Assembly (NCBI GenBank): GCA_965198115.1
Contig: OZ240241.1
Location: 2,400,001-2,464,000 of the forward strand
DNA length: 64,000 nt
From: Candidatus Latescibacterota bacterium
GTDB taxonomy: Bacteria > Latescibacterota > UBA2968
Direction: 5' to 3'
Part shown: piece after piece, positions 1 to 64,000 of the stretch
Position numbering within the stretch: position 1 is the stretch's first letter
Layout: each line of letters opens with the position of its first letter
Position numbers and translations under genes: made by a program
Notes under the pieces: generated by a model
What the model was told of the DNA's origin: nothing
Seen by the model: only the letters and a program-made list of their open reading frames with translations
Databases searched by the model: none

Positions 1-12
1 CTCGGGTTCGTC

Positions 13-1527
13 GTGCTGTCACAGGTCCTCAGCCTGGCCGAGCTGTCGGCGTGTCGTAACGACGGGCTAGGCAACCTCTGCAGTGAGGACGGCGCCGTCG
101 GGCGCTACGTGCGCGAGCTGTGCGGCGATGGCTTTCGCCAGGACGGCCAAGGGAAGCAGGTCTCCGCTGGCGCCGCAGGAGGGCACGACGAGGCCTCGCT
201 GCCACTGGAAGGCGGGGTGGACACGCTGGATCGGGCCTACATCAACCTATCGGGGTGGAATGGCCGCAACGCCGACGGAGCTTCGCTCACGCGGGCCGGC
301 GGCGACTGGGAAGAGGTCCGCATCCGGCAGTGCCAGGGCCTGTTGGTGGTCATCGCCCTCACGGACTCCGCAGGTGGCAAGTGCCCGTTGGTCGTGGTCC
401 CATCCTCGCACAAGAGCGGGCTGCCCGCCCCGCCGCTTCGGTCCTCCAGCCCCTTCGCTGAGCGCCCGGCGCTGGCGGCGGGCGACGTGCTCCTGTGCGC
501 CGCCAGCACGCTGCACGGGATCTGCCCACAGGGTGCTGGCGGTGAGCTACTCGTGGTAAATTTCATCTCGCGCTCGGCTCGGCCACAGGTGCCACCTGAC
601 CCGCAGGACAAGCCGTCCCTGCCTGCGTGGGCGGAAGGGCTGGGCGAGGCCGAGCAAACCCTGCTGATGGGCGGCAACTCGCGTCGCGTGCTCCTATCGG
701 ACGGCATTGCCACCAGGCTTGCCCCTGCCGACGATCCGGACGTGGCGCAGAGGACCTCCTCCCCTCTCCAGTTCGGACGCCGAGACGACGCGGCCGAGCG
801 CTGGGCATTCGACACCCACGGCTACCTGTTGGTTGAGGGCGTCATGGACGACGATTGGATCGATGCGGCTGTGGCGGGCATCGATGCGAACCTCGATCGC
901 ATGGTGTACCGAGGCGTAGGCGAGCGCGACGGAGACGTGACCCTTGCTGACATCCCCGGCGCGCCGACGATTTCGGGCACGGGCCGGCCGGATCTGAAGG
1001 ACCTGTTTCAGCTACCCGCGCCGCACAATGCGCCTTTCCTCAAGATGCTGGCGCATCCGGCCGTTATCCAGCGCCTGAACTGGATGATTGGAGCAGGTTA
1101 CCGGGTAACCCAGAACACGGCCCTGTGCCACGTCAAAGGCTCGAGCGGGCAGATGCTGCACTCGGGGAACGCCAACCCGACCTGCATAGGCAAACACTAC
1201 GAGATGGTAAATGGGCGCGTGCACACGAAGTCGGGTATCAACGTCGCGTGGCAGCTCTCCGACGTCGGGCCTGACGATGGCGGGTTTGTCGTAGTGCCGG
1301 GCAGTCACAAATCTTGCTATCCTTTGCCGCACTCTGTGCGGACCTGTAACGAGCGCGCTCCGATCCGCCACGTTCCCATGCGTCGCGGGTCTGTTGTCTT
1401 CTTTTTAGGAGGGACGGTCTGTCACGGAGCGTACCGCTGGGAGGCCGACTCACCGAGGCGGACAGCGCTCTTCACGTACGGGCACGACGCCCGGCTCCCT
1501 TTTGCGTGGCCCTCGAGCAAACTGTGA
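13..1527 (+). CDS. Tandem-domain phytanoyl-CoA dioxygenase (PhyH)-family Fe(II)/2OG oxygenase; true start may lie before the window
   Basis: Two PhyH-like halves (VVPSSHKS…AGDVLL…LHG and FDTHGYL…LHSG…GGFVVVPGSHKS…CHG…RR); same architecture as 14834-16375. Confidence 0.8.
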   Translation: MLSQVLSLAELSACRNDGLGNLCSEDGAVGRYVRELCGDGFRQDGQGKQVSAGAAGGHDEASLPLEGGVDTLDRAYINLSGWNGRNADGASLTRAGGDWEEVRIRQCQGLLVVIALTDSAGGKCPLVVVPSSHKSGLPAPPLRSSSPFAERPALAAGDVLLCAASTLHGICPQGAGGELLVVNFISRSARPQVPPDPQDKPSLPAWAEGLGEAEQTLLMGGNSRRVLLSDGIATRLAPADDPDVAQRTSSPLQFGRRDDAAERWAFDTHGYLLVEGVMDDDWIDAAVAGIDANLDRMVYRGVGERDGDVTLADIPGAPTISGTGRPDLKDLFQLPAPHNAPFLKMLAHPAVIQRLNWMIGAGYRVTQNTALCHVKGSSGQMLHSGNANPTCIGKHYEMVNGRVHTKSGINVAWQLSDVGPDDGGFVVVPGSHKSCYPLPHSVRTCNERAPIRHVPMRRGSVVFFLGGTVCHGAYRWEADSPRRTALFTYGHDARLPFAWPSSKL

Positions 1528-1775
1528 GCTAACAAGAGTGCAGCGTGTCGGTGTGCCGAAAGGCCGATTGGGATAGGCAGACCGCGGTAATCGGATGCTC
1601 ACTCCGAACGCCCAAAATGACTGATACCGTACGGGTCGGTCACAAAAGCGTCTTTGAAGTTCATTTTATTCAGGTCAGACTGCGAGCCTGACCGACGGCC
1701 TTCGGTCCTCAGGAAATGGGATTAAATTGGATCTGTCTTTCATTGCAACTCCCCTCGGGGTCACCCTTTGACTAT

Positions 1776-1819
1776 GAAAAGGGCGCCCTGTCGACGACTT
1801 TCGACAGGGCGCCCTTTTC
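1776..1819. terminator. Bidirectional intrinsic terminator
   Basis: Perfect 19-bp stem GAAAAGGGCGCCCTGTCGA / TCGACAGGGCGCCCTTTTC with 6-nt loop, between convergent units. Confidence 0.8.
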
Positions 1820-1859
1820 GTTTACTGCCGTGAGACTCTGATAGGCGTGCGTAATCTGC

Positions 1860-2145
1860 TCAAACCAAAGGAGAGTCTACTAACCCCTGCTCCCCAGCTT
1901 TTCTGCTGTATTCCACCGGCACGCGCACCGAAAACGTGCTGCTTCTACCCAACTCACTCTCAACGCCAATTGACCCGCCCAGCAACTGGGCAAACTTCTT
2001 CGTGATCGAGTCCGAGACCCGTGCCTTTCCGCACGCTGCTCTCCGACCCTTCGGCCTGGCGGTATTCGTCAAAGATGGTGGGCAGCTCGGCGGCGGGGAT
2101 GCCCTTGCCGGTGTCCGCAGCGGCGAGGCCCCAGCTGGTCGTGTC
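1860..2145 (-). pseudogene. HK C-terminal (HATPase_c) remnant R1
   Basis: Encodes [28 protein letters not shown]…SITKKFAQLLGGSIGVESELGRSSTFSVRVPVEY with small indels; matches the 3' end of 18136-19587. Confidence 0.9.
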
Positions 2146-2190
2146 AGCAGGACTGAAGCGGACACGGGGCCATCGGGATGGTGCCGCACT

Positions 2191-3031
2191 CTATAGCTTC
2201 CCGAAGTTGAAAATCCCCCACGCCAGATGGCCATTCCACCCGCCATCAATCCAGTACTGGAGGCCCTTCTTCATGTTGGCCACGTAGTCAGACGTAACAT
2301 CGGCAGCCAGGTCGGCCTCGTGGGCTTCCGTTTCCTCCAGCACCCGCACGTAATGGTGAACGAGTTGGTCGGTCAGGTCCTCGAACAGGATCTGCTGCAT
2401 CCCCAGAACCTCGGCTGTCCTGCGGTAAAACGCTGGGGACCCCAGCGACGACAGGTGTATGCGGTCCAGAATCGGTTGTAGCACCCCATCCAGACAGTCC
2501 TCCGATTTCATCGGATCGGTGAATACGAACTCCCCACTCGATTTCAGGACGCGATGGACCTCCGACAGGACCTGCTCCCGGTCTCCGCTGTGCAGGATGG
2601 CATCCTGCGACCAGACGACATCCACGGACGCGTCCGGCAAGGGGATCTCCTCGAAGCTGCCGTCAACGACATCGATCAGGTTCGACAACCCCTGTTCCAC
2701 ATTCATCTTGCGGCCGCGTTCGTTCTCAACTTCGCTGAGATTCAGAGCCGTCACCTTGCATCCGAAGGTGCTGGACAGGTACCGGGCAGCCCCGCCGTAG
2801 CCAGCGCCGATGTCCAGAACACGCGTGGCCTTCGTTCGGCTCCGTGGAGAGCTTCGCCGCCATGCGCTCAACTGTGCGGCGGCTGGCTTCCCGAATGGAC
2901 TCGGCAGGGTCGACGTAGATGCCCACGTGGATGTCTTCGCCTCCCCAGATGCGATGGTAGAAAGCGTCGGCGTCCTCGCTGTTGTAGTAGTCACGAGCGA
3001 TTTTCACCGCGTGGTTAAACGTTGTTGTCAC
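2191..3031 (-). CDS. Sarcosine/dimethylglycine N-methyltransferase (glycine betaine synthesis), frameshifted near 2830-2850
   Basis: N-terminal YYNSEDADAFYHRIWGGEDIHVGIY and SAM motif VLDIGAGYGG, WSQDAILHSG, GHLAWG lie in two frames. Confidence 0.8.
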
Positions 3032-3033
3032 AC

Positions 3034-3165
3034 CTCAACCTTTCTCTGTATTCCTTCTCCGCTACGTGAATGAAGAAATCCGGCTCCTGGAAGTCACCGA
3101 AGGTATCGATCTTCCGAAACCCGACCTCGTGCAATCGTAGTAGGTGTACCTTGTGGAACCCACTT
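3034..3165 (-). pseudogene. 3' fragment of glycine/sarcosine N-methyltransferase
   Basis: EVGFRKIDTFGDFQEPDFFIHVAEKEY resembles the GSMT C-terminus and lies directly upstream of SDMT, the usual gene order. Confidence 0.65.
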
Positions 3166-3169
3166 TTAC

Positions 3170-4141
3170 CTATCGATAACTGAACATCACTTGGATGCAT
3201 TGCTCTGGATGCTGGTGAACGAGTTCGTAGGCCTCCGGCGCGCTGTCGAAGGGCAGGTTGTGGGTGATGAGGGAATCCAAGGGCATGTTCGGCAGCATTC
3301 TCAGCGTGCTCCTCACGCGCCGTTCGTAGGACCACCGGGAGGACAGGTGGAGGGGCACGCTGCCACCCTGGGCAACGCGGAGGTGGACACGCTTGTGGTG
3401 GAAATCCCGTGTCAGGTCGAGGGCGGACGCATCGGAGGAGTACCAGCTCAGGGGAACGATTGTGGATTGCGGGCGAATCGCCTTGAATGCGTCGTTCAGG
3501 GCTGGGATCGCCCCGCTGGTTTCGAGGACGACGTCGGCCAGCTCTCCGTCGTTGTGCGCGCGAACCTGCTCCTCGACGTCGACGTCAGTCGGATCCAGGG
3601 CGGCGTCGAGGCCCATCCGTAGGCCGGCCTCCCGCCGGAGGGCGATGGGATCGAAGCCGGTGACCGTGAACGCCCCAGCGCGTCGGACCAGGAAGGAGGC
3701 ACAGAGCCCGACGACACCCAGGCCGAAGACGACGGCGGTCTCACCGAGGGCGGTCTGAGACTCGAGCACCCCGTTGTAGGCCACGCCGGCAAGGGCGGTG
3801 AAGATGCCGTACCGGGGATCCAGCCCATGCGGAAGGCGGTAAACGGGCTCTTCCTCCGAAATGAGAAACTCGGTGGCGTGTGAGGCGTAATGAAAGATCC
3901 GGTCTCCCACCGTGGCTTTCGTGAACTCCGGGCCGATTTCCACGATTTCGCCTACGGCCGAATAGCCGCTACGCCGCGGGAACGAACCGGCGATGCGGCC
4001 GCTGTAGACGTTCATTTCGGTTCCGTGACTGATCCCCGAATACAGCGTCTGCACACGGGCCTGGCAGGAGCCGAGTGGCGGCGCCGGCTCGTCGTGGATC
4101 TCGACTTTCTCCGGGGCGATGATGTGAAGCACTCTGACCAT
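3170..4141 (-). CDS. Zn-dependent/MDR alcohol dehydrogenase-like oxidoreductase
   Basis: SGISHGTE, GYSAVG, Rossmann GLGVVG, ETSG. Confidence 0.85.
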   Translation of the reverse strand: MVRVLHIIAPEKVEIHDEPAPPLGSCQARVQTLYSGISHGTEMNVYSGRIAGSFPRRSGYSAVGEIVEIGPEFTKATVGDRIFHYASHATEFLISEEEPVYRLPHGLDPRYGIFTALAGVAYNGVLESQTALGETAVVFGLGVVGLCASFLVRRAGAFTVTGFDPIALRREAGLRMGLDAALDPTDVDVEEQVRAHNDGELADVVLETSGAIPALNDAFKAIRPQSTIVPLSWYSSDASALDLTRDFHHKRVHLRVAQGGSVPLHLSSRWSYERRVRSTLRMLPNMPLDSLITHNLPFDSAPEAYELVHQHPEQCIQVMFSYR

Positions 4142-4474
4142 GGTAGAGCGACTCCGGTTAGGACTGACGGCGCGTTGGGGGGCGAAAGCCCGAGGACTAC
4201 CCACGAGAGTATGAAAACCGCTATCGGATGAGTCGTTACCCGGACAAAATCTCGTACATCCAGACGGCCATTTGGCTGTTCAGCCACGGCGGGAAACACT
4301 ACCAGACGCTGATCTGGGCGTAGGAAGGTCGCTGGTACACGGAGGTGACGAGCGGGGTTGTATCTCTTACCGACTCGAAGCGGGACCGAACGTGTAATCA
4401 GTCAGCCGGGCGGCGGTGTCGGAATATGGCCCTCCGTTCAGGGTAATGTCAACGAGCTCTTACCGTTTCGCTGT

Positions 4475-4531
4475 TCAACTCTGGGCCTGATACTCCACCG
4501 GCACCCGCACCGTAAACGTGCTGCCCTGGCC
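4475..4531 (-). pseudogene. HK tail remnant R2
   Basis: Encodes [18 protein letters not shown]; begins 2 nt after the stop of 4533-4997. Confidence 0.9.
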
Positions 4532-4532
4532 G

Positions 4533-4997
4533 CTACTGCCCAGACGGCAGGTCCGAGTTGAAGATGTCCACCGAGATCAGCCACTCCCCGTCGGGCTGCC
4601 GGCGTCGAATCTCAATGTACTTGCCCGAATCCTTGATCGGCCCCGCTGGCACGATCGTCATCGTGTAGGTACCCAGCACATACGCCAGGTCGTCGCGGCC
4701 GTCTACCTGCACATTGTTTAAGGTGAAGTCTGTCACCGGAGGGAACTTCTCGACCCACGCCTGGATCGCTGCCCGTCCCTTGACCATCGGCGTGTTCGGC
4801 GGGAGGAGAATGGCATCATCGGTATAGAGCTTCGCTGCGGTCGCCCAGTCTTTGGCGAGAAAAGCCTTCACGAAGTTCTGGGACCCCTCGTCAATCGCGC
4901 TCACACTGGCCTGAGAAAGTGGAGCAACCTGCTCCTGGCAGGACAAGAGAGCGGCGAGCATCGCCACGAATCGCAGGGTTCTGATTACGGAACTCAT
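4533..4997 (-). CDS. SnoaL/NTF2-like (DUF4440) exported protein, probable lipoprotein
   Basis: Signal peptide ending LLSC; LYTDDAILLPP…GRAAI…GKYIEI…PDGEWLISVDIFNSD. Confidence 0.8.
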   Translation of the reverse strand: MSSVIRTLRFVAMLAALLSCQEQVAPLSQASVSAIDEGSQNFVKAFLAKDWATAAKLYTDDAILLPPNTPMVKGRAAIQAWVEKFPPVTDFTLNNVQVDGRDDLAYVLGTYTMTIVPAGPIKDSGKYIEIRRRQPDGEWLISVDIFNSDLPSGQ

Positions 4998-5242
4998 CTG
5001 GGCCTCCTACTGTAAGAGTAACGTGACCTCACTGGATGAATGAAGCACCACGAAGAGGCTACGGAAAACACGGACGAGGACGGAGGCAAGGGTGCTCTTA
5101 ACCTCAAACCTCGTTTTCCATCATTCCTCGATCGGCGTCAGGTTCCGACCGTTCGGACCCGACCAGATCGCATAGATTTCGAGTGAAATGGTTGTCGGCT
5201 GTGCCGAACAAGCGGCCTGTTCTGCCCACGTGAGGGCAGTCT

Positions 5243-5354
5243 TCAAGATTGGTACGCCACAGGCACCCGCACGGTAAACGTGCTGCCCTTGCCCACCTCG
5301 CTCTTCACGCCGATGGTCCCGCCCAGTAGCTCGGCGAATTTCTCGTGATACAGC
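5243..5354 (-). pseudogene. HK tail remnant R3
   Basis: Encodes [31 protein letters not shown]. Confidence 0.9.
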
Positions 5355-5373
5355 TGCTCAAAGTTCGGTGTAG

Positions 5374-6759
5374 TTAACCATCACGGCAGACCGGCTGCCT
5401 CCCAGGCGGCCAGCCCCCCACCAGGTCGGAGACCGAAAGCTCTTCCGACTCCAGGAGGCTCGCAGCAATCGAAGATCGGTATCCCGACTGGCAGTGCACG
5501 ACGATGGGGCCGTCACCCAGCTCGTCGATGCGTTCCCCAAGATGGGCAAGGGGGATGTTGACACTCCCTTTGATGCATCTCTCCTCCCACTCAGGCTGCG
5601 CGCGCACATCCACGATCGTCACAGAGTCACCCTCCTCGATCCGTTCGGCCAACGTCGCGGCTGCGATGCGCTCGATTCGACTCACCAGGTCGGGATGCGA
5701 TTCCAACGGCTGCATTCCGCCTTCCAGATAGCCGACTACGCGGTCGTAGCCGATGCGTCCCAGACGGAGCGCGCCCTCGGATTCGCGGCCCGGTTCTGCA
5801 ATCAACACGATTTCTTCCTCCGGCTTCAGCAGCGTCCCGCACCACGTGGCGTACTTGCCGTCGAGTGCGATGTTCAGACTTCCCTTCACGTGCGCTCCCG
5901 CGTACTCCGGCGGCTCCCGCACGTCGAGAACGCGCGCACCCTTCTTCATCAACCCGCGAAGCTCCTCGACACCCAGTCCTTTCAGCGACGTCTCGAGCGC
6001 CGTCTCCAGCGTCGCGTGCTCCCGCGAATTTAGGATCGCATCGTAGGTGAAGTAATCGGGCGCGTCCGGCTGCTCGGCATTCACGATGGCAATGAATGCC
6101 TCCTTCTCCATCGGCTGCAGCGCGTAGTTGTAGGTCCGCTGAACCCCGATCGTAGACACGGTGTCTTCGCTCATATTCTTCCCGCACAGCGACCCCGCGC
6201 CGTGAGCCGGATAAACGAGGGTTTCGGCGGGCAGTTTCATCAGCTTTCCGTGGAGCGATTCGTAGAGCAGTGCCCCCAGCTGTTCCGCCGTCCACCCAAG
6301 CGAGGCCCGCAGATCCGGTCGTCCCACGTCGCCGATGAACAGGGTGTCGCCCGTCAGGACTGCGTGAGGTTTCTCGCTGCTCTCGGCAAGGTCATAGACC
6401 ACGATGGAGATCGACTCGGGCGAGTGTCCCGGAGTTTCCAGGATTTCCAACCGAACGTTGCCGAACTCGAGGGCATCCCCGTCGCCTCCGGGCTCGAACG
6501 CGTACTCCGCTTCGGCCCGACGACCAAGATGGATGGTCGCCCCTGTCTTGTCCCTGAGCTCGAGATGCCCAGCCAGAAAATCAGCGTGAAGATGGCTCAG
6601 GAAGACGTGCCGGATTTCGAGCCCGGCCTCGCCGACATCCGAAAGGTACTGGTCGATATCGCGCTGGGGATCGACGATCACGGCCGTCTGTGTCTCCTCA
6701 TCCGCGATCAGGTAGGATGCGTGCGCCAGGCATCCGAGGTAGTACTGTTTCAGGATCAT
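5374..6759 (-). CDS. MBL-fold hydrolase with rhodanese domains (persulfide dioxygenase-sulfurtransferase type); probable frameshift near the 3' end
   Basis: SHLHADF, TPGHSPE, GDTLF…GRPDL, PAHGAGSLCG; rhodanese HCQSGYRS. Confidence 0.9.
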   Translation of the reverse strand: MILKQYYLGCLAHASYLIADEETQTAVIVDPQRDIDQYLSDVGEAGLEIRHVFLSHLHADFLAGHLELRDKTGATIHLGRRAEAEYAFEPGGDGDALEFGNVRLEILETPGHSPESISIVVYDLAESSEKPHAVLTGDTLFIGDVGRPDLRASLGWTAEQLGALLYESLHGKLMKLPAETLVYPAHGAGSLCGKNMSEDTVSTIGVQRTYNYALQPMEKEAFIAIVNAEQPDAPDYFTYDAILNSREHATLETALETSLKGLGVEELRGLMKKGARVLDVREPPEYAGAHVKGSLNIALDGKYATWCGTLLKPEEEIVLIAEPGRESEGALRLGRIGYDRVVGYLEGGMQPLESHPDLVSRIERIAAATLAERIEEGDSVTIVDVRAQPEWEERCIKGSVNIPLAHLGERIDELGDGPIVVHCQSGYRSSIAASLLESEELSVSDLVGGWPPGRQPVCRDG

Positions 6760-6916
6760 TTGGATGGACTCCAGTATATCGGGGTCATAAGAAACCAAGG
6801 GTTGGGCTACGTACTCAGAATGTCATAGGCCGCCAAATTCGGCCGATCTCACTTAATCCAGTGGTGAGAGAACAAAACGACCTCACGAGTTTACGGCATC
6901 AAGATGTGGGCTCCCC

Positions 6917-7074
6917 GATACTGGACCGGCACCCTCACCGTAAACGTGCTGCCCCTGCCCACCTCGCTCTCCACGCCGATGGTCCCGCCCAGCAGCTCCG
7001 CGAACTTCTTGGTGATGGACAGCCCCAACCCTGTGCCCTTCTGCACGCTGCTCTCCGACCCTTCGGCCTGACGG
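6917..7074 (-). pseudogene. HK tail remnant R4
   Basis: Encodes [52 protein letters not shown]. Confidence 0.92.
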
Positions 7075-7193
7075 CGATGGTGGGCACTCTTCTCTCCTCA
7101 AGCCAAACGATTGCTCTTCTATAGGGTTGGATACCACACTCCCGAGCTGTAGGCTGATCGAACTGCTGCTAAACTCAGCCTTCCGATGCCCGC

Positions 7194-8529
7194 TCAGTCT
7201 TCCGCGATGCAGTAGAGATAATCTCGCCCGCGCAGGAAGATTTCGTTTCCCGCGATGGCCGGCGAAGCCGAGAACTCATCGTCGAGCGTGTTTTGGCTCA
7301 GAACTTCATACTGATCGCCTCGCTTTTATTACGACCGTCGTCCCGTTCCTACCTGTGATGTAGACCCGGTCGTTCGCCCCGACGGGCGAAGCGTAGATCC
7401 CATCGATTCCACTCACTCTTTGGGGGCCGAAATACGGGGCGCCCGTCTTGGCGTTCAGACACGAAAGGATGCCGTCATTTCCTTTGAGGAAGTAGAGATA
7501 ATTACCGTAGAGAAGGGGTGAAGGAGTGTAAGGCGTGTCCCGATCGTACCGCCACAAAACGGCGTCAGAATCCGTGATGTCACCCTTTGCACTTGAAAGC
7601 TGAATGGCCAGGAGCATGTTTCCGCGAAAGCCGCTTGTGACATAGAGCCTGCCATCAGCGTAGACCGGTGTAGGTATCACATTGTGCGTCATGCCGCTGC
7701 ACTCCCAGATCATCTTGCCCGTCTCCAGATCGTAGCTTCGCACACGACCAGTCGCGCTCGTGATGATCTGACGACTTCCGTTTTCGTCCACAATCAGGGG
7801 AGTCGCCCACGATGTGATTTCATCCCGATCCACCTTCCAGTCCACCTTTCCCGTCTTCTTGTCAAGGGCAACAAGGAACGACTGCCTCTCGTGATCCCAA
7901 ATGACGACGATCTTGTCGTCGTAAATTGCGGGAGAGCTGCCTTCGCCGAACCCGAGCTTGATCGTCATATCTCCGAAATCGGTCTTCCACTTAAGACTTC
8001 CTTTGAAGTCGTAGCAGTACAGCCCCTGGGACCCGAAATAGGCGTAGACGTGCTCGCCGTCCGTGATCGGCGAGCCTGATGCCCAGCTCCCCGTAGGATG
8101 CCTACTCTCGTGGGGCATCGCCTCGTGCGCCGTCCGCTGCCAGTTTACTTTTCCGGTTCTTCGATCGATCGCAAAAATCTCGAACTTCTGAACGTATTGG
8201 GTACTCAAGGTCGGCGGGCCACGGCGACGGGCCCGAGGCCCTGGCGTCTGCCGATCGCCGACCACATCGGTTTTAAACGCTGAGAGGATAAAGACCTGAT
8301 CTCCCCAGATGATGGGCGAGGCGTGACCCCTTCCCGGAATTCCGACTTTCCAGCGGATGTTCCGGTTCTCACCCCATACCACAGGTGGATCGGCAGGAAA
8401 TGACGTGCCATTTGCAGATGGTCCACGCCATTGGCCCCAGTATGGATCAATGTTGGAAAGATCCTCGGCTCCGACCGCGGCGCAAGATCCTGCACACAGA
8501 CTCAGGACAACTGCTACAAAGCTTGTCAT
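7194..8529 (-). CDS. PQQ-like beta-propeller (BamB-family) exported protein; frameshift near 7320
   Basis: WGQWRGP, GHASPIIWGD, SSPAI, YASPV; the C-terminus FSASPAIAGNEIFLRG…LYCI continues in another frame. Confidence 0.85.
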
Positions 8530-8628
8530 CAGATTCGTTCTCCGTTTGGAACGGCGCGAACGGGAGAAGTCAGAAGACTGCCAGTGAATAGCAGGTAGGC
8601 AGTCACGACAGCGGCCAGTTGCAGAGAA

Positions 8629-8923
8629 TCACGTGGCGTCCGCGTATTCCACCGAAACCTTCACCGTAAACGTGCTGCCCCTGCCAACCTCGCTCTCCAC
8701 GCTGATGGTCCCGCCCAGCAGCTCTGCGAACTTCTTCGTGATGGACAGCCCAAGCCCTGTGCCTTTCTGGACGCTGCTCTCCGACCCTTCGGCCTGACGG
8801 TATTCGTCGAAGATGGTCGGCAGCTCGTTCTCGGGAATGCCTTTGCCGGTATCGCTGATGGCGATGACCAGCTGGCCGTCTTCGGTGGACGCGCTCACGG
8901 TCACGCTGCCGCTGTCCGTGAAC
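8629..8923 (-). pseudogene. HK tail remnant R5 (longest)
   Basis: FTDSGSVTVSAST…[72 protein letters not shown]. Confidence 0.95.
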
Positions 8924-9103
8924 CACCAGCCCGGCAGTCAGTTGCTTCAGCAGACCTTTCTCGCCCAGTAGGTCATCGGGACCGTCACAGTTCTTGATCA
9001 GCTCATCGAGGAGACGATCGACTTCAGCATTCCTGGCCATAGAACCTCCTGTTTCTTCACTATAGGATTCTATCACCAGTTACACGGTTAATCTTACACA
9101 CTC
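8924..9103 (-). mobile_element. IS256-family 5' remnant fused to HK tail R5
   Basis: Terminus GAGTGTGTAAGATTAACCGTGTAAC; peptide LLDELIKNCDGPDDLLGEKGLLKQLT is typical of an IS256 transposase N-terminus. Confidence 0.75.
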
Positions 9104-9378
9104 TGGCGCTGGCAGTACAATCACATCAGACCACACAGCTCATTGGGCTATCGCCCACCTGCACCTGAAGCGGTCACCAAACCGCTCACCGCAGCCATAT
9201 CCTAACTCTGGATGTGGACACATAGATGGGGGCAGGTCACTCTGGCGACAGCGCCCCGTGCACCACGACGTAGCCGTTTTCCTTGAAGTGATCGAGGTAT
9301 TCGTCCATCGCATATCGTGTTGCTGCCATATCGAGACTCTCTGTTGTTCGAGTTTGTGGAACACGTGTAGTGGCAGGT

Positions 9379-9418
9379 CATCGCAATCCAAGATGCGACC
9401 CGCTCTCCGCCCGAACAA
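9379..9418 (-). promoter_or_regulatory. Promoter-like TTGTTC-17-CATCTT followed by ATG, of the HK-promoter type
   Basis: Same -10 hexamer and spacing as 22571-22599; no long ORF follows. Confidence 0.45.
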
Positions 9419-9796
9419 GCACGAGCTTCCACCTACGCTGGAAGCTTCGGCGGACGGGCCGGCGGGCGTGGGTGGTGGAGGGGATTAATTCAAGTGAAAT
9501 TGGAAAATCAGAATGCAAACTGAGGGTCTGTCTGGGTCACGAGAATTCGAGAAGCGTACGGGAAGAACCCTGGTTATCCTTCCAATACGTTGGAGATCAT
9601 CCCGGAAGAGGCAATCCGGCTGGGGGGGATGCTGACAAAGTGGACGTCAGCACGATGGTCCAGACCGTGGATCGAAGCTCGGGCCACCGGTCGGTACGCG
9701 AAATCGCCGGACGGGTGTCGACTTCACTGGGGTGGTCGCTGGCACACGCGGTTTCTGCATTCGACATCAGCGCGCTGCAGATAGGACGGAGGTTAC

Positions 9797-12346
9797 GTGA
9801 GGACAGGAAGAATCATCGCCTTCGTGGGCAGTGTGGGGCTTGCGATTTCGCTGGTCGCCGGCGTGTCTTCGGCTGCGGTATCCGAGGCGGCCATTGTGCT
9901 GACGCGAGAAGCGCTTGCCGATTCGGGCGACACCCTCGCGTCGTTCGAAGCCGTGCTGTCGACCGATGTCGACCAGGCCCTGGCCGACGTCTGGAAATCG
10001 AGGAACCCGCCGATCTATCGATATTATTTCGGTCACCTCGCTGGCAGGCGGCTCTACACCGCATCGGACGCCTTCTACGACGGGCTGCGGAACGTCCCCC
10101 TTCTCTTTCAGGTTGGCGCGCCACCCGCTAACCCAGCCCATCTTGCCCAAGCCGACGCTTTTCTGCGAACCCTTCTCGTTCGGACGCCGGAAGATGCGGT
10201 TGCCCACAACGGGCTGGGCTACATAAGACTGGAGCGTGGCGACTACGAGGGTGCCGAAGCGGCGTTTACGGAAGCCCTCGCACGGGATCGACAACTCGTC
10301 GAAGCCAGAAACGGCCGAGCTCTCGCTTTCCTAGCCCGGCCTAACGGGGGGTCAGAAGGCGTCGAACGGCTCCGGCGGGCGTGGTCGGCCAACACCGACT
10401 ATGGCGACGCGCTCTACGGTCTGGCGGTTGGGCAGATCGTCATCGGGGGTCGCGATATCGGTACGGAGTTCGAGAAGCTGGTTGCTCGGTTTCCAGATCA
10501 TCGGGACGGCTGGTTCAAGCTCGGGGCTTTCCACGAAGCAGATTTCATGGTCGAGAAGGATGCCGACCTCGGAAGAGCGGCGGACGCCTACCGACGCCAG
10601 ACCGTGGTGAATCCCGATCATCCGAAGGCCTGGTTCCGGCTGGGACGAGCCCTGAATCGGTCGGGCCAAAGCGAGGAAGCCATCCAGACGCTTCAGCGAA
10701 TCACGGCCACTCAGCCGGATTACAGACACGCGTATCTCCCTCACTTTTTCGAGGCGTGTCTCAAACGGGGAAATGGGAAACGTGCCTGGTCCGCTGCCCA
10801 GGCGTTTGTAGCAGGTCTCGATCCGGACACCCGCTCCGCCTATGAGGACATCCGGACCATCTCGACCCCCGAAGAAACCAGCGACTTCACCGGTTTGGAC
10901 GGCGCGGTGCGCACCGATTACATCAGACGATTCTGGCAGAAACGAGACCCGACGCCGGTGACGGATGAAAACGAGCGTCGTGTCGAACATTATCGCCGGG
11001 TTCACGACGCGATGGAGTTCTACCCGTCGGCATCCGGGTCGTGGGATCGTCGAGGCGACCTCTACATCCGCTATGGGGATCCTGCCCACACAGGCCGGTG
11101 GAACAACATCCGAAGTGAGCGCACGACAAGTACGCTGTATGCCAAGGACCGTCTACTCCAGTCTCTTCCAAGGACGGCGCAACACGAGATCGCCGAGGCC
11201 AGCAGAGATGCGGCCCACGAAGCCAGCCTCGCGGGGTATCTTTCCGAGTCCGGACGACGCCCGTTCGATCCGAGCGGCGGCCGTGAGCAGATGCTGGACG
11301 TCGTCGAGGGGTTTCCTCTCTACCCCGTCCAGCGCGGTCGATTTTGGGAATACTGGCTCTATCCGGACATCGTGGAAGGTCTGGAGATCGTCTTCGTGGC
11401 GTCCGACCCGGACGGGCCGATGGACTACCCGCCTCCGCCCGAGGGCCGCGGCCGGGGGAACGACGCGGTGTGGGAGGCCCATCATCCAGCGAAGATTCTG
11501 GCCGAAACGATCGCGGTCGAGAGTGAGTCCTACAGCCTCGAGGGGCCGTCCATCGCGGTGACGCTTGACCACGCCGACTTTCGGGGAGCGGGACGCAAGG
11601 CGCGACTTGAAATCTACTTCGGGTACGCACATCGGAACCTGACGCCGGTTCGTGAAGACACGGGCTACGTCGTTCGCGGCATTGCGCTGTTCGACACGAC
11701 CTGGACCGCGAGATACCGGCGCACGGACACGCTGACGTTCGTGAAGCGGGGAGAGGTGGAGGAAATCGGGATCAGTGAGTTTCCCGTCAACCTGCCCGGC
11801 GGGAACTACATCGTGGGTGCTCAGTTCGCCGACCCGACGTCGATGGCCGTCGGGTCGGCGTATCTTGAGGTCGAGGTCGACAATTACCCGGCTGGTAGAT
11901 TCGGGTTGAGCGACATCGAAATAGCTTCGGTGATCAGAGAACCCGAAGCTGACGGGGGGCATCTCATCGTATTCCCGAATCCGACGCGGCAGTATACCCC
12001 AAAAAGCCCCGTCAAGATGCACTACCAGATTTACGGGCTGTCTGGAGGAACGAACGGGCGATGTCGCTATATCGCGGATGTTCGCATCGATCCACGCGGC
12101 GATGCGCGGCCCTTTGTCGCGCGCGTGCTTCGTTCAGCCGGCAAAGTCGTGCGAAAGACGAGAAACAACGACGGGATGTCCATCAGAACGGAGGCATCGA
12201 ACGACCGACCCGATCAGGAGGAATATATCGAGTTGGAAGCGTCGGGTCGATCCGGGGGGCACTACGACGTGACCGTATCCGTGACGGATCTTGTAACGAA
12301 CCGATCGATCGCGAAGCAATCGGCGTTCGAGATCGTGCGTCGATGA
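9797..12346 (+). CDS. GWxTD-domain protein with N-terminal TPR repeats, exported
   Basis: Signal peptide; TPR motifs (AHNGLGY…G.YE.AE.AF..AL); FWQKRDPTP…NERRVEHYRRV…DRRGDLYIRYGDP. Confidence 0.85.
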   Translation: MRTGRIIAFVGSVGLAISLVAGVSSAAVSEAAIVLTREALADSGDTLASFEAVLSTDVDQALADVWKSRNPPIYRYYFGHLAGRRLYTASDAFYDGLRNVPLLFQVGAPPANPAHLAQADAFLRTLLVRTPEDAVAHNGLGYIRLERGDYEGAEAAFTEALARDRQLVEARNGRALAFLARPNGGSEGVERLRRAWSANTDYGDALYGLAVGQIVIGGRDIGTEFEKLVARFPDHRDGWFKLGAFHEADFMVEKDADLGRAADAYRRQTVVNPDHPKAWFRLGRALNRSGQSEEAIQTLQRITATQPDYRHAYLPHFFEACLKRGNGKRAWSAAQAFVAGLDPDTRSAYEDIRTISTPEETSDFTGLDGAVRTDYIRRFWQKRDPTPVTDENERRVEHYRRVHDAMEFYPSASGSWDRRGDLYIRYGDPAHTGRWNNIRSERTTSTLYAKDRLLQSLPRTAQHEIAEASRDAAHEASLAGYLSESGRRPFDPSGGREQMLDVVEGFPLYPVQRGRFWEYWLYPDIVEGLEIVFVASDPDGPMDYPPPPEGRGRGNDAVWEAHHPAKILAETIAVESESYSLEGPSIAVTLDHADFRGAGRKARLEIYFGYAHRNLTPVREDTGYVVRGIALFDTTWTARYRRTDTLTFVKRGEVEEIGISEFPVNLPGGNYIVGAQFADPTSMAVGSAYLEVEVDNYPAGRFGLSDIEIASVIREPEADGGHLIVFPNPTRQYTPKSPVKMHYQIYGLSGGTNGRCRYIADVRIDPRGDARPFVARVLRSAGKVVRKTRNNDGMSIRTEASNDRPDQEEYIELEASGRSGGHYDVTVSVTDLVTNRSIAKQSAFEIVRR

Positions 12347-12386
12347 TCGTGGGGCTCGTCAGAATCTTTTGCCGAGCGGAGACTTG

Positions 12387-13481
12387 CTACCGCACCGAAC
12401 TCAACGGCTCTGAAATTGCGGCGATCTTTTCCTCGTCCAGTTCCATCCCCAGCCCCGGGCCTTCGGGCAAGAGCACATACCCCTTCTCGTATTGAATCGG
12501 ATTCTTGACAACATCACTTTCATAGAGCTGTCCGCCCGTGCAATCACCTGGATAGTCGAGGTTTTCCGTGATACAACCGAACGTGGCCTGGGCCGCGACA
12601 CCGATTGACAGTTCCTGGGTGGTACCGACGAGGACGGATAGTCCAGCCGAGTCGGCGACCTGGGCCATGTGCAGTGCGTTGGTGATTCCGCCCGCACCAG
12701 AGAGGCTGATGTTGTAGATGTCGACATACTTGTGGTAGGCGAACTGGTAGGCCTGATTGAGCGAGGAGACGTGTTCACTGATCGGCAGATCGACGCGCTT
12801 TCGCACTTCGTACTGCCCATCGAGATCTTTCCGATCAGAGACGGATTCAAGCAGGATCGGGGTGTAGTATTGGGACAGAATCCCCACGGCGTGAACCACG
12901 TGTTTCCACTTGCGGGCGGCGCTGAAGTCGAGCGATTTCAGCTCGAACTTGTCGCCGTGGTTTGACTTCACGCCGTCCAGGAAGATCTCGTCCGCCTCGA
13001 CATTCCCACCGTGATACAGCCGGAACAGGTCCTGGCCCTCACCCATCCGGCGATCGACGCGCTTGATGTTCGCTTCGGCGTCTTCCCGTGAGTGATTGGG
13101 GAAGATGGGGTAACAGACGCGCATCTTGTCCGTGAGCTCCCCGCCAAACACGCCCGCCACCGACCGGCCCTGGATTTTGCCGATCAGGTCGAACAGGGCG
13201 ATCTCGAATCCTGTGCGAATGGCCCTGCCCATCGCGAAGCGACCACGCGCCGCTCTTGTGATGGGGTGCCAGTCGAGGGGATCCTTTCCGGCCAGTAGCG
13301 ATTCGTAGGCGCCCTTCACATCGGCCAGATCATACATGACACCCCAGTCGCCCACGTCGGACATCTCGCCCAGACCGACAAGCCCTTCGTCGGTGTTGAA
13401 TTGAACGACGACGTGACGGGAGACCTCTCCTGTTTCACGCCGGGTTGCGACAGGTGTCAGATCAACGCTGGTGATCTTCAT
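12387..13481 (-). CDS. Mandelate racemase/muconate lactonizing enzyme family
   Basis: TDEGLVGLGE, ALFDLIGK, GGITNA, PEGPGLGMELDEE. Confidence 0.85.
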   Translation of the reverse strand: MKITSVDLTPVATRRETGEVSRHVVVQFNTDEGLVGLGEMSDVGDWGVMYDLADVKGAYESLLAGKDPLDWHPITRAARGRFAMGRAIRTGFEIALFDLIGKIQGRSVAGVFGGELTDKMRVCYPIFPNHSREDAEANIKRVDRRMGEGQDLFRLYHGGNVEADEIFLDGVKSNHGDKFELKSLDFSAARKWKHVVHAVGILSQYYTPILLESVSDRKDLDGQYEVRKRVDLPISEHVSSLNQAYQFAYHKYVDIYNISLSGAGGITNALHMAQVADSAGLSVLVGTTQELSIGVAAQATFGCITENLDYPGDCTGGQLYESDVVKNPIQYEKGYVLLPEGPGLGMELDEEKIAAISEPLSSVR

Positions 13482-13536
13482 GGGAATGCTCCTTGAAAGA
13501 CGAGTGGTGGTTCTGGGCTTCAGGCATCAGGTGGCT

Positions 13537-13571
13537 GATAGCTGCCCGGCACGCGTGAACGTGCTGCCCTT
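13537..13571 (-). pseudogene. HK tail remnant R6 (minimal, internally deleted)
   Basis: AAGGGCAGCACGTTCACGCGTGCCGGGCAGCTATC; abuts the stop of 13571-14716. Confidence 0.7.
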
Positions 13572-14716
13572 CACATCTCATCAGCCGGGTGACGAATACG
13601 GCGATCGGGGAAGGGCTCGTAAGGGTAGCGGGCGAGTGCGTCTTCATCGAGCTCGATGCCCAGCCCCGGTCGTTCGGGGAGGGCGATGTGGCTGTCGACG
13701 ACCTCGAACGGCGTCGTCGCAATATCCTGGCCGAGGGGCTCGAGGTTCACGAAGTACTCGAGGATGATGAAGTTGGGCATGGAGGCCACGGTGTGCATGG
13801 TTGCGGCGAGTCCCACGGTCGTGCTGTTGTAGTTGTGGGGTGCGACGCCGACGTGATAGGCCTCTGCCATCGCGCCGATCTCTTTGAGCTCGAGGATACC
13901 GCCGCACGCGCCAATGTCCGGATTGATGATGTCGGCTACGTGCTTCTCAAATGCCAGTACGAACTCCTGCTTGAGGTATAGCTCTTCACCAGAGACGACT
14001 GGGATGTTGATCTGGCTGCGCGCTTCGGCCAGTCCATTCAGATCACGCGAGGAAACGGGCTCCTCATACCAGAACGGTCGATACGCTTCGATTCTCCGGG
14101 CCACGCGGACGGCGTGCATAGGTGCAAGGCGGCGATGCACTTCGACCAGAATCTCGACGTCGGGACCGACCGCTTCGCGGACAGCCTTAACACGTTCGAC
14201 GGCAATGTCCTCTTGCGCGCGGTCGATGTAGGCGCGGCGCGGACCGGGGAAAGGATCGAACTTGAGGCCGGTGAATCCGCGCGCGACCACTTCCTCTGCG
14301 CGGCGTGCCAGCGTGTCTATGTCTCCCCCACCCCCCCATCCGTTCGCGTAGACGCGAATCTTCTCTCGGCAGGCTCCTCCCAACAGATTGTGGACCGGCT
14401 GTCCCGCGGCCTTTCCGACGATGTCCCACAGGGCTATCTCGAGGCCGCTGATGGCGCAATACAGATCCATCGCGCCTCGCTTGTCCGCGAAGTCGGTGTA
14501 GGCCCAGAAGGTGAAATGCTTGATCTCGAAGGGAGAACGGCCACGTAGATATCGGGCGAGCTGATGAATGTGCGACTCGATGGTTTGGGCCCGATCGGCG
14601 TGCGTGTAGGCCTCACCCCAACCGTGGATGCCCTCGTCTGTCTCGATTTTGACGAAGCACAGGTTCTTGCCGCTCGGCGGACGGATCAGGAAGGTTTCGA
14701 TATCGGTGATTCTCAT
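13571..14716 (-). CDS. Galactonate dehydratase-like enolase-superfamily enzyme
   Basis: ETDEGIHGWGE, ALWDIVGK, RVYANGW, KFDPF, WYEEP, SGEEL, APHN. Confidence 0.88.
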   Translation of the reverse strand: MRITDIETFLIRPPSGKNLCFVKIETDEGIHGWGEAYTHADRAQTIESHIHQLARYLRGRSPFEIKHFTFWAYTDFADKRGAMDLYCAISGLEIALWDIVGKAAGQPVHNLLGGACREKIRVYANGWGGGGDIDTLARRAEEVVARGFTGLKFDPFPGPRRAYIDRAQEDIAVERVKAVREAVGPDVEILVEVHRRLAPMHAVRVARRIEAYRPFWYEEPVSSRDLNGLAEARSQINIPVVSGEELYLKQEFVLAFEKHVADIINPDIGACGGILELKEIGAMAEAYHVGVAPHNYNSTTVGLAATMHTVASMPNFIILEYFVNLEPLGQDIATTPFEVVDSHIALPERPGLGIELDEDALARYPYEPFPDRRIRHPADEM

Positions 14717-14833
14717 TAGTGATCCTTTAGGACGGGAGAAGTAAGAATACATCCGCGTCGGCCGTGCCGGGGACTCTCGGCGGGGAGGAGGCGTCGGAGA
14801 ACGCGACCCGGTTGACTACAGCTTCTTGCGGTG

Positions 14834-16375
14834 CTATGACCGCCTCGGGGGTTTGCCGAGATTGCGCGACACGTAGTTGAAGATGACGGCTCGTCTCGGG
14901 GTGTCGTTCTTCCACGGGTAGGCGCCGTGGATCTGAGCGGATCCCATGAAGATGACGAGGTCGCCGGCTTTCATCTCGACGTGTCTGAGAAGTCCTCTCT
15001 CGTCCTCCAGAGAGCGCACGCGCTCGGGCACGGGGTGACTCGTTTTGTGCGAACCGGCAATGCCGAAAAAGCCGCCGTCGCCGGCATTCACATCGCGCAG
15101 CTGCCAGGCGACGTTGATGGTCTCGCAGTACGTCCTGCCATTCTGCAGCGCATAGATGCTTCGCGCCGACCCGGGGTAGCACCCGCTGTGCACGCCGTGC
15201 CCCGAGGTGCCCTTTTCGTAGACGATGGCACGCGCGGCGTCGACGACAAAGCCCGAGCCCGACATCCAGTTGAGACGCTGCACGAGAGCGGGGTTGGCGA
15301 TCATGCGGCGGAACGGTTCGGCGTGGGGATGCGGGAGGTCGAAGAGGCCGCTCAGCGATGACACGCCGGTGCCGGCGAGTCGCTTCGTATTGTGGCTTAC
15401 ATCACCTCCCTTGACGATGTTGTCAGTACCGGCGTCGATCGCTTCATTGGCGGCAGCGAGCCACGCTTCGTCCATGACGTTGCGCACGACGAGGTGGCCG
15501 TTGAGATCCCAGAAGTAGAACTCCTTTTCGTCAATCTGGCAATCGGGGTCGCGAATCGTGGTAGTGGGATGGTAGGTCCCCGGCTCCTCGTCCACCCACG
15601 TGCGCGTGCCGTCGGAGTGGACAATGGGTGCCGGATTCGGCCGGTCGACACCGAGGATGACGCGCTGCTCCGGCGTCATCTCATCCACCCAGTTTGGAGG
15701 GTCTCCATCCGCATCCTCGGCGGGAGCGTCATTCGACCGGCGCACGAGCCGGCTGATATAGCCGGTGCTGAGCAGCCGTTTCGCCCCTCCCCTCCAAGGA
15801 CGCATGCCCTGGAGCAAGGTGGCAACCGACAACAGCAGGTCACCCGCCTCGAGCGCCGGCTGCAGTGTCAGACCCATGTCGTCACTGCCGTCGAGGACAT
15901 CGGATGGCGTCTCGACGAGGCTCTTGTGCGAGCAGGGCACGAGGCTGAAGCCGCCATCTCCCTCGGCGACATCCCCGAGAGCCCAGATCGCGCGGACGCC
16001 GAGAGTGAAACGGGCGTCGTTACCGCAGTAGTAGGAACCGGACCAGTTGCGTGGCTCGCCGCCGCCGACCAGAGGCGCAGCTGGCGCCACCCGCTCGTCG
16101 AGCAGCCGTGGCGGTCGATCGAGTCGGCTGCCGTCGTAACAGAGCTGATCGAGGTATCCCGTCAGGATCGGGTGCTCGAGGAGCCTGACGAAGGGATCGC
16201 ACCAGGGTGACTCCCACTCCAGCATCCCCTCCCGTCTACCGACGCGATCGATGGCCTCATTGCAGGCGGTCACCTCCGGCTGCGTGAGGACCCCACGGAG
16301 GATGAGGTAACCGGCGACGTCGAGACAAAATTCATCTTCTGGTGAGATTTCAGGCTGGGAGTTTTCTGGAACCAA
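14834..16375 (-). CDS. Tandem-domain PhyH-family dioxygenase
   Basis: Two PhyH domains; FWDLNGHLVV, HGVHSG, GGFFGIAGSHK, IHGAYPW…RRA. Confidence 0.88.
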   Translation of the reverse strand: MVPENSQPEISPEDEFCLDVAGYLILRGVLTQPEVTACNEAIDRVGRREGMLEWESPWCDPFVRLLEHPILTGYLDQLCYDGSRLDRPPRLLDERVAPAAPLVGGGEPRNWSGSYYCGNDARFTLGVRAIWALGDVAEGDGGFSLVPCSHKSLVETPSDVLDGSDDMGLTLQPALEAGDLLLSVATLLQGMRPWRGGAKRLLSTGYISRLVRRSNDAPAEDADGDPPNWVDEMTPEQRVILGVDRPNPAPIVHSDGTRTWVDEEPGTYHPTTTIRDPDCQIDEKEFYFWDLNGHLVVRNVMDEAWLAAANEAIDAGTDNIVKGGDVSHNTKRLAGTGVSSLSGLFDLPHPHAEPFRRMIANPALVQRLNWMSGSGFVVDAARAIVYEKGTSGHGVHSGCYPGSARSIYALQNGRTYCETINVAWQLRDVNAGDGGFFGIAGSHKTSHPVPERVRSLEDERGLLRHVEMKAGDLVIFMGSAQIHGAYPWKNDTPRRAVIFNYVSRNLGKPPRRS

Positions 16376-16446
16376 TGCTCACCTTCCTCTGCATCCAAGC
16401 ATGGTGGTTTTCGGCTGCGTTGTCGGCCGTCAGGCGCTCGTCATTG

Positions 16447-16506
16447 GTCAGGCTTCAGGTGGGTGATAGCTTGTGCGGATTCGCACCGTAAACGCGCTGC
16501 CTTCCC
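16447..16506 (-). pseudogene. HK tail remnant R7
   Basis: Encodes EGSAFTVRIRTSYH…; boundaries approximate. Confidence 0.7.
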
Positions 16507-16522
16507 GATCCGCTTCTATTTG

Positions 16523-16872
16523 TCAGGAATCGACCCCAAAGCTAGCCACGCCCGCATCGGCGTTGTCGAAAAACTGAAACACTTCCTCCAGATGCGTTAC
16601 CACGAAGACGTTCGTCAACCGCGTGTTCACCCCCGCCAATCGCAGGTCACCGCCCGCCTCTTTGGTCAGTTTCAACGCCGCCGTTAGAATGCCCAGCGTG
16701 CTACTGTCCAACCAGTTAACTCCATCCAGATCCAGAACCACTTTCGAGGTGCCATTTGTAATCAGTTTTCCGATCTCGTCGTTCTCAATTCCTCGCTATG
16801 GCTCGCATAGAGCGTGCTCTGCTCCGGCTTGACCACCGCTACTCCATCCTGAACATAAACCCGGGTGTTCAT
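16523..16872 (-). CDS. STAS-domain anti-sigma factor antagonist; frameshift near 16790
   Basis: VVLDLDGVNWLDSSTLGIL…GGDLRLAG…VFVVTHL; RBS AAGGAG before the ATG at 16872. Confidence 0.85.
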
Positions 16873-17006
16873 TTTGTTCTCCTTCGGTTTGTTGAGCAGG
16901 GGCCGACTTACGGGATACAAAGAATGGTTGCTTCGCGACTGAACACAAAACTCAAGTCAGGTTGTTATGTACAGGACCCTCCGACTCGAACCATCAGCAG
17001 GCCCCT

Positions 17007-17059
17007 GATACTAGACCGGCACCCGCACCGTAAATACTCCCCCTCCTCACCTCGCTCTT
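17007..17059 (-). pseudogene. HK tail remnant R8
   Basis: AAGAGCGAGGTGAGGAGGGGGAGTATTTACGGTGCGGGTGCCGGTCTAGTATC (KSEVRRGS…FTVRVPV*Y). Confidence 0.8.
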
Positions 17060-17075
17060 AATCCCCGAACCACAT

Positions 17076-17675
17076 TTATAACGCGTCCTCTGCCCACTCG
17101 TGATCGGGCGGGATTGTCCACGTTTCCGACAGTGCCAGGCAGCAACTGGATCCCTCTTTACCGAACAGATCCCGGGGCAGAACCCGTCCGGGAACCGTTT
17201 CGCCATTGATCGTCATTTGGGCACGCCTGGCGGGGATCAACAGGCTGTAGACGCCGTGCGGCTGGTCCGGATTCTCGCCTGGCTGGTTGGCGACCTGGAC
17301 CGGTTCCATGAAGTCGTACCAGGATAGGGCAATGTGCTCATCCCTCGACACGACGTATTCCACCCAGGAAGTCAGCGTGTCGCCCTTTTTGGTGAATCTG
17401 GCCTCGATGATGGGAATGTCACCCGAGTAGGTATCCCGCATCGAAGCCTGGATGCCTTCCTGGAGCCAGCGCGCAAGGGCGAAGTTGTCGGAATAGATCC
17501 GAGGCTCGTTGTTGGACAAGACGCTCTTTGCGAAGAGGATGTGGCCCACTCCCCTGGAGGATGCCATGATCCGCCAGTGGCTGTTCTCGGCCGTCGGCTC
17601 CGCATCCTCGGACTCTCCGATACGCAGAAATGAGTTCTCGCCTGTGAGACGTATCTTGTTGGGGTCTGCTCCCAT
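17076..17675 (-). CDS. Hypothetical protein
   Basis: 199 aa, strong RBS (GGAGGAGG), protein-like composition. Confidence 0.7.
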   Translation of the reverse strand: MGADPNKIRLTGENSFLRIGESEDAEPTAENSHWRIMASSRGVGHILFAKSVLSNNEPRIYSDNFALARWLQEGIQASMRDTYSGDIPIIEARFTKKGDTLTSWVEYVVSRDEHIALSWYDFMEPVQVANQPGENPDQPHGVYSLLIPARRAQMTINGETVPGRVLPRDLFGKEGSSCCLALSETWTIPPDHEWAEDAL

Positions 17676-17719
17676 TTTCCTCCTCCTAGTCTGTCATTTC
17701 TGAGCGAGATGAGTGACGG

Positions 17720-17902
17720 TCACGATTTCGCCTGTCTCAGAATTCCCTCGTAAATCGCCTTCACGGCCTCAATGGTGCCTCTGAGTTGATCCAGCTCTTC
17801 CGTCACGTCTTCTCCACGACGGCTGCGATCCAACAAGGTCATCATTTCTCGAGCGTGGGTCTCGAGCTGAGTATGCAGGTTCTGTAGGGTGTCTTCTGTC
17901 AT
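17720..17902 (-). CDS. Small helical/coiled-coil hypothetical protein
   Basis: 60 aa amphipathic; RBS GAAGGA just after the stop of R9. Confidence 0.55.
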   Translation of the reverse strand: MTEDTLQNLHTQLETHAREMMTLLDRSRRGEDVTEELDQLRGTIEAVKAIYEGILRQAKS

Positions 17903-17914
17903 CGGTTCAGTCCT

Positions 17915-18006
17915 TCAAGTTTGCTCTTGATACTCCGTCGGTACCCGCACTGTGAACGTACTCCCCTTACCCACCTCGCTCTCCACACCGATGGTCCCAC
18001 CCAGGA
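17915..18006 (-). pseudogene. HK tail remnant R9
   Basis: Uninterrupted [29 protein letters not shown], ~130 bp downstream of the full HK. Confidence 0.92.
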
Positions 18007-18135
18007 ACCCTGAGGGGGAGAGGGGGCGCTGGGAGGAGAGCCCTCCTTCGCGGCTGACGCCGCTTCGGCGGACAGGAGGGGGAAAAAGCGGAAGCCCAAC
18101 GCGATTCTCTGGCGGTTCGTTTAGCCATACGCGAC

Positions 18136-21100
18136 TTACTCGGTATACTCTGTGGGGATGGTGACGGTGAATGTGGAGCCTTTACCCACCTCGCTCTCCA
18201 AGGTGATCGAACCTCCGAGCAACTCCGCGAACTTCTTGGTAATCGACAGCCCCAACCCTGTACCCTTCTGCACGCTGCTCTCCGACCCTTCGGCCTGACG
18301 GTATTCGTCGAAGATGGTTGGGAGTTCGTCGGCGGGAATGCCCTTACCAGTGTCAGAGACGGAAATGATCAGTTCGCTGGCCGTCGAACTGTCGGCGGTT
18401 GGCGGTGAGCTGTCGGCGGAGCCATCGCGCTCGGTTTCCGTGTCCCCGAGTGTGCCGGCCGGTGGCCGGGATGTAACGAGGGGCGCCAGATTCGCGCGAA
18501 CCACTACTTCTCCCGAATCCGTGAACTTGATCGCATTGGACAGGAGGTTAATGACCATCTGTTGCAGCCGCGCCTTATCAGTGTTCGCTTCGCCGATGTC
18601 GACGGCCACGTCCTGGCGGAGCTCAACGCCCTCCTGGATCAGAGGGCTGACGGTGTCGCACGCCGACGTGACCAGTTCCCCCACATCGAACCGCTCGGGG
18701 TTCACGTCCATCCTGCCTGCCTCAATTTTCGACAGGTCGAGCAGGTCGTTGATCATCGCGAGCAGGTGGTCGGATGCCTGATCGACCTTCTCCAGGTTCT
18801 CGCGCTGCCTGTCGGGAATCTCACGACCGATCCGTCGAAGCACCACGTTCGTAAAGCCCTTGATGGCGTTCATCGGCGTGCGCAGTTCGTGCGACATTGA
18901 CGCGAGGAAGGCCGACTTGCGCTCGGTCGCTTCCTGTATCTCGCGGATGTCGAGGTAACGGGCGTAGCCGAGGGCGACGGCGTCGGCGAATTCACGTAGC
19001 GTGGCGATCTCGTCGTCGTTGAAGCGTTCCCGACCTGACGCAATCAGCCTGAGCCGCCCATAACTTCCTGCCGGGACTTCAAGGATTGTCGTGTCCTCTT
19101 CAACAACCGCCTGCCAGGGCTCCCCGGCGATGAAACGTTCGACAGTTTGACGAATCACACCGGGGAACGGTGCAGCAACGGCAAAGGCTTCTACGGCGAC
19201 GTGGCCTGTCGTGTCGAGCGTGTAAGTCGCGTATTTGAATCCGTTCTCCTCAAACAGCTCTATCGTCGGATTCTCGACCGGCTCATCCAGCACGTCGATT
19301 TCGCAGCCATCGAAGGTGAGTTCCACCGTCTTCAGGCTCTCGGTCAGCAGCGACAGGATGCGCTCGAAATCGCTCGCCTCGTCCATCGACTGCACTTCAG
19401 CACGTAGACGCTGGACGGATGCCTCAACAGCGAGTCGACGGTTCTGTGCTTCCTTCTGCTGTAGCTCCTTGTGGCGCGAATGGGCGTATCCAAACACGTC
19501 GCCGAAACGGTTGATGAGCATCACGTATTCTTCGGCGATCGGCTCTTCAGACGCCACGTGGACATAGCCACCACAGAAAAAGGCCATAAATCAACCTTCT
19601 TCGGCCACTGGTCTTCAGGAACTGCCCCCCAACGAAGATACCCGCGCTTGGCATTGTCCCGGATGCTATCTCTGAGTGCATCATCCTCCAGGTGAAAATG
19701 GTAGTACTCTTTACCCCTCAGACGAGCTTGCGTTGGCGGAGAGTTTTCAGGGGGACGTCGGACCATCTTGTACGGCTTCCGAGCACGACCCGTTTCATCT
19801 GTAGACCATACCTCCATTTTGGTATCTGACACGTGGATGGTGATGGACGAGTCCACCAGATTTAGCCCAAGCCCAGTCAACTCATGACAAACCGCCTCCA
19901 CCATGGGACCAATGTCCTCGCTCGACTGCATCCCCTGCGCCTGACCCCGCAGCCGCTCCAGCACCTGCTCGCGCTGGAGGTCCACGTTGACCTGGAACAG
20001 TTCGTTGTTGGCGGACGAGAGAGCATCCACCGAATCCTGTAGCTTTCGCTTGCCCTGCACGACGCGGGCGGACTGGAAGAGCACGGCGATGATGAGCAGG
20101 AGTCCAGGACCCGCCACGACGGGGTCACGCCACCACGGGGCCTCGACGACAAACGAGTGAACGGCGGGTGTCGGGTCTACGTTGAGTTCGTCATCGGCAG
20201 CGCGTACTTCAATGCGGTGCTTCCCCGACGATAGAGATGTGAGGGTGACACCATCTCGGGTCGTCCAGGGTGACCAGTTGCCAGCGTCCAGACGGTGCTG
20301 GTAACGAACCTCCTCTTGCGGGGTGACGTCCCAGAGGTCGCGGCCGGACCACGTCAACTGGGTGTTGCCAGAGGAACCAACCTCGGCCGGGGTGACTTGG
20401 AAGCGGGTCTCGGGGGCGTCTTGGTCCGTTGTCAGACTGCCCGTCAGGCCCGCCCCCGTCGTGTAGCCCAAGCGTCCGTCCCGTTCCAGCCAAAGGTGTT
20501 CCACCACGCCAGGCCAGATACCGTCTTCCTCTGTGTAACTAGCCCAGAGTTCCGTTCGAGGGTCAAAGTGGCTGATGCCGTTGTCAGTGGCGACCCAGAC
20601 CGTTCCGTCCGAGTCGGGGAGAACCTCTTCTGAGAATTCACCGGCCAGACCATCGCGCATCCTGTAGGTTCGCCAAGCTGCCTGCCCTGAACCGGCATCC
20701 GACTTGTATCGCGAGACACCCAAGCCGCCGGCAATGCCTCCGTATGTGCACCACAAGTCCGAACCTGAAACCCGAAACCCCCTTGCCTTATTGCCCGGAA
20801 ATCCCTCCTCATAGCTCGACCAGGTGCCGGTGAACCAGCTGATGCCGTTGAGCGTGCCTGCCCAGATGGTGCCGTCCGGTGACTGTCCGAAGCCGTAAAA
20901 TGCGGTTGTGGAGAAGTCCATCGGCAGTCGTGTAACGGGTCCACGTAGATCCATCGAAGTGCATCACGCCGTCGCTGACCAGGACTGCTCCCGGCTTGGG
21001 CCAATTATTGGTGCCGAACCAAATGTCTCCGCTCGCTTCAACGAGAGGAGAATGGAGTCGCTCGGCATCAACACCGGGGTCCAGAACCTGCCACGACTTT

Positions 21101-22563
21101 CCATCGTAGCGGCTGGCCGCCGCCCTCCCGTCCCGGCTGCCGGCCACCCAGAAAGTGCCGTCAGCCGGCCGATAGACCACCCCAACTTTTCCTTTGCCAC
21201 TGATAGCTGGTGCAATCGACAGGCGCTGGAGACCGATGTCCGATGCTGTGTGGGTTTCCCACCGACCTGCCACGTATCTGCACCATCCTCTTGATTGAGC
21301 CGCGAGGAACCATACGGAGCCGTCGTCAGTGGCTGTCATCGCCACGTAGGGCGGGTCGAGCAGTCCTTCCATGGGTCCGTAGAGCACCCAGTTCCGGCCG
21401 TCGTAGCGAACCGGACCGTTGTCGGTCACGAACCACGTAGAACCATCCGGTGTGCCATGACCGCCTTTCAACGAACGACTTAAATGGAATCGCGTTCGGA
21501 GATGCTCCCCAACCCGAATCCGGTGTGCGAGAGGTCTTCTCCACGGGAATAGCCACACCGAGCCGCTGCGGCCTACCCGGACGAAGACGCTACCACTTTG
21601 CTTTAGGGCCGAATCCACGGCACGCCAGCCCTCGCCAGTAAAGGTCACAATGTCGCCGTTGCGACTGGCCGACCAGATCCGCCTGTCCGGCGTCTCCCAG
21701 ATAGAGACGTGGACTGCATCCGTGAGGCCATCTGCAGGCCGGTATACAGTCCATCTATCATCCTTATACCGAACGATGGCCGGGACGTCCCAGGCGGTGG
21801 CCCAAACCGACCCATCTGACGTTTGAACGACCTCGACGTAGCTGAGACCCGGAAGGCCTTGCTCCAGACCGAGTACCGTCCATTCGCCTTCACGATAGCG
21901 TAGCAGCCCCTGCCCAAATGAGGCAATCCAGAGGGACCCGTCTGTCGCCTCGGTCAGAGACCTCACAGCGAGCGTATCCGTCGGGGTCTCCACCACAGAC
22001 CATCTGCGTCCGTCAAATTTACTCAGACCCCCGGCACCCCCTTGAAGGGACCGGAATCCTGCCCACAGACCTCTCTCCCCCGACAGCTTGAGACTTCGCC
22101 CCGAGATGAAATCGTCCGGCAGACCGTCCTTCACGGTGTAGGTGCGGACACTGTCGGCCAGCATCCGAGTGATGCCACCACCGAGTGTCCCGAACCACAT
22201 TGCGCCGTCTGGCGTCTGGGTGATGGTGCGAATCGGACTGGTTTGGGACGGGTCACGAGTGTGGTCGGCACCCAGGCCAGCACCCAGGCCATCTTCGCTG
22301 GTGAAGATCCGGTAGTGCGTGCCGTCGTATCGGACGGCTCCCGCGTCCGATGCAAACCACATATTGCCTTCACGGTCTTCAAAGATATCGCGGACCGGAC
22401 TTGGCAGGTTGAACTCGGTCCATCGCCAGGTTTCGGACAGCGGTTCGGGCTGTGGTGCGACTGTGAGGGTGTCCAGGGCGTAGGCCGGGACCGTCAGCAG
22501 CAGGCAGACTCCTACACGCAGAGCGCTACGGAGTCCAGAGAGGATGGAGGTAGGGATGCACAT
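18136..22563 (-). CDS. Membrane sensor histidine kinase with two-component-regulator beta-propeller, Y_Y_Y-like and GAF-like domains, HisKA and HATPase_c; split by two frameshifts (~20900, ~19590)
   Basis: Signal peptide; repeats DGxMWFG/EDGL; TM VVAGPGLLLIIAVLF; H box FLASMSHELRTPMNAI, N box NLLSNAIKFT, G1 DTGKGI, G2 GTGLGL. Confidence 0.92.
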
Positions 22564-22570
22564 TGTGACC

Positions 22571-22599
22571 AAGATGTGGTTCTATCGATGAGCGTGCAA
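22571..22599 (-). promoter_or_regulatory. Sigma70-type promoter TTGCAC-17-CATCTT, 7 nt before the HK ATG (probably leaderless)
   Basis: Canonical spacing; no RBS; architecture repeated at 34628-34656, 44207-44235 and 53232-53260. Confidence 0.65.
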
Positions 22600-22856
22600 G
22601 CAAGGCTGATTGGGGCGAATAAGCCAGCGACAGCTTCACAGAACGAGATCACAACGGTAGAACGTTGAGGATTTGCAGTCGAGGGAGATACCTGAATGAT
22701 CTGTTCAGGCATCGGAAAGGACGTAGAGGATCAACCTGTTGATTTTCCTAGGACTTCGTATTCGCCCCCTCACGGCACGGTGTTTGCCCTTGACACAGGT
22801 GGTTGAATTCACCCACTGGGTGAGCTACTTTACTGCAAGTCAGGAGAGGACGGAGA

Positions 22857-23144
22857 ATGGCCGAAGAACTTGGAACGAAAGACGTACTCGAGCAGGTTCA
22901 CACCCGCTTGGGGACGCTCGAACAGGACGTGAGAGCGCTGGATACTAAATTCGATGCTCGTTTCGACCGTCTCATCGCTACGATGGACGCACGCTTTGTC
23001 GTCGTCGGCACTGAGATCCGAGAGTTGCGTTCGGACGTAAACGGTCGGCTCGACAAGACGGTCCGCTGGCTCATCGGACTCTTCTTTGCGGGTTGGTTGT
23101 CCCTGGTTGGTGCGATGGCCTCCATCTGGCTCAAGCTTCCGTAG
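22857..23144 (+). CDS. Small coiled-coil protein with C-terminal TM helix (DUF1640/CCDC90-like)
   Basis: Heptad pattern LDTKFDARFD…MDARF; hydrophobic tail; RBS GGAG. Confidence 0.7.
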   Translation: MAEELGTKDVLEQVHTRLGTLEQDVRALDTKFDARFDRLIATMDARFVVVGTEIRELRSDVNGRLDKTVRWLIGLFFAGWLSLVGAMASIWLKLP

Positions 23145-23409
23145 TACGCTTTAGCCCACAGGATTTGTCCCACCTGCCAGCCACCCAACTTCCATCCGCA
23201 TCGAAGCCGCCAATCAACTCAGTCTCCTCCTCGCTTAGCCATCCGCCCCTCGATACTCCACGAGAACCGCTTCCCAGACGAATCCACCATTGTTGCCCCT
23301 CATGATGCGCCCTATCTTGATCGCTGTCGGATCCATGTCATCCGGAAATCGGGGCGATGAGCTTTGACGCCACCGTTCCCTGCCCTCCTTCTCCCGAAAG
23401 ATGTAAAGC

Positions 23410-24285
23410 ATGCCGCCTATCATTCCTGATCCAACGCACAAGCTGTCGGCTGAACAGCAGTACGAGTTCGACGTCAACGGCTATATCATCCTGAGGAATC
23501 ACTACGATGCGGACACCGTGGCGCAACTTCACGAAGGTATCGACGAACTGCAGGCCATTCCCGTCGACTACGAAACCTACAGGAAGATAGGCGTCGCCAG
23601 CTACTATCTCGCACCAGCGATGAAGGATCCGGCACACGACTTCTGGAACGGCAAACACCCGGAAGCCAGCCAGGAGACTGGAGGCGTCTGGAAGGTTGAA
23701 CACGCGATCTGCGGCACGGACAAATTCGACGTCATTGTACGCGATCCCATCCTCGAGGACATCCACTCAGCCCTCGCCTGGAGCACCCTATTCATCTCCG
23801 CCACCTACTACATCGAGAAGATCGGGCCTGCTCCACCCGGCGGGCTCCACAACGGCGGCTCACCCCCCGACAGACACATCTACTACGCCTACGATCGGGC
23901 GAATCAACAATTCAATTGCTGCAGCACAAAAAGCGTCGTCATTCTTTCCGACATGTCAAAAGTCGAGAACGGCCCTTTCGCAGCCGTACCGGGCAGCCAC
24001 AAGGCGAACTTCGCTTTTCCCTTCGACAAGTCAGATCCCGCGAAGAATCCAATGGCTGTGCCCGTTCTTGCGGAGCCCGGGGATGTGATCATTTTCAGCG
24101 AGGGCATGACACACGGCGCCTATGCCGTGACCAACAACACGGTTCGCCGGTCCGTCTTTTTCTGCTACATGCCCTCCATCAACCGCGACAACCTGCCGCA
24201 CCAGCGCATGTCCATGTATCCCGATCACGTGCTCGATCGTCTCAGCGACATGTCGCACATCCTGACATCTTCCGGATATATCTGA
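23410..24285 (+). CDS. PhyH-family dioxygenase
   Basis: FDVNGYIILRN, LHNGG, GPFAAVPGSHK, EPGDVIIFSEGMTHG…RRSVF. Confidence 0.9.
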   Translation: MPPIIPDPTHKLSAEQQYEFDVNGYIILRNHYDADTVAQLHEGIDELQAIPVDYETYRKIGVASYYLAPAMKDPAHDFWNGKHPEASQETGGVWKVEHAICGTDKFDVIVRDPILEDIHSALAWSTLFISATYYIEKIGPAPPGGLHNGGSPPDRHIYYAYDRANQQFNCCSTKSVVILSDMSKVENGPFAAVPGSHKANFAFPFDKSDPAKNPMAVPVLAEPGDVIIFSEGMTHGAYAVTNNTVRRSVFFCYMPSINRDNLPHQRMSMYPDHVLDRLSDMSHILTSSGYI

Positions 24286-24445
24286 TTGTTCCCGGGGACG
24301 GCGCCGTAGCGGCTGCTGGCGCTTCAGGCAGAAAGAGTTCTCTGAGTTTTGCGCTGGAAGAACCTCGAGGTTTCTTCGCTGACAAAGGAAGGGCAGAATT
24401 ACCAATTTAGAAAGGGAAATATCCGGTTAACAAAGCACATTTGAC

Positions 24446-24619
24446 CTAATGGCACACATCAGAACGGTGGTCTTTCGTCCTTCTTTGGGCCGGCCGCCGT
24501 TTTTTTGCCTTCCGCTTCTTCGGCTTGAACCTCGGGGGCGGCTCAGTCGTCAATGCCGTCCGCAATACCTCCACGGGGTCCAGTTCCTGCTTGTCCTTGT
24601 CCTTGTCCTTCTTCTTCAC
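24446..24619 (-). CDS. Small basic passenger ORF (57 aa)
   Basis: GTG start; MKKKDKDKDKQELDPVEVLRTALTTEPPPRFKPKKRK…; next to the TIR. Confidence 0.45.
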   Translation of the reverse strand: MKKKDKDKDKQELDPVEVLRTALTTEPPPRFKPKKRKAKKRRPAQRRTKDHRSDVCH

Positions 24620-24644
24620 TACCTACCCCCGCTCACGGGAAAAG

Positions 24645-24674
24645 TTGACATGAATACAGACATGGTGTTATACT
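24645..24674 (+). promoter_or_regulatory. Sigma70 promoter TTGACA-18-TATACT with extended -10
   Basis: Near-consensus hexamers upstream of the 24761 ORF and the tRNA-like gene. Confidence 0.7.
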
Positions 24675-24760
24675 CTGGTCAGAGGCTATTCTACAACTCA
24701 ACTCCCCTCTCACATCCCGTAGTCTATTCCGTTCCATGTCCTCACATTTTGAGGTGGACC

Positions 24761-25234
24761 ATGCCTGACGATCCTTTCCTTGAAACTATGCGGGCAGAAG
24801 AGCGCAAGCTGCTTAAACGAGCTGCGATTCTGCGCAAAACCATCTTGGAATATGAAATCGAGAGCAACGGCGAAGCGACGGAACAAAAGGCGCCAACCAA
24901 AAAGCTCAGAGTCCAGCGGCTGAAGAAGCGACAGCTGCCCAAACCATCGGGTTTGAAATCCGTCGATGGTAAACGGACCCTCAGTCCCCTAACCGCTGGA
25001 ATCCTTGCGGCTCTTGAAGAACTGGAACACCCGTCGGCTCTCGCGGTCATTTACGAGGTGCTCAAGAGAAAAGGCGTCTCGATGCTCGGTGACACTGACT
25101 CGGAGAAGCGCGCCAAACTGGCGTCAAGACTCTCGAATCTGAAATATCAGAAAACGCATGTCTATAGGACGGACAAGAAATTGTGGGGCCTCGAAGCGTG
25201 GCGCCACAACGAAAACGGCCCCTCAAACCGATAG
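24761..25234 (+). CDS. Passenger protein, N-terminal coiled coil plus putative winged-helix DNA-binding domain
   Basis: RBS GAGG before MPDDPF; ILAALEE…IYEVLKRKG…LASRLS…WGL pattern. Confidence 0.6.
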   Translation: MPDDPFLETMRAEERKLLKRAAILRKTILEYEIESNGEATEQKAPTKKLRVQRLKKRQLPKPSGLKSVDGKRTLSPLTAGILAALEELEHPSALAVIYEVLKRKGVSMLGDTDSEKRAKLASRLSNLKYQKTHVYRTDKKLWGLEAWRHNENGPSNR

Positions 25235-25265
25235 CGCGGTTCAGGAGCCGTTTTCAAACCAGAGC

Positions 25266-25341
25266 GGGAGGGTCGTCTAACTGGTTAGGATAGTCGGGTT
25301 TGCACCGACTGGACTGGGTTCGAGTCCTGGCCCTCCCGCCA
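25266..25341 (+). tRNA. tRNA-like gene (anticodon position UUG, Gln-like) with a non-canonical anticodon loop
   Basis: Acceptor GGGAGGG/CCCTCCC plus G-CCA, D arm with GG, anticodon stem GTCGG/CCGAC with loop GTTTGCA, T loop TTCGAGT; 76 nt. Confidence 0.75.
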
Positions 25342-25883
25342 AACACCAACCCTACACGCGAACTGAGAAGCCCACGTAGACATAGAATAACTATCGTGTC
25401 AATCAAAGTCAAGAAAGGATAACCGCCAATGAAATAAAGTACTTATAAAACATGCACTTAGAATCTGAGAATGACGCCCGGCGATCACCTTGAACCCGTC
25501 GCGTGAAGTGAGACGGAACTAAGTCTCAGCTTGAAAGGAGGGTGGTGCCCTATGGCTTGCCGTAAGGTGCGTTCTGGCACGCGGCGTGGCCGGAGGACCG
25601 TCCGGGTTGATGGCCACACGCGTAGGAAGCCCAAGCCCATTCCCGGCCGTAGGTGCCGGTAGTGTAGGCCCGTAGGACAATTCCTGCCGGGCGCCATTCT
25701 CAAAAAAGAGTGAAGCACCACCCGGACTGCGTAACCACAACCCTTTCCGATAGGAGGACGACATGAAACACCGGTGTCGTTCACCACCCAGGGTCGTTCG
25801 TTGTAGTCTGAGACACCCGTCAATGTGATCCCTGACAAATGCAGCGGGTGGTGCGTCACTTCTTTTTCTTCTTCCTCCGTTTC

Positions 25884-26822
25884 TTAGGCCGCCGCTTTAG
25901 GTCTTGCAAGCATCAGCCTCTTGCCCTCGGATTGCGCAATCGCCAGATCGCGACGCGCACCATCGGAGAGCTTGCGCGTGTTCCACCGGAACGTGGCCTC
26001 GGCCAGATACCGGTGCATGTGGTGACGGCTGTACGAATGATGGATGCCATAGTGCCCGCGTTTGACGAGCGAGATAAAGCACTCGGCTAAGTTCGTCGTG
26101 ACCTTCAGGCCGTCCAACGCTTCGCGCACGTACTGTCCGTCCTTGTGTCGTATGACTTCGTGGCGCTGGCGCTGACTGACCTTTCGATAACCGGACCATT
26201 CGTCGGTAACGACCGTCGCGTCCTTGCGAACGTGACGCTTGATGTTCTCCGTGAGTGTCCTTTGGTCTACCCTGTCAACGTGAGTGGCAACGGCGCGTCC
26301 ATCACGCTCAACGAGGACGGCAACAGGGGACTTCAGTGTATTACGACCGAAGCGCGATTTGTCACCCGTCTTCTGGCTTTGGTGTAGGTTCTTCGCATTG
26401 GCGCCGATGTAGGCTTCATCGCCCTCAACAACACCGCCTAAGTTTCCCACTGTCTGATTCATCGCCCACCTGACACGATGCGCCAAGTGTAGCGCCGTCT
26501 CGTATGATCCCAACCCCAACTCCCTCTGGAGCTGTTTGGCGGAAACGCCCTTCTTGCTACTGCTCATAAGATGAAAGGCCGTCGCCCACTTGCGCAGAGA
26601 AATTTTTGACCGCTCCATTACCGTGTTGACTGTGACCGTGTAACTCTGGCGACAGTCGCCGTTGTTGCACTGAATTAAGCCGGGACGGTGGCTCTTGCCC
26701 TGTAAGCGTGTGAAGTTCATACTGCCACAGTGAGGGCACACCGGGCCATCCGGCCATCTGATTCTCTCAAAGTGCGCTCGGGCTTCTTCTTCGGTCATGC
26801 TGGCGATCTCAAGCAGGGTCAT
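25884..26822 (-). CDS. IS1595-family DDE transposase
   Basis: RWPDGPVCPHCG zinc ribbon, VEGDEAYIG, TDEWSGY, TTNLAE, HRYLAE..FRWN. Confidence 0.95.
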   Translation of the reverse strand: MTLLEIASMTEEEARAHFERIRWPDGPVCPHCGSMNFTRLQGKSHRPGLIQCNNGDCRQSYTVTVNTVMERSKISLRKWATAFHLMSSSKKGVSAKQLQRELGLGSYETALHLAHRVRWAMNQTVGNLGGVVEGDEAYIGANAKNLHQSQKTGDKSRFGRNTLKSPVAVLVERDGRAVATHVDRVDQRTLTENIKRHVRKDATVVTDEWSGYRKVSQRQRHEVIRHKDGQYVREALDGLKVTTNLAECFISLVKRGHYGIHHSYSRHHMHRYLAEATFRWNTRKLSDGARRDLAIAQSEGKRLMLARPKAAA

Positions 26823-27286
26823 TGGTCAGTCTCCGGTTTCGGCGCCTTATTTCTCTGTAACTAACTCTAAGATAACTAATTAACCCTGCTTTGTCAACCG
26901 GATACTTCCCTTTAGAAAATTGGAAAGCGGGGATCAGCACCCGTTCGATCCGATGTATGATGCAGAACCGATCACGCTTCACGTAGCTGGATCAGCAGTA
27001 ACGATGGGTTTCGGGCAACCACAAGCGTTGCATAGGCGTGGGCTCCCTCGGGGTCGCATGAAATGGAGAACTCACCGATGTGAGTAGCCCCTCTGGTTCG
27101 ACGCCAGCAGGGGCATTTCTCTTTGGGCATCCGGATCTCGCTGACGACCTGCACCAGGGGCTACAACGCTCTACATCTCGCTTGGAGTTGATCTCTTTGC
27201 GCGATCAAGATACGGAAGGCGACGGATGATGGAGCTCGATGAAATCGGCGGGTCCTCCGTCTGACGTCAGAACAGGAGCAACTGCG

Positions 27287-28644
27287 ATGAAATTATGGAT
27301 GGACGTCATGCGGGACCTGGAGAGCGTGATGAACGATCACGAGCGCATCCTCGATGCCTGGAGTGAAGGCGGCGTGGATAGCGTCGTCTTCGGGCCTCTG
27401 ACGTTCGGCACGTCCAAGCTTTCCAAGGACGCCAGGGCCGCCCCCACGGGTGACGTGGTGGCCGAGGCCTACGACCCCAACCCGGCGATCTACGAGCGTC
27501 TGGGTGTGGAACCGCCGAGGCCGCCCGAGCACAAGCTGCCCCAAAAGCGAGCTCTGCTGGAAAAGACGATGATCGCCGCCAAGGATCGAGGCATGCAGGT
27601 CTATTGCATGTACGCCGATGGCCCAGGCGGCGACGGACACCACCTGCACGACGACAGACGCTGGCCTCACGCGTGGCGCGTATGGTAGACACCCTCGAGC
27701 ACTTTCCAATGGCCGACGGCGCCGTCATGGACGAGCCCGAATAGGGCTACGAGATGGCGCCCCACCACATGAACCACCGCTCCTATTTCTTCGACGATCT
27801 GCCCGAGTCGGTAGCGCCTCTCGCGAAGGACCTGGGCTACGATTACCCGGCCATGGTGGCCGCCGGGGAACGACTGCTGGACCTGTTCCACAACCTCGAT
27901 CCCGCACGCATTCGCGCCCACGCCCGCGGCGGCCTCGTGGGTGCCCATCGCATGCTCGGCGCCGACCCCGACCTGATGGCGTGGTTGTCCTTCCGCGTCG
28001 ACTCGCTGACCCGCTACTACCGGCGCATCCGCGAGGGTGTGGCGGCCGAACTCGACCGTCCGATACGACTCGGCTGTGGACCGCGATCGGCGGCCTTCGC
28101 CCCATTGTGCGGCTACGACTTCGTCGAACTGGCGCAATTCATGGATTTCCTGCTGCCCAAGCACTACTTCTTCCATCGCGGCTTCGACGGCTTCGTAGGC
28201 ACGGTCTACCGCTACTCGCAGACGCTCATCGAGTGGAACCCCGGCCTGACGGTGGCCGACACGCTCGAAGTCGTGCAGTCGCTGTTCGGCATCATCCTGC
28301 CCGGCGTCGAGGACAGGCTCGACTTCGAGAGTGCCCTGACACCCGAGTTCTTCGAGCAGGTCGTCACCCAGGAGACCCGCCGCGCTCTCGCCGCCGTCGA
28401 CGACCCGGAGCGTATCGTGCCCTGGCTCGACACCGGCCGCTTCCCACACGATGGCGACCCCATGTCGTCACGCGACCTGAAGATGCTGCTGGATGCGGCC
28501 GAAGACGCGGGCCTGAAGCGCTTCAACTACCACCACCAGGGCAACCTGAGCGCCGGCGAGTGGGTGGTGATCAGCGACAAGTGCGGCACGCGCTGGGACC
28601 CACGCACCAGCGACTGGGAGCCCACCGACGACCTGGTGCTGTAG
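27287..28644 (+). pseudogene. Hypothetical (TIM-barrel/glycoside-hydrolase-like) protein with frameshift(s) and an in-frame TAG
   Basis: RBS AGGAG; coding pattern runs across frames; DEPE*GYE with TAG at 27742-27744. Confidence 0.6.
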
Positions 28645-28717
28645 AACGGCCTTGCCGATCTGCAACCCAGCCGTGAACCAGATTCAGAGCACGTAGACCC
28701 ACACGATGAGGTGAGCA

Positions 28718-29649
28718 ATGCAGCAGCGATTCACGAGGACACCGTACTACACCGGGCCCGATGATCCGGAGATCGGTGAAGTCAGGGGGCCGCTCCAACT
28801 CGGCGAGACGGTGATCATCGAAACAGTCGGCGGGCACGACCAGGATTACGAGAACAACCACGAGCATCGCGCCGGCGCGGTAATGGAGGTGAAGGAGCCG
28901 CGCTTCTCCAGACCCGGGGGACCGTTCTTCATCGAGGGCATCGAGCCGGGGGACTGGGTGTCGCTCGAGATCGCCGATATCGAGCCCGGACCGTATGGTT
29001 TCTATCGCAACGGCGGTCCTCACTGGGGGAGTCTACGGCTGGTGGCACCGGTTCGGGATGGCCTCGTCCACTTTCCGCCGGACTTCGTCGTGCCCGTGCG
29101 GCCGATGATCGGCTACATCACACTCGAATCCGTGGCGCCTCACCAGATCGATCACGGCGGCAACACGGACTTCAACTCCTATCAGGCCGGCAGCACGGTT
29201 CACATCAGGGCACAGAAGCCGGGTGGGCTGCTGACGTTGACAGACGTCCACGCCCGCATGGGAGACGGTGAGCTCACCGCCACGGGTGTGGAGATCGATT
29301 CGGCCGTCACCCTCAAGGTCGACCGCTCACGTGGGTTTCCCTGCAGCAGTCCAGTGGTCGAGAAAACGAGGCACGTCGAGGGGTCAGAGGAGTGGCTGAC
29401 CAGCGGCCGCGGGGCCGGGTGGGAGGAAGCGGTGAAGATCGCCTGGTCGGAGATGGTCGCCCTGATCGCCGACGAGTACGACACCACGGCGGAGTTCGCC
29501 AATCTCATCGTCGGCACGATCGCCGATGCGCGACCCGGATACAGTGCTGGCGCATTGAACCAGCGCGGGCAAAGCGGGAGCCAGTACATGACCTGTCAGC
29601 TGGCCGTCACCAAGGGCTGCACCGCACCGGGGAGCCATACACCGACTGA
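28718..29649 (+). CDS. Acetamidase/formamidase-family protein; probable frameshift near 29615
   Basis: GPFFIEGIEPGD, VRPMIG, HGGNTD, DVHARMGDGE. Confidence 0.82.
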
Positions 29650-30306
29650 GATCAGGCTGGAGTCAAGCTTCCGTGTCCACCGTCTCCGGCTGCAAGGCCC
29701 CCCCTGGCCGAAAATCAGAGAAAACGCCTTCCCCTCATCGCTTCTCGTCCGGCCGTCCAGGTAGCTGATGCTGATGGCGCGGCGAGGTTTATCGGTCGGG
29801 TTGACCGCAGAGGTGTGCAGCATTCTGTTGTGCAGGAGGATGGCCTGGCCTGCCGGACACTCCAGAGTTTCCGGTGTGTGTGTGGCAAGCACATCCACAA
29901 CCTTTTTTTGAACAAGGACGTCGTCATTCGGAAATAGATGTTGGGTTCCCGGCAGGACTTTGAGGCAGCCATTGGTGCTGGTCGCATCGTCCAGGGCCAT
30001 CCAGACGGCGGCTTCTGGCGGCCGATCCAACCCGGCGTAGAGATCCCAGTGCCAAGGTAGGACTGTGCCTTGCCGAGCCGGTTTGTTCATGAACATCGCC
30101 CAATAGATTGTGATCGGAACGTCCTTGCCATACGCCCGTTGGCAGACGTGGTGGAAGAGGGGTTTCTGCATATAGGCCAGGTAGAGCGGATCGAATTCGA
30201 GCCCCGTGATTTTGCGATAGGCCCGCGTCGCGCCTTTGTGACCGAGGGTCTGGGGGTCCATGTCTTTGTAAAGCCCGCGGTTGTCTGGACACTCGGGTGA
30301 GTGTAT

Positions 30307-31200
30307 TCAGGCGGCCTTTCGAGTTGCCGTGAGTGCGTTTCTAGCCTGTTCGGGCGTCTTGTAGCCGTGACGTTCGATGATCCACCTGTGGTTGTATCTG
30401 TCCCGAAACTCAAGGAGTGCGAGGCGCAGGTCTTCGATGGTACTGAAGTGTCTAACCCACAGGAGGTTTTCTTTGAGGGTACGGATGAACCGCTCGGCGC
30501 ATCCGTTGCCTTCTGGCTCACGCACGAAACTCGGCGATGTTTGGACGCCGAGGAATGCGATCTCGTTCTGGAAGTCGTCAGAGACGTATTGTGACCCGTG
30601 ATCGTGTCGGAGCTCCAGTCCTTCGGCGATGTTTTCTTCGAAGCCCCCGAAGTGTTCACGGATGCCCTGTCGGATCGGCTCGAGAGCCTCAAAGCGGTTG
30701 GCCGTCTTGGAGGCGTGAATGCCCACACACTCGCACGTGCAGTGGTCGATCGCGATAAACACGGAGGCTCTGCCCTCGTCGACCGTGGGCGTCACAGTCA
30801 GGTCGGTGCCCCACATCTGATCGGGCTTCTCGGTCGTAATCGTGCCATCGTGGGCTCGTCGTTCGCGACGCCGTCCTGGACGCGCCTGGAGCCCGTTTTC
30901 ACGCATCAACCGGCGGACCCGATCCTTTGACGTCCGCATACCGTGAAAGCGAAGCCTGGCCCAGATCTTGCAGTATCCTTCGCCGTGGAAGGGTGACGCG
31001 TCGATCTCCTGCTGAATGAGGGAGACCAATTCCTCATCGGTACCCGCTCCGACCGGGCCTCGCTTCCGGGGTTGCCGAAGATCGGTTACGGATGAACGAC
31101 GAAGCTGGCTGTGCACCGTGGAACGGGGTATCTGCAACACTTTGCACACGCGTTTAATGCTGTAGCGTCTCCCCGTGGAGGGCGAAAGGACCTCACTCAT
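30307..31200 (-). CDS. IS3-family transposase OrfB (rve integrase core)
   Basis: WGTD, DHGSQY, NGCAERF, YNHRW…HGYKTP. Confidence 0.95.
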   Translation of the reverse strand: MSEVLSPSTGRRYSIKRVCKVLQIPRSTVHSQLRRSSVTDLRQPRKRGPVGAGTDEELVSLIQQEIDASPFHGEGYCKIWARLRFHGMRTSKDRVRRLMRENGLQARPGRRRERRAHDGTITTEKPDQMWGTDLTVTPTVDEGRASVFIAIDHCTCECVGIHASKTANRFEALEPIRQGIREHFGGFEENIAEGLELRHDHGSQYVSDDFQNEIAFLGVQTSPSFVREPEGNGCAERFIRTLKENLLWVRHFSTIEDLRLALLEFRDRYNHRWIIERHGYKTPEQARNALTATRKAA

Positions 31201-31580
31201 TTCCGCGACCTCCGATGCGCCAAAGGGCGGCGGGCTTCCAGACGATCGATTCTTTGTTGCAGCAGCTCGTTGTCCATCGTGAGCTCGCCAATCTTCGCCT
31301 GGAGGTCCTTGACCCTCTCGTCACGCTCGTCGCTCGGACGAGAGCGTAGTGCGGCCTGGGCGCCAGAGTGGAACTGATCGCGCCACTCGCTCAATTTAGC
31401 TGCCGTTACTCCCAGATCGCGAGAGACGCTGTCGAGGCTCTCGCCACGCATCACACGTAATACGGCTTCGGCCTTCTTCTTCACGGAGAAACGACCCTGC
31501 GAAGTCGCGCTTGGATCGGCTGGGCCTCCGCTCGCTCTCGCTCGCTCCGCCCCAACCGATCCCCTAGTAGCCTTGTTCAT
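31197..31580 (-). CDS. IS3-family transposase OrfA (HTH)
   Basis: KAEAVLRVMRGE…SRDLGV…WRDQF; ATGA overlap with OrfB. Confidence 0.9.
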   Translation of the reverse strand: MNKATRGSVGAERARASGGPADPSATSQGRFSVKKKAEAVLRVMRGESLDSVSRDLGVTAAKLSEWRDQFHSGAQAALRSRPSDERDERVKDLQAKIGELTMDNELLQQRIDRLEARRPLAHRRSRK

Positions 31581-31911
31581 GGTGGACCCTCCTTTTCGAC
31601 CTACTGTAGGTCAACGGAGTGTCCAAGAAAACCCCGGGGCGCTGGAGGGGGTCCATGTCTTTGTACTGACCGGTTGATGTATCCAGCTGCATCATCATGC
31701 GTTCATACGGCACGTCTGCCTTGCCGAGCATGATTTCGTCGATGCGAAGCCGTAAGCCTTCGAGTTCTTCATCGGTAACCACTCGGCCCAGTCTTACATA
31801 ACCCTTTTCCTCAAACGTCTGCCACTGTGCTTCGCTGATGGTTTCCTGCACGGTGTTTACTCCTGGTTCAGGACATTCTCGAACAATCGGCTTTTGCTGT
31901 CTGTGAACGTC

Positions 31912-32454
31912 TCACGTGGCGACGACCATGTAGAGCTCGGTCCGTCCATCGAAATCCCGAGCCGGAATCGTGGGATCGACACGAAAACCGACCGTTTCAT
32001 ACACGTGGACAGCACGCTCGTTGTCGGCGAAAACGCCGAGCTTGATGCGGTCGACGTCGCGCTGTCGCGCCTCGTCGATCATCCGACGCATCAAGACGGT
32101 ACCCAGGCCAACACCGTGGTAGTCGTCGACGACGCCGATGCCCAACATCGGGATGTCTCCCCCGCCGATGCCCTGGATCCAGCTGTAGCCGACGATGCGC
32201 TCGCCGGGGGGCGTCCCATCGAGGAGGACGAGGCAACAGCAGTCGTCCGCCGCGGCTCTGGTCGCGAGCTGGCCCGCGTGCTCGCGCGTGCAGCGATCCG
32301 GCCTGCTCCATCCGTGCATGAAGTCGCGACTCTGTGCCGACAACCCCTCGAAGAAAGTCAGGAAGAGCTCGACGTCCGATGGCTGGGCGTGGCGGATGCG
32401 CACGACCCTCCCATCACGTAGCGGGAATTCCTCGGTCGTGGTTTCGTGAATCAT
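31912..32454 (-). CDS. GNAT N-acetyltransferase
   Basis: LGIGVVDDYHGVGLG…NERAVHVYETVGF. Confidence 0.9.
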   Translation of the reverse strand: MIHETTTEEFPLRDGRVVRIRHAQPSDVELFLTFFEGLSAQSRDFMHGWSRPDRCTREHAGQLATRAAADDCCCLVLLDGTPPGERIVGYSWIQGIGGGDIPMLGIGVVDDYHGVGLGTVLMRRMIDEARQRDVDRIKLGVFADNERAVHVYETVGFRVDPTIPARDFDGRTELYMVVAT

Positions 32455-32524
32455 ATTTTCTCTTTGGTTCTTCGCGTGGAATGAGGGATACGGTTACGCC
32501 AACCTTTGTGCCTATCTATCCTAT

Positions 32525-32675
32525 TCTTCTCTTTTGTGACCAAAAGAGAAGCAGAAAAGTCCCGCTCAGGCGCCGCGGAGGCTGGTGGCCCACGCCGGCA
32601 GTACGATCCAGGTGCGTGACGGCTTAGGTGACAACCCGAAGTCCGGATGTGATACGGCAGCGTTGCTCGTTGCCG
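32525..32675. repeat. Dispersed ~270-bp repeat, copy 1 (truncated)
   Basis: CTTCTCTTTTGTGACCAAAAGAGAAGCAGAAAAGTCCC…GTGGCCCACGC…CAGTACGATCC…CGTTGCTCG shared with 42970 and 54728. Confidence 0.9.
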
Positions 32676-33414
32676 ACACCGCCCGTAGCTCCATGTCGAG
32701 TATCGAGCAGTGCGTGAGCCACATGCCGTCCCACGTTTCGGAGTGCTCAATGGCGGTCGTGCAGTCGCGCAGCAGGACGATGTTGTAGCCCCGGTCGAGC
32801 ATGGCCCAAACACCGTAATCCCTCCGCTGGACGCAGATATTCGCCGCGAACCCTGCGTAAAACAGGTGCAGGATCCCGCGATGCCGGCACAGTCGGTGAA
32901 GCTGCTCGCCCGTCGCGACGACGTGGTCTTCCGGTTCTGGACCCAGGAACGCCATGATCTTGCGTGGTGCGTGCACAGCATCCTTCATCCACTGCTCGCG
33001 TCGAGGCTCGGGAGGACGGGCGAGGGAGGCGTAGGTACCGTTCCGCCGGCGCAGATCTTCGGGCGGCCAATCGGGCCCCGAGGCGGTCGAGCCGAACAGA
33101 GCTACTTCGTCTGCATACCGGGTCCACTGGGGATATAGCTTCGCCTGTTGCGGCGAAGGGGCGTGGACCACAGCGATACCTGCCCTTCTGCAAGCCTGAA
33201 CCACCGGCAGGATCTTCTCACGGCCGATTTGCCCGCCTCGCTCGAGGTGCGTCTCCACGGGATGCTGGTCCCAGCAGTCCACAAACACCAGGCCGCACGT
33301 CTCGCTGCTGAGCGTCCAGTCCATCTGTCCGTGGCCGAAATGCTCTTCGTGGCACGGAATCTCGGAATCGGACAGCTCGCGGCTGAAACGAACGCTCAGA
33401 TTGAACTCGGGCAT
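32566..33414 (-). CDS. Isochorismatase/cysteine hydrolase family; 3' end runs into the repeat
   Basis: LVFVDCWD, YAGFAANICV, LLRDCTTA. Confidence 0.8.
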   Translation of the reverse strand: MPEFNLSVRFSRELSDSEIPCHEEHFGHGQMDWTLSSETCGLVFVDCWDQHPVETHLERGGQIGREKILPVVQACRRAGIAVVHAPSPQQAKLYPQWTRYADEVALFGSTASGPDWPPEDLRRRNGTYASLARPPEPRREQWMKDAVHAPRKIMAFLGPEPEDHVVATGEQLHRLCRHRGILHLFYAGFAANICVQRRDYGVWAMLDRGYNIVLLRDCTTAIEHSETWDGMWLTHCSILDMELRAVSATSNAAVSHPDFGLSPKPSRTWIVLPAWATSLRGA

Positions 33415-33566
33415 CGGTAACCTTCCGGGCGTAAGATCGGAAACCAGGGAGCACGACCGTCACGAACGGCATAGGTGAATCATCCATTCGTCAGTCAGGG
33501 CCGCGCGCCACCCGTGGAGAAATCTCAACAACGAATCATCTGACTCGGTTCAAGACCGTTTCCTAG

Positions 33567-34345
33567 CCTGAATCATGCATGAATTTGAGTTTAGGTTGTT
33601 TTGGAGTGATGTGATCACGCACAGGATTTGTTCTCGGCTTCTTCGGATGTCCAAGGTCCCGTAAGCGGTCTCTACGAGTCGCAAGAGTCACGATTTTCGT
33701 CCGGAACAGGTGTTGTTTTGCGACGTGTACATAGCTGTCCCCGGTATAGATCGGCGTTGTTACTGCGTGTTCGTTTCGAGCCTGGTGATGATTGACACCA
33801 AGACGTTTTTGAGTGGATACGATGTTGGAAAATGGAATCGGATTCTTCGTGCGCTTTCAATGACTCTCGCGCCGATTTTGAGGAAACGGTTCTGTATCGT
33901 GTTGACCTGAGGTTTGGTCCACGCGGTGCCCTTGAGTCCCTGTGATCGGAGTGCGTGAAGCAAGGCGTATGCAGCACTGTGTAGAAAGAGTCGGAACTGG
34001 TTGGCTTCAAACTTGTGGCACGATGTTCGATCGGAGTGAAGGAATGTTTTGTGGTCCTTGATGAAGCCTTCCGTGCGTCCCCTTGCGCAGTAGATACGAT
34101 CATAGATAAAGCCGTCTCGATTACTCTGTAAATTGGTCACGAGGTATCTTGGATTTGCTTCGCCGTTTGTGACTTCAGCCTTGTGAATGATCCGGCGAGG
34201 CTGCCGGTAGGTGCCAGCCTGATATGAGAAGGATGAGAACAAGCGAATCGTCTCCTTATGCTCGCTCAGACGTAGCGCTTGGTCCATCAGGTTTTGTCCA
34301 GCCGCTTTGAGCTTGGAGTTGGCGCCCTGGCCCAGAACGTAGTAG
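33567..34345 (-). mobile_element. IS1380-family 3' remnant
   Basis: NPRYLVTNL…YCARGRTEGFIKDHK…DRTSCHKFEANQFRL; terminus CCTGAATCATGCAT. Confidence 0.85.
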
Positions 34346-34656
34346 ACAGTGAGGGTGTCCAGGGCGAGAGCTGGGACCGACAGCAAGAGGCTGAGGACAG
34401 AGGACAGAAGACAGAGCACGGAGGATAGCAGTAGACGGTGGACAGTAGACCCCTCGACTCCGCTCGGGGCAGGCTCTAGACGGTGATGACGGGATTGGCC
34501 CCCTATTGCTAATGACAGAGAACGGAGGCCATCACGAACAGGTACTGGATTCGTCGTGTGGCAATCTCCTACGCGCAGTGCGCTATGGAGCCCAGGGAGG
34601 ATGGTGGCATAGGTGCTCATCGCAACCAAGATGCGATGACGAGGAAGAGCCGGCAA
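34346..34656 (-). pseudogene. 5' remnant (promoter and signal peptide) of a propeller-HK paralogue, fused to the IS1380 fragment
   Basis: TTGCCG-17-CATCTT-7-ATG; MSTYATILPGLHSALRVG…LLLSVPALALDTLTV versus HK MCIPTSILSGLRSALRVG…LLTVPAYALDTLTV. Confidence 0.88.
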
Positions 34657-34884
34657 GCGAAGCTGCTTCAGGGGATTAATTCAAGTCAAAATTTTCATTT
34701 CAAAATGCAAAATGGATCTGTAGAGTTTTGTGAGGATGGTTCTTCAGGGCAGACTGCAAGGTCTTGTAGCTGGCGGCGTCTATCTACATCAGGACAGCAA
34801 GTCATCCACATCGAAGCGACTGGTCTTTTGTTCGACATTCGGTGGTCGGAAATCGATATTCGATACTGACAAGGAGGAATGCGC

Positions 34885-35715
34885 ATGCGTATCGATTCCC
34901 ACGTCCACGTGTGGACGCTCGGTGAGCCGCCGTGGACCCACAACGACGACAAGACCTCCCAGCGACCGGACTATCCGGGCCTGGTCGAAGACCTCATCCG
35001 GTACATGGACCTCAACGACATTGACCGCACAGTCCTGATCCAGTGCATGTACCACGGCTTCGACAACAGCTATATGTGCGAATGCCTGCGCCGCTTTCCG
35101 GACCGCCTGCACGGCGTGGCACTGCTCGACCCGCGAAAACCGGATGCCGCCACCGAGCTAGAACGCCTGCACCGCGAACACGGCGTAGAGGGCATGCGGC
35201 TATATCCGATCTCCGATGAGGACGCCTCCTGGCTGTCGGACGAGGGGCAAATCCCGCTGTGGGAAACGGCCGAACGGCTGGGCGTGCCGTTCACGTGGTT
35301 CGGGCGATGCCACCAGATCCCGTTGTTGGCGCCGATGCTGGAGCGTTTTCCCACGGTGAACGTGATCGTCGACCACTTCGGCGAGCCGATATTGTCCGAG
35401 GGGCTGGACGGCGACTTCAAGCTCCTCCTAGCGGCAGCCCGATACGGCAATCTCTATGTCAAAGCGACCCGGATCGACGGTCTATCCGAGCAGTCCTTCC
35501 CCCACGAGGACATTCATCCCTACATCAGAGCGCTCCACCAGGCCTTCGGCCCTGAGCGTATGCTCGGCTGCACGGGCTTCCCTGAAAACCCGCAGCGCGG
35601 CGAAGCCATCGGTTTCCGAGTGATCGAAGTTTTGGATTTTCTGTCAGAGGAAGACAAGGCGTGGCTGCTGGGAGAAACGGCCGCCTCGCTTTACGCTCCA
35701 CCTTCCAACCGATGA
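34885..35715 (+). CDS. Amidohydrolase (Amidohydro_2, lactonase-like)
   Basis: IDSHVHVW, DNSY, VDHFG, FGPERML; RBS AAGGAGG. Confidence 0.9.
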   Translation: MRIDSHVHVWTLGEPPWTHNDDKTSQRPDYPGLVEDLIRYMDLNDIDRTVLIQCMYHGFDNSYMCECLRRFPDRLHGVALLDPRKPDAATELERLHREHGVEGMRLYPISDEDASWLSDEGQIPLWETAERLGVPFTWFGRCHQIPLLAPMLERFPTVNVIVDHFGEPILSEGLDGDFKLLLAAARYGNLYVKATRIDGLSEQSFPHEDIHPYIRALHQAFGPERMLGCTGFPENPQRGEAIGFRVIEVLDFLSEEDKAWLLGETAASLYAPPSNR

Positions 35716-35832
35716 ATATCCATCCTGCCGACGACATTGCGGTGATATCTCTCACTCCGTGGCCACAGGCCTTGTTTGCACGGAGCGATGTGACTACATT
35801 TAGCCCAATGTGACCACAAGGAGACTTCGCTT

Positions 35833-36099
35833 ATGGACATCTCTATCCGCGAATTGAAAAGCGGTCTATCGAGATACCTACGGGAAGTGCAGAAAGGTGT
35901 AGTCATACGCGTGACGTCCAGGGGGAAGCCGGTGGCTCGTCTGGTGCCAATTCAACCGCCTACGTCGAGCGTGGAAATAAAGGACATCCCTGGGGTTGAC
36001 CCGGGTTCAGGTGGCAAACCAGCGGGAGCCGATTGTCCGGTTCGCGTTCTCAAGGGGCAGAAGACGTTATCGGATATCGTGATGGAAGACCGACGGTGA
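35833..36099 (+). CDS. Phd/YefM-family antitoxin
   Basis: ISIRELKSGLSRYL…VTSRGKPVARLVP; GTGA overlap with the toxin. Confidence 0.92.
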   Translation: MDISIRELKSGLSRYLREVQKGVVIRVTSRGKPVARLVPIQPPTSSVEIKDIPGVDPGSGGKPAGADCPVRVLKGQKTLSDIVMEDRR

Positions 36100-36518
36100 T
36101 CCTATTCCTCGACACTTCCGCGCTTGTTAAACTTTATGTCGACGAATCCGATTCCCGGAATGTCCGCGACTGGGTCGATGAAGCCGATGCGATCGCCTGT
36201 CAATGGCTGGCTTACGTAGAGGCTCGATCGGCGTTCGCAACCAAGCGTCGTCTCAGTGAGCTGTCGGACACTGAACTCGCTACGTGTAAACAGGCCTTCG
36301 AGGCGGACTGGGCGAGGTGTCACAAGGTCACCGTGACGGAGGCTTTACTGCGTCGAGCCGGCGCGATCAGTGAGCGACTCGGCCTCCGTGCCTATGACAG
36401 CGTGCATCTTGCGGGGGCCGATTACCTCCAGACTGCCCTTGGATCCCCAATCACATTCGGATCGTTCGACAGGCAACAGGTCGAAGCAGCCACTCAACTG
36501 GGACTGGCTATCGCTTGA
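36096..36518 (+). CDS. vapC: VapC PIN-domain toxin
   Basis: FLDTSALVKLY, YVEARSA, LRAYDSVHLA, SFD. Confidence 0.92.
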   Translation: MILFLDTSALVKLYVDESDSRNVRDWVDEADAIACQWLAYVEARSAFATKRRLSELSDTELATCKQAFEADWARCHKVTVTEALLRRAGAISERLGLRAYDSVHLAGADYLQTALGSPITFGSFDRQQVEAATQLGLAIA

Positions 36519-36520
36519 AC

Positions 36521-37054
36521 TCAGAGCAAGGATATCTGTGTGTCCTCACCCCCGCTCGTGGCTTCTCCTTGTGAATCTCCGGATGGGTCATAGGCCAGGA
36601 TTTCACAGAGACGATCCACAAAGCCGACCTGACCCTTGTGGAGTTTCTCTTTGGATGTCGCGACAGAGAACCACCCGGCCCTGTCGACTTCGGGAAACTC
36701 TGACTGCTTGCCGGATCGAGGGGGCCATTCCATCGAGAAGGTATTGCTTCGAATCGACTCCGGATCACAGTCGCCCTCTACCGCCCACGCCGTGATCCGT
36801 TTGCCGCCAGGCTGGGTCAATTCCCCGAGTTCCTTGAAATCACCTGTGATGGCTTCGTCAAATCCGGTTTCTTCCTGGAACTCACGTTGAGCGGCCTCGA
36901 ACGGATCTTCACCGTCCTCGTATTCACCTTTGGGGATGGACCAGGAAGCCTTGTCCTTGTTCTTCCAGAAGGGTCCTCCAGCGTGAACCAGTAAGACTTC
37001 CAGCCCGTCGTGTCGGAAGCGATACACGAGGATGCCCGCACTCTTTCTTGCCAT
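36521..37054 (-). CDS. NUDIX hydrolase
   Basis: Nudix box WSIPKGE…AAQREFQEETG; WPPRSGK…FPEVDR. Confidence 0.92.
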   Translation of the reverse strand: MARKSAGILVYRFRHDGLEVLLVHAGGPFWKNKDKASWSIPKGEYEDGEDPFEAAQREFQEETGFDEAITGDFKELGELTQPGGKRITAWAVEGDCDPESIRSNTFSMEWPPRSGKQSEFPEVDRAGWFSVATSKEKLHKGQVGFVDRLCEILAYDPSGDSQGEATSGGEDTQISLL

Positions 37055-37286
37055 AGCCTCTCCGATTTCTCTGTGCCACTAGTGCCAGGTCATCTTCGCG
37101 CCTTGAGATCCTGATGCGCTCGCTTGGCCTGATCGATCTTCCCGACTCGGAGAGTCGGTCCTACGCGAACTGGCGCGAAAAGTGCCGTCACGCCTGCTCT
37201 CTCGCTCCTCGACCGCTCACCCGCTCAGCTGTAACCGCTGTAACCGTGATCTTCGCTGCCGTCGGGCGACACGATCGAAACCCTCC

Positions 37287-39125
37287 TCAGGGCTGCCTCT
37301 CGTCGGACTGTTGTTCAAACCACCAGCGCCAAGCTTCGGGGCGCTCGTGCAGGAGTTCGCCGGTCATTTCTTGCAGGGCTTGGGTGGCGTGCTGGCGCAC
37401 CTGGGGGTCCTCGTCGTGCAAGACTGTTAGAAAGAACTCGAGGCTGTCCATTCGAGGTTGCAGTGAGAGCGCCAGGATCGCGGCTCGGCGGGTGGGGGTG
37501 TGCTCGTGCTCGAGGAGCTGGTGAAGGACATCCGAGTGCTCCTCGATGCCTTCGATCCCCTGAATGGCCTGGAGAGCAGCCACGCGGACCATGGCGTCCT
37601 GGTCTTCCAGGGCACCGCGCCAGATTGCTGCGTCTACTTCGCGCGAAATCGGGGCCAGGGCCCGCGCTACATTGCGGCGGACAATGACGTCGGGATCGCC
37701 GATGGCGGCGGCCAGGGCTTGGCGCGCCCAGTCGGTGGGAATGAACTTGAGGCCCTGAGAGGCGTGTTGGCGCACCTGTTCGTCTGTATGCTGCAAGAGG
37801 TCACTCAAGCGGTGGCTGGGTGCTTTGCGAGCGATCAGCGCCAGGCCAGAGGCTCCCCATCGCACGGTATCGATCTCGTCGTCGCGTGTCAGTGCCTCCA
37901 GGGCCTCCCGGGTGTAGGGTTCGCCCATTCTGGCCAGGGCTTCTGCCACGAGCCGCCGGATGTCGGCGTCGGGATCCTCTGCAAAGGGCAAGAGGACGGG
38001 GACTGCGTCGCGATAGCAAAGTGCTCCCAGGCTATGGATGGCGTCCGGCCGCGCGACCGGGTCTTGCAGGCGGTCGACTTGCTCGGAAATGTAGGCCGGG
38101 TCTTTGCACAGCCATCGGTAGTCCACCACCTCGCCGTCCAGACCGCAGGTGCGCCAACGCAGATGAGGACCGTCGATGGACACGATGCAACAATGATGCA
38201 CCGAGGTGGCAAAGGCGGTCCAATCTCCGGCATCCACGGGATAGAGCGGGGCGCCACCGCCGCCGGTCACCACGTAGATGACGCCGCTGTCGTCTTCCCG
38301 CTGATTCGCCTGCATTGGAAAGCTGCGTTCGTAGATGTGGTCGTGTCCATTGAAGATCACATCTACCTGATATTGTTCGAGGAGAGGAGCTAGGGCCTCG
38401 CGTTGCGTGACAGAAGGGCCGTGGTTCCCCGAGCTATAGGGCGGATGGTGGAACCAGACGACGCGCCACAGGGCAGACGTTTCCGCCAGGGTTCGCTCCA
38501 GCCAGGCGTACTGCTCCGTTCCGGGTCCAAACCCGCCGGAAGCGGTGTTCGTGTCCAGGGCGATGAACCGGGCGTTGCCGCAGTCAAAGGAGTACCAGGG
38601 GCCGCTGGGGAAGAAGTTGTAGAAGTGCTCGGAGTTCTGTTCGTGATTGCCGAGGACCGGGAAAAGTGGAATGTGGGCGAGCGCTTCCCCGAGCGGGGAG
38701 AAGAATTGCTCTTCCCATTGTTCGTAGACCGTTCCGCGTGAGACCAGGTCACCGGAGTGGAGGAGGAAATGAGGCTGGTGGCCGGCCATCTGACGACCGA
38801 CGCCAGCTGACTGTTCAGGGCTGGTGCGGGAGTCGCCGAATACGGCAAAGGAAAAGTTGGTAGAGTCGTTTACTGCGGTGCGAAAGGTGAAAGGGCCGGC
38901 CTGGGCATCCTGGGTCTGGATGCGGTAGCGGTAGGTGGTCTCGGGCTCCAGGGCCTGAAGCGCGACCTGGTGCAAAGTCACGGGCGCAGTCCGATCGACG
39001 TGGTGGCCGAATTCTGCAGTCAGGCCGTAATCCACCCGGGATGGGCCAGGGGCATCTGTTTCCCACAGCACGATCATTTCTTCGGAATGGTTGAATTGCA
39101 GGTAAGGGCCCTTGATGATTTTCAC
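37287..39125 (-). CDS. Purple-acid-phosphatase-type metallophosphoesterase with N-terminal FN3-like domain and C-terminal HEAT repeats
   Basis: GDSR, GDLV, GNHE, HHPPY, GHDHIYER; repeats D.D..VR..A..AL. Confidence 0.9.
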   Translation of the reverse strand: MKIIKGPYLQFNHSEEMIVLWETDAPGPSRVDYGLTAEFGHHVDRTAPVTLHQVALQALEPETTYRYRIQTQDAQAGPFTFRTAVNDSTNFSFAVFGDSRTSPEQSAGVGRQMAGHQPHFLLHSGDLVSRGTVYEQWEEQFFSPLGEALAHIPLFPVLGNHEQNSEHFYNFFPSGPWYSFDCGNARFIALDTNTASGGFGPGTEQYAWLERTLAETSALWRVVWFHHPPYSSGNHGPSVTQREALAPLLEQYQVDVIFNGHDHIYERSFPMQANQREDDSGVIYVVTGGGGAPLYPVDAGDWTAFATSVHHCCIVSIDGPHLRWRTCGLDGEVVDYRWLCKDPAYISEQVDRLQDPVARPDAIHSLGALCYRDAVPVLLPFAEDPDADIRRLVAEALARMGEPYTREALEALTRDDEIDTVRWGASGLALIARKAPSHRLSDLLQHTDEQVRQHASQGLKFIPTDWARQALAAAIGDPDVIVRRNVARALAPISREVDAAIWRGALEDQDAMVRVAALQAIQGIEGIEEHSDVLHQLLEHEHTPTRRAAILALSLQPRMDSLEFFLTVLHDEDPQVRQHATQALQEMTGELLHERPEAWRWWFEQQSDERQP

Positions 39126-39340
39126 CTAATTGCTCCTTTTCTGACTCCTTGTGTGGTTCTGTCCAATTTCTTGTTTGACTAATATAGTTGGGCAAGGCTC
39201 CTGGCCCGGTTTTCCTCTAGGCTCACGACGAGACATACTGGTGCGCGAATGTCATAGGCAACCACAGGAGCTTTGCGCAGTTGATCCGGCGTGGGGAACG
39301 GCGGGTCAAGCGCGCGGCTGAGAGAGAATTACGGGAACTG

Positions 39341-39372
39341 AAAAGCCCCGTCGATGTCTGAACCGACGGGGC
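39341..39372 (-). terminator. Intrinsic terminator after PhyH 39431-40369
   Basis: Stem GCCCCGTCG/CGACGGGGC followed by a U run on the minus strand. Confidence 0.65.
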
Positions 39373-39430
39373 CTTCGTGATTCAACCCACAGCGTGGTTG
39401 GGGGTAGAGGGTGTCAAATGATCCCGAACA

Positions 39431-40369
39431 TCACGCCGAACGGCGGAAAGGACGTTGCGAGCGACCTGTTGTCGCATCAGACGGGTTGGCCACGCTGACA
39501 GTTCCCGACGTATCGACCTCGAGCCGGCATTCTTCCGTACGTGCCGCTGAAGCCGGGCCGAACATCACGGCACGCTGTTCGGGTGTCATGCCATCGATGA
39601 TGTTTTTATCCCAGTAGGTATCGGGATCGAGGAAAAATCTGGACACGCCGGAACGCGTCGAAGTGCGGCTTGCGTATTTGAACAGGATAGCTCGGCGTTG
39701 ATGCTGGGCCTGCCAGGCGCGAGCCCCGTGAGTCTGAGCCCCGTCCATAAAGAAGATGACGTCACCGGCCCTGATGTTCGGTTTTTCCACGACGCCCATG
39801 TCGTCCTCGAAAGTGCGGACACCCGTGGGCATCGGATACTTCGACTTGTGGCTTCCCAGAACGCACGCGAATCCCCCGTCCTCGGGGCCGGAATCGCCGA
39901 GGGCATAGGTCACCGTAACGCCACCGACGTAGGTCATCCCGTTCTGATTCTTATAAGCTACGTAGGGATTGTGGGGATTCCCCGCGCCGTGGAGGTTGTG
40001 GTTCGCGGTGCCGGGGAGTCCGCCGATGAACTGAGGGCCGTGATCTAGACGGAAGCCTTTCCCGCACATCACCCGGAGGCGCGAAATGACCTGGGGGTGG
40101 GAGATCATCCTGCGATAGGGTTCGCAGTGTGGGGGTTTGAGCTGCAACAGATAGGGGAAACTGTTGCGCGTGCGGACGAGGGTGTCGCCCATCCAGCGGG
40201 GCATCGCGTTCTCGCGAAGGTAGTCGGACTCTTCGTCGGTTCCGTTCGCACATCTGTCCGCCAGATAGTCGATGGCGTCGTTGGCCGCTTTCAGTTCCTT
40301 CGGCGTGAGGACGTTGCGAACAACGAGATGGCCGTTGAGATCCCAGTAGTAGCGTTCTTTGTCAGTCAT
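39431..40369 (-). CDS. PhyH-family dioxygenase
   Basis: WDLNGHLVVRN, LHGAG, GGFACVLGSHK, AGDVIFF…THG…RRAIL. Confidence 0.9.
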   Translation of the reverse strand: MTDKERYYWDLNGHLVVRNVLTPKELKAANDAIDYLADRCANGTDEESDYLRENAMPRWMGDTLVRTRNSFPYLLQLKPPHCEPYRRMISHPQVISRLRVMCGKGFRLDHGPQFIGGLPGTANHNLHGAGNPHNPYVAYKNQNGMTYVGGVTVTYALGDSGPEDGGFACVLGSHKSKYPMPTGVRTFEDDMGVVEKPNIRAGDVIFFMDGAQTHGARAWQAQHQRRAILFKYASRTSTRSGVSRFFLDPDTYWDKNIIDGMTPEQRAVMFGPASAARTEECRLEVDTSGTVSVANPSDATTGRSQRPFRRSA

Positions 40370-40572
40370 CAGGGTGTCCCTTCAAAGTTTAAGGCGCACC
40401 ACAATCGCGACACCAGGCAAGGTAAGGTGGGTATCCGAAAATCGAAACCTGGAACGTCGAATTCTGACGCAGTGCGCATTCCATTGTCAGTTGAACTCCG
40501 TTTTGAAGGTCAAAGGGCTGATCAGTGGCCTGTAAACATATTGCCTTGTAGAAATTACCGATACAGTGTCGC

Positions 40573-40689
40573 TTCGAGTTCCTCGACTTCGCTCGGGATA
40601 AACTCCGTTGAGAAAGCCCCTCCTCGCTTTTTTTGCATGACAAGCGGGTTCTCGACGGAGTCTATCCCGAGCCTGCCGAAGGGCTCGAA
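40573..40689. repeat. Inverted pair of REP-like elements
   Basis: TTCGAGTTCCTCGACTTCGCTCGGGATAAACTCCGTTGAGAA and its near reverse complement at 40649-40689; related single units at 34451-34476 and 43043-43068. Confidence 0.7.
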
Positions 40690-40759
40690 CTGACGCCGCA
40701 ATACGTGCCGCCCAAAAACTCAGTGCCTCTTCTGTAGGTGCACCCAGTCGTCGCCCCGC

Positions 40760-41482
40760 CTAGGCCTTGCGCATTGCCCGCTGGTATTCCTTGATGCCCT
40801 CCCACGTCAGGTCGGGATCGGAGAAGATCGCGTGGTAGGCGGATTCTCGTTCTCGGATGTCCCTACCCTTTTCCAAAACCCTCGCAGGGTCGTCACCCGA
40901 CGGAATCTTCACCACCCCATCGCCGTCGGCAGCGACGACTTCGCCTGGGTGTACGAGGAGCTGATTGACGGTGATCGGCTCGTTGTGGCGCACGAGACTC
41001 AACACGCCGTGGCCGGGCGTCAGACCGGTTCCCCAAACCGGCAGACCGACGCGGTCTATGCCGGCAAGGTCCCGCACGGATCCGTCGACGATGATGCCCG
41101 TCACTCCAAGATGTCTGTGCGTAGCCGCCATCCCGTCTCCGAGGGAAGCGCCACGACCGGCCGTGGTGTCGACGTCTTTCATGATCGCCACCATCGGGCC
41201 CAGGGATTGGTCCAGAAAGTCGTAGTAATCGTCCCAAGGGATTCCCGGCCCGTCGGGGTCGTGTGTCGTCAACTCGCAGGTGACAGCGTATCCGATCGCC
41301 ATTCCTTGCTCGGGCAGCAGGCACGCCATGCCTGGTGCCATGTAGTTGATCGGTACTCCGCCCTTATCTTCGAGTTCTTTTCCGCCCTGGGTCGCCCCGC
41401 GAGCCTCGATGACGGCATTGAAAATGGTTGCGGTGTCGAGCTCTCTGAGCCCTTCGAATATTTCTGGTGATACCTGTCCCAT
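40760..41482 (-). CDS. RraA-like/HMG aldolase family protein
   Basis: GYAVT, LGDGMA, DGSVRDL, VHPGEVVAADGDGVV. Confidence 0.88.
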   Translation of the reverse strand: MGQVSPEIFEGLRELDTATIFNAVIEARGATQGGKELEDKGGVPINYMAPGMACLLPEQGMAIGYAVTCELTTHDPDGPGIPWDDYYDFLDQSLGPMVAIMKDVDTTAGRGASLGDGMAATHRHLGVTGIIVDGSVRDLAGIDRVGLPVWGTGLTPGHGVLSLVRHNEPITVNQLLVHPGEVVAADGDGVVKIPSGDDPARVLEKGRDIRERESAYHAIFSDPDLTWEGIKEYQRAMRKA

Positions 41483-41697
41483 CCTGTTGTCTCCTTTCGG
41501 CTGAGAGATTCCGATTGCTCTGTACTGCCAAGCTGAGAGATCTGTAAATCTGTTTGTTCCCTATGCATAAACGACTTGATGTCTCGATCCTACAAGGAGA
41601 TGCTACTGAACCGGTTCCGCGACCTTGCGTCGATCGTCTTCGTGTTTCAGACACGTTTTCCAAGACGGCGACGCGATCTTAATCGCTCATTCACGTA

Positions 41698-41743
41698 CCC
41701 CAGGGCTAACGCCCTGGGCTAAGATCTGCCGCCCTTTCAGGCG
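41698..41743. repeat. REP-like hairpin
   Basis: CCCAGGGCTAACGCCCTGGG hairpin followed by CGCCCTTTCAGG, a pattern seen in REPs linked to Y1 (RAYT) transposases. Confidence 0.5.
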
Positions 41744-41801
41744 GACACCCTGTCTTTTCTCTGCGGTATCTGACACGCGCTACGAAATCGCCGAAATAGG
41801 C

Positions 41802-42875
41802 TCAAGCAGGTGCGTCCGAAAGAATCCAGTCGGAGCGGCTGATCTGATAGCTTCTGATGTGGGCCATGGGACCGTCGTCTTTGATGTACTGCACGACGAA
41901 CAGGTCTCCCGAGGGCAACTGTAACCAGCCGGAATAGGCGCCGTCGCTGTGGGCGCCGCGGTCGTGATCGATAAAGAAGTAACGGTGGCCGCCGGCGTGC
42001 TTGTCCGCGTTCTGGACGCAGTCCGGGTCGACGGCAACGGCCCCTGTTTCGACGTGGAGGACCAGGTTGCGTGGGGGTGTGAGGCGCTGAAAGCCGTGTA
42101 CGACCGCCACTTCGCCGCTGCTCAACACGCCCGCGTGGGGTCGGCCGACACAGCACGTAAGAAATGTCGGAAACGGACCCAACCAGGTTTCTCCATCATC
42201 CCTCGAGATCGCCTTATAAGCGCACTTTCGCTCGAGGTCCTCTCGCAAGTAGCAGACCAGAACGCCATCATCAAGTTCGACGTAGGTCCCCTCGTTCAGC
42301 CACAGCTCCCGATCGGAAGCGACGTGCACCGCCGCTTGCCACGATTCACCCTGGTCTGTCGACACGAAGGCGTTGTGCAGCCAAACAACGTCGGGGCGGT
42401 CTTTTGGACCCACCCTGTCTGCGCCGATGACGATTTTTCCGGATCGAGTCCTGAAGATACAGGGGCAGATGTGGCCTTTGATGCCGGTGGAGACCATGTC
42501 GCTCCAGGTGTGTCCTCCGTCGGAGGATCGCCAGAGGAAGATCTCGGTATCCGGTACGTGTTCGGGCTCGTGTCGGGGAAGGATGTCACAGATCAGCAGG
42601 AGCTCGGAACCGCCCAGTGACAACAGACGCGGGTTGTTGAGACGGCCCCCGGTGGAAGAATCGGGGATTTCGTGAATGATCTGTTTGCCGCTCCAGGTGC
42701 GTCCGCCGTCGGAGCTGATGTGACAGGCGATGCGTCCGAACGGGCGCGCCGAATGGCCCAAGCTTTCCCGATAGATGCAGACCACGGAGCCGTCTTCGCA
42801 TTCGGCGAGATCGGGAAAGGCTTTGTAGACTGTGTCTTCGCGAAAGAGAATGGATCTTATCACGATAAACTCCAA
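41802..42875 (-). CDS. Sialidase-like BNR/Asp-box beta-propeller
   Basis: AFP motif; Asp boxes SSDGGRTW, SSDGGHTW, STDQGESW, SRDDGETW. Confidence 0.88.
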   Translation of the reverse strand: MEFIVIRSILFREDTVYKAFPDLAECEDGSVVCIYRESLGHSARPFGRIACHISSDGGRTWSGKQIIHEIPDSSTGGRLNNPRLLSLGGSELLLICDILPRHEPEHVPDTEIFLWRSSDGGHTWSDMVSTGIKGHICPCIFRTRSGKIVIGADRVGPKDRPDVVWLHNAFVSTDQGESWQAAVHVASDRELWLNEGTYVELDDGVLVCYLREDLERKCAYKAISRDDGETWLGPFPTFLTCCVGRPHAGVLSSGEVAVVHGFQRLTPPRNLVLHVETGAVAVDPDCVQNADKHAGGHRYFFIDHDRGAHSDGAYSGWLQLPSGDLFVVQYIKDDGPMAHIRSYQISRSDWILSDAPA

Positions 42876-42969
42876 AAATTGATGATGCGCGTTGCTGACC
42901 GGGCAGAGATTCTTTACGCTGGAGAGTGGATATGGCTATGACAATCCTTTATTACAATGTCTATCCGTG

Positions 42970-43241
42970 TTCTTCTCTTTTGTGACCAAAAGAGAAGCAG
43001 AAAAGTCCCACTCAGACGCCGTGGAGGCTTGTGGCCCACGCTCCCTCGACTCCGCTCGGGACAGGCTCCAGTACGATCCGGTTCGGTGACGACACCTGTG
43101 ACAACCCCCAAGTGCCTCCCCCACCCAACCCTATCCCCCCTGGAGTTGAAACAACGACGTTGCTCGCTGCCGCCTTTACCTGGGCCGCTATCGCGTGGGA
43201 GATGGGTTGTTCAACGGTCTTTAGGAGCGCCTGGTTTCTGA
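42970..43241. repeat. Dispersed ~270-bp repeat, copy 2 (contains an inserted REP unit)
   Basis: Colinear with 54728-54987 through GCCGCCTTTACCTGG…GCGTGGGAGATGGG…AGGAGCGC.TGGTTT. Confidence 0.9.
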
Positions 43242-44029
43242 GCGATCCACACCCAAGCGTTAGAGCCAAGAAAGTAAACGTAGATCGGGTCAGGGTGGGT
43301 CAAGTAGTGGAATCTGTAGCTGTCTTGAAACCCGAAGCGTTCATAGAGACGGCGCGCACCGTCGTTCGATAGGCTGACACCCTGCATGAAGGCCGTTCGA
43401 GCACCGGCTTCTTGTCCGATGTGCAGGAGACCGCGAATGAGCTGCGTACCAAGCCCTTGGCCGCGAAGGTCTGAAACAGTAAACAACTCGCAGAGCTGGT
43501 AGAGATCGTCCTGCTGAACAGCGCGTCCGTAGGAGCATTCACGGCCATCGTGTCGAATCGTTGTGTACCAGACCGGGAGCGCGATGCTTGAAAGGGCTGC
43601 TTGCTTTTCTTGCAGATCCTGGGCATCCGCTTCGGGATCGAGGCGTTGAACCAGATCCACCCAGCCATCGAGATCGATCTCGGTCAGGCCATCCTCGGCG
43701 GGCTCAGTCGTGATGGGGCGCACCACGATGAGCATAGGGATTTCAGCTTTGTAGCCACGGTCAACGAGGTAGGATTCGATGGCCTTGTCTTTATCCAGGG
43801 CCGTCAGCCGGAAGTTGCAGGGCAGGTCTCGTTCCGCGTAAGCCCGTTCACACGACTCGATCCTGGACTCGAGGGATTCGGCCGCCGCTGTCAGAGGCCA
43901 GACGGAGTTTCTGTTCAGACTCTTGCCCGTGTTGAAACGGAGCAGCCACCCGTCATCGAACACGGTCTCCTGCGCAGGCAGCATGTTGGCGATCCCTTGC
44001 TCCATATGTCGGATGTCAATTTCGGGCAC
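43211..44029 (-). CDS. GNAT N-acetyltransferase; stop lies inside the repeat
   Basis: DGWLLRF…NRNSV; LRGQGLG…NDGARRLYERFGF. Confidence 0.85.
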   Translation of the reverse strand: MPEIDIRHMEQGIANMLPAQETVFDDGWLLRFNTGKSLNRNSVWPLTAAAESLESRIESCERAYAERDLPCNFRLTALDKDKAIESYLVDRGYKAEIPMLIVVRPITTEPAEDGLTEIDLDGWVDLVQRLDPEADAQDLQEKQAALSSIALPVWYTTIRHDGRECSYGRAVQQDDLYQLCELFTVSDLRGQGLGTQLIRGLLHIGQEAGARTAFMQGVSLSNDGARRLYERFGFQDSYRFHYLTHPDPIYVYFLGSNAWVWIAQKPGAPKDR

Positions 44030-44154
44030 GCTGATGATTCCCGATGACGGTGCACGGTTGCCAGCAAAACGTTGCGGCGACCCTGACCAATGACCAGTGA
44101 CAAAAGGACGACGGAAAACAGATTCAGTAGACAGTGTCAAGCGTTTCGTGTTGA

Positions 44155-44235
44155 TAGAGCGCTACGGGGACCAGGGTGGATGGTGAAGTAGGTGCGTGTC
44201 GTGACCAAGATGCGATGGCGAGGAACCGTGGGCAA
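44155..44235 (-). pseudogene. Degenerate 5' remnant of a propeller-HK gene (promoter and first codons)
   Basis: TTGCCC-17-CATCTT followed by TYFTIHPGPRSAL, matching TYATILPGLHSAL at 34620. Confidence 0.75.
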
Positions 44236-44246
44236 GCCCTCCTCAG

Positions 44247-45626
44247 TCCAGCGCCCCGGGGTTTTCTTGGACACTCCGTTGACCTACAGTAGGTCGAAAA
44301 GGAGGGTCCACCATGAACAAGGCTACCAGGGGATCGGTTGGGGCGGAGCGAGCGAGAGCGAGCGGAGGCCCAGCCGATCCAAGCGCGACTTCGCAGGGTC
44401 GTTTCTCCGTGAAGAAGAAGGCCGAAGCCGTATTACGTGTGATGCGTGGCGAGAGCCTCGACAGCGTCTCTCGCGATCTGGGAGTAACGGCAGCTAAATT
44501 GAGCGAGTGGCGCGATCAGTTCCACTCTGGCGCCCAGGCCGCACTACGCTCTCGTCCGAGCGACGAGCGTGACGAGAGGGTCAAGGACCTCCAGGCGAAG
44601 ATTGGCGAGCTCACGATGGACAACGAGCTGCTGCAACAAAGAATCGATCGTCTGGAAGCCCGCCGCCCTTTGGCGCATCGGAGGTCGCGGAAATGAGTGA
44701 GGTCCTTTCGCCCTCCACGGGGAGACGCTACAGCATTAAACGCGTGTGCAAAGTGTTGCAGATACCCCGTTCCACGGTGCACAGCCAGCTTCGTCGTTCA
44801 TCCGTAACCGATCTTCGGCAACCCCGGAAGCGAGGCCCGGTCGGAGCGGGTACCGATGAGGAATTGGTCTCCCTCATTCAGCAGGAGATCGACGCGTCAC
44901 CCTTCCACGGCGAAGGATACCGCAAGATCTGGGCCAGGCTTCGCTTTCACGGTATGCGGACGTCAAAGGATCGGGTCCGCCGGTTGATGCGTGAAAACGG
45001 GCTCCAGGCGCGTCCAGGACGGCGTCGCGAACGACGAGCCCACGATGGCACGATTACGACCGAGAAGCCCGATCAGATGTGGGGCACCGACCTGACTGTG
45101 ACGCCCACGGTCGACGAGGGCAGAGCCTCCGTGTTTATCGCGATCGACCACTGCACGTGCGAGTGTGTGGGCATTCACGCCTCCAAGACGGCCAACCGCT
45201 TTGAGGCTCTCGAGCCGATCCGACAGGGCATCCGTGAACACTTCGGGGGCTTCGAAGAAAACATCGCCGAAGGACTGGAGCTCCGACACGATCACGGGTC
45301 ACAATACGTCTCTGACGACTTCCAGAACGAGATCGCATTCCTCGGCGTCCAAACATCGCCGAGTTTCGTGCGTGAGCCAGAAGGCAACGGATGCGCCGAG
45401 CGGTTCATCCGTACCCTCAAAGAAAACCTCCTGTGGGTTAGACACTTCAGTACCATCGAAGACCTGCGCCTCGCACTCCTTGAGTTTCGGGACAGATACA
45501 ACCACAGGTGGATCATCGAACGTCACGGCTACAAGACGCCCGAACAGGCTAGAAACGCACTCACGGCAACTCGAAAGGCCGCCTGAATACACTCACCCGA
45601 GTGTCCAGACAACCGCGGGCTTTACA
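44247..45626 (+). mobile_element. IS3-like element copy 2 (1380 bp); OrfA 44313-44696, OrfB 44693-45586
   Basis: 15-bp flanking repeat GCAAGCCCTCCTCAG (44232-44246, 45627-45641). Confidence 0.95.
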
Positions 45627-45776
45627 GCAAGCCCTCCTCAGCGGTCGCGCTGCGGAGGACAGGCAGGTGTGGGTGATGGACAAATGACTGGTTCGACGCA
45701 ATCCTTTCGCTCGGGGTGCATCCATCTGCGCGTATGTGAGAAGCGCAGGAACCACGTTGATCGATAGGAGTCGCCG

Positions 45777-46469
45777 ATGGAAGTAGCTTGCCTGCGAGGA
45801 CCAGACACCGATGCCCGGGTCAGATTCTACTTAGAAAAAGATCTGGGTCTCCCTTTGACGGACTTCCCGGAAGAAGGCGTTCTATTCCACGAGTCACCCA
45901 GCCACTGCCTGGAGTTCAGAAGAATTGGGAATGGTGCTGTATTTTCGGGCAATCAGGCCATCACGCGCCTGCTTCGGCCGATGATAGAGAACCACTCGCT
46001 CTGGGAACTCTACACACCCTACGGCCTCGCAGAAATGAATCGGATCTGTCAACCGGAAGGCATCGAGATCAAGGGTGGAGGATTTCACTATACCCTCGCA
46101 CCCGAGCACACGCCCGAGGACGTGCCGGAGTCAGCGCCGGTCCACAATCACACGCTGCCTGACCAAAACACCTACGATAAGCGTTTCCTGAAAGCATTCT
46201 ATGTTTCAGCCAATGGGGTAGAAGCTTCCCTCTCCCAGATTCGGTGGAAAACGGACGCGTTCATCGAAATCGCAGTCGACACCCAGGAGGGTCATAGAGG
46301 GCGAGGCTACAGTACAGCTGTGGTACACGCAGCTACGAAATGGATCCACTCGCGGGGCGCCGTAGCCCACTACCCCGTTCTCCCATCGAACATCCAGTCC
46401 GTCAGAATCGCTCGGCGCCTCGGATACAGAGTGGCCTGGCAGGAGATCTATGCGCAGGAGCGGTCCTGA
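45777..46469 (+). CDS. GNAT N-acetyltransferase
   Basis: EIAVDTQEGHRGRGY…NIQSVRIARRLGY; RBS AGGAG. Confidence 0.85.
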   Translation: MEVACLRGPDTDARVRFYLEKDLGLPLTDFPEEGVLFHESPSHCLEFRRIGNGAVFSGNQAITRLLRPMIENHSLWELYTPYGLAEMNRICQPEGIEIKGGGFHYTLAPEHTPEDVPESAPVHNHTLPDQNTYDKRFLKAFYVSANGVEASLSQIRWKTDAFIEIAVDTQEGHRGRGYSTAVVHAATKWIHSRGAVAHYPVLPSNIQSVRIARRLGYRVAWQEIYAQERS

Positions 46470-46507
46470 CTTAATCCGTGATGCTCTCATGATGTCCTCT
46501 ATAAACT

Positions 46508-47449
46508 CTACCCATCAAGAGTCGATTCAAGCAGCGAACGAACATAGGGGATCGCCTCTGCCAGACGGTCCTCGCCAGGCGATGCGGGCTTTCCCAGATG
46601 CTCGGGGTTTGCAATCCCGGTGAAGCCGACGTCCCTGAGGGCCGCCACTATGGCCTGGAGGTCGACACGTCCCTCGCCTGGAAGGACCTCACGGCCTGCC
46701 GGCCAGCGATCGGTGTGATCCCGGACCTGGCAGAAGTGAATCTTTCCGGCAAATGTTCTGACGAGCGATGGCACGTCGCCACCGGGGATGTCCATGCCGG
46801 TGCAAAGGGTGACCCCGTTCGACGGACTGGGCACGGCATCGACGAGGCGGGTCAGCTCCTTCCAGTTTCCGACGAGGAACGGTCCGCCCCATCCTTCCGC
46901 CGCGTAGCTGTCGTAATCTTCGATTCGGACCCCCTCGGCAATCGCCTTTTCGCGCACTCCATCGGCGAGGAGTCGATGGAGGCTGTGGTTCCCTATCCCG
47001 ATGCCGTGGGCCTCGGCTTCCGGAATGATCTCCTCGTAGATTGCGATCAGGCCGTCCCTGCACGCCTCTTCGTCTGCTGGATCGAGTGGCCGGCCCAGAT
47101 CCACGTAGTGCAAGACGGATGTGATGCCGACCTCGCCCAGACGCTCGAGCATCCGCTTCATCGCGTCGATGCAGGTCCGATCGCGGGTGAGGAGGATGTC
47201 GGGATTCGTGGAACCTTGCCGCCAGGGGCGGTCCGGCCACCTCGCGAACCAGTAGGTTGCGGACGGCACTGAGATTCCTCTCTGTTCGAGCCCTTCCTTC
47301 AAGACGCGAAGAGCGTTCGCGTCAGGGTATCCCCTCTCCTCGTAGCCCGGGAGTGACGCGCAGGACACGAAGACGGTGTTCACTCCGAGCTGTTCACAAC
47401 GCTCGACGGTTGCGTCGACATCGGTTGTGGCTGGGATTCCTATTTTCAT
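46508..47449 (-). CDS. Sugar phosphate isomerase/epimerase or mannonate dehydratase-like TIM barrel
   Basis: SPSNGVTLCTG, KIHFCQVRD, PGEGRVD, PEH. Confidence 0.75.
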   Translation of the reverse strand: MKIGIPATTDVDATVERCEQLGVNTVFVSCASLPGYEERGYPDANALRVLKEGLEQRGISVPSATYWFARWPDRPWRQGSTNPDILLTRDRTCIDAMKRMLERLGEVGITSVLHYVDLGRPLDPADEEACRDGLIAIYEEIIPEAEAHGIGIGNHSLHRLLADGVREKAIAEGVRIEDYDSYAAEGWGGPFLVGNWKELTRLVDAVPSPSNGVTLCTGMDIPGGDVPSLVRTFAGKIHFCQVRDHTDRWPAGREVLPGEGRVDLQAIVAALRDVGFTGIANPEHLGKPASPGEDRLAEAIPYVRSLLESTLDG

Positions 47450-47486
47450 TGAATGGCCTCAATAGTATGACAACCAGATCGTTTTT

Positions 47487-47624
47487 TTACGAATACGCGC
47501 GCAACACTTCGAGGATGCGCGCCAGGTATTCCTCGGTCGTCGTAGCCGAACCTTCGGTCATCCCCTCGCCCTGACCGATCACGTCACTCGTATCGTAGTT
47601 GAGAATCACCCTGTAACGCTTCAT
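47487..47624 (-). pseudogene. Short ORF, probable truncated gene start
   Basis: MKRYRVILNYDTSDV…EYLARILEVLRAYS* (45 aa) with RBS-like AAGGTGG. Confidence 0.35.
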
Positions 47625-47831
47625 CCACCGTCCACCTTTGTCACTGCATCGGTGCAGGTTGAGCTGAACGGGCTCGCTGAGTGAACGAATTATGAGCTAC
47701 ATGGAATGTGTCGAGAATATTGACCACCACGACTTTCCAAGATGCGACACGCGACCTTACATTGTATCATGTAGCTTGGCTGTGCAATAACCCCTCGTGT
47801 TCCATTCATCCGACACACGAAAGTTATCCAC

Positions 47832-48155
47832 TTGACTCTGCTCTGCCTTATCGTCGTCCTCGCGTCAGCCATCTACATTTTCCTCATCTCAAAGAAGTAC
47901 ACCGACTACGTCCAGATCACGCGACCGTATATCGATGAGGTCACCGAGAAAAACGAGCGTTTGGCCGAAGACATCGAGACCGAAAAGGAGGCCCGTCGTA
48001 CAGTGGTCAGCCAGGTGAAGGATGAAGAGATGGCCATCGGCGACCTCAAGATCACCATCGAGAATGTCGAAGCAGAGATCGCCGAGGAGAGGGCGGTCGA
48101 AGAGAAGATAGAACTCTCCAAACAGATGAAACAGTTCACCAAGCGGAAATCCTGA
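47832..48155 (+). CDS. Single-TM coiled-coil protein
   Basis: Hydrophobic N-terminus followed by an E/K-rich heptad region. Confidence 0.65.
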   Translation: MTLLCLIVVLASAIYIFLISKKYTDYVQITRPYIDEVTEKNERLAEDIETEKEARRTVVSQVKDEEMAIGDLKITIENVEAEIAEERAVEEKIELSKQMKQFTKRKS

Positions 48156-48170
48156 AAGCAACCTATACCT

Positions 48171-49885
48171 ATGGTCTTAGAAATATTGGCTCTATCCGGG
48201 TTTCTCAACGGTGAAACTATAGAATGACAAGGTCATAGATCGTTCCCTACGCTTGGTTGTGTGTGTAGGACAATCAAAGCGAAGGGGGTGCGACCTATGA
48301 CCGGGAGCAGATTACTATCGAAACTGCTGAGATTCAAGGGGTTCCGTGTTGTCAGCTGGTGGTTTGAGGGGAGAAGCTGTTTCGTCATCGCCGTAAAGCC
48401 ACATAAGAATGGTTGTTGTTGTCCGGAGTGCGGCCGTCGAGGTAAAATCGTCCGCACAATGCCCCATCCGCGTCGGTGGCGTGACATTCCGGTGTGCGGG
48501 TGGAGGGTCTGGCTTCTCTACCATCCTCGGGAGATTCGGTGTCCTACCCACGGTCGTGTGGTCGAGGAGATTCCGTGGGCGGAGCGGTTCTCTCGGGTGA
48601 CGTATCGCTTCGAGTATGCCATGCTGCGCTACTGCCAGACCATGACGCAGAAGGCGGCGTCCGAGTTACTGCGCATCTCTGCCTCGACGCTGTCGGATCT
48701 CCTTCACCGATCCATCACGCGGCTTCGTGAAGGTCATCGTATCCGAGGGCTCAAAACCATCGGGATCGACGAGATCTCCTACGCCAAGCGTCACAGGTAC
48801 GCCACGCTCGTTTACGATCTGGACCGCTCCTGCGTGGTGTGGGTTGGCCGCGGCAGGGCGCGTAAAACGATCGATCGGTTCTTCACAGAGGCTCTCAGTC
48901 CCTACCGGAGATCCAAGATCGAGTGGGCCTGCTGCGACATGAGCGAAGCTTACATCGGAGCCATCCAGGAACACTGTCCGAATGCCAAGCTGGTCCTCGA
49001 TCGCTTTCACATCGTCAAGGCTCTCAATATGCCGCCGTTGACGAGGTCCGTAAGGACCAGTGGCGTAAAGCTGCCCCGGATGAGCGCAAAGCCATGAAGG
49101 GCCTCCGATGGCTCCTCTACCGGCACTCAGCGACACGCTCCAGAGGGGATACTCGGACACTCAAAGCACTGGAGAAGGCGAACTACCGAATCTATAGAGC
49201 CTGGAGACTCAAGGACGAGTTCGAGCAGTTCTGGGAATACAAAGCGCCCTGGGCTGCCGAACGCTTCCTGAAATGCTGGACGACGTCCGCACTCAGAAGT
49301 CGACGTGAACCCCTGCGAAAGTTCGTCAGGACCCTGCGACAGCACTTCTTCGGCGTCCTCGCATTCGTGAACACGCGTCTTACCAACGCCATCGCCGAAG
49401 GCCTCAACCGAATCGTCCAAATCGTCAAGAACCGAGCCAGCGGATTCCGCACACTCGACGCATTCAACGATATGATCTTCCTTACCGTCGGAGACATAAA
49501 CATCCCTGAGCAGATTCCGAAGAGGTTCCGCACACTCTAACCGCGCCCCCATGCCAGGAACCACGGCACCTTCACCCACTTCATCTCGTTGAGAGATCCG
49601 GATATAGCCAAAATATTCACCCTGCTCTCTATGGTTGCCGCTCTGGCAGTGCGATTCTTGACGTCTCGCAACACGGAAGCCCTCGAGGTCCAGAAGATCG
49701 AGGCCGATAACGAGAGCCGACATCTAAACTCGACCTACGATCAGGTCTTTGAAGCGCGCCGAGAGGCGGAGGGTCGTCTTCGCTTGTTCCAGCACGACAG
49801 GGCAGAACTGGAACAGTACCTGGAAGGGGCCGAGGGAGAGCTCAAGGAAATAATCAAGCGGAACGAGGAACTAGAAGGAGACTGA
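48171..49885 (+). pseudogene. Single-TM coiled-coil protein interrupted by ISL3
   Basis: MVLEI (48171) rejoins FTLLSMVAALAVRF…NEELEGD* after removing the IS. Confidence 0.7.
48188..49609 (+). mobile_element. ISL3-family element copy 1; transposase ~48297-49540 frameshifted near 49028
   Basis: Ends GGCTCTATCCGG…/…CCGGATATAGCC; TSD GAAATATT/AAAATATT; CPECG, IGIDE, CDM, DRFH, TNAIAEGLN. Confidence 0.93.
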
Positions 49886-50192
49886 GGAAGCCGAGCCAAC
49901 GAAGTGGGCAACTGGGAGAGCCCTTCGATACAGCGTCCACGGTCGCTTTCTCAGGACACGGCGGGCGACTTCATTTCCTACACAATCACACGACGTCTCT
50001 ACATCTCACTCTTGTAGTTTGCCGGACGGACACGGAAAGCCTCGTGTTCTCCCCTACCATGCTTCACGTCAATCGGATCCCTGGCAGTTCGATGGATTCC
50101 TCGTGATGGACAGCCCGATTCGGCCCCGCGATATTCGAGCAACTTCAAAGTCCTTGCGACGTACCCGCCCACCTTCAGCGAAAGGGTAGCCC

Positions 50193-51041
50193 ATGCCCGG
50201 AACCGATTCGTTCTACACGTCAGACGAGTTGCGTGCACGTCTGAGCATCTCAACCCTGGTCTTCCGCGGGTTCAGACCCATTGGAGAGGGAGCCTTGAAC
50301 GCGTTACGGAGCTCTGGCATTCGCAGGATCGAGCTCATCGAAAGCCCCGAGCAATTCGACATGACGAGTTCGACATCGATGGCCAACGTCGCCGAAGTCT
50401 GCGACGCTTGCGGCGTCGAGATCGGCGCCTATCACTGCTACAAGACGGACTTCAACGATGTCGATTCGGAAGCCGTCCGGAATGAACGCGTCACCCAATG
50501 CAAGCGGCAGATCGACACGATGCTCGAGCTCGGAGGCAATCTCTGGGGCTGCCACGCGGCGGTACCCAACACAATGGTGCGGAAGTCATACGAGGAACTG
50601 GCCGATCACGTCGAAGGGACGGAGGCGTCCGTGACGATCGAGAACTTCGCGCGCGACGGCGTGAACGTCGACGAGCGGATCGACTTTCTCGACGACTTCG
50701 ACCACCCGAAGGTGGGGATGATCCTCGATATCGGTCACGTGAAGGACAAGGATGGCGGAAACCCGATGACGACGCCCGGCGGTCCCACGCGGATCCTCGA
50801 GCGCTGCGGCCACCGGCTCCGCCACGTCCACCTCCACGGTTTCAAGGAGGGCCGGGACCACAACCCGCCGCTCGTGGAAGGCGACGAGATCCAATGGTTG
50901 GAACTGTTCACCATGCTCCGCGCCAAGGAGTACGGTGGGCACATCAACTTCGAACCGGCCGGGGAGCCACGCGCCTTCAAGAGCATCGAGCACGCTGGCG
51001 CAATGCCCGATCGTCTCCCTCAGCTGGCGAACGCCGGCTGA
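50193..51041 (+). CDS. Sugar phosphate isomerase/epimerase (AP endonuclease 2 TIM barrel)
   Basis: TIEN, LDIGH, HVHLH, DHNPP..G, NFE. Confidence 0.85.
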   Translation: MPGTDSFYTSDELRARLSISTLVFRGFRPIGEGALNALRSSGIRRIELIESPEQFDMTSSTSMANVAEVCDACGVEIGAYHCYKTDFNDVDSEAVRNERVTQCKRQIDTMLELGGNLWGCHAAVPNTMVRKSYEELADHVEGTEASVTIENFARDGVNVDERIDFLDDFDHPKVGMILDIGHVKDKDGGNPMTTPGGPTRILERCGHRLRHVHLHGFKEGRDHNPPLVEGDEIQWLELFTMLRAKEYGGHINFEPAGEPRAFKSIEHAGAMPDRLPQLANAG

Positions 51042-51072
51042 AGCTCAAAGGCGTGTAAATTGCGGACCGTGC

Positions 51073-51501
51073 TTATTCCTCAGTTTGCATCATCGAGCTG
51101 ACTTCGAAAACCCTCTCGAGAGGATAGATGATACCCGAGAGCTTGACGTTCTCGCCGTGGTGCTCGTTGATGAGCGCCTGGCTCTTCTCATTCTCCAGGT
51201 AGTGAAGAACCCAGCCTTTTAGATCGGCCAGCTCCTTGCCATCCTTTGTAGTGGCACGGACGACGCGTAATGAATGCCGATGGCCGAAAACGCTGCACTG
51301 TGCCGCCGCGCCTTTCCGCTTCTTCAGGGCACAGCCCAAGCAGAAGTTGCTGCCCTCCACGCTCGCGTGGATCACACCTGGGGGTGCGGTCGCCGTCCGA
51401 TCCGGGCTTGGGGATTCATCATCGGCATAGGCAACGATCGTGACGCAGGCAACCGCTACTGCTACAATTGGAGATACTCTCCTTTTCAGTACTGAAGACA
51501 C
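51073..51501 (-). CDS. Exported hypothetical protein with a Cys/His cluster
   Basis: Signal peptide; CLGC…QCSVFGHRH. Confidence 0.65.
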   Translation of the reverse strand: MSSVLKRRVSPIVAVAVACVTIVAYADDESPSPDRTATAPPGVIHASVEGSNFCLGCALKKRKGAAAQCSVFGHRHSLRVVRATTKDGKELADLKGWVLHYLENEKSQALINEHHGENVKLSGIIYPLERVFEVSSMMQTEE

Positions 51502-51734
51502 GTTTCACCTCCATTGGATTGCGCGTGGGACAGGGCTTTCACTCACGAGACTCTCATTTTAGCACTCACCATCGACACCTCCTTCATTGTGTTCGATGAG
51601 CCATCACAGTTGACCTGAGCGGCTTCGCTAGATGCGTCAGTTCCCACAGCCATTGGCGCTGGGTGATGGCTGCGCCGTGAGATCTTGATGCATCTATTGT
51701 GTGCGAATGATCTTCGCGACCGGGACGGTCGGTC

Positions 51735-53099
51735 CTACGGAATCGGCGCGAGATTCAACCGATCGGAGGCTCGGTCCAACACGGTCGTATCCTTGCGGGC
51801 GTGGAGCGCCGCCTCTCGGGCCTGGGCGACCAGATGGATCGCCGCGCCCGGGGCGCGCGTGTCGCGAAACTCTTCGACCATCCCCTGATGATGCTTCATC
51901 CCGTGCATCTCGGTGGCGCTGTCCCTTGCCGCCCACAAACCCAGCTCCGCCACCAGCCGATCCACGTCGCCGCCGGTTCCGCAATAGGTTTGCGCGTGGC
52001 TGGCAGCTCCGTTCGCGTCGTTCTGAACGATCGCCTCTCTGATCTCCTCGATACTCGATCGACCTCCAAGCGGTGATAGCGGCTCCAGATCCACCCCCGA
52101 CTGGGTCTCGGGTCCGAGCGTCCACAGCAACAGCCCTCTCGCCCCCAGCGCCGGAAACCTCCTGCCGACCCATCGCAGTGCGTTCGCACCCGTCATCGCG
52201 TGTATCCCCATCGGATTGGTCGACTCGCTCCGCGAGAACACCTCGGACGCCGCCAGTGAAACCGCGTCGGTGGCGCCCATCAAAGAGAGTCCGCCAGACA
52301 GTGCGGCCGCGATCACCTCCGCCAGCTCCTCGAGTGGGTGCGATAGCAGATCCTGACACAGGGATCCGATTCCCGTATCCTCCGAATCCTCATCCAATTG
52401 GATTTCCGACGGCAACCTCTCACGGACAAGCTTCTCGACGCGTTCCGCCGGAGGCGCGTCTGCCCAGACGGAAGGCATGAAGTTATAACGCACGACGGGG
52501 CGCAACAGGATGGGCGCAAGGTCCCACCCCAGGAAATCCAGCAAGCGGATGCTGTTCACGACCGCGATCAGCTTGTGTTCGTCGAACCGATAGTTGTTGA
52601 CCGCCACCCCCGCCAACGCCTCGAGCGCCACCTCTCTCGGCGCGCGGTCGAGCAGCCAGAGGAAGTAGTGCTCGGCGGCATTCGGAACATTGCATCTGAG
52701 GCATCCATAGAACGCCTCCACCGTCGCCTCGATGCTTCCCTCGCCGACCGGGTCGATCTCCGGCATCACGTAAGGTCCCGAGGCTGCATCGTGGATGTGC
52801 GCATTCGCCAGGGCCACATCCTGGACCAGCGGCAACAGACGTTCCTTCTCCGGCAGTCGTGTCATCGTATGCCGGATGCCGTGGAGCGCTGCCACCGGAT
52901 GCAAAGGACCCCCGTGATGCACGAACGGCATCTCCGTCGATCGGATCACGGCCAGCGTGAGCGCGGTCATCATCCGCTCTTCGGAGGCCCCTTCGAGAAG
53001 CTTTGCCGTCGTCTCCTCGACGATCTTCTCAGGCGGCGTTTCCTCGATGAAATGAACTAGGGGCTCGATGTCCTCGGAAAAGCGAATCCCCTGAGCCAT
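51735..53099 (-). CDS. Hypothetical all-helical protein with internally repeated His motifs
   Basis: 454 aa; RBS GAGGA; HHGGPLH, DEHKLI, MGIHAMT, EMHGMKH. Confidence 0.7.
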   Translation of the reverse strand: MAQGIRFSEDIEPLVHFIEETPPEKIVEETTAKLLEGASEERMMTALTLAVIRSTEMPFVHHGGPLHPVAALHGIRHTMTRLPEKERLLPLVQDVALANAHIHDAASGPYVMPEIDPVGEGSIEATVEAFYGCLRCNVPNAAEHYFLWLLDRAPREVALEALAGVAVNNYRFDEHKLIAVVNSIRLLDFLGWDLAPILLRPVVRYNFMPSVWADAPPAERVEKLVRERLPSEIQLDEDSEDTGIGSLCQDLLSHPLEELAEVIAAALSGGLSLMGATDAVSLAASEVFSRSESTNPMGIHAMTGANALRWVGRRFPALGARGLLLWTLGPETQSGVDLEPLSPLGGRSSIEEIREAIVQNDANGAASHAQTYCGTGGDVDRLVAELGLWAARDSATEMHGMKHHQGMVEEFRDTRAPGAAIHLVAQAREAALHARKDTTVLDRASDRLNLAPIP

Positions 53100-53221
53100 A
53101 CGATCGTCCTCTCAGATCCTATTGCGAGTTCGATGATCGAAACGGGCAGTCGTGCTCGTTTTCATTCCACCGCACCGTCCCGCTTCGATCGATTGTGGAT
53201 ACGTGGCAAGCAGAGCCTACG

Positions 53222-53260
53222 CATCGCGACCAAGATGCGATGACAGGGAACGCTGTGCAA
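53222..53260 (-). promoter_or_regulatory. HK-type promoter TTGCAC-17-CATCTT-7-ATG
   Basis: Shares CATCGCATCTTGGT with the 34.6 and 44.2 kb copies and upstream GATTGGG with the 22.6 kb copy. Confidence 0.6.
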
Positions 53261-53333
53261 TTGCGACCGATTGGGACAATTACACACCTTCACGCAGAAG
53301 AGTGGATATAGATACTCAAACCCATTTTGCGCA

Positions 53334-54707
53334 GAGCTATAATCAAAAGGTGTGGAAAAAGAGAAAGGGCGACCCTACCCTTCCCGTGAGATAGTTGATT
53401 CACACAAAACCGGGTGAGAGGCCCGGTTGGGAAGGAGGATCGCCGTGAAGGAACATACGCATAGAGCCCCATTGAAGTCCATGCCGACGTGGGAGACGGT
53501 TGACGATTGGATCCGTGAAGAGATCCAGGGCCGGTTCCAGTCCATTCTGGAGGAGGAGGCGACCGCGTTCTTGGGCCGGTCGTGGTATGAGCGCCGAGCC
53601 GAGGTCGATAGCTCCAGGGGCTACAGGAACGGCTACGGCAAGCCCCGGCGTCTCTCGACGAGCTGCGGAACGATCAAGGTCCGGCGTCCCCGGGTTCGTG
53701 GTCTGGAAGAGCGGTTTGAAAGCCGCATCCTCCCCCTGTTCGCCCGGAGAACCAGGGCCATTGGAGATCTGCTTCCCGACCTTTATCTCCACGGTCTCTC
53801 CCAGGGCGACTTCGAGTTGTCTTTGCGTGCGCTGCTCGGTGATGGCGCGCCGCTTTCGCCGACCTCGATCGCTCGTCTTCGAGGGAAGTGGGAGGTCGAC
53901 TTCCAGGACTGGAAAGAAAGGCGTCTGGATAATCGCGAACTGGTCTACGCCTGGGCTGATGGCATCTACGTCAAAGCCGGGCTCGAGCGCGAGAAGGCGT
54001 GTCTGCTGGTCGTGATCGGCGCGATGAGCGACGGCAGCAAGGAGATCCTGCCGATAGAACCCGGTTATCGAGAGTCTACAGAATCCTGGCTCACGGTGCT
54101 ACGGGATCTCCGGGATCGCGGGCTCGAACATCCTGTCCTGATCGCCGCGGACGGGAATATGGGCATCTGGGCGGCCGTTGATCAGGTCTGGCCAGAGAGC
54201 CGGCAACAACGGTGCTGGAACCACAAGATCCTCAACGTGCTCGACAAGGTCGCCAAGCGTGCACAGGCTGAAGCCCGCGCACTGCTCGTCCAGATCCCCT
54301 ATGCCGGCACGAAAAAGGAGGCCGAGAAGCTCCGGAAACGCTTTGCCGCACGGTATCGCTCACAGTTCCCTGCCGCCGTGGAGACGCTCGAAAGAGACTG
54401 GGATCGGATGGTCACGTTCTACGACTTCCCGAAGGAACACTGGAAACACCTGAGAACCACGAACGTCGTCGAGAGCCCCTTTGCTTCCGTTCGGCTTCGC
54501 ACAAACGCCGCCAGGCGATTCAAGAAAGTCAGGAACGCCACGACTCTCATCTGGCGTACGCTCAAGGTCGCAGAGAGCCGATTCAGGAAACTCACCGCGC
54601 CACACTTGCTACAACAAGTCTACGATCAGAAACACTCAACCGGACCGCAGGTCGAAGCCGGGAAGATGGCCGCCTGATTTCTTTTACACACCTATTGACC
54701 TGAGCTC
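53334..54707 (+). mobile_element. IS256-family element; transposase 53445-54677
   Basis: TIRs GAGCTATAATCAAAAGGTGTG / GAGCTCAGGTCAATAGGTGTG; TSD TTTTGCGCA/TTTTGCGAA; YRNGY, WADG, DG, QRCWNH, RTTNVVES. Confidence 0.93.
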
Positions 54708-54727
54708 TTTTGCGAACCTCATTTCGC

Positions 54728-54987
54728 GTCTTCTCTTTTGTGACCAAAGAGAAGCTGAAAAGTCCCGTTTCCCTCGGTACAGCCGCTTACGCGGCCACTC
54801 GGGACAGGCACGCGCCGCGGGGGCTTGTGGCCCACGCCGGCAGTACGATCCAGCTTGGTGACGGCTGTGGTGGTGACCCGGGGTCAGGATGTGAAACAGC
54901 CTCGTTGCTCGTGGCCGCCTTTACCTGGTCCGCTATTGCGTGGGAGATGGGCTGTCTCAACAGTCTTAAGGAGCGCTTGGTTTTCTA
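54728..54987. repeat. Dispersed ~270-bp repeat, copy 3
   Basis: Colinear with copies 1 and 2, same orientation. Confidence 0.9.
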
Positions 54988-55191
54988 AATCCATCCACAT
55001 TGAAGCGTGGAACCCTCATAAGTTTTCATGACGAAAGCTTCGCAGTTTATGTAGCCGTGGACGAAACTCGATGGGCTTGACAGAGCAGTTGGCACCCTGT
55101 ATGATGCGACACCGCCCCGCCGGAGGAATCCGAGCGGGGCGTTTCCTTTCCCATCTGCTACCCGCCCCTTGCGTAACGGAGGAGGTATGGC

Positions 55192-55380
55192 GTGCAGAAT
55201 CTCACGAACATTCTCGTTGGACTGTCTTTGCTGGCTTTTGTGCTGGCCGTCGTCGGGGCGGCGGTGACACACGGCAGCATGCTTGGTGTTGCACCCGAAG
55301 GCTATTCGAGGGCCTGCAGCAATCTCGCGCTGATTTCACTCGCACTGCGTTTCTGTACTGGTCAGCGCGAAGCTCAATAG
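55192..55380 (+). CDS. Small two-TM membrane protein
   Basis: RBS GGAGG; two hydrophobic segments around PEGYSRAC. Confidence 0.65.
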   Translation: MQNLTNILVGLSLLAFVLAVVGAAVTHGSMLGVAPEGYSRACSNLALISLALRFCTGQREAQ

Positions 55381-55457
55381 CCTCGCCAGATCATCGGTGG
55401 CTTTCGGACTTGGTTAAGGGGTTGGGCTGCATCAAATATGGATCAGATGCGTCGCGC

Positions 55458-56207
55458 CTACACGAATTTCAGATCCGCCCAGACGCCAGCGTGGTCGGAA
55501 GGCCATAGGGTCGGGTCGTTCGGGTCGGGCTTGTTGAAGCAGACGCCGCTGGCCTCGACTTCGAGCGGGCCCGCCACCCAGATGTAATCGATACACCGAT
55601 CCATGCGATCCCAATAGGGATGTGAGATGGTTCCATCCGTGTCTTCAAGAGGGGTGAAGGCGGTGGGCTCGGTCTGCGTCGGGTGGAATCGTGTTGCCAT
55701 CAGGCCCGCGGAAGGCATGCCCAGCGTGGCGTTGAAATCGCCGCACACAACACGTGCCTCGACATCGTTTCGGGATTCGATCCACGCCATGAGTTGCTGA
55801 ACCTGAAATAGCCTGAGTGAATCGTCGCCCCGCGACCCGTAAAGGTGGGTCACGTAAACATCCAGCACCCGTTCCTCGATCTCTACCCTCGCCACTTGCG
55901 CCACTGTATTCAGGGTTCGGTAATCCAGATTAGCCGTTTCAACGACAGGGTGGCGCGTCAGAATGGCCTCACCATCGACGGTTGACGAGCCGTTGGTCTT
56001 GGATTGTTGGATCAGCGCATAGGATATTCCGAGCGTTTCCTCGGCCCATTGTTGAAGCCAGCGCCCCGTCTGCTTGGGGATGCAGACCTCGTTGAGTGCG
56101 AGTATGTCGGGTTTGAGTGCCTCCACTTCCCCGACAACAAGATCTCTCCTCGCTTCCCAGCGTTTGTGGTTCTGCTCGTGATTCAGTGTGGCGACCCTGA
56201 AGCCCAT
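55458..56207 (-). CDS. Endonuclease/exonuclease/phosphatase (EEP) family protein
   Basis: VATLN, DILALNEV, THL, GDFN, IDYI, SDH. Confidence 0.92.
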   Translation of the reverse strand: MGFRVATLNHEQNHKRWEARRDLVVGEVEALKPDILALNEVCIPKQTGRWLQQWAEETLGISYALIQQSKTNGSSTVDGEAILTRHPVVETANLDYRTLNTVAQVARVEIEERVLDVYVTHLYGSRGDDSLRLFQVQQLMAWIESRNDVEARVVCGDFNATLGMPSAGLMATRFHPTQTEPTAFTPLEDTDGTISHPYWDRMDRCIDYIWVAGPLEVEASGVCFNKPDPNDPTLWPSDHAGVWADLKFV

Positions 56208-56312
56208 GTGCCCTGTTTTTCAAAGATGAGGGGTGACATAGCAAACTGAGTGACTCGCGGGGTTCGTTTCCTCAGAGGTCGGATTACGGCCGATTGGGGA
56301 AGCGCCGGTTTC

Positions 56313-57371
56313 TCAAGACTTCACACCTTCAACAATGCTCGTGCCAAAGTTGTCTTGTAGGGGTGTGATGGATTTTACCGCAAAGTTCGCGGTAGCGAAC
56401 AGATCTTCCCATTGCTTCTGGGTTCGCTCCTTACCCGGGATGAACACCATCATATCGATGTCGAGGAACTTGCCGGGCGGACTCCCCGTATCCCCCATGG
56501 GTGGCAATACGGCGTCGATGCAGATCACACGCCCGTCGCCCTCCATACTGGTATGGCAATTCTCGAGAAGCTTGATGCATCGAGCATCGTCCCAATCGTG
56601 GATGATGTGTTTCATGATGTAGACTTCAGCCGGTGGTACCGCCTCGAACATATCTCCGCCAGCGAACTCGAGTCTCGATGCGACCTCCGTGTCTTCATCC
56701 GCCAGATGCTTCTGCGCGATCGGAATGAGACTCGGGACGTCAAGAACGACGCCCTTCATGCCGCCATACTTGGCCAACACGGCAAGGGCGAGGTGTCCGA
56801 ATCCTCCTCCCACATCCGCGACTTTCTTGACGCCCGTCAAGTCACAGGATTCGAGGAGACCCCGTATGGAATTGAGGCTATTGGACTTCATGGCCTCCCC
56901 GAAATCTTCCATCTCCTTGGGGTTCGCTATGCAGTAGTCCCAGTACTCCATGCCGAGTTGAGCCTTCGCCTGCGGCCCTCCCGTCCTGATGGCGTCAAAC
57001 AGACCGGTCCAGACTTTCCACCACGTACCCCCGAAGCATTCGGTCAGTTTCTTAACTGACGCGGATGAATTCAACGTGAGCACTTCGGACAGCGGGGTGG
57101 GTCCGAACGTGCCGCTGGCATCCTCAGTGAAGATGCCGACGCTCGCGCAGGCACGCAGAATCCGCTCGAGGAACTCGGGATTGGCCTCGACGTCGTGGTT
57201 CTGGACGAGCTCCGATGCCGTCAGCGATCCGTGCTCCTGGAGTAGATCGGGAACGTCCAGACGGGTCACAGAAGAAATCGTCTGAGACACCCACGCTCCC
57301 ATGACCATCTGCATCACGATTGCCTGTGGTGGGATATCCGTAGCAGGCCCCTGCTCAGCATTCGGTGCCAT
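56313..57371 (-). CDS. SAM-dependent O-methyltransferase (Methyltransf_2)
   Basis: DVGGGFG, GDMF, KHIIHDWDD, GKERT. Confidence 0.92.
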   Translation of the reverse strand: MAPNAEQGPATDIPPQAIVMQMVMGAWVSQTISSVTRLDVPDLLQEHGSLTASELVQNHDVEANPEFLERILRACASVGIFTEDASGTFGPTPLSEVLTLNSSASVKKLTECFGGTWWKVWTGLFDAIRTGGPQAKAQLGMEYWDYCIANPKEMEDFGEAMKSNSLNSIRGLLESCDLTGVKKVADVGGGFGHLALAVLAKYGGMKGVVLDVPSLIPIAQKHLADEDTEVASRLEFAGGDMFEAVPPAEVYIMKHIIHDWDDARCIKLLENCHTSMEGDGRVICIDAVLPPMGDTGSPPGKFLDIDMMVFIPGKERTQKQWEDLFATANFAVKSITPLQDNFGTSIVEGVKS

Positions 57372-57408
57372 CCTGTCCTCCTTTCGTGCTCCGGCTTATG
57401 GAATTGCT

Positions 57409-57492
57409 CTACTCTTGATACTCCACCGGCACCCGCACCGGAAACGCGCTTCCCTGTCCCACCTCACTCTTCGCACCGATCGTCCCACCCAG
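57409..57492 (-). pseudogene. HK tail remnant R10
   Basis: Encodes LGGTIGAKSEVGQGSAFPVRVPVEYQE*; 38 nt before the O-methyltransferase start. Confidence 0.9.
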
Positions 57493-57882
57493 AAACGGCG
57501 AGCGGGCGGTTTGTCTCTTTCACAATCGAACGACGTAATATAGGTCTCACTTCTGTAGGTTGGGGGAACGGATACGACTACGTGAGGTCTGAGCGCTTCA
57601 GCCAGCCTTTGGTGTAGGCAGGCCAGAGGGTCACCCAGGCGGCCATCATCATCCCGATGACCAGCGCCCGACTCTTCGGCAGAAGCGCACCTCCGTCGGG
57701 TGGTGGCGAGACTCGGTCTTCTGCAGGCAAGAGGTTTTCCTTTAGGGCACCTTCCTACGAGATCGAGGGCCGACGTCCGCCAGGCGCCCCCCGGAGCGTA
57801 CCACAGGACACGTATTGGGGGTAACTCGTAGTTCGTCCGGGTCAGCGGGGCGACACGCTCGACAGGTTCTCCTTCTCCCTTC

Positions 57883-59526
57883 TCACCGTGTGGTACGTGC
57901 GAGTGCTTCAAAGGCGCGAGCGACGGCCTCGGCTCCCGGGTCTGCGAATCCGGCCAGGCGGTCGCCGCCTACGTAGGATGATCTTCCGGCTATAGCCTTT
58001 TTCATTCTGGCTGTTTCGTCGGCCCCTTTTCGGGCCGCTTTTGCGGCGACGGCGATCGATTTTCCTTTCAGGAGCGCTTCGAGCCCCGGCAGGAGGGCAT
58101 CCAGCATGGTCCTGTCTCCGCGTTGTGCCCCGCCATACTGCATCATCTGCTTCGCCCCTTCCATCGTTGCGGACGGCCAGTCCGCTCTCTGTCCGTAAGC
58201 CTTTGCCGCTGAGGCGAAGAGGATCGCCATCAAAACGCCACTCGACCCGCCCATGTTCTGCGACAGTATATCGCTGAGTGTTTCGGCGAGCTCTGCTCCG
58301 TCAGCGCACGGCAGTTGATCGAGGTTGCGCCGTATGACGCGGGCCGCATTGCCGAAGGTCGTCCCCGTATCTCCATCTCCGGTACGTGAATCGAGGCGAT
58401 TGAGATCATCCTCGGCCGACACCAACGCTTTGCAGACGGCCTGGATGACGGCTCGTGCCGTCGGACCCGACGAGGCCGCGTGTCTCTTTTTCACTCCGGT
58501 TTTCGGCAGTTTGGCGGTTCTTACTTTGCCTTTCACGCGCACCCCGGGCCAACCGGGAACGCCCACCTCTGACAGGAGTGCCTTCTTTCGCTGCCCGGTC
58601 AGCCGCACGAGGGAGAGTGAGAAGCCGTTCATGTCGAGGGAGGTCATCAGGTGTGCGGGCCCGATGACCACATCGACTCTGTCGGCCAGCTTCGTCTTTC
58701 CAAAAGCGTGCGCGAGGATCGTCATTTCAAGCGGAGGAACCGCGCCGAGATTGTTGATCAGCAGCGCATACCGACTTCTGGAGGCGCCGATCGCTTTCTC
58801 GAGTCTGGCTGAAGCCATTCCGATCAGCCGTGTTGCGGATGCGAAGGCGATGCGTGAGACACCCGGTTCCCCGTGAATGCCGAGTCCCATTTCGGCCTCA
58901 TCGTCCTCGAGGTAGGCCTCTTTTATGCTCCCGGGAACGGTACACGTATCGAGCGAGAGACCGATCGAACAGGATTCATCAGCCGTCGTTCGTGCCACCT
59001 TCGTGACCTGCGCGAGCGACTGCCCCTCCGCTGCCGCATAGCCTGCAACCTTATGTACGAACAGCGTCCCTGCCACACCGCGGGGTTGGTGCGCTCCCGG
59101 TATGGCGATGTCGTCCCCCACGATCACCATTTCCACTTTACGGCCCATCGCTTTGGCGCGCTCAGCTGCGAGACCGAAGTTCAACCGATCGCCGGTGTAG
59201 TTCTTCACGATCAGAAGACAACCTGCGTCTCCGGTCATCGCAAGGATGGCCGAGAAAACGGCTTCCACCGTGGGGGACGCGAAGATTTCCCCGCACACGG
59301 CGGCCGTCAACATGCCCTCACCGACAAAGCCAGCGTGCGCCGGTTCGTGGCCGGACCCTCCCCCTGAAACAAGCGCGACCTTCGATTTATCCCAATCCGT
59401 CCGGACGATCACTTTGGTGTGGGGATAGCCCTCCAGACGGGCCAGCTTTTCGTTGGTCGTCGTCGCCAGGAACCCATCGATCGCTTCGGTAACGATGTGG
59501 GTCTTTGCGTTTATGAACCGCTTCAT
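57883..59526 (-). CDS. dhaK: Dihydroxyacetone kinase, fused DhaK-DhaL
   Basis: SGGGSGHEP, KNYTGD, GIHGEPG, GDGDTG, MGGSSG, GRSSY, DPGA. Confidence 0.93.
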   Translation of the reverse strand: MKRFINAKTHIVTEAIDGFLATTTNEKLARLEGYPHTKVIVRTDWDKSKVALVSGGGSGHEPAHAGFVGEGMLTAAVCGEIFASPTVEAVFSAILAMTGDAGCLLIVKNYTGDRLNFGLAAERAKAMGRKVEMVIVGDDIAIPGAHQPRGVAGTLFVHKVAGYAAAEGQSLAQVTKVARTTADESCSIGLSLDTCTVPGSIKEAYLEDDEAEMGLGIHGEPGVSRIAFASATRLIGMASARLEKAIGASRSRYALLINNLGAVPPLEMTILAHAFGKTKLADRVDVVIGPAHLMTSLDMNGFSLSLVRLTGQRKKALLSEVGVPGWPGVRVKGKVRTAKLPKTGVKKRHAASSGPTARAVIQAVCKALVSAEDDLNRLDSRTGDGDTGTTFGNAARVIRRNLDQLPCADGAELAETLSDILSQNMGGSSGVLMAILFASAAKAYGQRADWPSATMEGAKQMMQYGGAQRGDRTMLDALLPGLEALLKGKSIAVAAKAARKGADETARMKKAIAGRSSYVGGDRLAGFADPGAEAVARAFEALARTTR

Positions 59527-59605
59527 CGAGTCTCACTCAGCGTGGGTTTGCGTGTCTCTGCCACATCGATCTACTCACGGCCTCTCCACTCCTACGCCTA
59601 CGCCT

Positions 59606-60499
59606 CTACGGCAACAGGCGATAAGCTTCGGGCGGTGTGGCCGACGGGATGCGATGTGCCTCGGTCCGCTGCTGCGGCATATCGGTCGGGACGTATTTTT
59701 TCCCAAGCACCCTTTCAGGCATTGGAAGTTCGTCGTAGGTGATACCCTGTGGACGCAGAAACGGCTCGGCGTAAGCGCAGCCGGCGATCATCCCCCATCG
59801 GCCATCCCGGGCCTCGACGACCCACCGCGCACAATCCTCCTGATAGCCCTGGCTGACCAGCTGATCGATGGCGTGCACCTTCTTCTCGATGACGGGGGTC
59901 GTATCGATCCACACATCGGGCACGATCCCCCCGCCGAATACATTGCGCGAATTCAATTCCTCGCCGCCGGCGAACGAAAAGAAGACCTGCTTCACCCGGT
60001 GAGGCGCGATCCCATCGAATTGGGGCACTCTGTTGGCCGCCGTCCGCACTGCGCTCATCGTAATCTGGCCGACGATCGGGTGGTCGTCCTCGATATCACC
60101 CGCGCCCGTGGGCAAGTGGCTGATCACGATGTCGGGCCGAACCCTCAGGATGATCTCGCAGATCTCGACCACCTTCTCTCGCGAAAACGCGACCTCCTGA
60201 TCGGTCCACCCCAAAAACAGCAGCTCCTCGACCCCCAGGATCTCACCAATCCGCTCGGCCTCCCGCTGCTTGAAATCCCGGTACTGGGCGAGCGTCATCG
60301 TGGCCAGCGCCGGGTCACGCTCGTCCTCGGGCTTGGCTTCCTCGTCGTGTAGCCACTGCATGTGGTGGCGTTCGCCGTGTGTGACTATCACGCTAGTAAT
60401 GTGGTCGCCCCGCTCGGCGTGGAGGGCGATCGTGCCTGCGGCCTCGGTCGCACTGTCGGCGGGGTGTGGGTAGACAACCAGAATCTTGAATTTTTCCAC
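59606..60499 (-). CDS. PIG-L/LmbE-family deacetylase
   Basis: PHPAD, THGE, RPDIVISH, DDH, YAEPF. Confidence 0.85.
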   Translation of the reverse strand: MEKFKILVVYPHPADSATEAAGTIALHAERGDHITSVIVTHGERHHMQWLHDEEAKPEDERDPALATMTLAQYRDFKQREAERIGEILGVEELLFLGWTDQEVAFSREKVVEICEIILRVRPDIVISHLPTGAGDIEDDHPIVGQITMSAVRTAANRVPQFDGIAPHRVKQVFFSFAGGEELNSRNVFGGGIVPDVWIDTTPVIEKKVHAIDQLVSQGYQEDCARWVVEARDGRWGMIAGCAYAEPFLRPQGITYDELPMPERVLGKKYVPTDMPQQRTEAHRIPSATPPEAYRLLP

Positions 60500-60600
60500 A
60501 GCGTCGCTCCTTCAAAAAAGACAGGCCCGCTCTGAGGACCCATCCCTGACGAGGTCGAGGGCTCGAGAGCAGGACGGTTCTTCACCCACACGGAAGTGTA

Positions 60601-61671
60601 TCAAGGAAGCCGCGGAATCACCTCTGTTGCCATGAGCTCCATCGACCTGCGCATCTTGGGCTTGTCGTCCCAGTCGTGCGCGATCATCAGAATCGTGCCG
60701 AATCCTCCGGTCGTCTCGTAGAGATCGCGAAGTTTCCGAGTCACCGTGTCGACGCCGCCGACGATGGCGATGTTGTCGACGATGTAGTCCGCATCGACCG
60801 CCTCGTCGGTCATGGCGGGATCGATCTTCGGCAAAGCGAGCTTGCCGGCATTCTCGAGCATCCCTCGTAAGTACATGAGCGATCCGATGAACGGGCCGTT
60901 CAGCGCGTGCGCTCGGGCCTCTTCATCCGATTCCCCGACGAAAATGCTGCGGGAGATTCGCCAATCGGAGCGATCCGGTTCCGCACGTCCCGCTTCGACA
61001 GCGCCTTCGCAGCAGAGCTCCCAGTGACGCTTCACCTTGTGCGGTAGGGCCATGTTGATGCTGATCGGACTGAACCCTCTCTGACCGCACGCGCGGGCCG
61101 CCATCGATTCCTCCTGCACGATACTCATCGCGATCGGAGGGTGTGGCTGCTGGTAGGGCCGCAGAAGCTTGCCCAACCCCAGATGTGGAATCTCCCGGTC
61201 GATCTTAACCTCCCAATTGTCCCCCTTGAACTCGAACGGCACATCCGCCTCCCACAACTTGAACACGATGTCCATCGCCTCGATGGTCATCAACCCCTGC
61301 GTCCTCGGATCCGGAAGATCGAACAATCCCCAATCGGTCGGCACACCCCCCTGCCCAAAGCCCACATTCAGCCTGCCCTTCGACAGGTGGTCGAGATAGG
61401 CCAGCCGGACGGCCACGTTGGACGGATGGTGCTGGGTGATGATCGTCACGCCAGTGCCCAATCGAATGTTTTTCGTTTGCGGTATGACGTGAGCGATGAA
61501 AAGGTCGTTCGACGGGATCGGCTCCCACGCAGCCGTGTGGTGCTGACCGATCCAGGCTTCGCTGAAGCCAAGCTCATCCGCCAGAATGATGCACTCCGTA
61601 TCCTCTTCAAAGGTCTGCGTCCGATCCTTCTCAGGAGGATGCAGCGGCATCATGAACGAACCGACCTTCAT
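60601..61671 (-). CDS. Luciferase-like (LLM) flavin-dependent monooxygenase
   Basis: ADELGFSEAWIGQHH, IRLGTGV, LDHLSKGR, RPYQQPHPP. Confidence 0.92.
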   Translation of the reverse strand: MKVGSFMMPLHPPEKDRTQTFEEDTECIILADELGFSEAWIGQHHTAAWEPIPSNDLFIAHVIPQTKNIRLGTGVTIITQHHPSNVAVRLAYLDHLSKGRLNVGFGQGGVPTDWGLFDLPDPRTQGLMTIEAMDIVFKLWEADVPFEFKGDNWEVKIDREIPHLGLGKLLRPYQQPHPPIAMSIVQEESMAARACGQRGFSPISINMALPHKVKRHWELCCEGAVEAGRAEPDRSDWRISRSIFVGESDEEARAHALNGPFIGSLMYLRGMLENAGKLALPKIDPAMTDEAVDADYIVDNIAIVGGVDTVTRKLRDLYETTGGFGTILMIAHDWDDKPKMRRSMELMATEVIPRLP

Positions 61672-61747
61672 GGTTCACCTCTCGGGAGTTTGAGTTGGAG
61701 GGCCGAATTGCCACCGTGCGAATTTACGTCGGCGGTCGTGGATAGAC

Positions 61748-64000
61748 CTATTTCGCGGAGTCCGGGTTCGCCACCGATGTCCAGGCCTCCGCAGGCCAGG
61801 GTTCCGGCAGCGGCTTGCGCGGCAACATTTCTCCGCGGTTGGCCGTGTGATACACGAACGACGCGACGATCGCCGAAGCTTGCATCAAATCGCCGGGCTG
61901 GATTCGGTCGTATACATCCATGTTCGAGTGGTGTGTACGCGACCGGTATTCGACCGGATCCTGAATGAACTGGAACCCCGGGATTCCGAGCGCATCGAAC
62001 GGTAGATGATCCGTGCCTCCCGTGCTGCGGATCGTGATCGTCTTCGCACCCAGATCGTTGAACGGTGCAAGCCACGTATTGAAGATAGGCCGCGCCATGT
62101 CGTTTCCCTGGAGATACACACCATGGATCTTGCCGGTACCGTTGTCCAAATTATAGGCTATATTCGGATCTCTCAACGAGATGAAGTGGGTGAAGGTGCC
62201 GTGGTTCCTGGCATGGGGGCGCGGTTAGAGTGTGCGGAACCTCTTCGGAATCTGCTCAGGGATGTTTATGTCTCCGACGGTAAGGAAGATCATATCGTTG
62301 AATGCGTCGAGTGTGCGGAATCCGCTGGCTCGGTTCTTGACGATTTGGACGATTCGGTTGAGGCCTTTGGCGATGGCGTTGGTAAGACGCGTGTTCACGA
62401 ATGCGAGGACGCCGAAGAAGTGCTGTCGCAGGGTCCTGACGAACTTTCGCAGGGGTTCAAGTCGACTTCTGAGTGCGGACGTCGTCCAGCATTTCAGGAA
62501 GCGTTCGGCAGCCCAGGGCGCTTTGTATTCCCAGAACTGCTCGAACTCGTCCTTGAGTCTCCAGGCTCTATAGATTCGGTAGTTCGCCTTCTCCAGTGCT
62601 TTGAGTGTCCGAGTATCCCCTCTGGAGCGTGTCGCTGAGTGCCGGTAGAGGAGCCATCGGAGGCCCTTCATGGCTTTGCGCTCATCCGGGGCAGCTTTAC
62701 GCCACTGGTCCTTACGGACCTCGTCAACGGCGGCATTGAGAGCCTTGACGATGTGAAAGCGATCGAGGACCAGCTTGGCATTCGGACAGTGTTCCTGGAT
62801 GGCTCCGATGTAAGCTTCGCTCATGTCGCAGCAGGCCCCACTCGATCTTGGATCTCCGGTAGGGACTGAGAGCCTCTGTGAAGAACCGATCGATCGTTTT
62901 ACGCGCCCTGCCGCGGCCAACCCACACCACGCAGGAGCGGTCCAGATCGTAAACGAGCGTGGCGTACCTGTGACGCTTGGCGTAGGAGATCTCGTCGATC
63001 CCGATGGTTTTGAGCCCTCGGATACGATGACCTTCACGAAGCCGCGTGATGGATCGGTGAAGGAGATCCGACAGCGTCGAGGCAGAGATGCGCAGTAACT
63101 CGGACGCCGCCTTCTGCGTCATGGTCTGGCAGTAGCGCAGCATGGCATACTCGAAGCGATACGTCACCCGAGAGAACCGCTCCGCCCACGGAATCTCCTC
63201 GACCACACGACCGTGGGTAGGACACCGAATCTCCCGAGGATGGTAGAGAAGCCAGACCCTCCACCCGCACACCGGAATGTCACGCCACCGACGCGGATGG
63301 GGCATTGTGCGGACGATTTTACCTCGACGGCCGCACTCCGGACAACAACAACCATTCTTATGTGGCTTTACGGCGATGACGAAACAGCTTCTCCCCTCAA
63401 ACCACCAGCTGACAACACGGAACCCCTTGAATCTCAGCAGTTTCGATAGTAATCTGCTCCCGGTCATAGGTCGCACCCCCTTCGCTTTGATTGTCCTACA
63501 CACACAACCAAGCGTAGGGAACGATCTATGACCTTGTCATTCTATAGTTTCACCGTTGAGAAACCCGGATAGAGCCAAATTATAGTAGGCCGAAACCTTC
63601 GTGTGTGCCGGTTCCAGCTCCATGGTCTGCGGGTTTCCGAAGTGTGTCTCGACATAGGCTTTGGAACCGAGAAGTCCCTGCTCCTCCCCCGTCCACAAGA
63701 CCATTCGTACAGTTCGGTCCATCTTCAAGTCCAGCGACTTCAAGATCCGCATCGTCTCCATCATCACAGCGCATCCGGAGGCGTTGTCGGTGGCACCTGT
63801 TCCGTAGACGACATCGTCAAAGTGTGCACCGATGATGACAAGTTCATCCGGCTTCTTTTCTCCGGGAATCTCCGCCACGATGTTGACAGGTTCGTGTTCC
63901 TGATGAAACTGCGCGCGCACCTCGACCTCGATGCGACACGGGATGTCGTGCTCCACAAGACGCGCCAGTCGGTTGTAGTGCTCCGTCGTCAGTGCGATGG
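61748..64000 (-). pseudogene. M28-family (carboxypeptidase Q-like) peptidase interrupted by ISL3; 5' part lies beyond the window
   Basis: GAHFD, GATDNASG, TGEEQG, YYNL joining DNGTG, TDH, THH. Confidence 0.9.
62156..63576 (-). mobile_element. ISL3-family element copy 2; transposase frameshifted near 62837
   Basis: Near-identical to copy 1; perfect 8-bp TSD AAATTATA (62148-62155, 63577-63584). Confidence 0.95.

Follow-up and report, generated by a model that had tools for sequence, protein, structure and literature searches.

An array of nine orphan 3' ends (tails) of a sensor-kinase gene, interspersed with unrelated cargo genes, lies behind a resident kinase (W) in the genome of a Candidatus Latescibacterota bacterium. 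The window analysed is a stretch of 64,000 nucleotides (contig OZ240241.1, positions 2,400,001 to 2,464,000), and its array sits inside an island of ~25 kb with tRNA-Glu-type att repeats at the borders (Table 1). On balance, the tails are probably displaced kinase ends, and the array was probably built by repeated homology-anchored insertion.

All nine tails are present where the initial annotation had placed them. They are on the minus strand, and their translations are C-terminal pieces of HATPase. The tails share a 3' end and range from 35 to 295 nt as described, but the end motif claimed for all of them is not uniform, since R5 reads FTVKVSVEY, R7 reads FTVRIRTSY and R6 is frameshifted. 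Seven (R1-R5, R8 and R9) are clear tails by BLASTN (E <= 5e-9). R6 and R7 are weak singly (6.5 and 3.8 bits, with a reversed-genome control reaching 8.7 bits). R7 nevertheless aligns in register with the other tails, and a duplicate of R6 (genome 497195-497240) has a profile score of 25.6 bits. The block formed by R6 and the two enzymes around it has a second copy at genome 496051-497904 (85%). In pairwise comparison, W and R1-R9 share only 46-90% identity; as the initial annotation had already concluded, the array is therefore not one recent duplication. Measurement confirmed the distances reported from cargo stops to tails. The cargo is nearly all co-oriented, but the TPR gene (9797-12346) is on the opposite strand. 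No clear gradient of tail age is found, which counts against displacement; damage increases from R9 to R6, yet R5-R2 are clean. The window array consists of two sub-arrays, because upstream of R5 come an IS stub and then an orphan promoter head (9370-9425). The join between this head and its cargo is seen again at genome 4994409, and further DUF4440 genes are flanked by tails elsewhere (genome 395530 and 2981131).

Table 1. Features of the window (positions within the window)
Feature	Position	Strand	Remarks
Right att-like site	1748..1766	-	1 mismatch to reverse complement of tRNA-Glu 3' end
Perfect 19-bp inverted repeat, terminator-like	1776..1819		kept before att in other family islands
R1, terminal tail	1860..2145	-	~250 nt, one frameshift; adjoins terminator and att
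Cargo: SAM methyltransferase	2191..3031	-	frameshift near 2831
Cargo: zinc-binding dehydrogenase	3170..4204	-	
R2 tail	4475..4531	-	57 nt, 2 nt past cargo stop
Cargo: DUF4440/SnoaL-like protein	4533..4997	-	
R3 tail	5243..5354	-	~106 nt
Cargo: metallo-beta-lactamase fold and rhodanese domains	5374..6798	-	
R4 tail	6914..7074	-	~160 nt
Cargo: PQQ-like beta-propeller protein	7306..8529	-	
R5 tail	8629..8923	-	295 nt, joined to interior of multi-copy IS
Stubs of two multi-copy IS-like elements	8924..9240		100% identical to other copies
Orphan promoter head with palindromic insertion	9370..9425	-	fused to 5' stub of dioxygenase-like gene
TPR protein	9797..12346	+	between the two sub-arrays
Cargo: mandelate racemase/enolase-superfamily enzyme 2	12387..13481	-	
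R6 tail	13523..13572	-	~50 nt, degraded, overlaps upstream stop
Cargo: mandelate racemase/enolase-superfamily enzyme 1	13571..14752	-	
Cargo: PhyH dioxygenase	14834..16375	-	
R7 tail	16447..16508	-	~60 nt, degraded, weak alone
Cargo: STAS-domain protein	16523..16741	-	3' frame; start further up
R8 tail	16994..17059	-	~65 nt, stops and gaps
Cargo: 199-aa protein	17076..17675	-	no Pfam family
Cargo: 60-aa ORF	17720..17902	-	no Pfam family
R9 tail	17914..18008	-	~95 nt, start coincides with type change of resident kinase
Resident sensor kinase W	18136..22572	-	Reg_prop propeller, HisKA, HATPase_c; three frames
Head of kinase W	22540..22626	-	sigma70-like TTGCAC-17-CATCTT directly before start
Degenerate left att and conserved left arm	26935..27056	-	79% to arm of G030 unit
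Orphan head with signal-peptide codons	34345..34684	-	truncated by transposase stub
Orphan head before GNAT gene	44177..44241	-	
Degraded orphan tail	50010..50118	-	
Orphan head before 454-aa gene	53218..53284	-	
Orphan tail between DAK gene and O-methyltransferase	57409..57496	-	

The tails belong to a single family of beta-propeller sensor kinases (Reg_prop/Y_Y_Y/HisKA/HATPase) whose DNA is conserved at both ends. Genome-wide it consists of 17 long copies, 36 orphan 3' tails and 17 orphan 5' heads. The tails have a fixed 3' end and a variable start; the heads, composed of promoter-like sequence and the first codons, have a fixed start and a variable end. Orphan heads had not been noticed in the earlier, sequence-only annotation. 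A strict head pattern gave 0 matches in the collection of genome contigs scanned for it. For two head-cargo joints the donor is known, with shared words of 8 nt and 4 nt. A signal-peptide fusion to a new domain was considered at 33760-34419 and rejected, the partner being a transposase stub.

Across the genome, a co-oriented kinase or tail end is found within 6 kb upstream of 23 of the 36 tails, and one in the opposite orientation for 0, whereas random placement gives a mean of 0.66 and a maximum of 4 (2000 placements). This clustering supports the proposal that the kinase 3' end is a repeatedly used anchor. Multi-member clusters are single-stranded in 12 of 14 cases. A co-oriented stop is no more than 60 nt from the tail start in 13/36 cases (R6 and t497 in this count being one event), compared with 10.5% of 3000 random intergenic points. 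With two control profiles for other kinase ends, 45/50 and 46/53 matches fall in genes of 200 aa or more, and the pattern of orphan tails is therefore specific to the family. Judged by gene calls, most of the remaining control ends resemble whole kinases that have been split in two; 1-2 weak matches per profile are unexplained.

The island has a frame of fixed order, att-arm-head at one side and tail-terminator-att at the other, with cargo inside. One of the att copies around the array is good and the other degenerate, and an IS1595-family element lies between the left att and arm (26935..27056) and the head. The 19-mer of the right att-like site (1748..1766) also flanks tRNA-Glu genes and a unit in genome G030. 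This unit, 1.8 kb of head, cargo and tail, is integrase-less and occurs in two places between exact att repeats. Terminal tails adjoin terminator and att (window, genome 1441 kb, G030); R1 is presumably the original end of the island's kinase. A right-arm profile matches at genome 480952, 1441094, 2397180 and 2401853, and a strict terminator-att pattern was found in 1 of 168 genomes, namely the source genome. A large serine recombinase gene ends in the tRNA-Glu site both here and in G030. In the source genome its N-terminal part is interrupted by a stop, and in G030 a 547-aa ORF with a YTRVS motif at the tRNA-Glu site is a candidate recombinase. Recombinase fragments adjoin att sites at 1439 kb and in G001 and G002. 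The att borders and the serine recombinase were absent from the initial annotation. Islands that target tRNA genes show tandem accretion and integrase-less mini-islands. The likeness extends to the 19-20-nt att repeats from the tRNA 3' end, the large serine recombinase reading into the tRNA and the tandem runs. The tRNA-island model covers the outer frame only; the att repeats enclose the tails and heads, which have no fixed crossover.

Tails could also be debris of a tandem array in which whole kinases and their neighbours piled up and body deletions left 3' ends and heads behind. This origin, which we consider possible but rather unlikely for the array as a whole, has direct examples. R5 abuts the interior of an IS copy with 100% identity to further copies, and it is thus the relic of a second kinase whose body was recently deleted, a point absent from the initial annotation. 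The IS stubs there, presumably IS256-like and IS3-like, contain an ORF for which a Pfam search returned no family. Tail t3530 begins at an IS end, and the genome is IS-rich, with single families of 150-230 matches. Tandem full kinases exist (K1-K3, and L165 in G054), as do half-deleted kinases and head-to-tail fusions with the body deleted (genome 2468708-2468328, and L139 in G052). Internal deletions are present in tails t624 and t1441, and all full-span copies of the family in the genome are interrupted, 0 having a single open frame. Decay therefore also produces tails, and R5, t3530, the fusions and the interrupted copies count against displacement as their general source.

Other observations do not fit decay. 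At 8 of the 9 window joints the spacer between cargo stop and tail (0-232 nt) has no match to head, att or terminator. Orphan pieces from the 4-kb middle region of the kinase are few (~4 short matches versus 27 from the 3' end). Terminator and att are kept by terminal tails and never by internal ones, behind which the right-arm profile search found none. Decay also leaves unexplained the type switch in W at the start of R9. Up to position 236, kinase W shares 86-93% identity with VRVP-type copies, whereas after position 240 it has at most 74% identity to any family end among those listed; its last ~70 nt are foreign to the VRVP subfamily. The switch falls at 237-242 and R9 starts at 235. The body of W and R9 are both of VRVP type, just as K3 and the tail following it are both of ITIP type. 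Against displacement, copies I3528 and t4465 also switch type near position 242, with no tail behind. In a tree of 30 family ends, 1 of 27 branches is supported.

The initial annotation had likened the array to an integron, a site-specific recombinase acting in trans being one of its two suggested routes. Such an enzyme would use the tail core as its site for inserting cargo cassettes. Integrons consist of IntI, attI and attC, with a co-oriented array of small genes, a spacer near each stop and one strong upstream promoter. The window likewise has co-oriented, small, unrelated genes (small enzymes, DUF4440, STAS) with a repeated spacer tightly joined to cargo stops, and the genome holds 21 tyrosine-recombinase and 5 serine-recombinase matches. 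However, none of 21 matches to IntI (TIGR02249) exceeds the 265-bit cut-off (best 107.9) or lies near the window, and no RYYYAAC/GTTRRRY pair 35-170 nt apart, as expected of attC boxes, surrounds any tail (9/9). The spacer is derived from coding sequence and has no fixed start, the tails beginning at reference positions 32 to 280 (a spread of ~250 nt); a cluster of starts near 225-240 (11/32) does not exceed what an exponential length model gives (p 0.49). The site of the serine recombinase is the tRNA-Glu end rather than the tail. A site-specific system acting at the tails is thus very improbable. A hairpin recombination site within the tail was rejected as well, as tail folds were not below those of shuffles (z -1.35 to +0.43).

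Whatever their origin, tails might be retained because they serve the next gene in cis, as an internal promoter, a ribosome site or a spacer. A co-oriented gene lies downstream of 25/36 tails, at times only 13-24 nt away, and the same kinase-type gene is preceded by a tail at genome 3530 kb and in L055, where the upstream DNA differs. Set against this are the lack of a stable fold in the same comparison and a promoter consensus scan that found 5 sites in 1500-18500 where 4.5 are expected, with 0 in tails. Differences among tails also track codon position rather than a DNA motif; they concentrate at the third position (257/1041, versus 93/1028 and 68/1039), so the tails derive from working genes. 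We regard such a role as improbable. An Rfam search over 1-60000 gave a single, unrelated match, and a known RNA family in the tails was rejected.

Tails are repeats, and the assembly has many frameshifts and 5.1% contamination, so that contigs could have been joined through the repeat. Contigs of run X1 bridge the R1, R2, R7, R8 and R9 junctions with 0 differences (1500-4520, 4499-5293, 5275-6990, 9302-13413, 15641-17262 and 17568-18292), and those five are thus not long-read joins through the repeat; X1 is possibly the source sample of the assembly and hence non-independent. X1 has a loose end at 8923, the R5 joint. The tail identity of 46-90% is too low for mis-joining, and the layout recurs in other genomes. 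An artefact is already largely refuted and has, in our estimation, next to no probability. Joints between tails derived from reads (e.g. 4525 to 6956) were excluded, as other tail copies give an identical signal.

Contigs of further runs carry parts of the array. The dioxygenase with the 3' part of R7 (to 16493) is found in X8, X11 and X14 (three studies), whereas the match to the gene at 17076 in X4 and X14 ends at 17060. This gene has tail-less homologues there and at genome 5657557-5658157, the 60-aa ORF is on separate contigs in other runs, and X4 and X5 have one letter fewer at the methyltransferase frameshift site (2831). Run contigs of other organisms contain single cargo genes only. 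From these sequences, downstream links would appear to move between genomes while upstream joints would not. The cargo consists of ordinary genes whose homologues are mostly without tails, and one cargo gene shows 98% identity across genomes from two families. Dioxygenase homologues occur in 30/168 genomes and dehydrogenase/methyltransferase homologues in 16/168. At 35 loci of cargo homologues searched as donors, 0 had a head or tail over 8.6 bits, and no donor was found in which an intact kinase immediately precedes one of the window's cargo genes; this counts against displacement. Kinase-then-tail pairs also occur in G005, G012, G052 and G054, and the closest relatives with a name are Ca. 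Latescibacterota. The kinase-spacer-tail cases of G054 have one downstream flank in common and may be one ancestral event, which weakens their support for displacement. No member of the family was found in viral contigs, and the 3 contigs from a metagenome scan contained no array.

Of the routes suggested initially, homology-facilitated displacement was judged the best fit. Incoming DNA would comprise the conserved end of another family member and its downstream genes. Recombination into the resident end would then shift the old end and its cargo one place down. The crossover may be of RecA type, either by homology-facilitated illegitimate recombination of taken-up DNA or through a tail-cargo circle as proposed for rhs, and the far joint would be illegitimate. 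Tails may later be shortened by small deletions, some long ones (R5) probably being leftovers of deleted kinases, and heads may be retained as promoters for the captured gene. Movement of whole islands would be due to the large serine recombinase, acting in trans and not at tails. The genome contains DprA and ComEC, the presence of both favouring displacement and the split of ComEC in two frames speaking against it. No Ku was found in it, and end-joining repair by Ku was rejected; a retro-element origin was rejected likewise, as an RVT_1 search of the genome gave no match.

The initial claim that such an array lacks precedent was too strong, for rhs and mafB tip arrays have the same layout, although with toxin tips in place of free cargo (Jackson et al. 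2009, PMC2935791, in the parts cited here, which name mafB as the analogue). As in the window, an intact rhs gene is followed by a string of conserved-core fragments of variable length; the rhs fragments belong to the clade found at their locus. For rhs it is proposed that incoming DNA displaces the old end via homologous recombination, with a circle and no integrase, often on islands. The window differs from this account in that a signalling gene provides the anchor, at its very 3' end, tails stop at the kinase stop with no variable toxin tip or immunity gene, cargo consists of whole unrelated metabolic genes outside the anchor frame, and displaced promoter heads are present at the opposite side as well. 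For T6SS effector-immunity arrays of Vibrio cholerae, the sections cited of Kirchberger et al. (2017, PMC5361080) propose homology-facilitated illegitimate recombination and liken the arrays to integrons without integrase. A conserved upstream anchor, an illegitimate far join and older genes shifted downstream would be common to both. In those arrays, by that account, the previous effector disappears while immunity genes accumulate under selection for protection, whereas in the window the previous anchor end survives as a scar and the cargo is unrelated to the anchor. The lpl tandem cluster of Staphylococcus aureus (Tsuru and Kobayashi 2008, PMC2568036) similarly has a conserved intragenic anchor and a unit of gene 3' part plus downstream DNA; its members, as far as the cited text describes them, are all paralogous ORFs, with no foreign cargo or orphan ends.

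Displacement arrays are thus known from toxin genes, where retained immunity genes give them a rationale. In the present genome the same kind of scar follows a signalling gene; the cargo is metabolic and unrelated to it, displaced promoters form a mirror set, and the whole lies within a mobile island family. Tentatively, Latescibacterota might possess an integrase-free capture platform in which the island kinase at tRNA-Glu is the landing pad, the head expresses cargo and the tail anchors it. Such a platform could conceivably yield both the integron-like arrays and the small head-cargo-tail islands that cross families. Homology-anchored gene gain has been measured so far mainly in laboratory transformation, and the cited part of PMC5361080 speaks to its rarity. 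If the displacement reading is true, any multi-copy gene with conserved ends could turn into an integron-like collecting site with no integrase, and from the scars one could read how an uncultured phylum has gained genes by homology-anchored events.

The resident sensor kinase of the window (W) belongs to an expanded Reg_prop/Y_Y_Y/HisKA/HATPase sensor family. The window corresponds to C1:2400001-2464000 of this genome (G000), and C1 is a single 8.43-Mb contig. All nine orphan 3' ends, or tails, that the initial annotation placed behind the kinase (R1-R9) were found again on the minus strand. They are 35-295 nt long, contain the end of the HATPase domain in translation and share a common 3' end. 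R1-R5, R8 and R9 are clear by sequence and profile comparison. R6 and R7 taken alone score under the reversed-genome control, and are called from position and alignment, R6 also from a better-preserved duplicate at 497 kb. Contigs of sequencing run X1, possibly the source sample, span five tail joints with zero differences. The cargo between tails is a set of ordinary genes: a methyltransferase, a dehydrogenase, a DUF4440 protein, a metallo-beta-lactamase fold/rhodanese protein, a PQQ-like propeller, two enolase-superfamily enzymes, a PhyH dioxygenase, a STAS protein and two unknowns. REP-like palindromes lie at or beside several tail starts, are also inserted in heads (the 5' counterparts of tails) and kinase frames, and could mark sites of breakage.

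Across the genome, a curated list holds 36 orphan tails, four of which either miss the final codons or are longer copies that have been broken, together with 17 long family ends. A co-oriented family end lies within 6 kb upstream of 23/36 tails and an opposite-oriented one of 0/36 (random placement mean 0.66), and 13/36 have a co-oriented stop no more than 60 nt from their start (10.5% for random intergenic points). Such orphan ends are nearly absent from other kinase groups of the genome, compared as a control. Differences from the tail consensus fall mainly at third codon positions; thus each tail once ended a working gene. Two near-identical 685-aa genes, presumably catalase-peroxidases, each lie near kinase tails.

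The best five matches to the family profile come from records whose titles read Ca. Latescibacterota, Latescibacteria or 'bacterium'. Five other genomes (G001, G005, G012, G052 and G054) have kinase-then-tail or tail-cargo-tail layouts, each in its own subfamily sequence. These arrays are shorter than that of the window, with at most two tails seen per fetched locus, and the cases in G054 have a flank in common and may be one event. Three further genomes (G004, G009 and G019) show few or no strong matches to the tail model.

A search for 5' pieces of the family yielded the heads, a conserved stretch 5' of the kinase start codon with TTGCCC-17-CATCTT-like hexamers (present in 24/28 matches) and the first codons. 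Judged by these hexamers, heads would act as promoters. Eleven of the 28 are joined to sensor genes and 17 are orphan, with a fixed start and a variable end. A co-oriented gene call lies ahead of 14/17 orphan heads, three of these 14 being IS or tail frames. Between 2.397 and 2.470 Mb, one strand carries ten orphan heads (eleven counting that of W) and twelve tails. Three head-cargo units have a near copy of the cargo without the head, and words of 8 nt and 4 nt are shared at two head-cargo joints. An operator-like inverted repeat also occurs in heads.

An outer frame is visible in G030, a genome of another taxonomic family, where a 1822-nt unit is present twice at 99.8% identity, one copy being at tRNA-Glu. 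Its order is att (the reverse complement of the tRNA-Glu 3' end), arm, head, BNR-repeat cargo, 290-nt tail, terminator and att, and the cargo is 98% identical to two G000 copies. In the window, the terminator and att of this unit recur behind R1, and its arm recurs beyond W together with a degenerate att; the array therefore fills an island of ~25 kb. Large serine recombinase genes end in this att site both in G000, where the N-terminus is cut by a stop, and in G030, where the catalytic motif is present, and fragments of such genes adjoin att sites at 1439 kb in G000, in G001 and in G002. None of the att copies in G000 that have a head or tail was located at a tRNA-Glu gene.

Locations of features in the window, on C1 and in fetched loci
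Feature	Location	Strand	Remarks
Kinase W	window 18136-22572	minus	
Degenerate att with arm	window 26935-27056		
Head (example)	window 34597-34684		7-bp inverted repeat spans -10 hexamer and start codon
REP-like palindromes	window 18009-18135; L157 6260-6340; L022 1260-1470		
685-aa genes	C1:489957-492014; C1:616660-618717		common flanks stop 241 nt past stop codon
Island adjoining G030 unit	L030 9047-13538		encodes sigma54-type AAA protein and D5-like primase-helicase
att-like sites	C1:3147256; C1:3536061		left half is tRNA T-arm in forward sense, giving palindrome around GA; second site ~100 nt downstream of a tRNA-Leu
tRNA array	C1:2870558-2872531	minus	dense, 20 genes, separate from dispersed tRNA set
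IS1595-family element	window 24399-26925		39-nt terminal inverted repeats; tRNA-Gln (25266-25341) and 261-aa ORF besides transposase
Rfam match Acido-Lenti-1	window 41699-41743		

The IS load of the genome is very high, with single families giving 150-230 matches. Many genes are frameshifted, and at least some of these frameshifts are real, since that at window 2831 also appears in X1 contigs and is absent from those of runs X4 and X5.

We lean slightly towards an array built by displacement of old kinase ends. Up to reference position 236 along the aligned kinase end, W is 86-93% identical to copies of the VRVP-type subfamily, whereas after 240 it is at most 74% identical to any listed end; R9 is of VRVP type and starts at position 235. 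This type switch adjoining the R9 start counts for displacement. A switch near 242 is also seen in two other copies, which favours a rather unlikely alternative, that decay of tandem kinase copies left the tails. Decay is likewise consistent with the interruption of all full-span kinase copies in G000, the occurrence of head-to-tail fusions, an R5 joint within an IS copy identical to other copies, and a search for donors, none of which turned up with a kinase preceding window cargo. For displacement, the terminator and att are kept by terminal tails in three places and never by internal tails, which places the entry of cargo within the original gene. Downstream links between cargo and tail recur in other organisms and one upstream joint does not, which also counts for displacement. 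The two processes do not rule each other out and could have acted together; the best reading of R5 is as a remnant of a second kinase, to which the array R4-R1 belongs. The crossover would be of RecA type, incoming DNA would arrive by uptake (in G000 ComEC is split and DprA present), heads would be active as promoters and whole islands would be mobile. The site-specific system acting at the tail, proposed initially as one option, is not supported by tail-start, IntI and attC tests.

The array operates like several known systems: rhs genes that have a series of core fragments of varying length behind them, with displacement through a circle proposed (Jackson et al. 2009, PMC2935791); T6SS immunity arrays, likened to integrons, with homology-facilitated illegitimate recombination proposed (Kirchberger et al. 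2017, PMC5361080); and a unit covering the 3' part of a gene plus downstream DNA (Tsuru and Kobayashi 2008, PMC2568036). It has neither toxin tip nor immunity gene and therefore is not a member of those systems. No published kinase-end array or tRNA-Glu island family of this type was found in a literature search mostly outside subscription journals. The kinase-tail array is real and lineage-wide and holds more than the initial description gave; its parts correspond to known processes and their combination is new. Quite speculatively, it might constitute an integrase-free capture platform, in which a promoter head and an anchor tail are carried on mobile islands.

Follow-up and report, generated by a model that had tools for sequence, protein, structure and literature searches.

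The window analysed here, a 64,000-nt stretch of a Candidatus Latescibacterota bacterium genome (G000), contains a sensor kinase gene (HK) of the beta-propeller (Reg_prop)-HisKA-HATPase type, as identified by Pfam, at positions 18136–22563. It lies on the minus strand, as do the other genes and remnants located below, and is split by frameshifts into three pieces (20809–22563, 19521–20954 and 18136–19587). Its 5′ end, hereafter the head, consists of a −35 box, a 17-nt spacer, a −10 box, usually an ATG at +7, and the start of a signal peptide; in the native copy (22411–22646) these are TTGCAC (22599), 17 nt, CATCTT (22576–22571) and the ATG at 22563, followed by a signal peptide of the 'SALRVG' subtype. 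The initial annotation had reported this promoter architecture at five sites, and its coordinates were exact at each of them: TTG[CT]NN-N17-CATCTT(N)GG starts at 22599, 34656, 44235, 53260 and 9418, with the ATG 7 nt past the −10 box in the 22.6, 34.6 and 53.2 kb heads, 8 nt past it in the 9.4 kb head, and mutated to ACA in the 44.2 kb head. The coding remnants that it had described after two of the motifs were also recovered, namely MSTYATILPGLHSALRVG...LLLSVPALALDTLTV, with an insert of ~160 nt, at 34.6 kb and TYFTIHPGPRSAL at 44.2 kb.

The orphan head at 34.6 kb (34345–34714) is again of the SALRVG subtype. Past the ~160-nt insert its coding remnant continues in the same reading frame into the 3′ half of an IS1380 transposase, the fusion lying at 34346 with a 2-nt overlap, and the first intact gene downstream belongs to the isochorismatase family (32566–33414). 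The 44.2 kb head (44156–44245), whose upstream part resumes at ~45627–45683 past an inserted IS3-family element with a 15-bp target duplication, precedes a GNAT gene (43211–44005); the homolog of this gene (69%) in the congener G001 has no head upstream. At 53.2 kb (53218–53283) promoter and ATG are retained, homology stopping a few nucleotides past the ATG, and the downstream gene (51735–53099) is a single-copy gene of 454 aa with no Pfam or PHROG match. The 9.4 kb head (9370–9525) is split by a REP-like insert, leaving TTGTTC-17-CATCTT, and is fused to the start of a PhyH-type gene, a fusion that also occurs at genome position 4,994 kb and at metagenome locus L100. Besides these five sites, a weak sixth head, made up of a terminator and −35 region without the −10 box (39293–39345, E = 0.02), is followed by a metallophosphoesterase-HEAT gene, and three further heads lie just beyond the window at 65.0, 68.7 and 69.9 kb. 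Contigs from sequencing run X1 match 35319–37679, 41712–42998, 45599–48213 and 49585–53359 without any difference, a match that is not independent because this run is probably the source sample.

The motif occurs 20 times in the genome, compared with ~4 times in a single-replicate Markov simulation whose result was scaled from 4 Mb, and 17 of the 20 matches are HK heads, so its recurrence is not due to chance. When a model was built without the 53.2 and 9.4 kb copies, both were recognised as true homologs (E = 2.6e-5 and 4.7e-4, respectively), and the former has 23 identical nucleotides in common with another head. By homology, all five sites are 5′ ends of an expanded, mostly broken family of beta-propeller HK genes. 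The initial annotation had allowed that the motif might be just the general housekeeping promoter, found before arbitrary genes. The hexamers do resemble the tRNA promoters of this genome (n = 14; TTGA/TTGC/TTGT-17..18-TA[TC]NTT), but the matches that are HK heads share 60–150 nt of context specific to such heads, often including coding sequence, which rules out a mere housekeeping promoter and leaves that reading a negligible probability. Orphan heads are nonetheless likely to have been kept as promoters for the cargo genes behind them. Both boxes and their spacing are intact in 14 of the 17 orphan heads in the genome, 15 of the 17 have a same-strand gene behind them, and mismatches are rarer in the boxes than in the spacer (3/99 versus 30/187, p = 7e-4, a figure subject to ascertainment bias). 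One head-PhyH fusion is found in three diverged copies.

The HK family occupies ~20 loci in the genome, which carries 30 heads, including the 17 orphans, and 33 orphan 3′ ends, or tails. Its members resemble sensors with Reg_prop, Y_Y_Y, HisKA and HATPase domains, which we take to be the Bacteroidota hybrid two-component type: they have a signal peptide, beta-propeller repeats, Y_Y_Y (in two relatives), HisKA and HATPase_c. They differ from that type in that two full-length relatives scanned had no receiver or AraC domain and in that this genome holds mainly broken copies. Conservation within the family is highest in the first ~150 and last ~300 nt, and heads or tails make up 41 of the 56 family fragments outside HK genes. 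Eight tails follow the resident HK: tail 1 (17916–18008), the weak tails 2 (16997–17061) and 3 (16475–16510, ~35 nt), tail 4 (8630–8923) before a PQQ-repeat propeller gene, tail 5 (6914–7074) before an MBL-rhodanese gene, tail 6 (5242–5349) before a DUF4440 gene, tail 7 (4480–4531) before a zinc alcohol dehydrogenase gene, and tail 8 (1894–2142) before a hairpin and an att site. Seven of the eight are directly followed by a gene, often within 10–150 nt and with a ribosome-binding site. The cargo genes, mostly enzymes, are mostly whole and have short flanks, and tail-gene-tail arrays also exist in G005 and G012. The tails, judged by their mismatches at the three codon positions (115/75/308, hand-summed), derive from different functional paralogs. 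Those in the window (five aligned downstream tails plus tail 1) are 55–80% identical to the resident HK end, which, given the presence of MutS, is low for a RecA crossover; to other HK paralogs, window tails are 81–95% identical. Tails in the same array are not more alike than other tails (0.82 versus 0.80, p = 0.24), and 22 of 26 tails have 28–50 identical nucleotides in common with another tail or an HK end.

The initial annotation had described a mirror-image array, and as a tendency this held. Of the orphans, 39 have an HK within 50 kb, and all of these share its strand; heads are found 11 times upstream and 3 times downstream, tails 7 times upstream and 18 times downstream (p = 0.003, from lists that we curated ourselves and sites that are not independent; p = 0.023 without this locus). 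The mirror is imperfect, however, with 10 of the 39 orphans on the wrong side, among them a decayed tail at 50.1 kb (50006–50118) and a tail at 57.4 kb before an O-methyltransferase gene (57404–57500), both upstream of the HK, and the 9.4 kb head downstream of it. The further proposal that the 5′ end of the HK is a recombination anchor gains from this polarity and from the six clear upstream heads, all of which have the resident HK's 7-nt subtype (6/6, p = 0.02), but it is weaker for the heads originally named, such as that at 34.6 kb. Displacement of old ends is probable for the tails and somewhat doubtful for the heads that the initial annotation named.

The same fragments could have arisen by accretion and decay only, through successive site-specific insertions of HK-plus-cargo islands, later scattered by IS elements, whose kinases eroded while the ends stayed passive and never served as anchors; deletion would have left only the kinase piece needed by the neighbouring gene. 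In its favour, a single uninterrupted frame is seen in 1 of 17 HK paralogs, or in 2 when a copy whose signal peptide contains a stop is included, compared with 44 of 51 single-copy orthologs. Multi-copy sequence makes up ~12% of the genome, rearrangement can be seen from IS pairs whose flanks have been exchanged, and full HK genes stand in tandem at 5,275–5,288 kb. On the other hand, this explanation predicts no polarity around a surviving HK and does predict middle fragments, whereas polarity is observed and all 14 fragments in this locus are heads or tails. The six upstream heads of the resident's subtype also speak against it, as does the finding that seven of the eight downstream tails are separated from their genes by neither an att nor an arm nor a head. 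We regard it as an unlikely account of the whole, yet one that agrees with the path of the 34.6 kb head. A block of ~3 kb starting at this head is absent between the same two genes in G001, no tail or att was found at its end, and an att junction separates the head from the 22.6 kb HK. Because the block lies within a gene pair intact in G001, stops without a tail or att and carries the IS fusion, it fits insertion plus deletion and not displacement; the head thus looks like a gutted insertion, not an end displaced from the 22.6 kb HK. The direction, gain or loss, is not polarised, since the two genes are adjacent in 1 of 29 other loci.

Linear DNA carrying another HK paralog and its neighbour could also have been captured one-sidedly, with a homologous join in the kinase and an illegitimate join near the old end, which stays behind. 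Such homology-facilitated illegitimate recombination is a documented process (PMC3240628). It would account for the junctions of 39 tails, which are scattered 7–256 nt before conserved TFT codons, and for an 8-nt microhomology at which head and BNR cargo are joined in G030, and it is compatible with the stop-free comEC and dprA matches in G005, G012 and G030. Against it, the process is reported to be rare and usually to delete about as much as it inserts (PMC3240628), comEC is broken in both G000 and G001, the cargo genes are mostly whole with short flanks, and identical att-bounded units would be left unexplained. We therefore consider one-sided capture improbable.

These units point to a carrier that lay beyond the evidence visible in the window to the initial annotation. 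Some heads are preceded by att, a 20-bp sequence that repeats the 3′ end of tRNA-Glu, and by a large serine recombinase's C-terminal tail; in several genomes the left end of the island reads att, recombinase C-terminal tail, (terminator), head. In the window, the decayed 3′ end of a large serine recombinase gene (27059–27188; identified by a profile of three copies, itself included, by BLAST to L036 and by translations) adjoins a degenerate att core, a copy of the tRNA-Glu 3′ end (27040–27058), and 'Arm A' (26972–27040), the attP-side recombinase C-terminal tail HAYATLVVARNPSLLLIQLREA*, which matches the end of the full-length homolog P0021. A terminator-like hairpin with an att core (1746–1822; 19 of 21 nt equal the tRNA-Glu 3′ end) forms the right end of the resulting 25-kb att-bounded block (1746–27058). 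Neither end adjoins a tRNA-Glu gene, the block holds no recombinase and an IS1595 transposase only, and none of 21 tyrosine-recombinase matches falls in this locus. Genome-wide, 3 of the 30 heads have an att in the 450 bp upstream of them, against 0.12 expected; the other 27, including those at 34.6, 44.2 and 53.2 kb, which also lack an arm, have none within that distance. No att copy near a head in G000 adjoins tRNA-Glu, and the recombinase at its tRNA-Glu(ctc) is 5′-truncated. In G001, by comparison, a tail array leads into a recombinase remnant, an att and an intact tRNA-Glu(ctc), and att also precedes heads on two contigs each of G002 and G030 and at L100.

The recombinase itself appears to carry the site: an att-encoded peptide lies near the C-terminus in 30 of 42 homologs, some of which extend into arm tails like those ahead of heads, and two viral contigs have a related att-like palindrome inside the recombinase gene, without a tRNA. 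The Resolvase, Recombinase and zinc-ribbon domains of L060 (5′-truncated) and L061 (full length) identify a large serine recombinase, and P0002 and P0021 match the PHROG 95 integrase. In G030, which belongs to another family, two att-head-cargo-tail-att units of 1,822 bp (L036 and L037), 99.8% identical and without integrase, occupy the two tRNA-Glu loci, their identity beginning and stopping at the 20-bp tRNA-Glu repeat. One copy adjoins an intact tRNA-Glu(ttc), and the left flanks of both resemble recombinase-end remnants; one unit adjoins an island of ~97 kb with a primase and a full-length serine recombinase, the other tRNA and remnants only. The single BNR gene of the unit is 98% identical to two copies in G000. 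Apart from this unit, no two occurrences of a cargo cassette with matching boundaries were found. We conclude that HK-led units are very probably carried by tRNA-Glu serine-recombinase islands.

Taken together, G000 and its relatives appear to hold captured genes on tRNA-linked islands framed by HK front ends and matching back ends. The propeller HK gene has multiplied, and it is likely to have travelled as the leading gene of tRNA-Glu islands that the large serine recombinase moved. Units of the form att-head-cargo-tail-att would be moved in trans and accumulate in tandem; the 4-kb kinase body would then be lost or exchanged at scattered points, by joins that are illegitimate or linked to IS elements, so that a cargo gene ends up beside a remaining head or tail. 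Incoming circles could finally recombine at the HK ends, which would be usable for crossover because they are the best conserved parts of the family, by a RecA single crossover that displaces the old end outward. Such displacement, like that of Rhs C-terminal ends, would produce the bias of heads upstream and tails downstream. We lean, by a little, towards this combination, in which HK-led tRNA-Glu islands keep the promoter and the ends are likely Rhs-like anchors, as the best overall explanation. More speculatively, and in our estimate doubtfully, the system might be a two-tier, integrase-free counterpart of the integron, in which one HK gene provides promoter and landing pads, RecA shuffles single-gene units at its ends, and the tRNA-Glu serine integrase, its own C-terminus swapped on integration, carries gutted att-head-cargo-tail-att cassettes between Latescibacterota families.

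Integrons (IntI, attI, attC and Pc) line up single genes, mostly whole and co-oriented, behind a promoter that can be reused, a layout that is shared here, with the heads as candidate promoters. The analogy drawn in the initial annotation breaks down at the enzyme and the site: the IntI profile TIGR02249 stayed below cut-off in 5/5 genomes, tail junctions are scattered and head truncation points vary, so that these borders show no fixed point of the attI/attC kind, and there are many promoters instead of one. A dedicated site-specific recombinase might still act, integron-like, on a 7-7-7 palindrome over the −10 box (CATCGCA-TCTTGGT-TGCGATG) or on a tail hairpin. The 34.6 kb head has this palindrome in perfect form and several heads have it nearly so, but it is missing from the native 22.6 kb head and older paralogs. 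Likewise, the last ~30 nt of tails can fold and keep synonymous codons in 78–100% of copies, but the hairpin is weak (~−5 kcal/mol), and in other parts of the tail, too, synonymous codons are highly conserved. G000 has three short matches to IS91-type transposases, of which two lie 1–6 kb from remnants of the family, and the G001 array has one, but no long IS91 transposase frame was found in G000. Given also the unfixed junctions, such an enzyme is very improbable.

Rhs arrays, as far as they are described by Jackson et al. 2009 (PMC2935791), contain 3′ fragments of differing length from a paralogous gene, which lie downstream of a complete copy, are co-oriented with it and each have different DNA behind them, as is seen here, and displacement of Rhs C-terminal ends by a circle and single crossover is the route proposed there. 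The present locus works like, but is not, Rhs. It has no Rhs core carrying a toxin tip and an immunity gene; the role of anchor falls to a sensor kinase, and whole, unrelated enzyme genes travel where Rhs has toxin tips. Here the promoter-bearing 5′ end remains behind as well, and the resident gene is not the nearest relative of the tails. The tycheposons of Prochlorococcus, compared by their description (bioRxiv 10.1101/2020.12.28.424599), are cargo elements that target tRNAs and likewise build islands, leaving partial tRNAs and integrase fragments; a minority of them have large serine recombinases. That description mentions no kinase-gene anchors, and the units here have neither a replication gene nor an integrase of their own beside the tRNA. 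Cis-mobilizable elements (CIMEs), in the account of PMC5704250, have lost integration and transfer genes, keep attL and attR, stand in tandem at tRNA 3′ ends, and are decay products moved with a neighbouring ICE or IME. Like them, the G030 unit is bounded by direct repeats of the target gene end, the 20-bp tRNA-Glu repeats, and both it and the window block lack integrase and transfer genes of their own. It differs from CIMEs as described there in that the 1.8-kb unit is identical at two tRNA-Glu genes and has kinase-gene remnants as its ends, and in that the integrase is a serine recombinase with att inside its own gene.

The five sites at which the initial annotation had recognized the promoter of the resident beta-propeller sensor histidine kinase (HK), namely the native one at 22.6 kb, those at 34.6, 44.2 and 53.2 kb and a weaker one at 9.4 kb, were all found again in the window with the positions and features it had described. 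The genome contains 20 matches to the motif, compared with about 4 in simulated sequence, and 17 of the 20 are 5′ ends of the HK family, here called heads (−35 box, 17-nt spacer, −10 box, usually an ATG, and start of the signal peptide). The 53.2- and 9.4-kb copies were recovered by models made from the heads of HK genes, indicating that they are homologs and not generic promoters; the reading of the motif as the general housekeeping promoter was rejected on the strength of both results, and we conclude that heads are HK 5′ ends. Curation by hand gave 30 heads, of which 13 belong to HK genes and 17 are orphans without an HK body. Because the head hexamers match the tRNA promoters of the same organism, we read the head as a σ70-type promoter with a predicted leaderless start. 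Both boxes and their spacing are intact in 14 of the 17 orphans (13 by pattern, the 9.4-kb variant by inspection), and a same-strand gene follows 15 of them. In an alignment of the 11 orphans free of spacer indels, 3 mismatches fall in the 99 nt of the boxes and 30 in the 187 nt of the spacer (p = 7e-4), a comparison that leaves out six orphans and is biased by detection towards intact boxes. A head is fused to PhyH in three places, at 9.4 kb in the window, at 4,994 kb in the genome and in metagenome locus L100, the last two being 87% identical. Within the class, 7 of 132 genomes contained head DNA, 4 of them strongly; a search of the metagenome collection gave 3 matches, and scanning the viral collection for heads or tails gave none. 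A mobile subtype of head (window 34618-34638 and others) carries a 7-7-7 palindrome, CATCGCA-TCTTGGT-TGCGATG, over the −10 box and start codon, which may act as an operator or form a hairpin in RNA. A contig joint that omits 34626-44205 was set aside, as it has just 30 letters on one side and probably reflects another head.

The 3′ end of the HK recurs as 33 orphan tails, nearly all of which run to the last codons. Their starting points vary, lying 7 to 256 nt upstream of the conserved TFT codons in the 39 tails that were measured, 9 of which belong to other genomes. These variable-length 3′ ends, like the heads, frame unrelated genes with polarity. Heads or tails account for 41 of the 56 family fragments outside HK genes, and for 14 of 14 at this locus. 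Within 50 kb of an HK body lie 39 of 50 orphans, all on the strand of the HK; there, 11 heads are upstream and 3 downstream, as against 7 and 18 tails (p = 0.003; p = 0.023 without the window locus), although the sites are not independent. Arrays of the tail-gene-tail or HK-gene-tail type were also found in three other genomes (G005, G012 and G031), and in the congener G001 tails precede the cargo. The 26 tails that were aligned show 74-95% identity to the paralog that each matches best, against 55-80% to the HK of the window, with mismatches mainly at the third codon position (115/75/308, hand-summed), and tails within one array are no more similar than others (p = 0.24). These results are inconsistent with local duplication of the window HK end, which we rejected since the best paralogs are closer and same-array tails are no more alike; the third-position bias and the lack of same-array similarity argue instead that the tails derive from different, once-functional paralogs. 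Identical stretches of 28-50 nt, in principle sufficient for RecA, are common to 22 of the 26 tails and another tail or HK end. When a DNA-level site in the tail was considered, the hairpin was weak and codon conservation was confounded by relatedness.

Comparison of 66 downstream flanks by BLASTN revealed no cargo cassette common to two arrays, and cargo recurred at the family level only, as DUF4440 and MetE-like genes. DUF4440 genes lie at window 4533-4997 and at 395.5, 2,981.2 and 5,115.5 kb of the genome; the best three of eight genome matches sit between two tails, the fourth directly after an HK, and the three tail-flanked genes have just 25-42% identity to one another. Tails enclose a MetE-like gene both in this genome and in G005 (40%), and the upstream array contains a Phd/PIN toxin-antitoxin pair (window 35833-36518). 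To our knowledge, when a cassette-like array lacks an integron integrase, it usually goes unexplained. The HK-end array is not an integron, a reading that was rejected as no IntI scored over the cut-off.

A carrier is suggested by two loci (L036 and L037) of G030, a genome of another family, which have 1,822 bp in common at 99.8% and different flanks. The unit consists, in order, of a 20-bp repeat, an arm of about 110 bp, a head, one BNR gene, a tail, a hairpin and the 20-bp repeat again, and the repeat (att) is the tRNA-Glu 3′ end. One copy adjoins an intact tRNA-Glu(ttc); the other is about 97 kb from tRNA-Glu(ctc), separated from it by an island whose genes include one for a primase and one for a large serine recombinase of full length. 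Att-bounded, integrase-less units with HK ends are thus present, in identical copies, at two tRNA-Glu loci. The genome under study carries two copies of their BNR gene at 98% identity, showing recent transfer between two families of an uncultured phylum. The exact repeat 16-mer occurs five times in G030 and in the genome under study alike, three times in G002 and in G032, and no more than twice in any of 49 others. Carriage by IS91/ISCR elements was rejected, given three short matches in the present genome and six full G030 copies that are not beside the two mini-islands.

A 5′-truncated large serine recombinase, encoded at 3,317,746-3,319,197 of the genome (L060:748-2199; homologs P0002-P0041), reads into the complement of tRNA-Glu(ctc). 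In 30 of 42 homologs the peptide encoded by the repeat lies near the C-terminus, followed by the tRNA complement or another tail, and three such tails resemble arms that precede heads (P0021, arm A; P0013 and P0011/P0017, two arms of G002). In two viral contigs a related palindrome lies within the recombinase gene, and no tRNA is present. We infer that att sits within the 3′ end of the integrase gene, with the arm forming the attP-side tail of that gene; phage Mx8 has a similar arrangement. Integration would then exchange the C-terminus of the enzyme, a possible directionality switch, and these serine integrases appear to target a conserved tRNA and alter themselves in doing so. The order att, arm, head was found at 3 of the 30 heads (0.12 expected), twice each in G002 and G030 and once in L100; in G001 a tail array terminates at a recombinase remnant and an intact tRNA-Glu(ctc). 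In the window, a recombinase end with a degenerate att and arm A (27188-26972) and a hairpin with att (1822-1746) indicate that the HK and its tail array lie within a 25-kb att-bounded block. Since a short ORF immediately upstream of the native head is colinear with G001, the HK and the 27-kb att may stem from separate insertions. No att or arm was found upstream of the 34.6-, 44.2- or 53.2-kb heads, and the terminator-att pattern had no match in the metagenome collection. Just inside the 27-kb att (25266-26900) lies an IS1595-family transposase with a TTGACA-17-TATCTT promoter, followed by a tRNA-Gln-like gene. In the att copies at 3,147,258 and 2,594,505 the two sides show an identical half-site, as would be expected after recombination in inverted orientation, and an array of 20 tRNA genes (2,870,558-2,872,531) is near a decayed serine recombinase match (2,881 kb). 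Other heads or arms adjoin tRNA-Thr (two copies around an HK, 5,106,190-5,117,565), tRNA-Gly with a small resolvase, or tRNA-Leu (among 1,155,100-1,157,000 and 3,535,900-3,536,250), suggesting that further island types may carry the HK gene.

We propose that att-bounded units would be mobilized in trans, accrete in tandem and later be scattered by IS elements, that the kinase body would be lost and the head serve as a predicted cargo promoter, and that a single crossover at the conserved ends would displace the old end, the route proposed for rhs (PMC2935791). As a joint account this is the one towards which we lean, if only slightly. HK-end arrays would work like rhs displacement arrays and are not Rhs loci; they also lie inside tRNA islands resembling CIMEs (PMC5704250), for which tycheposons offer a further comparison (bioRxiv 10.1101/2020.12.28.424599). 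The arrays would thereby be tied to a concrete carrier, the integrase-less tRNA-Glu mini-islands together with a named family of serine recombinases, and to a displacement mechanism already described, to which they would add a 5′-end, promoter-donating version. Each ingredient has precedent; the combination is the surprising part, and its promoter of about 40 bp, 20-bp att core and integrase family are testable. A literature search with thin coverage of subscription papers returned no description of kinase-end or kinase-remnant arrays, nor of a serine recombinase whose frame runs through a tRNA-Glu attP, although an earlier account of integrase genes split at att is possible.

Accretion and decay alone, which we consider rather doubtful, would dispense with recombination at the ends. 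The initial annotation had proposed comparing strains for indels bounded by heads, and one indel with a head at one edge was seen: where G001 has 95 bp between an amidohydrolase and a PhyH gene, the window has a block of about 3 kb (head, IS1380 3′ half, isochorismatase, repeat, GNAT) with the 34.6-kb head as its 5′ edge, but the other edge has neither tail nor att and no HK adjoins. The two genes are adjacent in one of 29 other loci, none of which has a head nearby; the direction of change is not polarized, and 28 further loci supplied no outgroup. In favor of anchoring we counted the 7-nt spacing of the resident HK, common to all six clear upstream heads here versus 7 of 17 elsewhere (p = 0.02). 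Points against a simple account are the presence of MutS in the genome and a broken comEC both here and in G001.

The window is the stretch 2,400,001-2,464,000 of a single 8.43-Mb contig, whose phylum is deduced from its three closest named loci, all in Latescibacteria/Ca. Latescibacterota MAGs. Besides many short metabolic genes and IS elements it contains one HK, a Reg_prop-HisKA-HATPase kinase in three frameshifted pieces (18136-22563, minus strand) from a family with about 20 loci in the genome. Only 1 of 17 HK paralogs examined is a single open frame, versus 44 of 51 single-copy orthologs, and the G001 copy also contains stops; we therefore favor decay over assembly error as the probable source of the frameshifts. 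The closest paralog of the window HK's propeller (80-86% aa; 4,807-4,822 kb, L189) neighbors the ortholog of the PDH/citrate-synthase-type genes found beside the amidohydrolase-PhyH pair of G001, a hint that some of the window was moved from this region. Multi-copy sequence makes up about 12% of the genome. An IS3-family element (window 30267-31646 and 44247-45626) has 15 full copies with unusually long target duplications of 13-15 bp, and the flanks are exchanged between copies in two pairs, which shows IS-mediated rearrangement. An intergenic repeat family of 200-300 bp with a 26-bp perfect palindrome occurs at window 32524-32675, 42970-43210 and 54720-54955, and its G001 copies are 76-100% identical.
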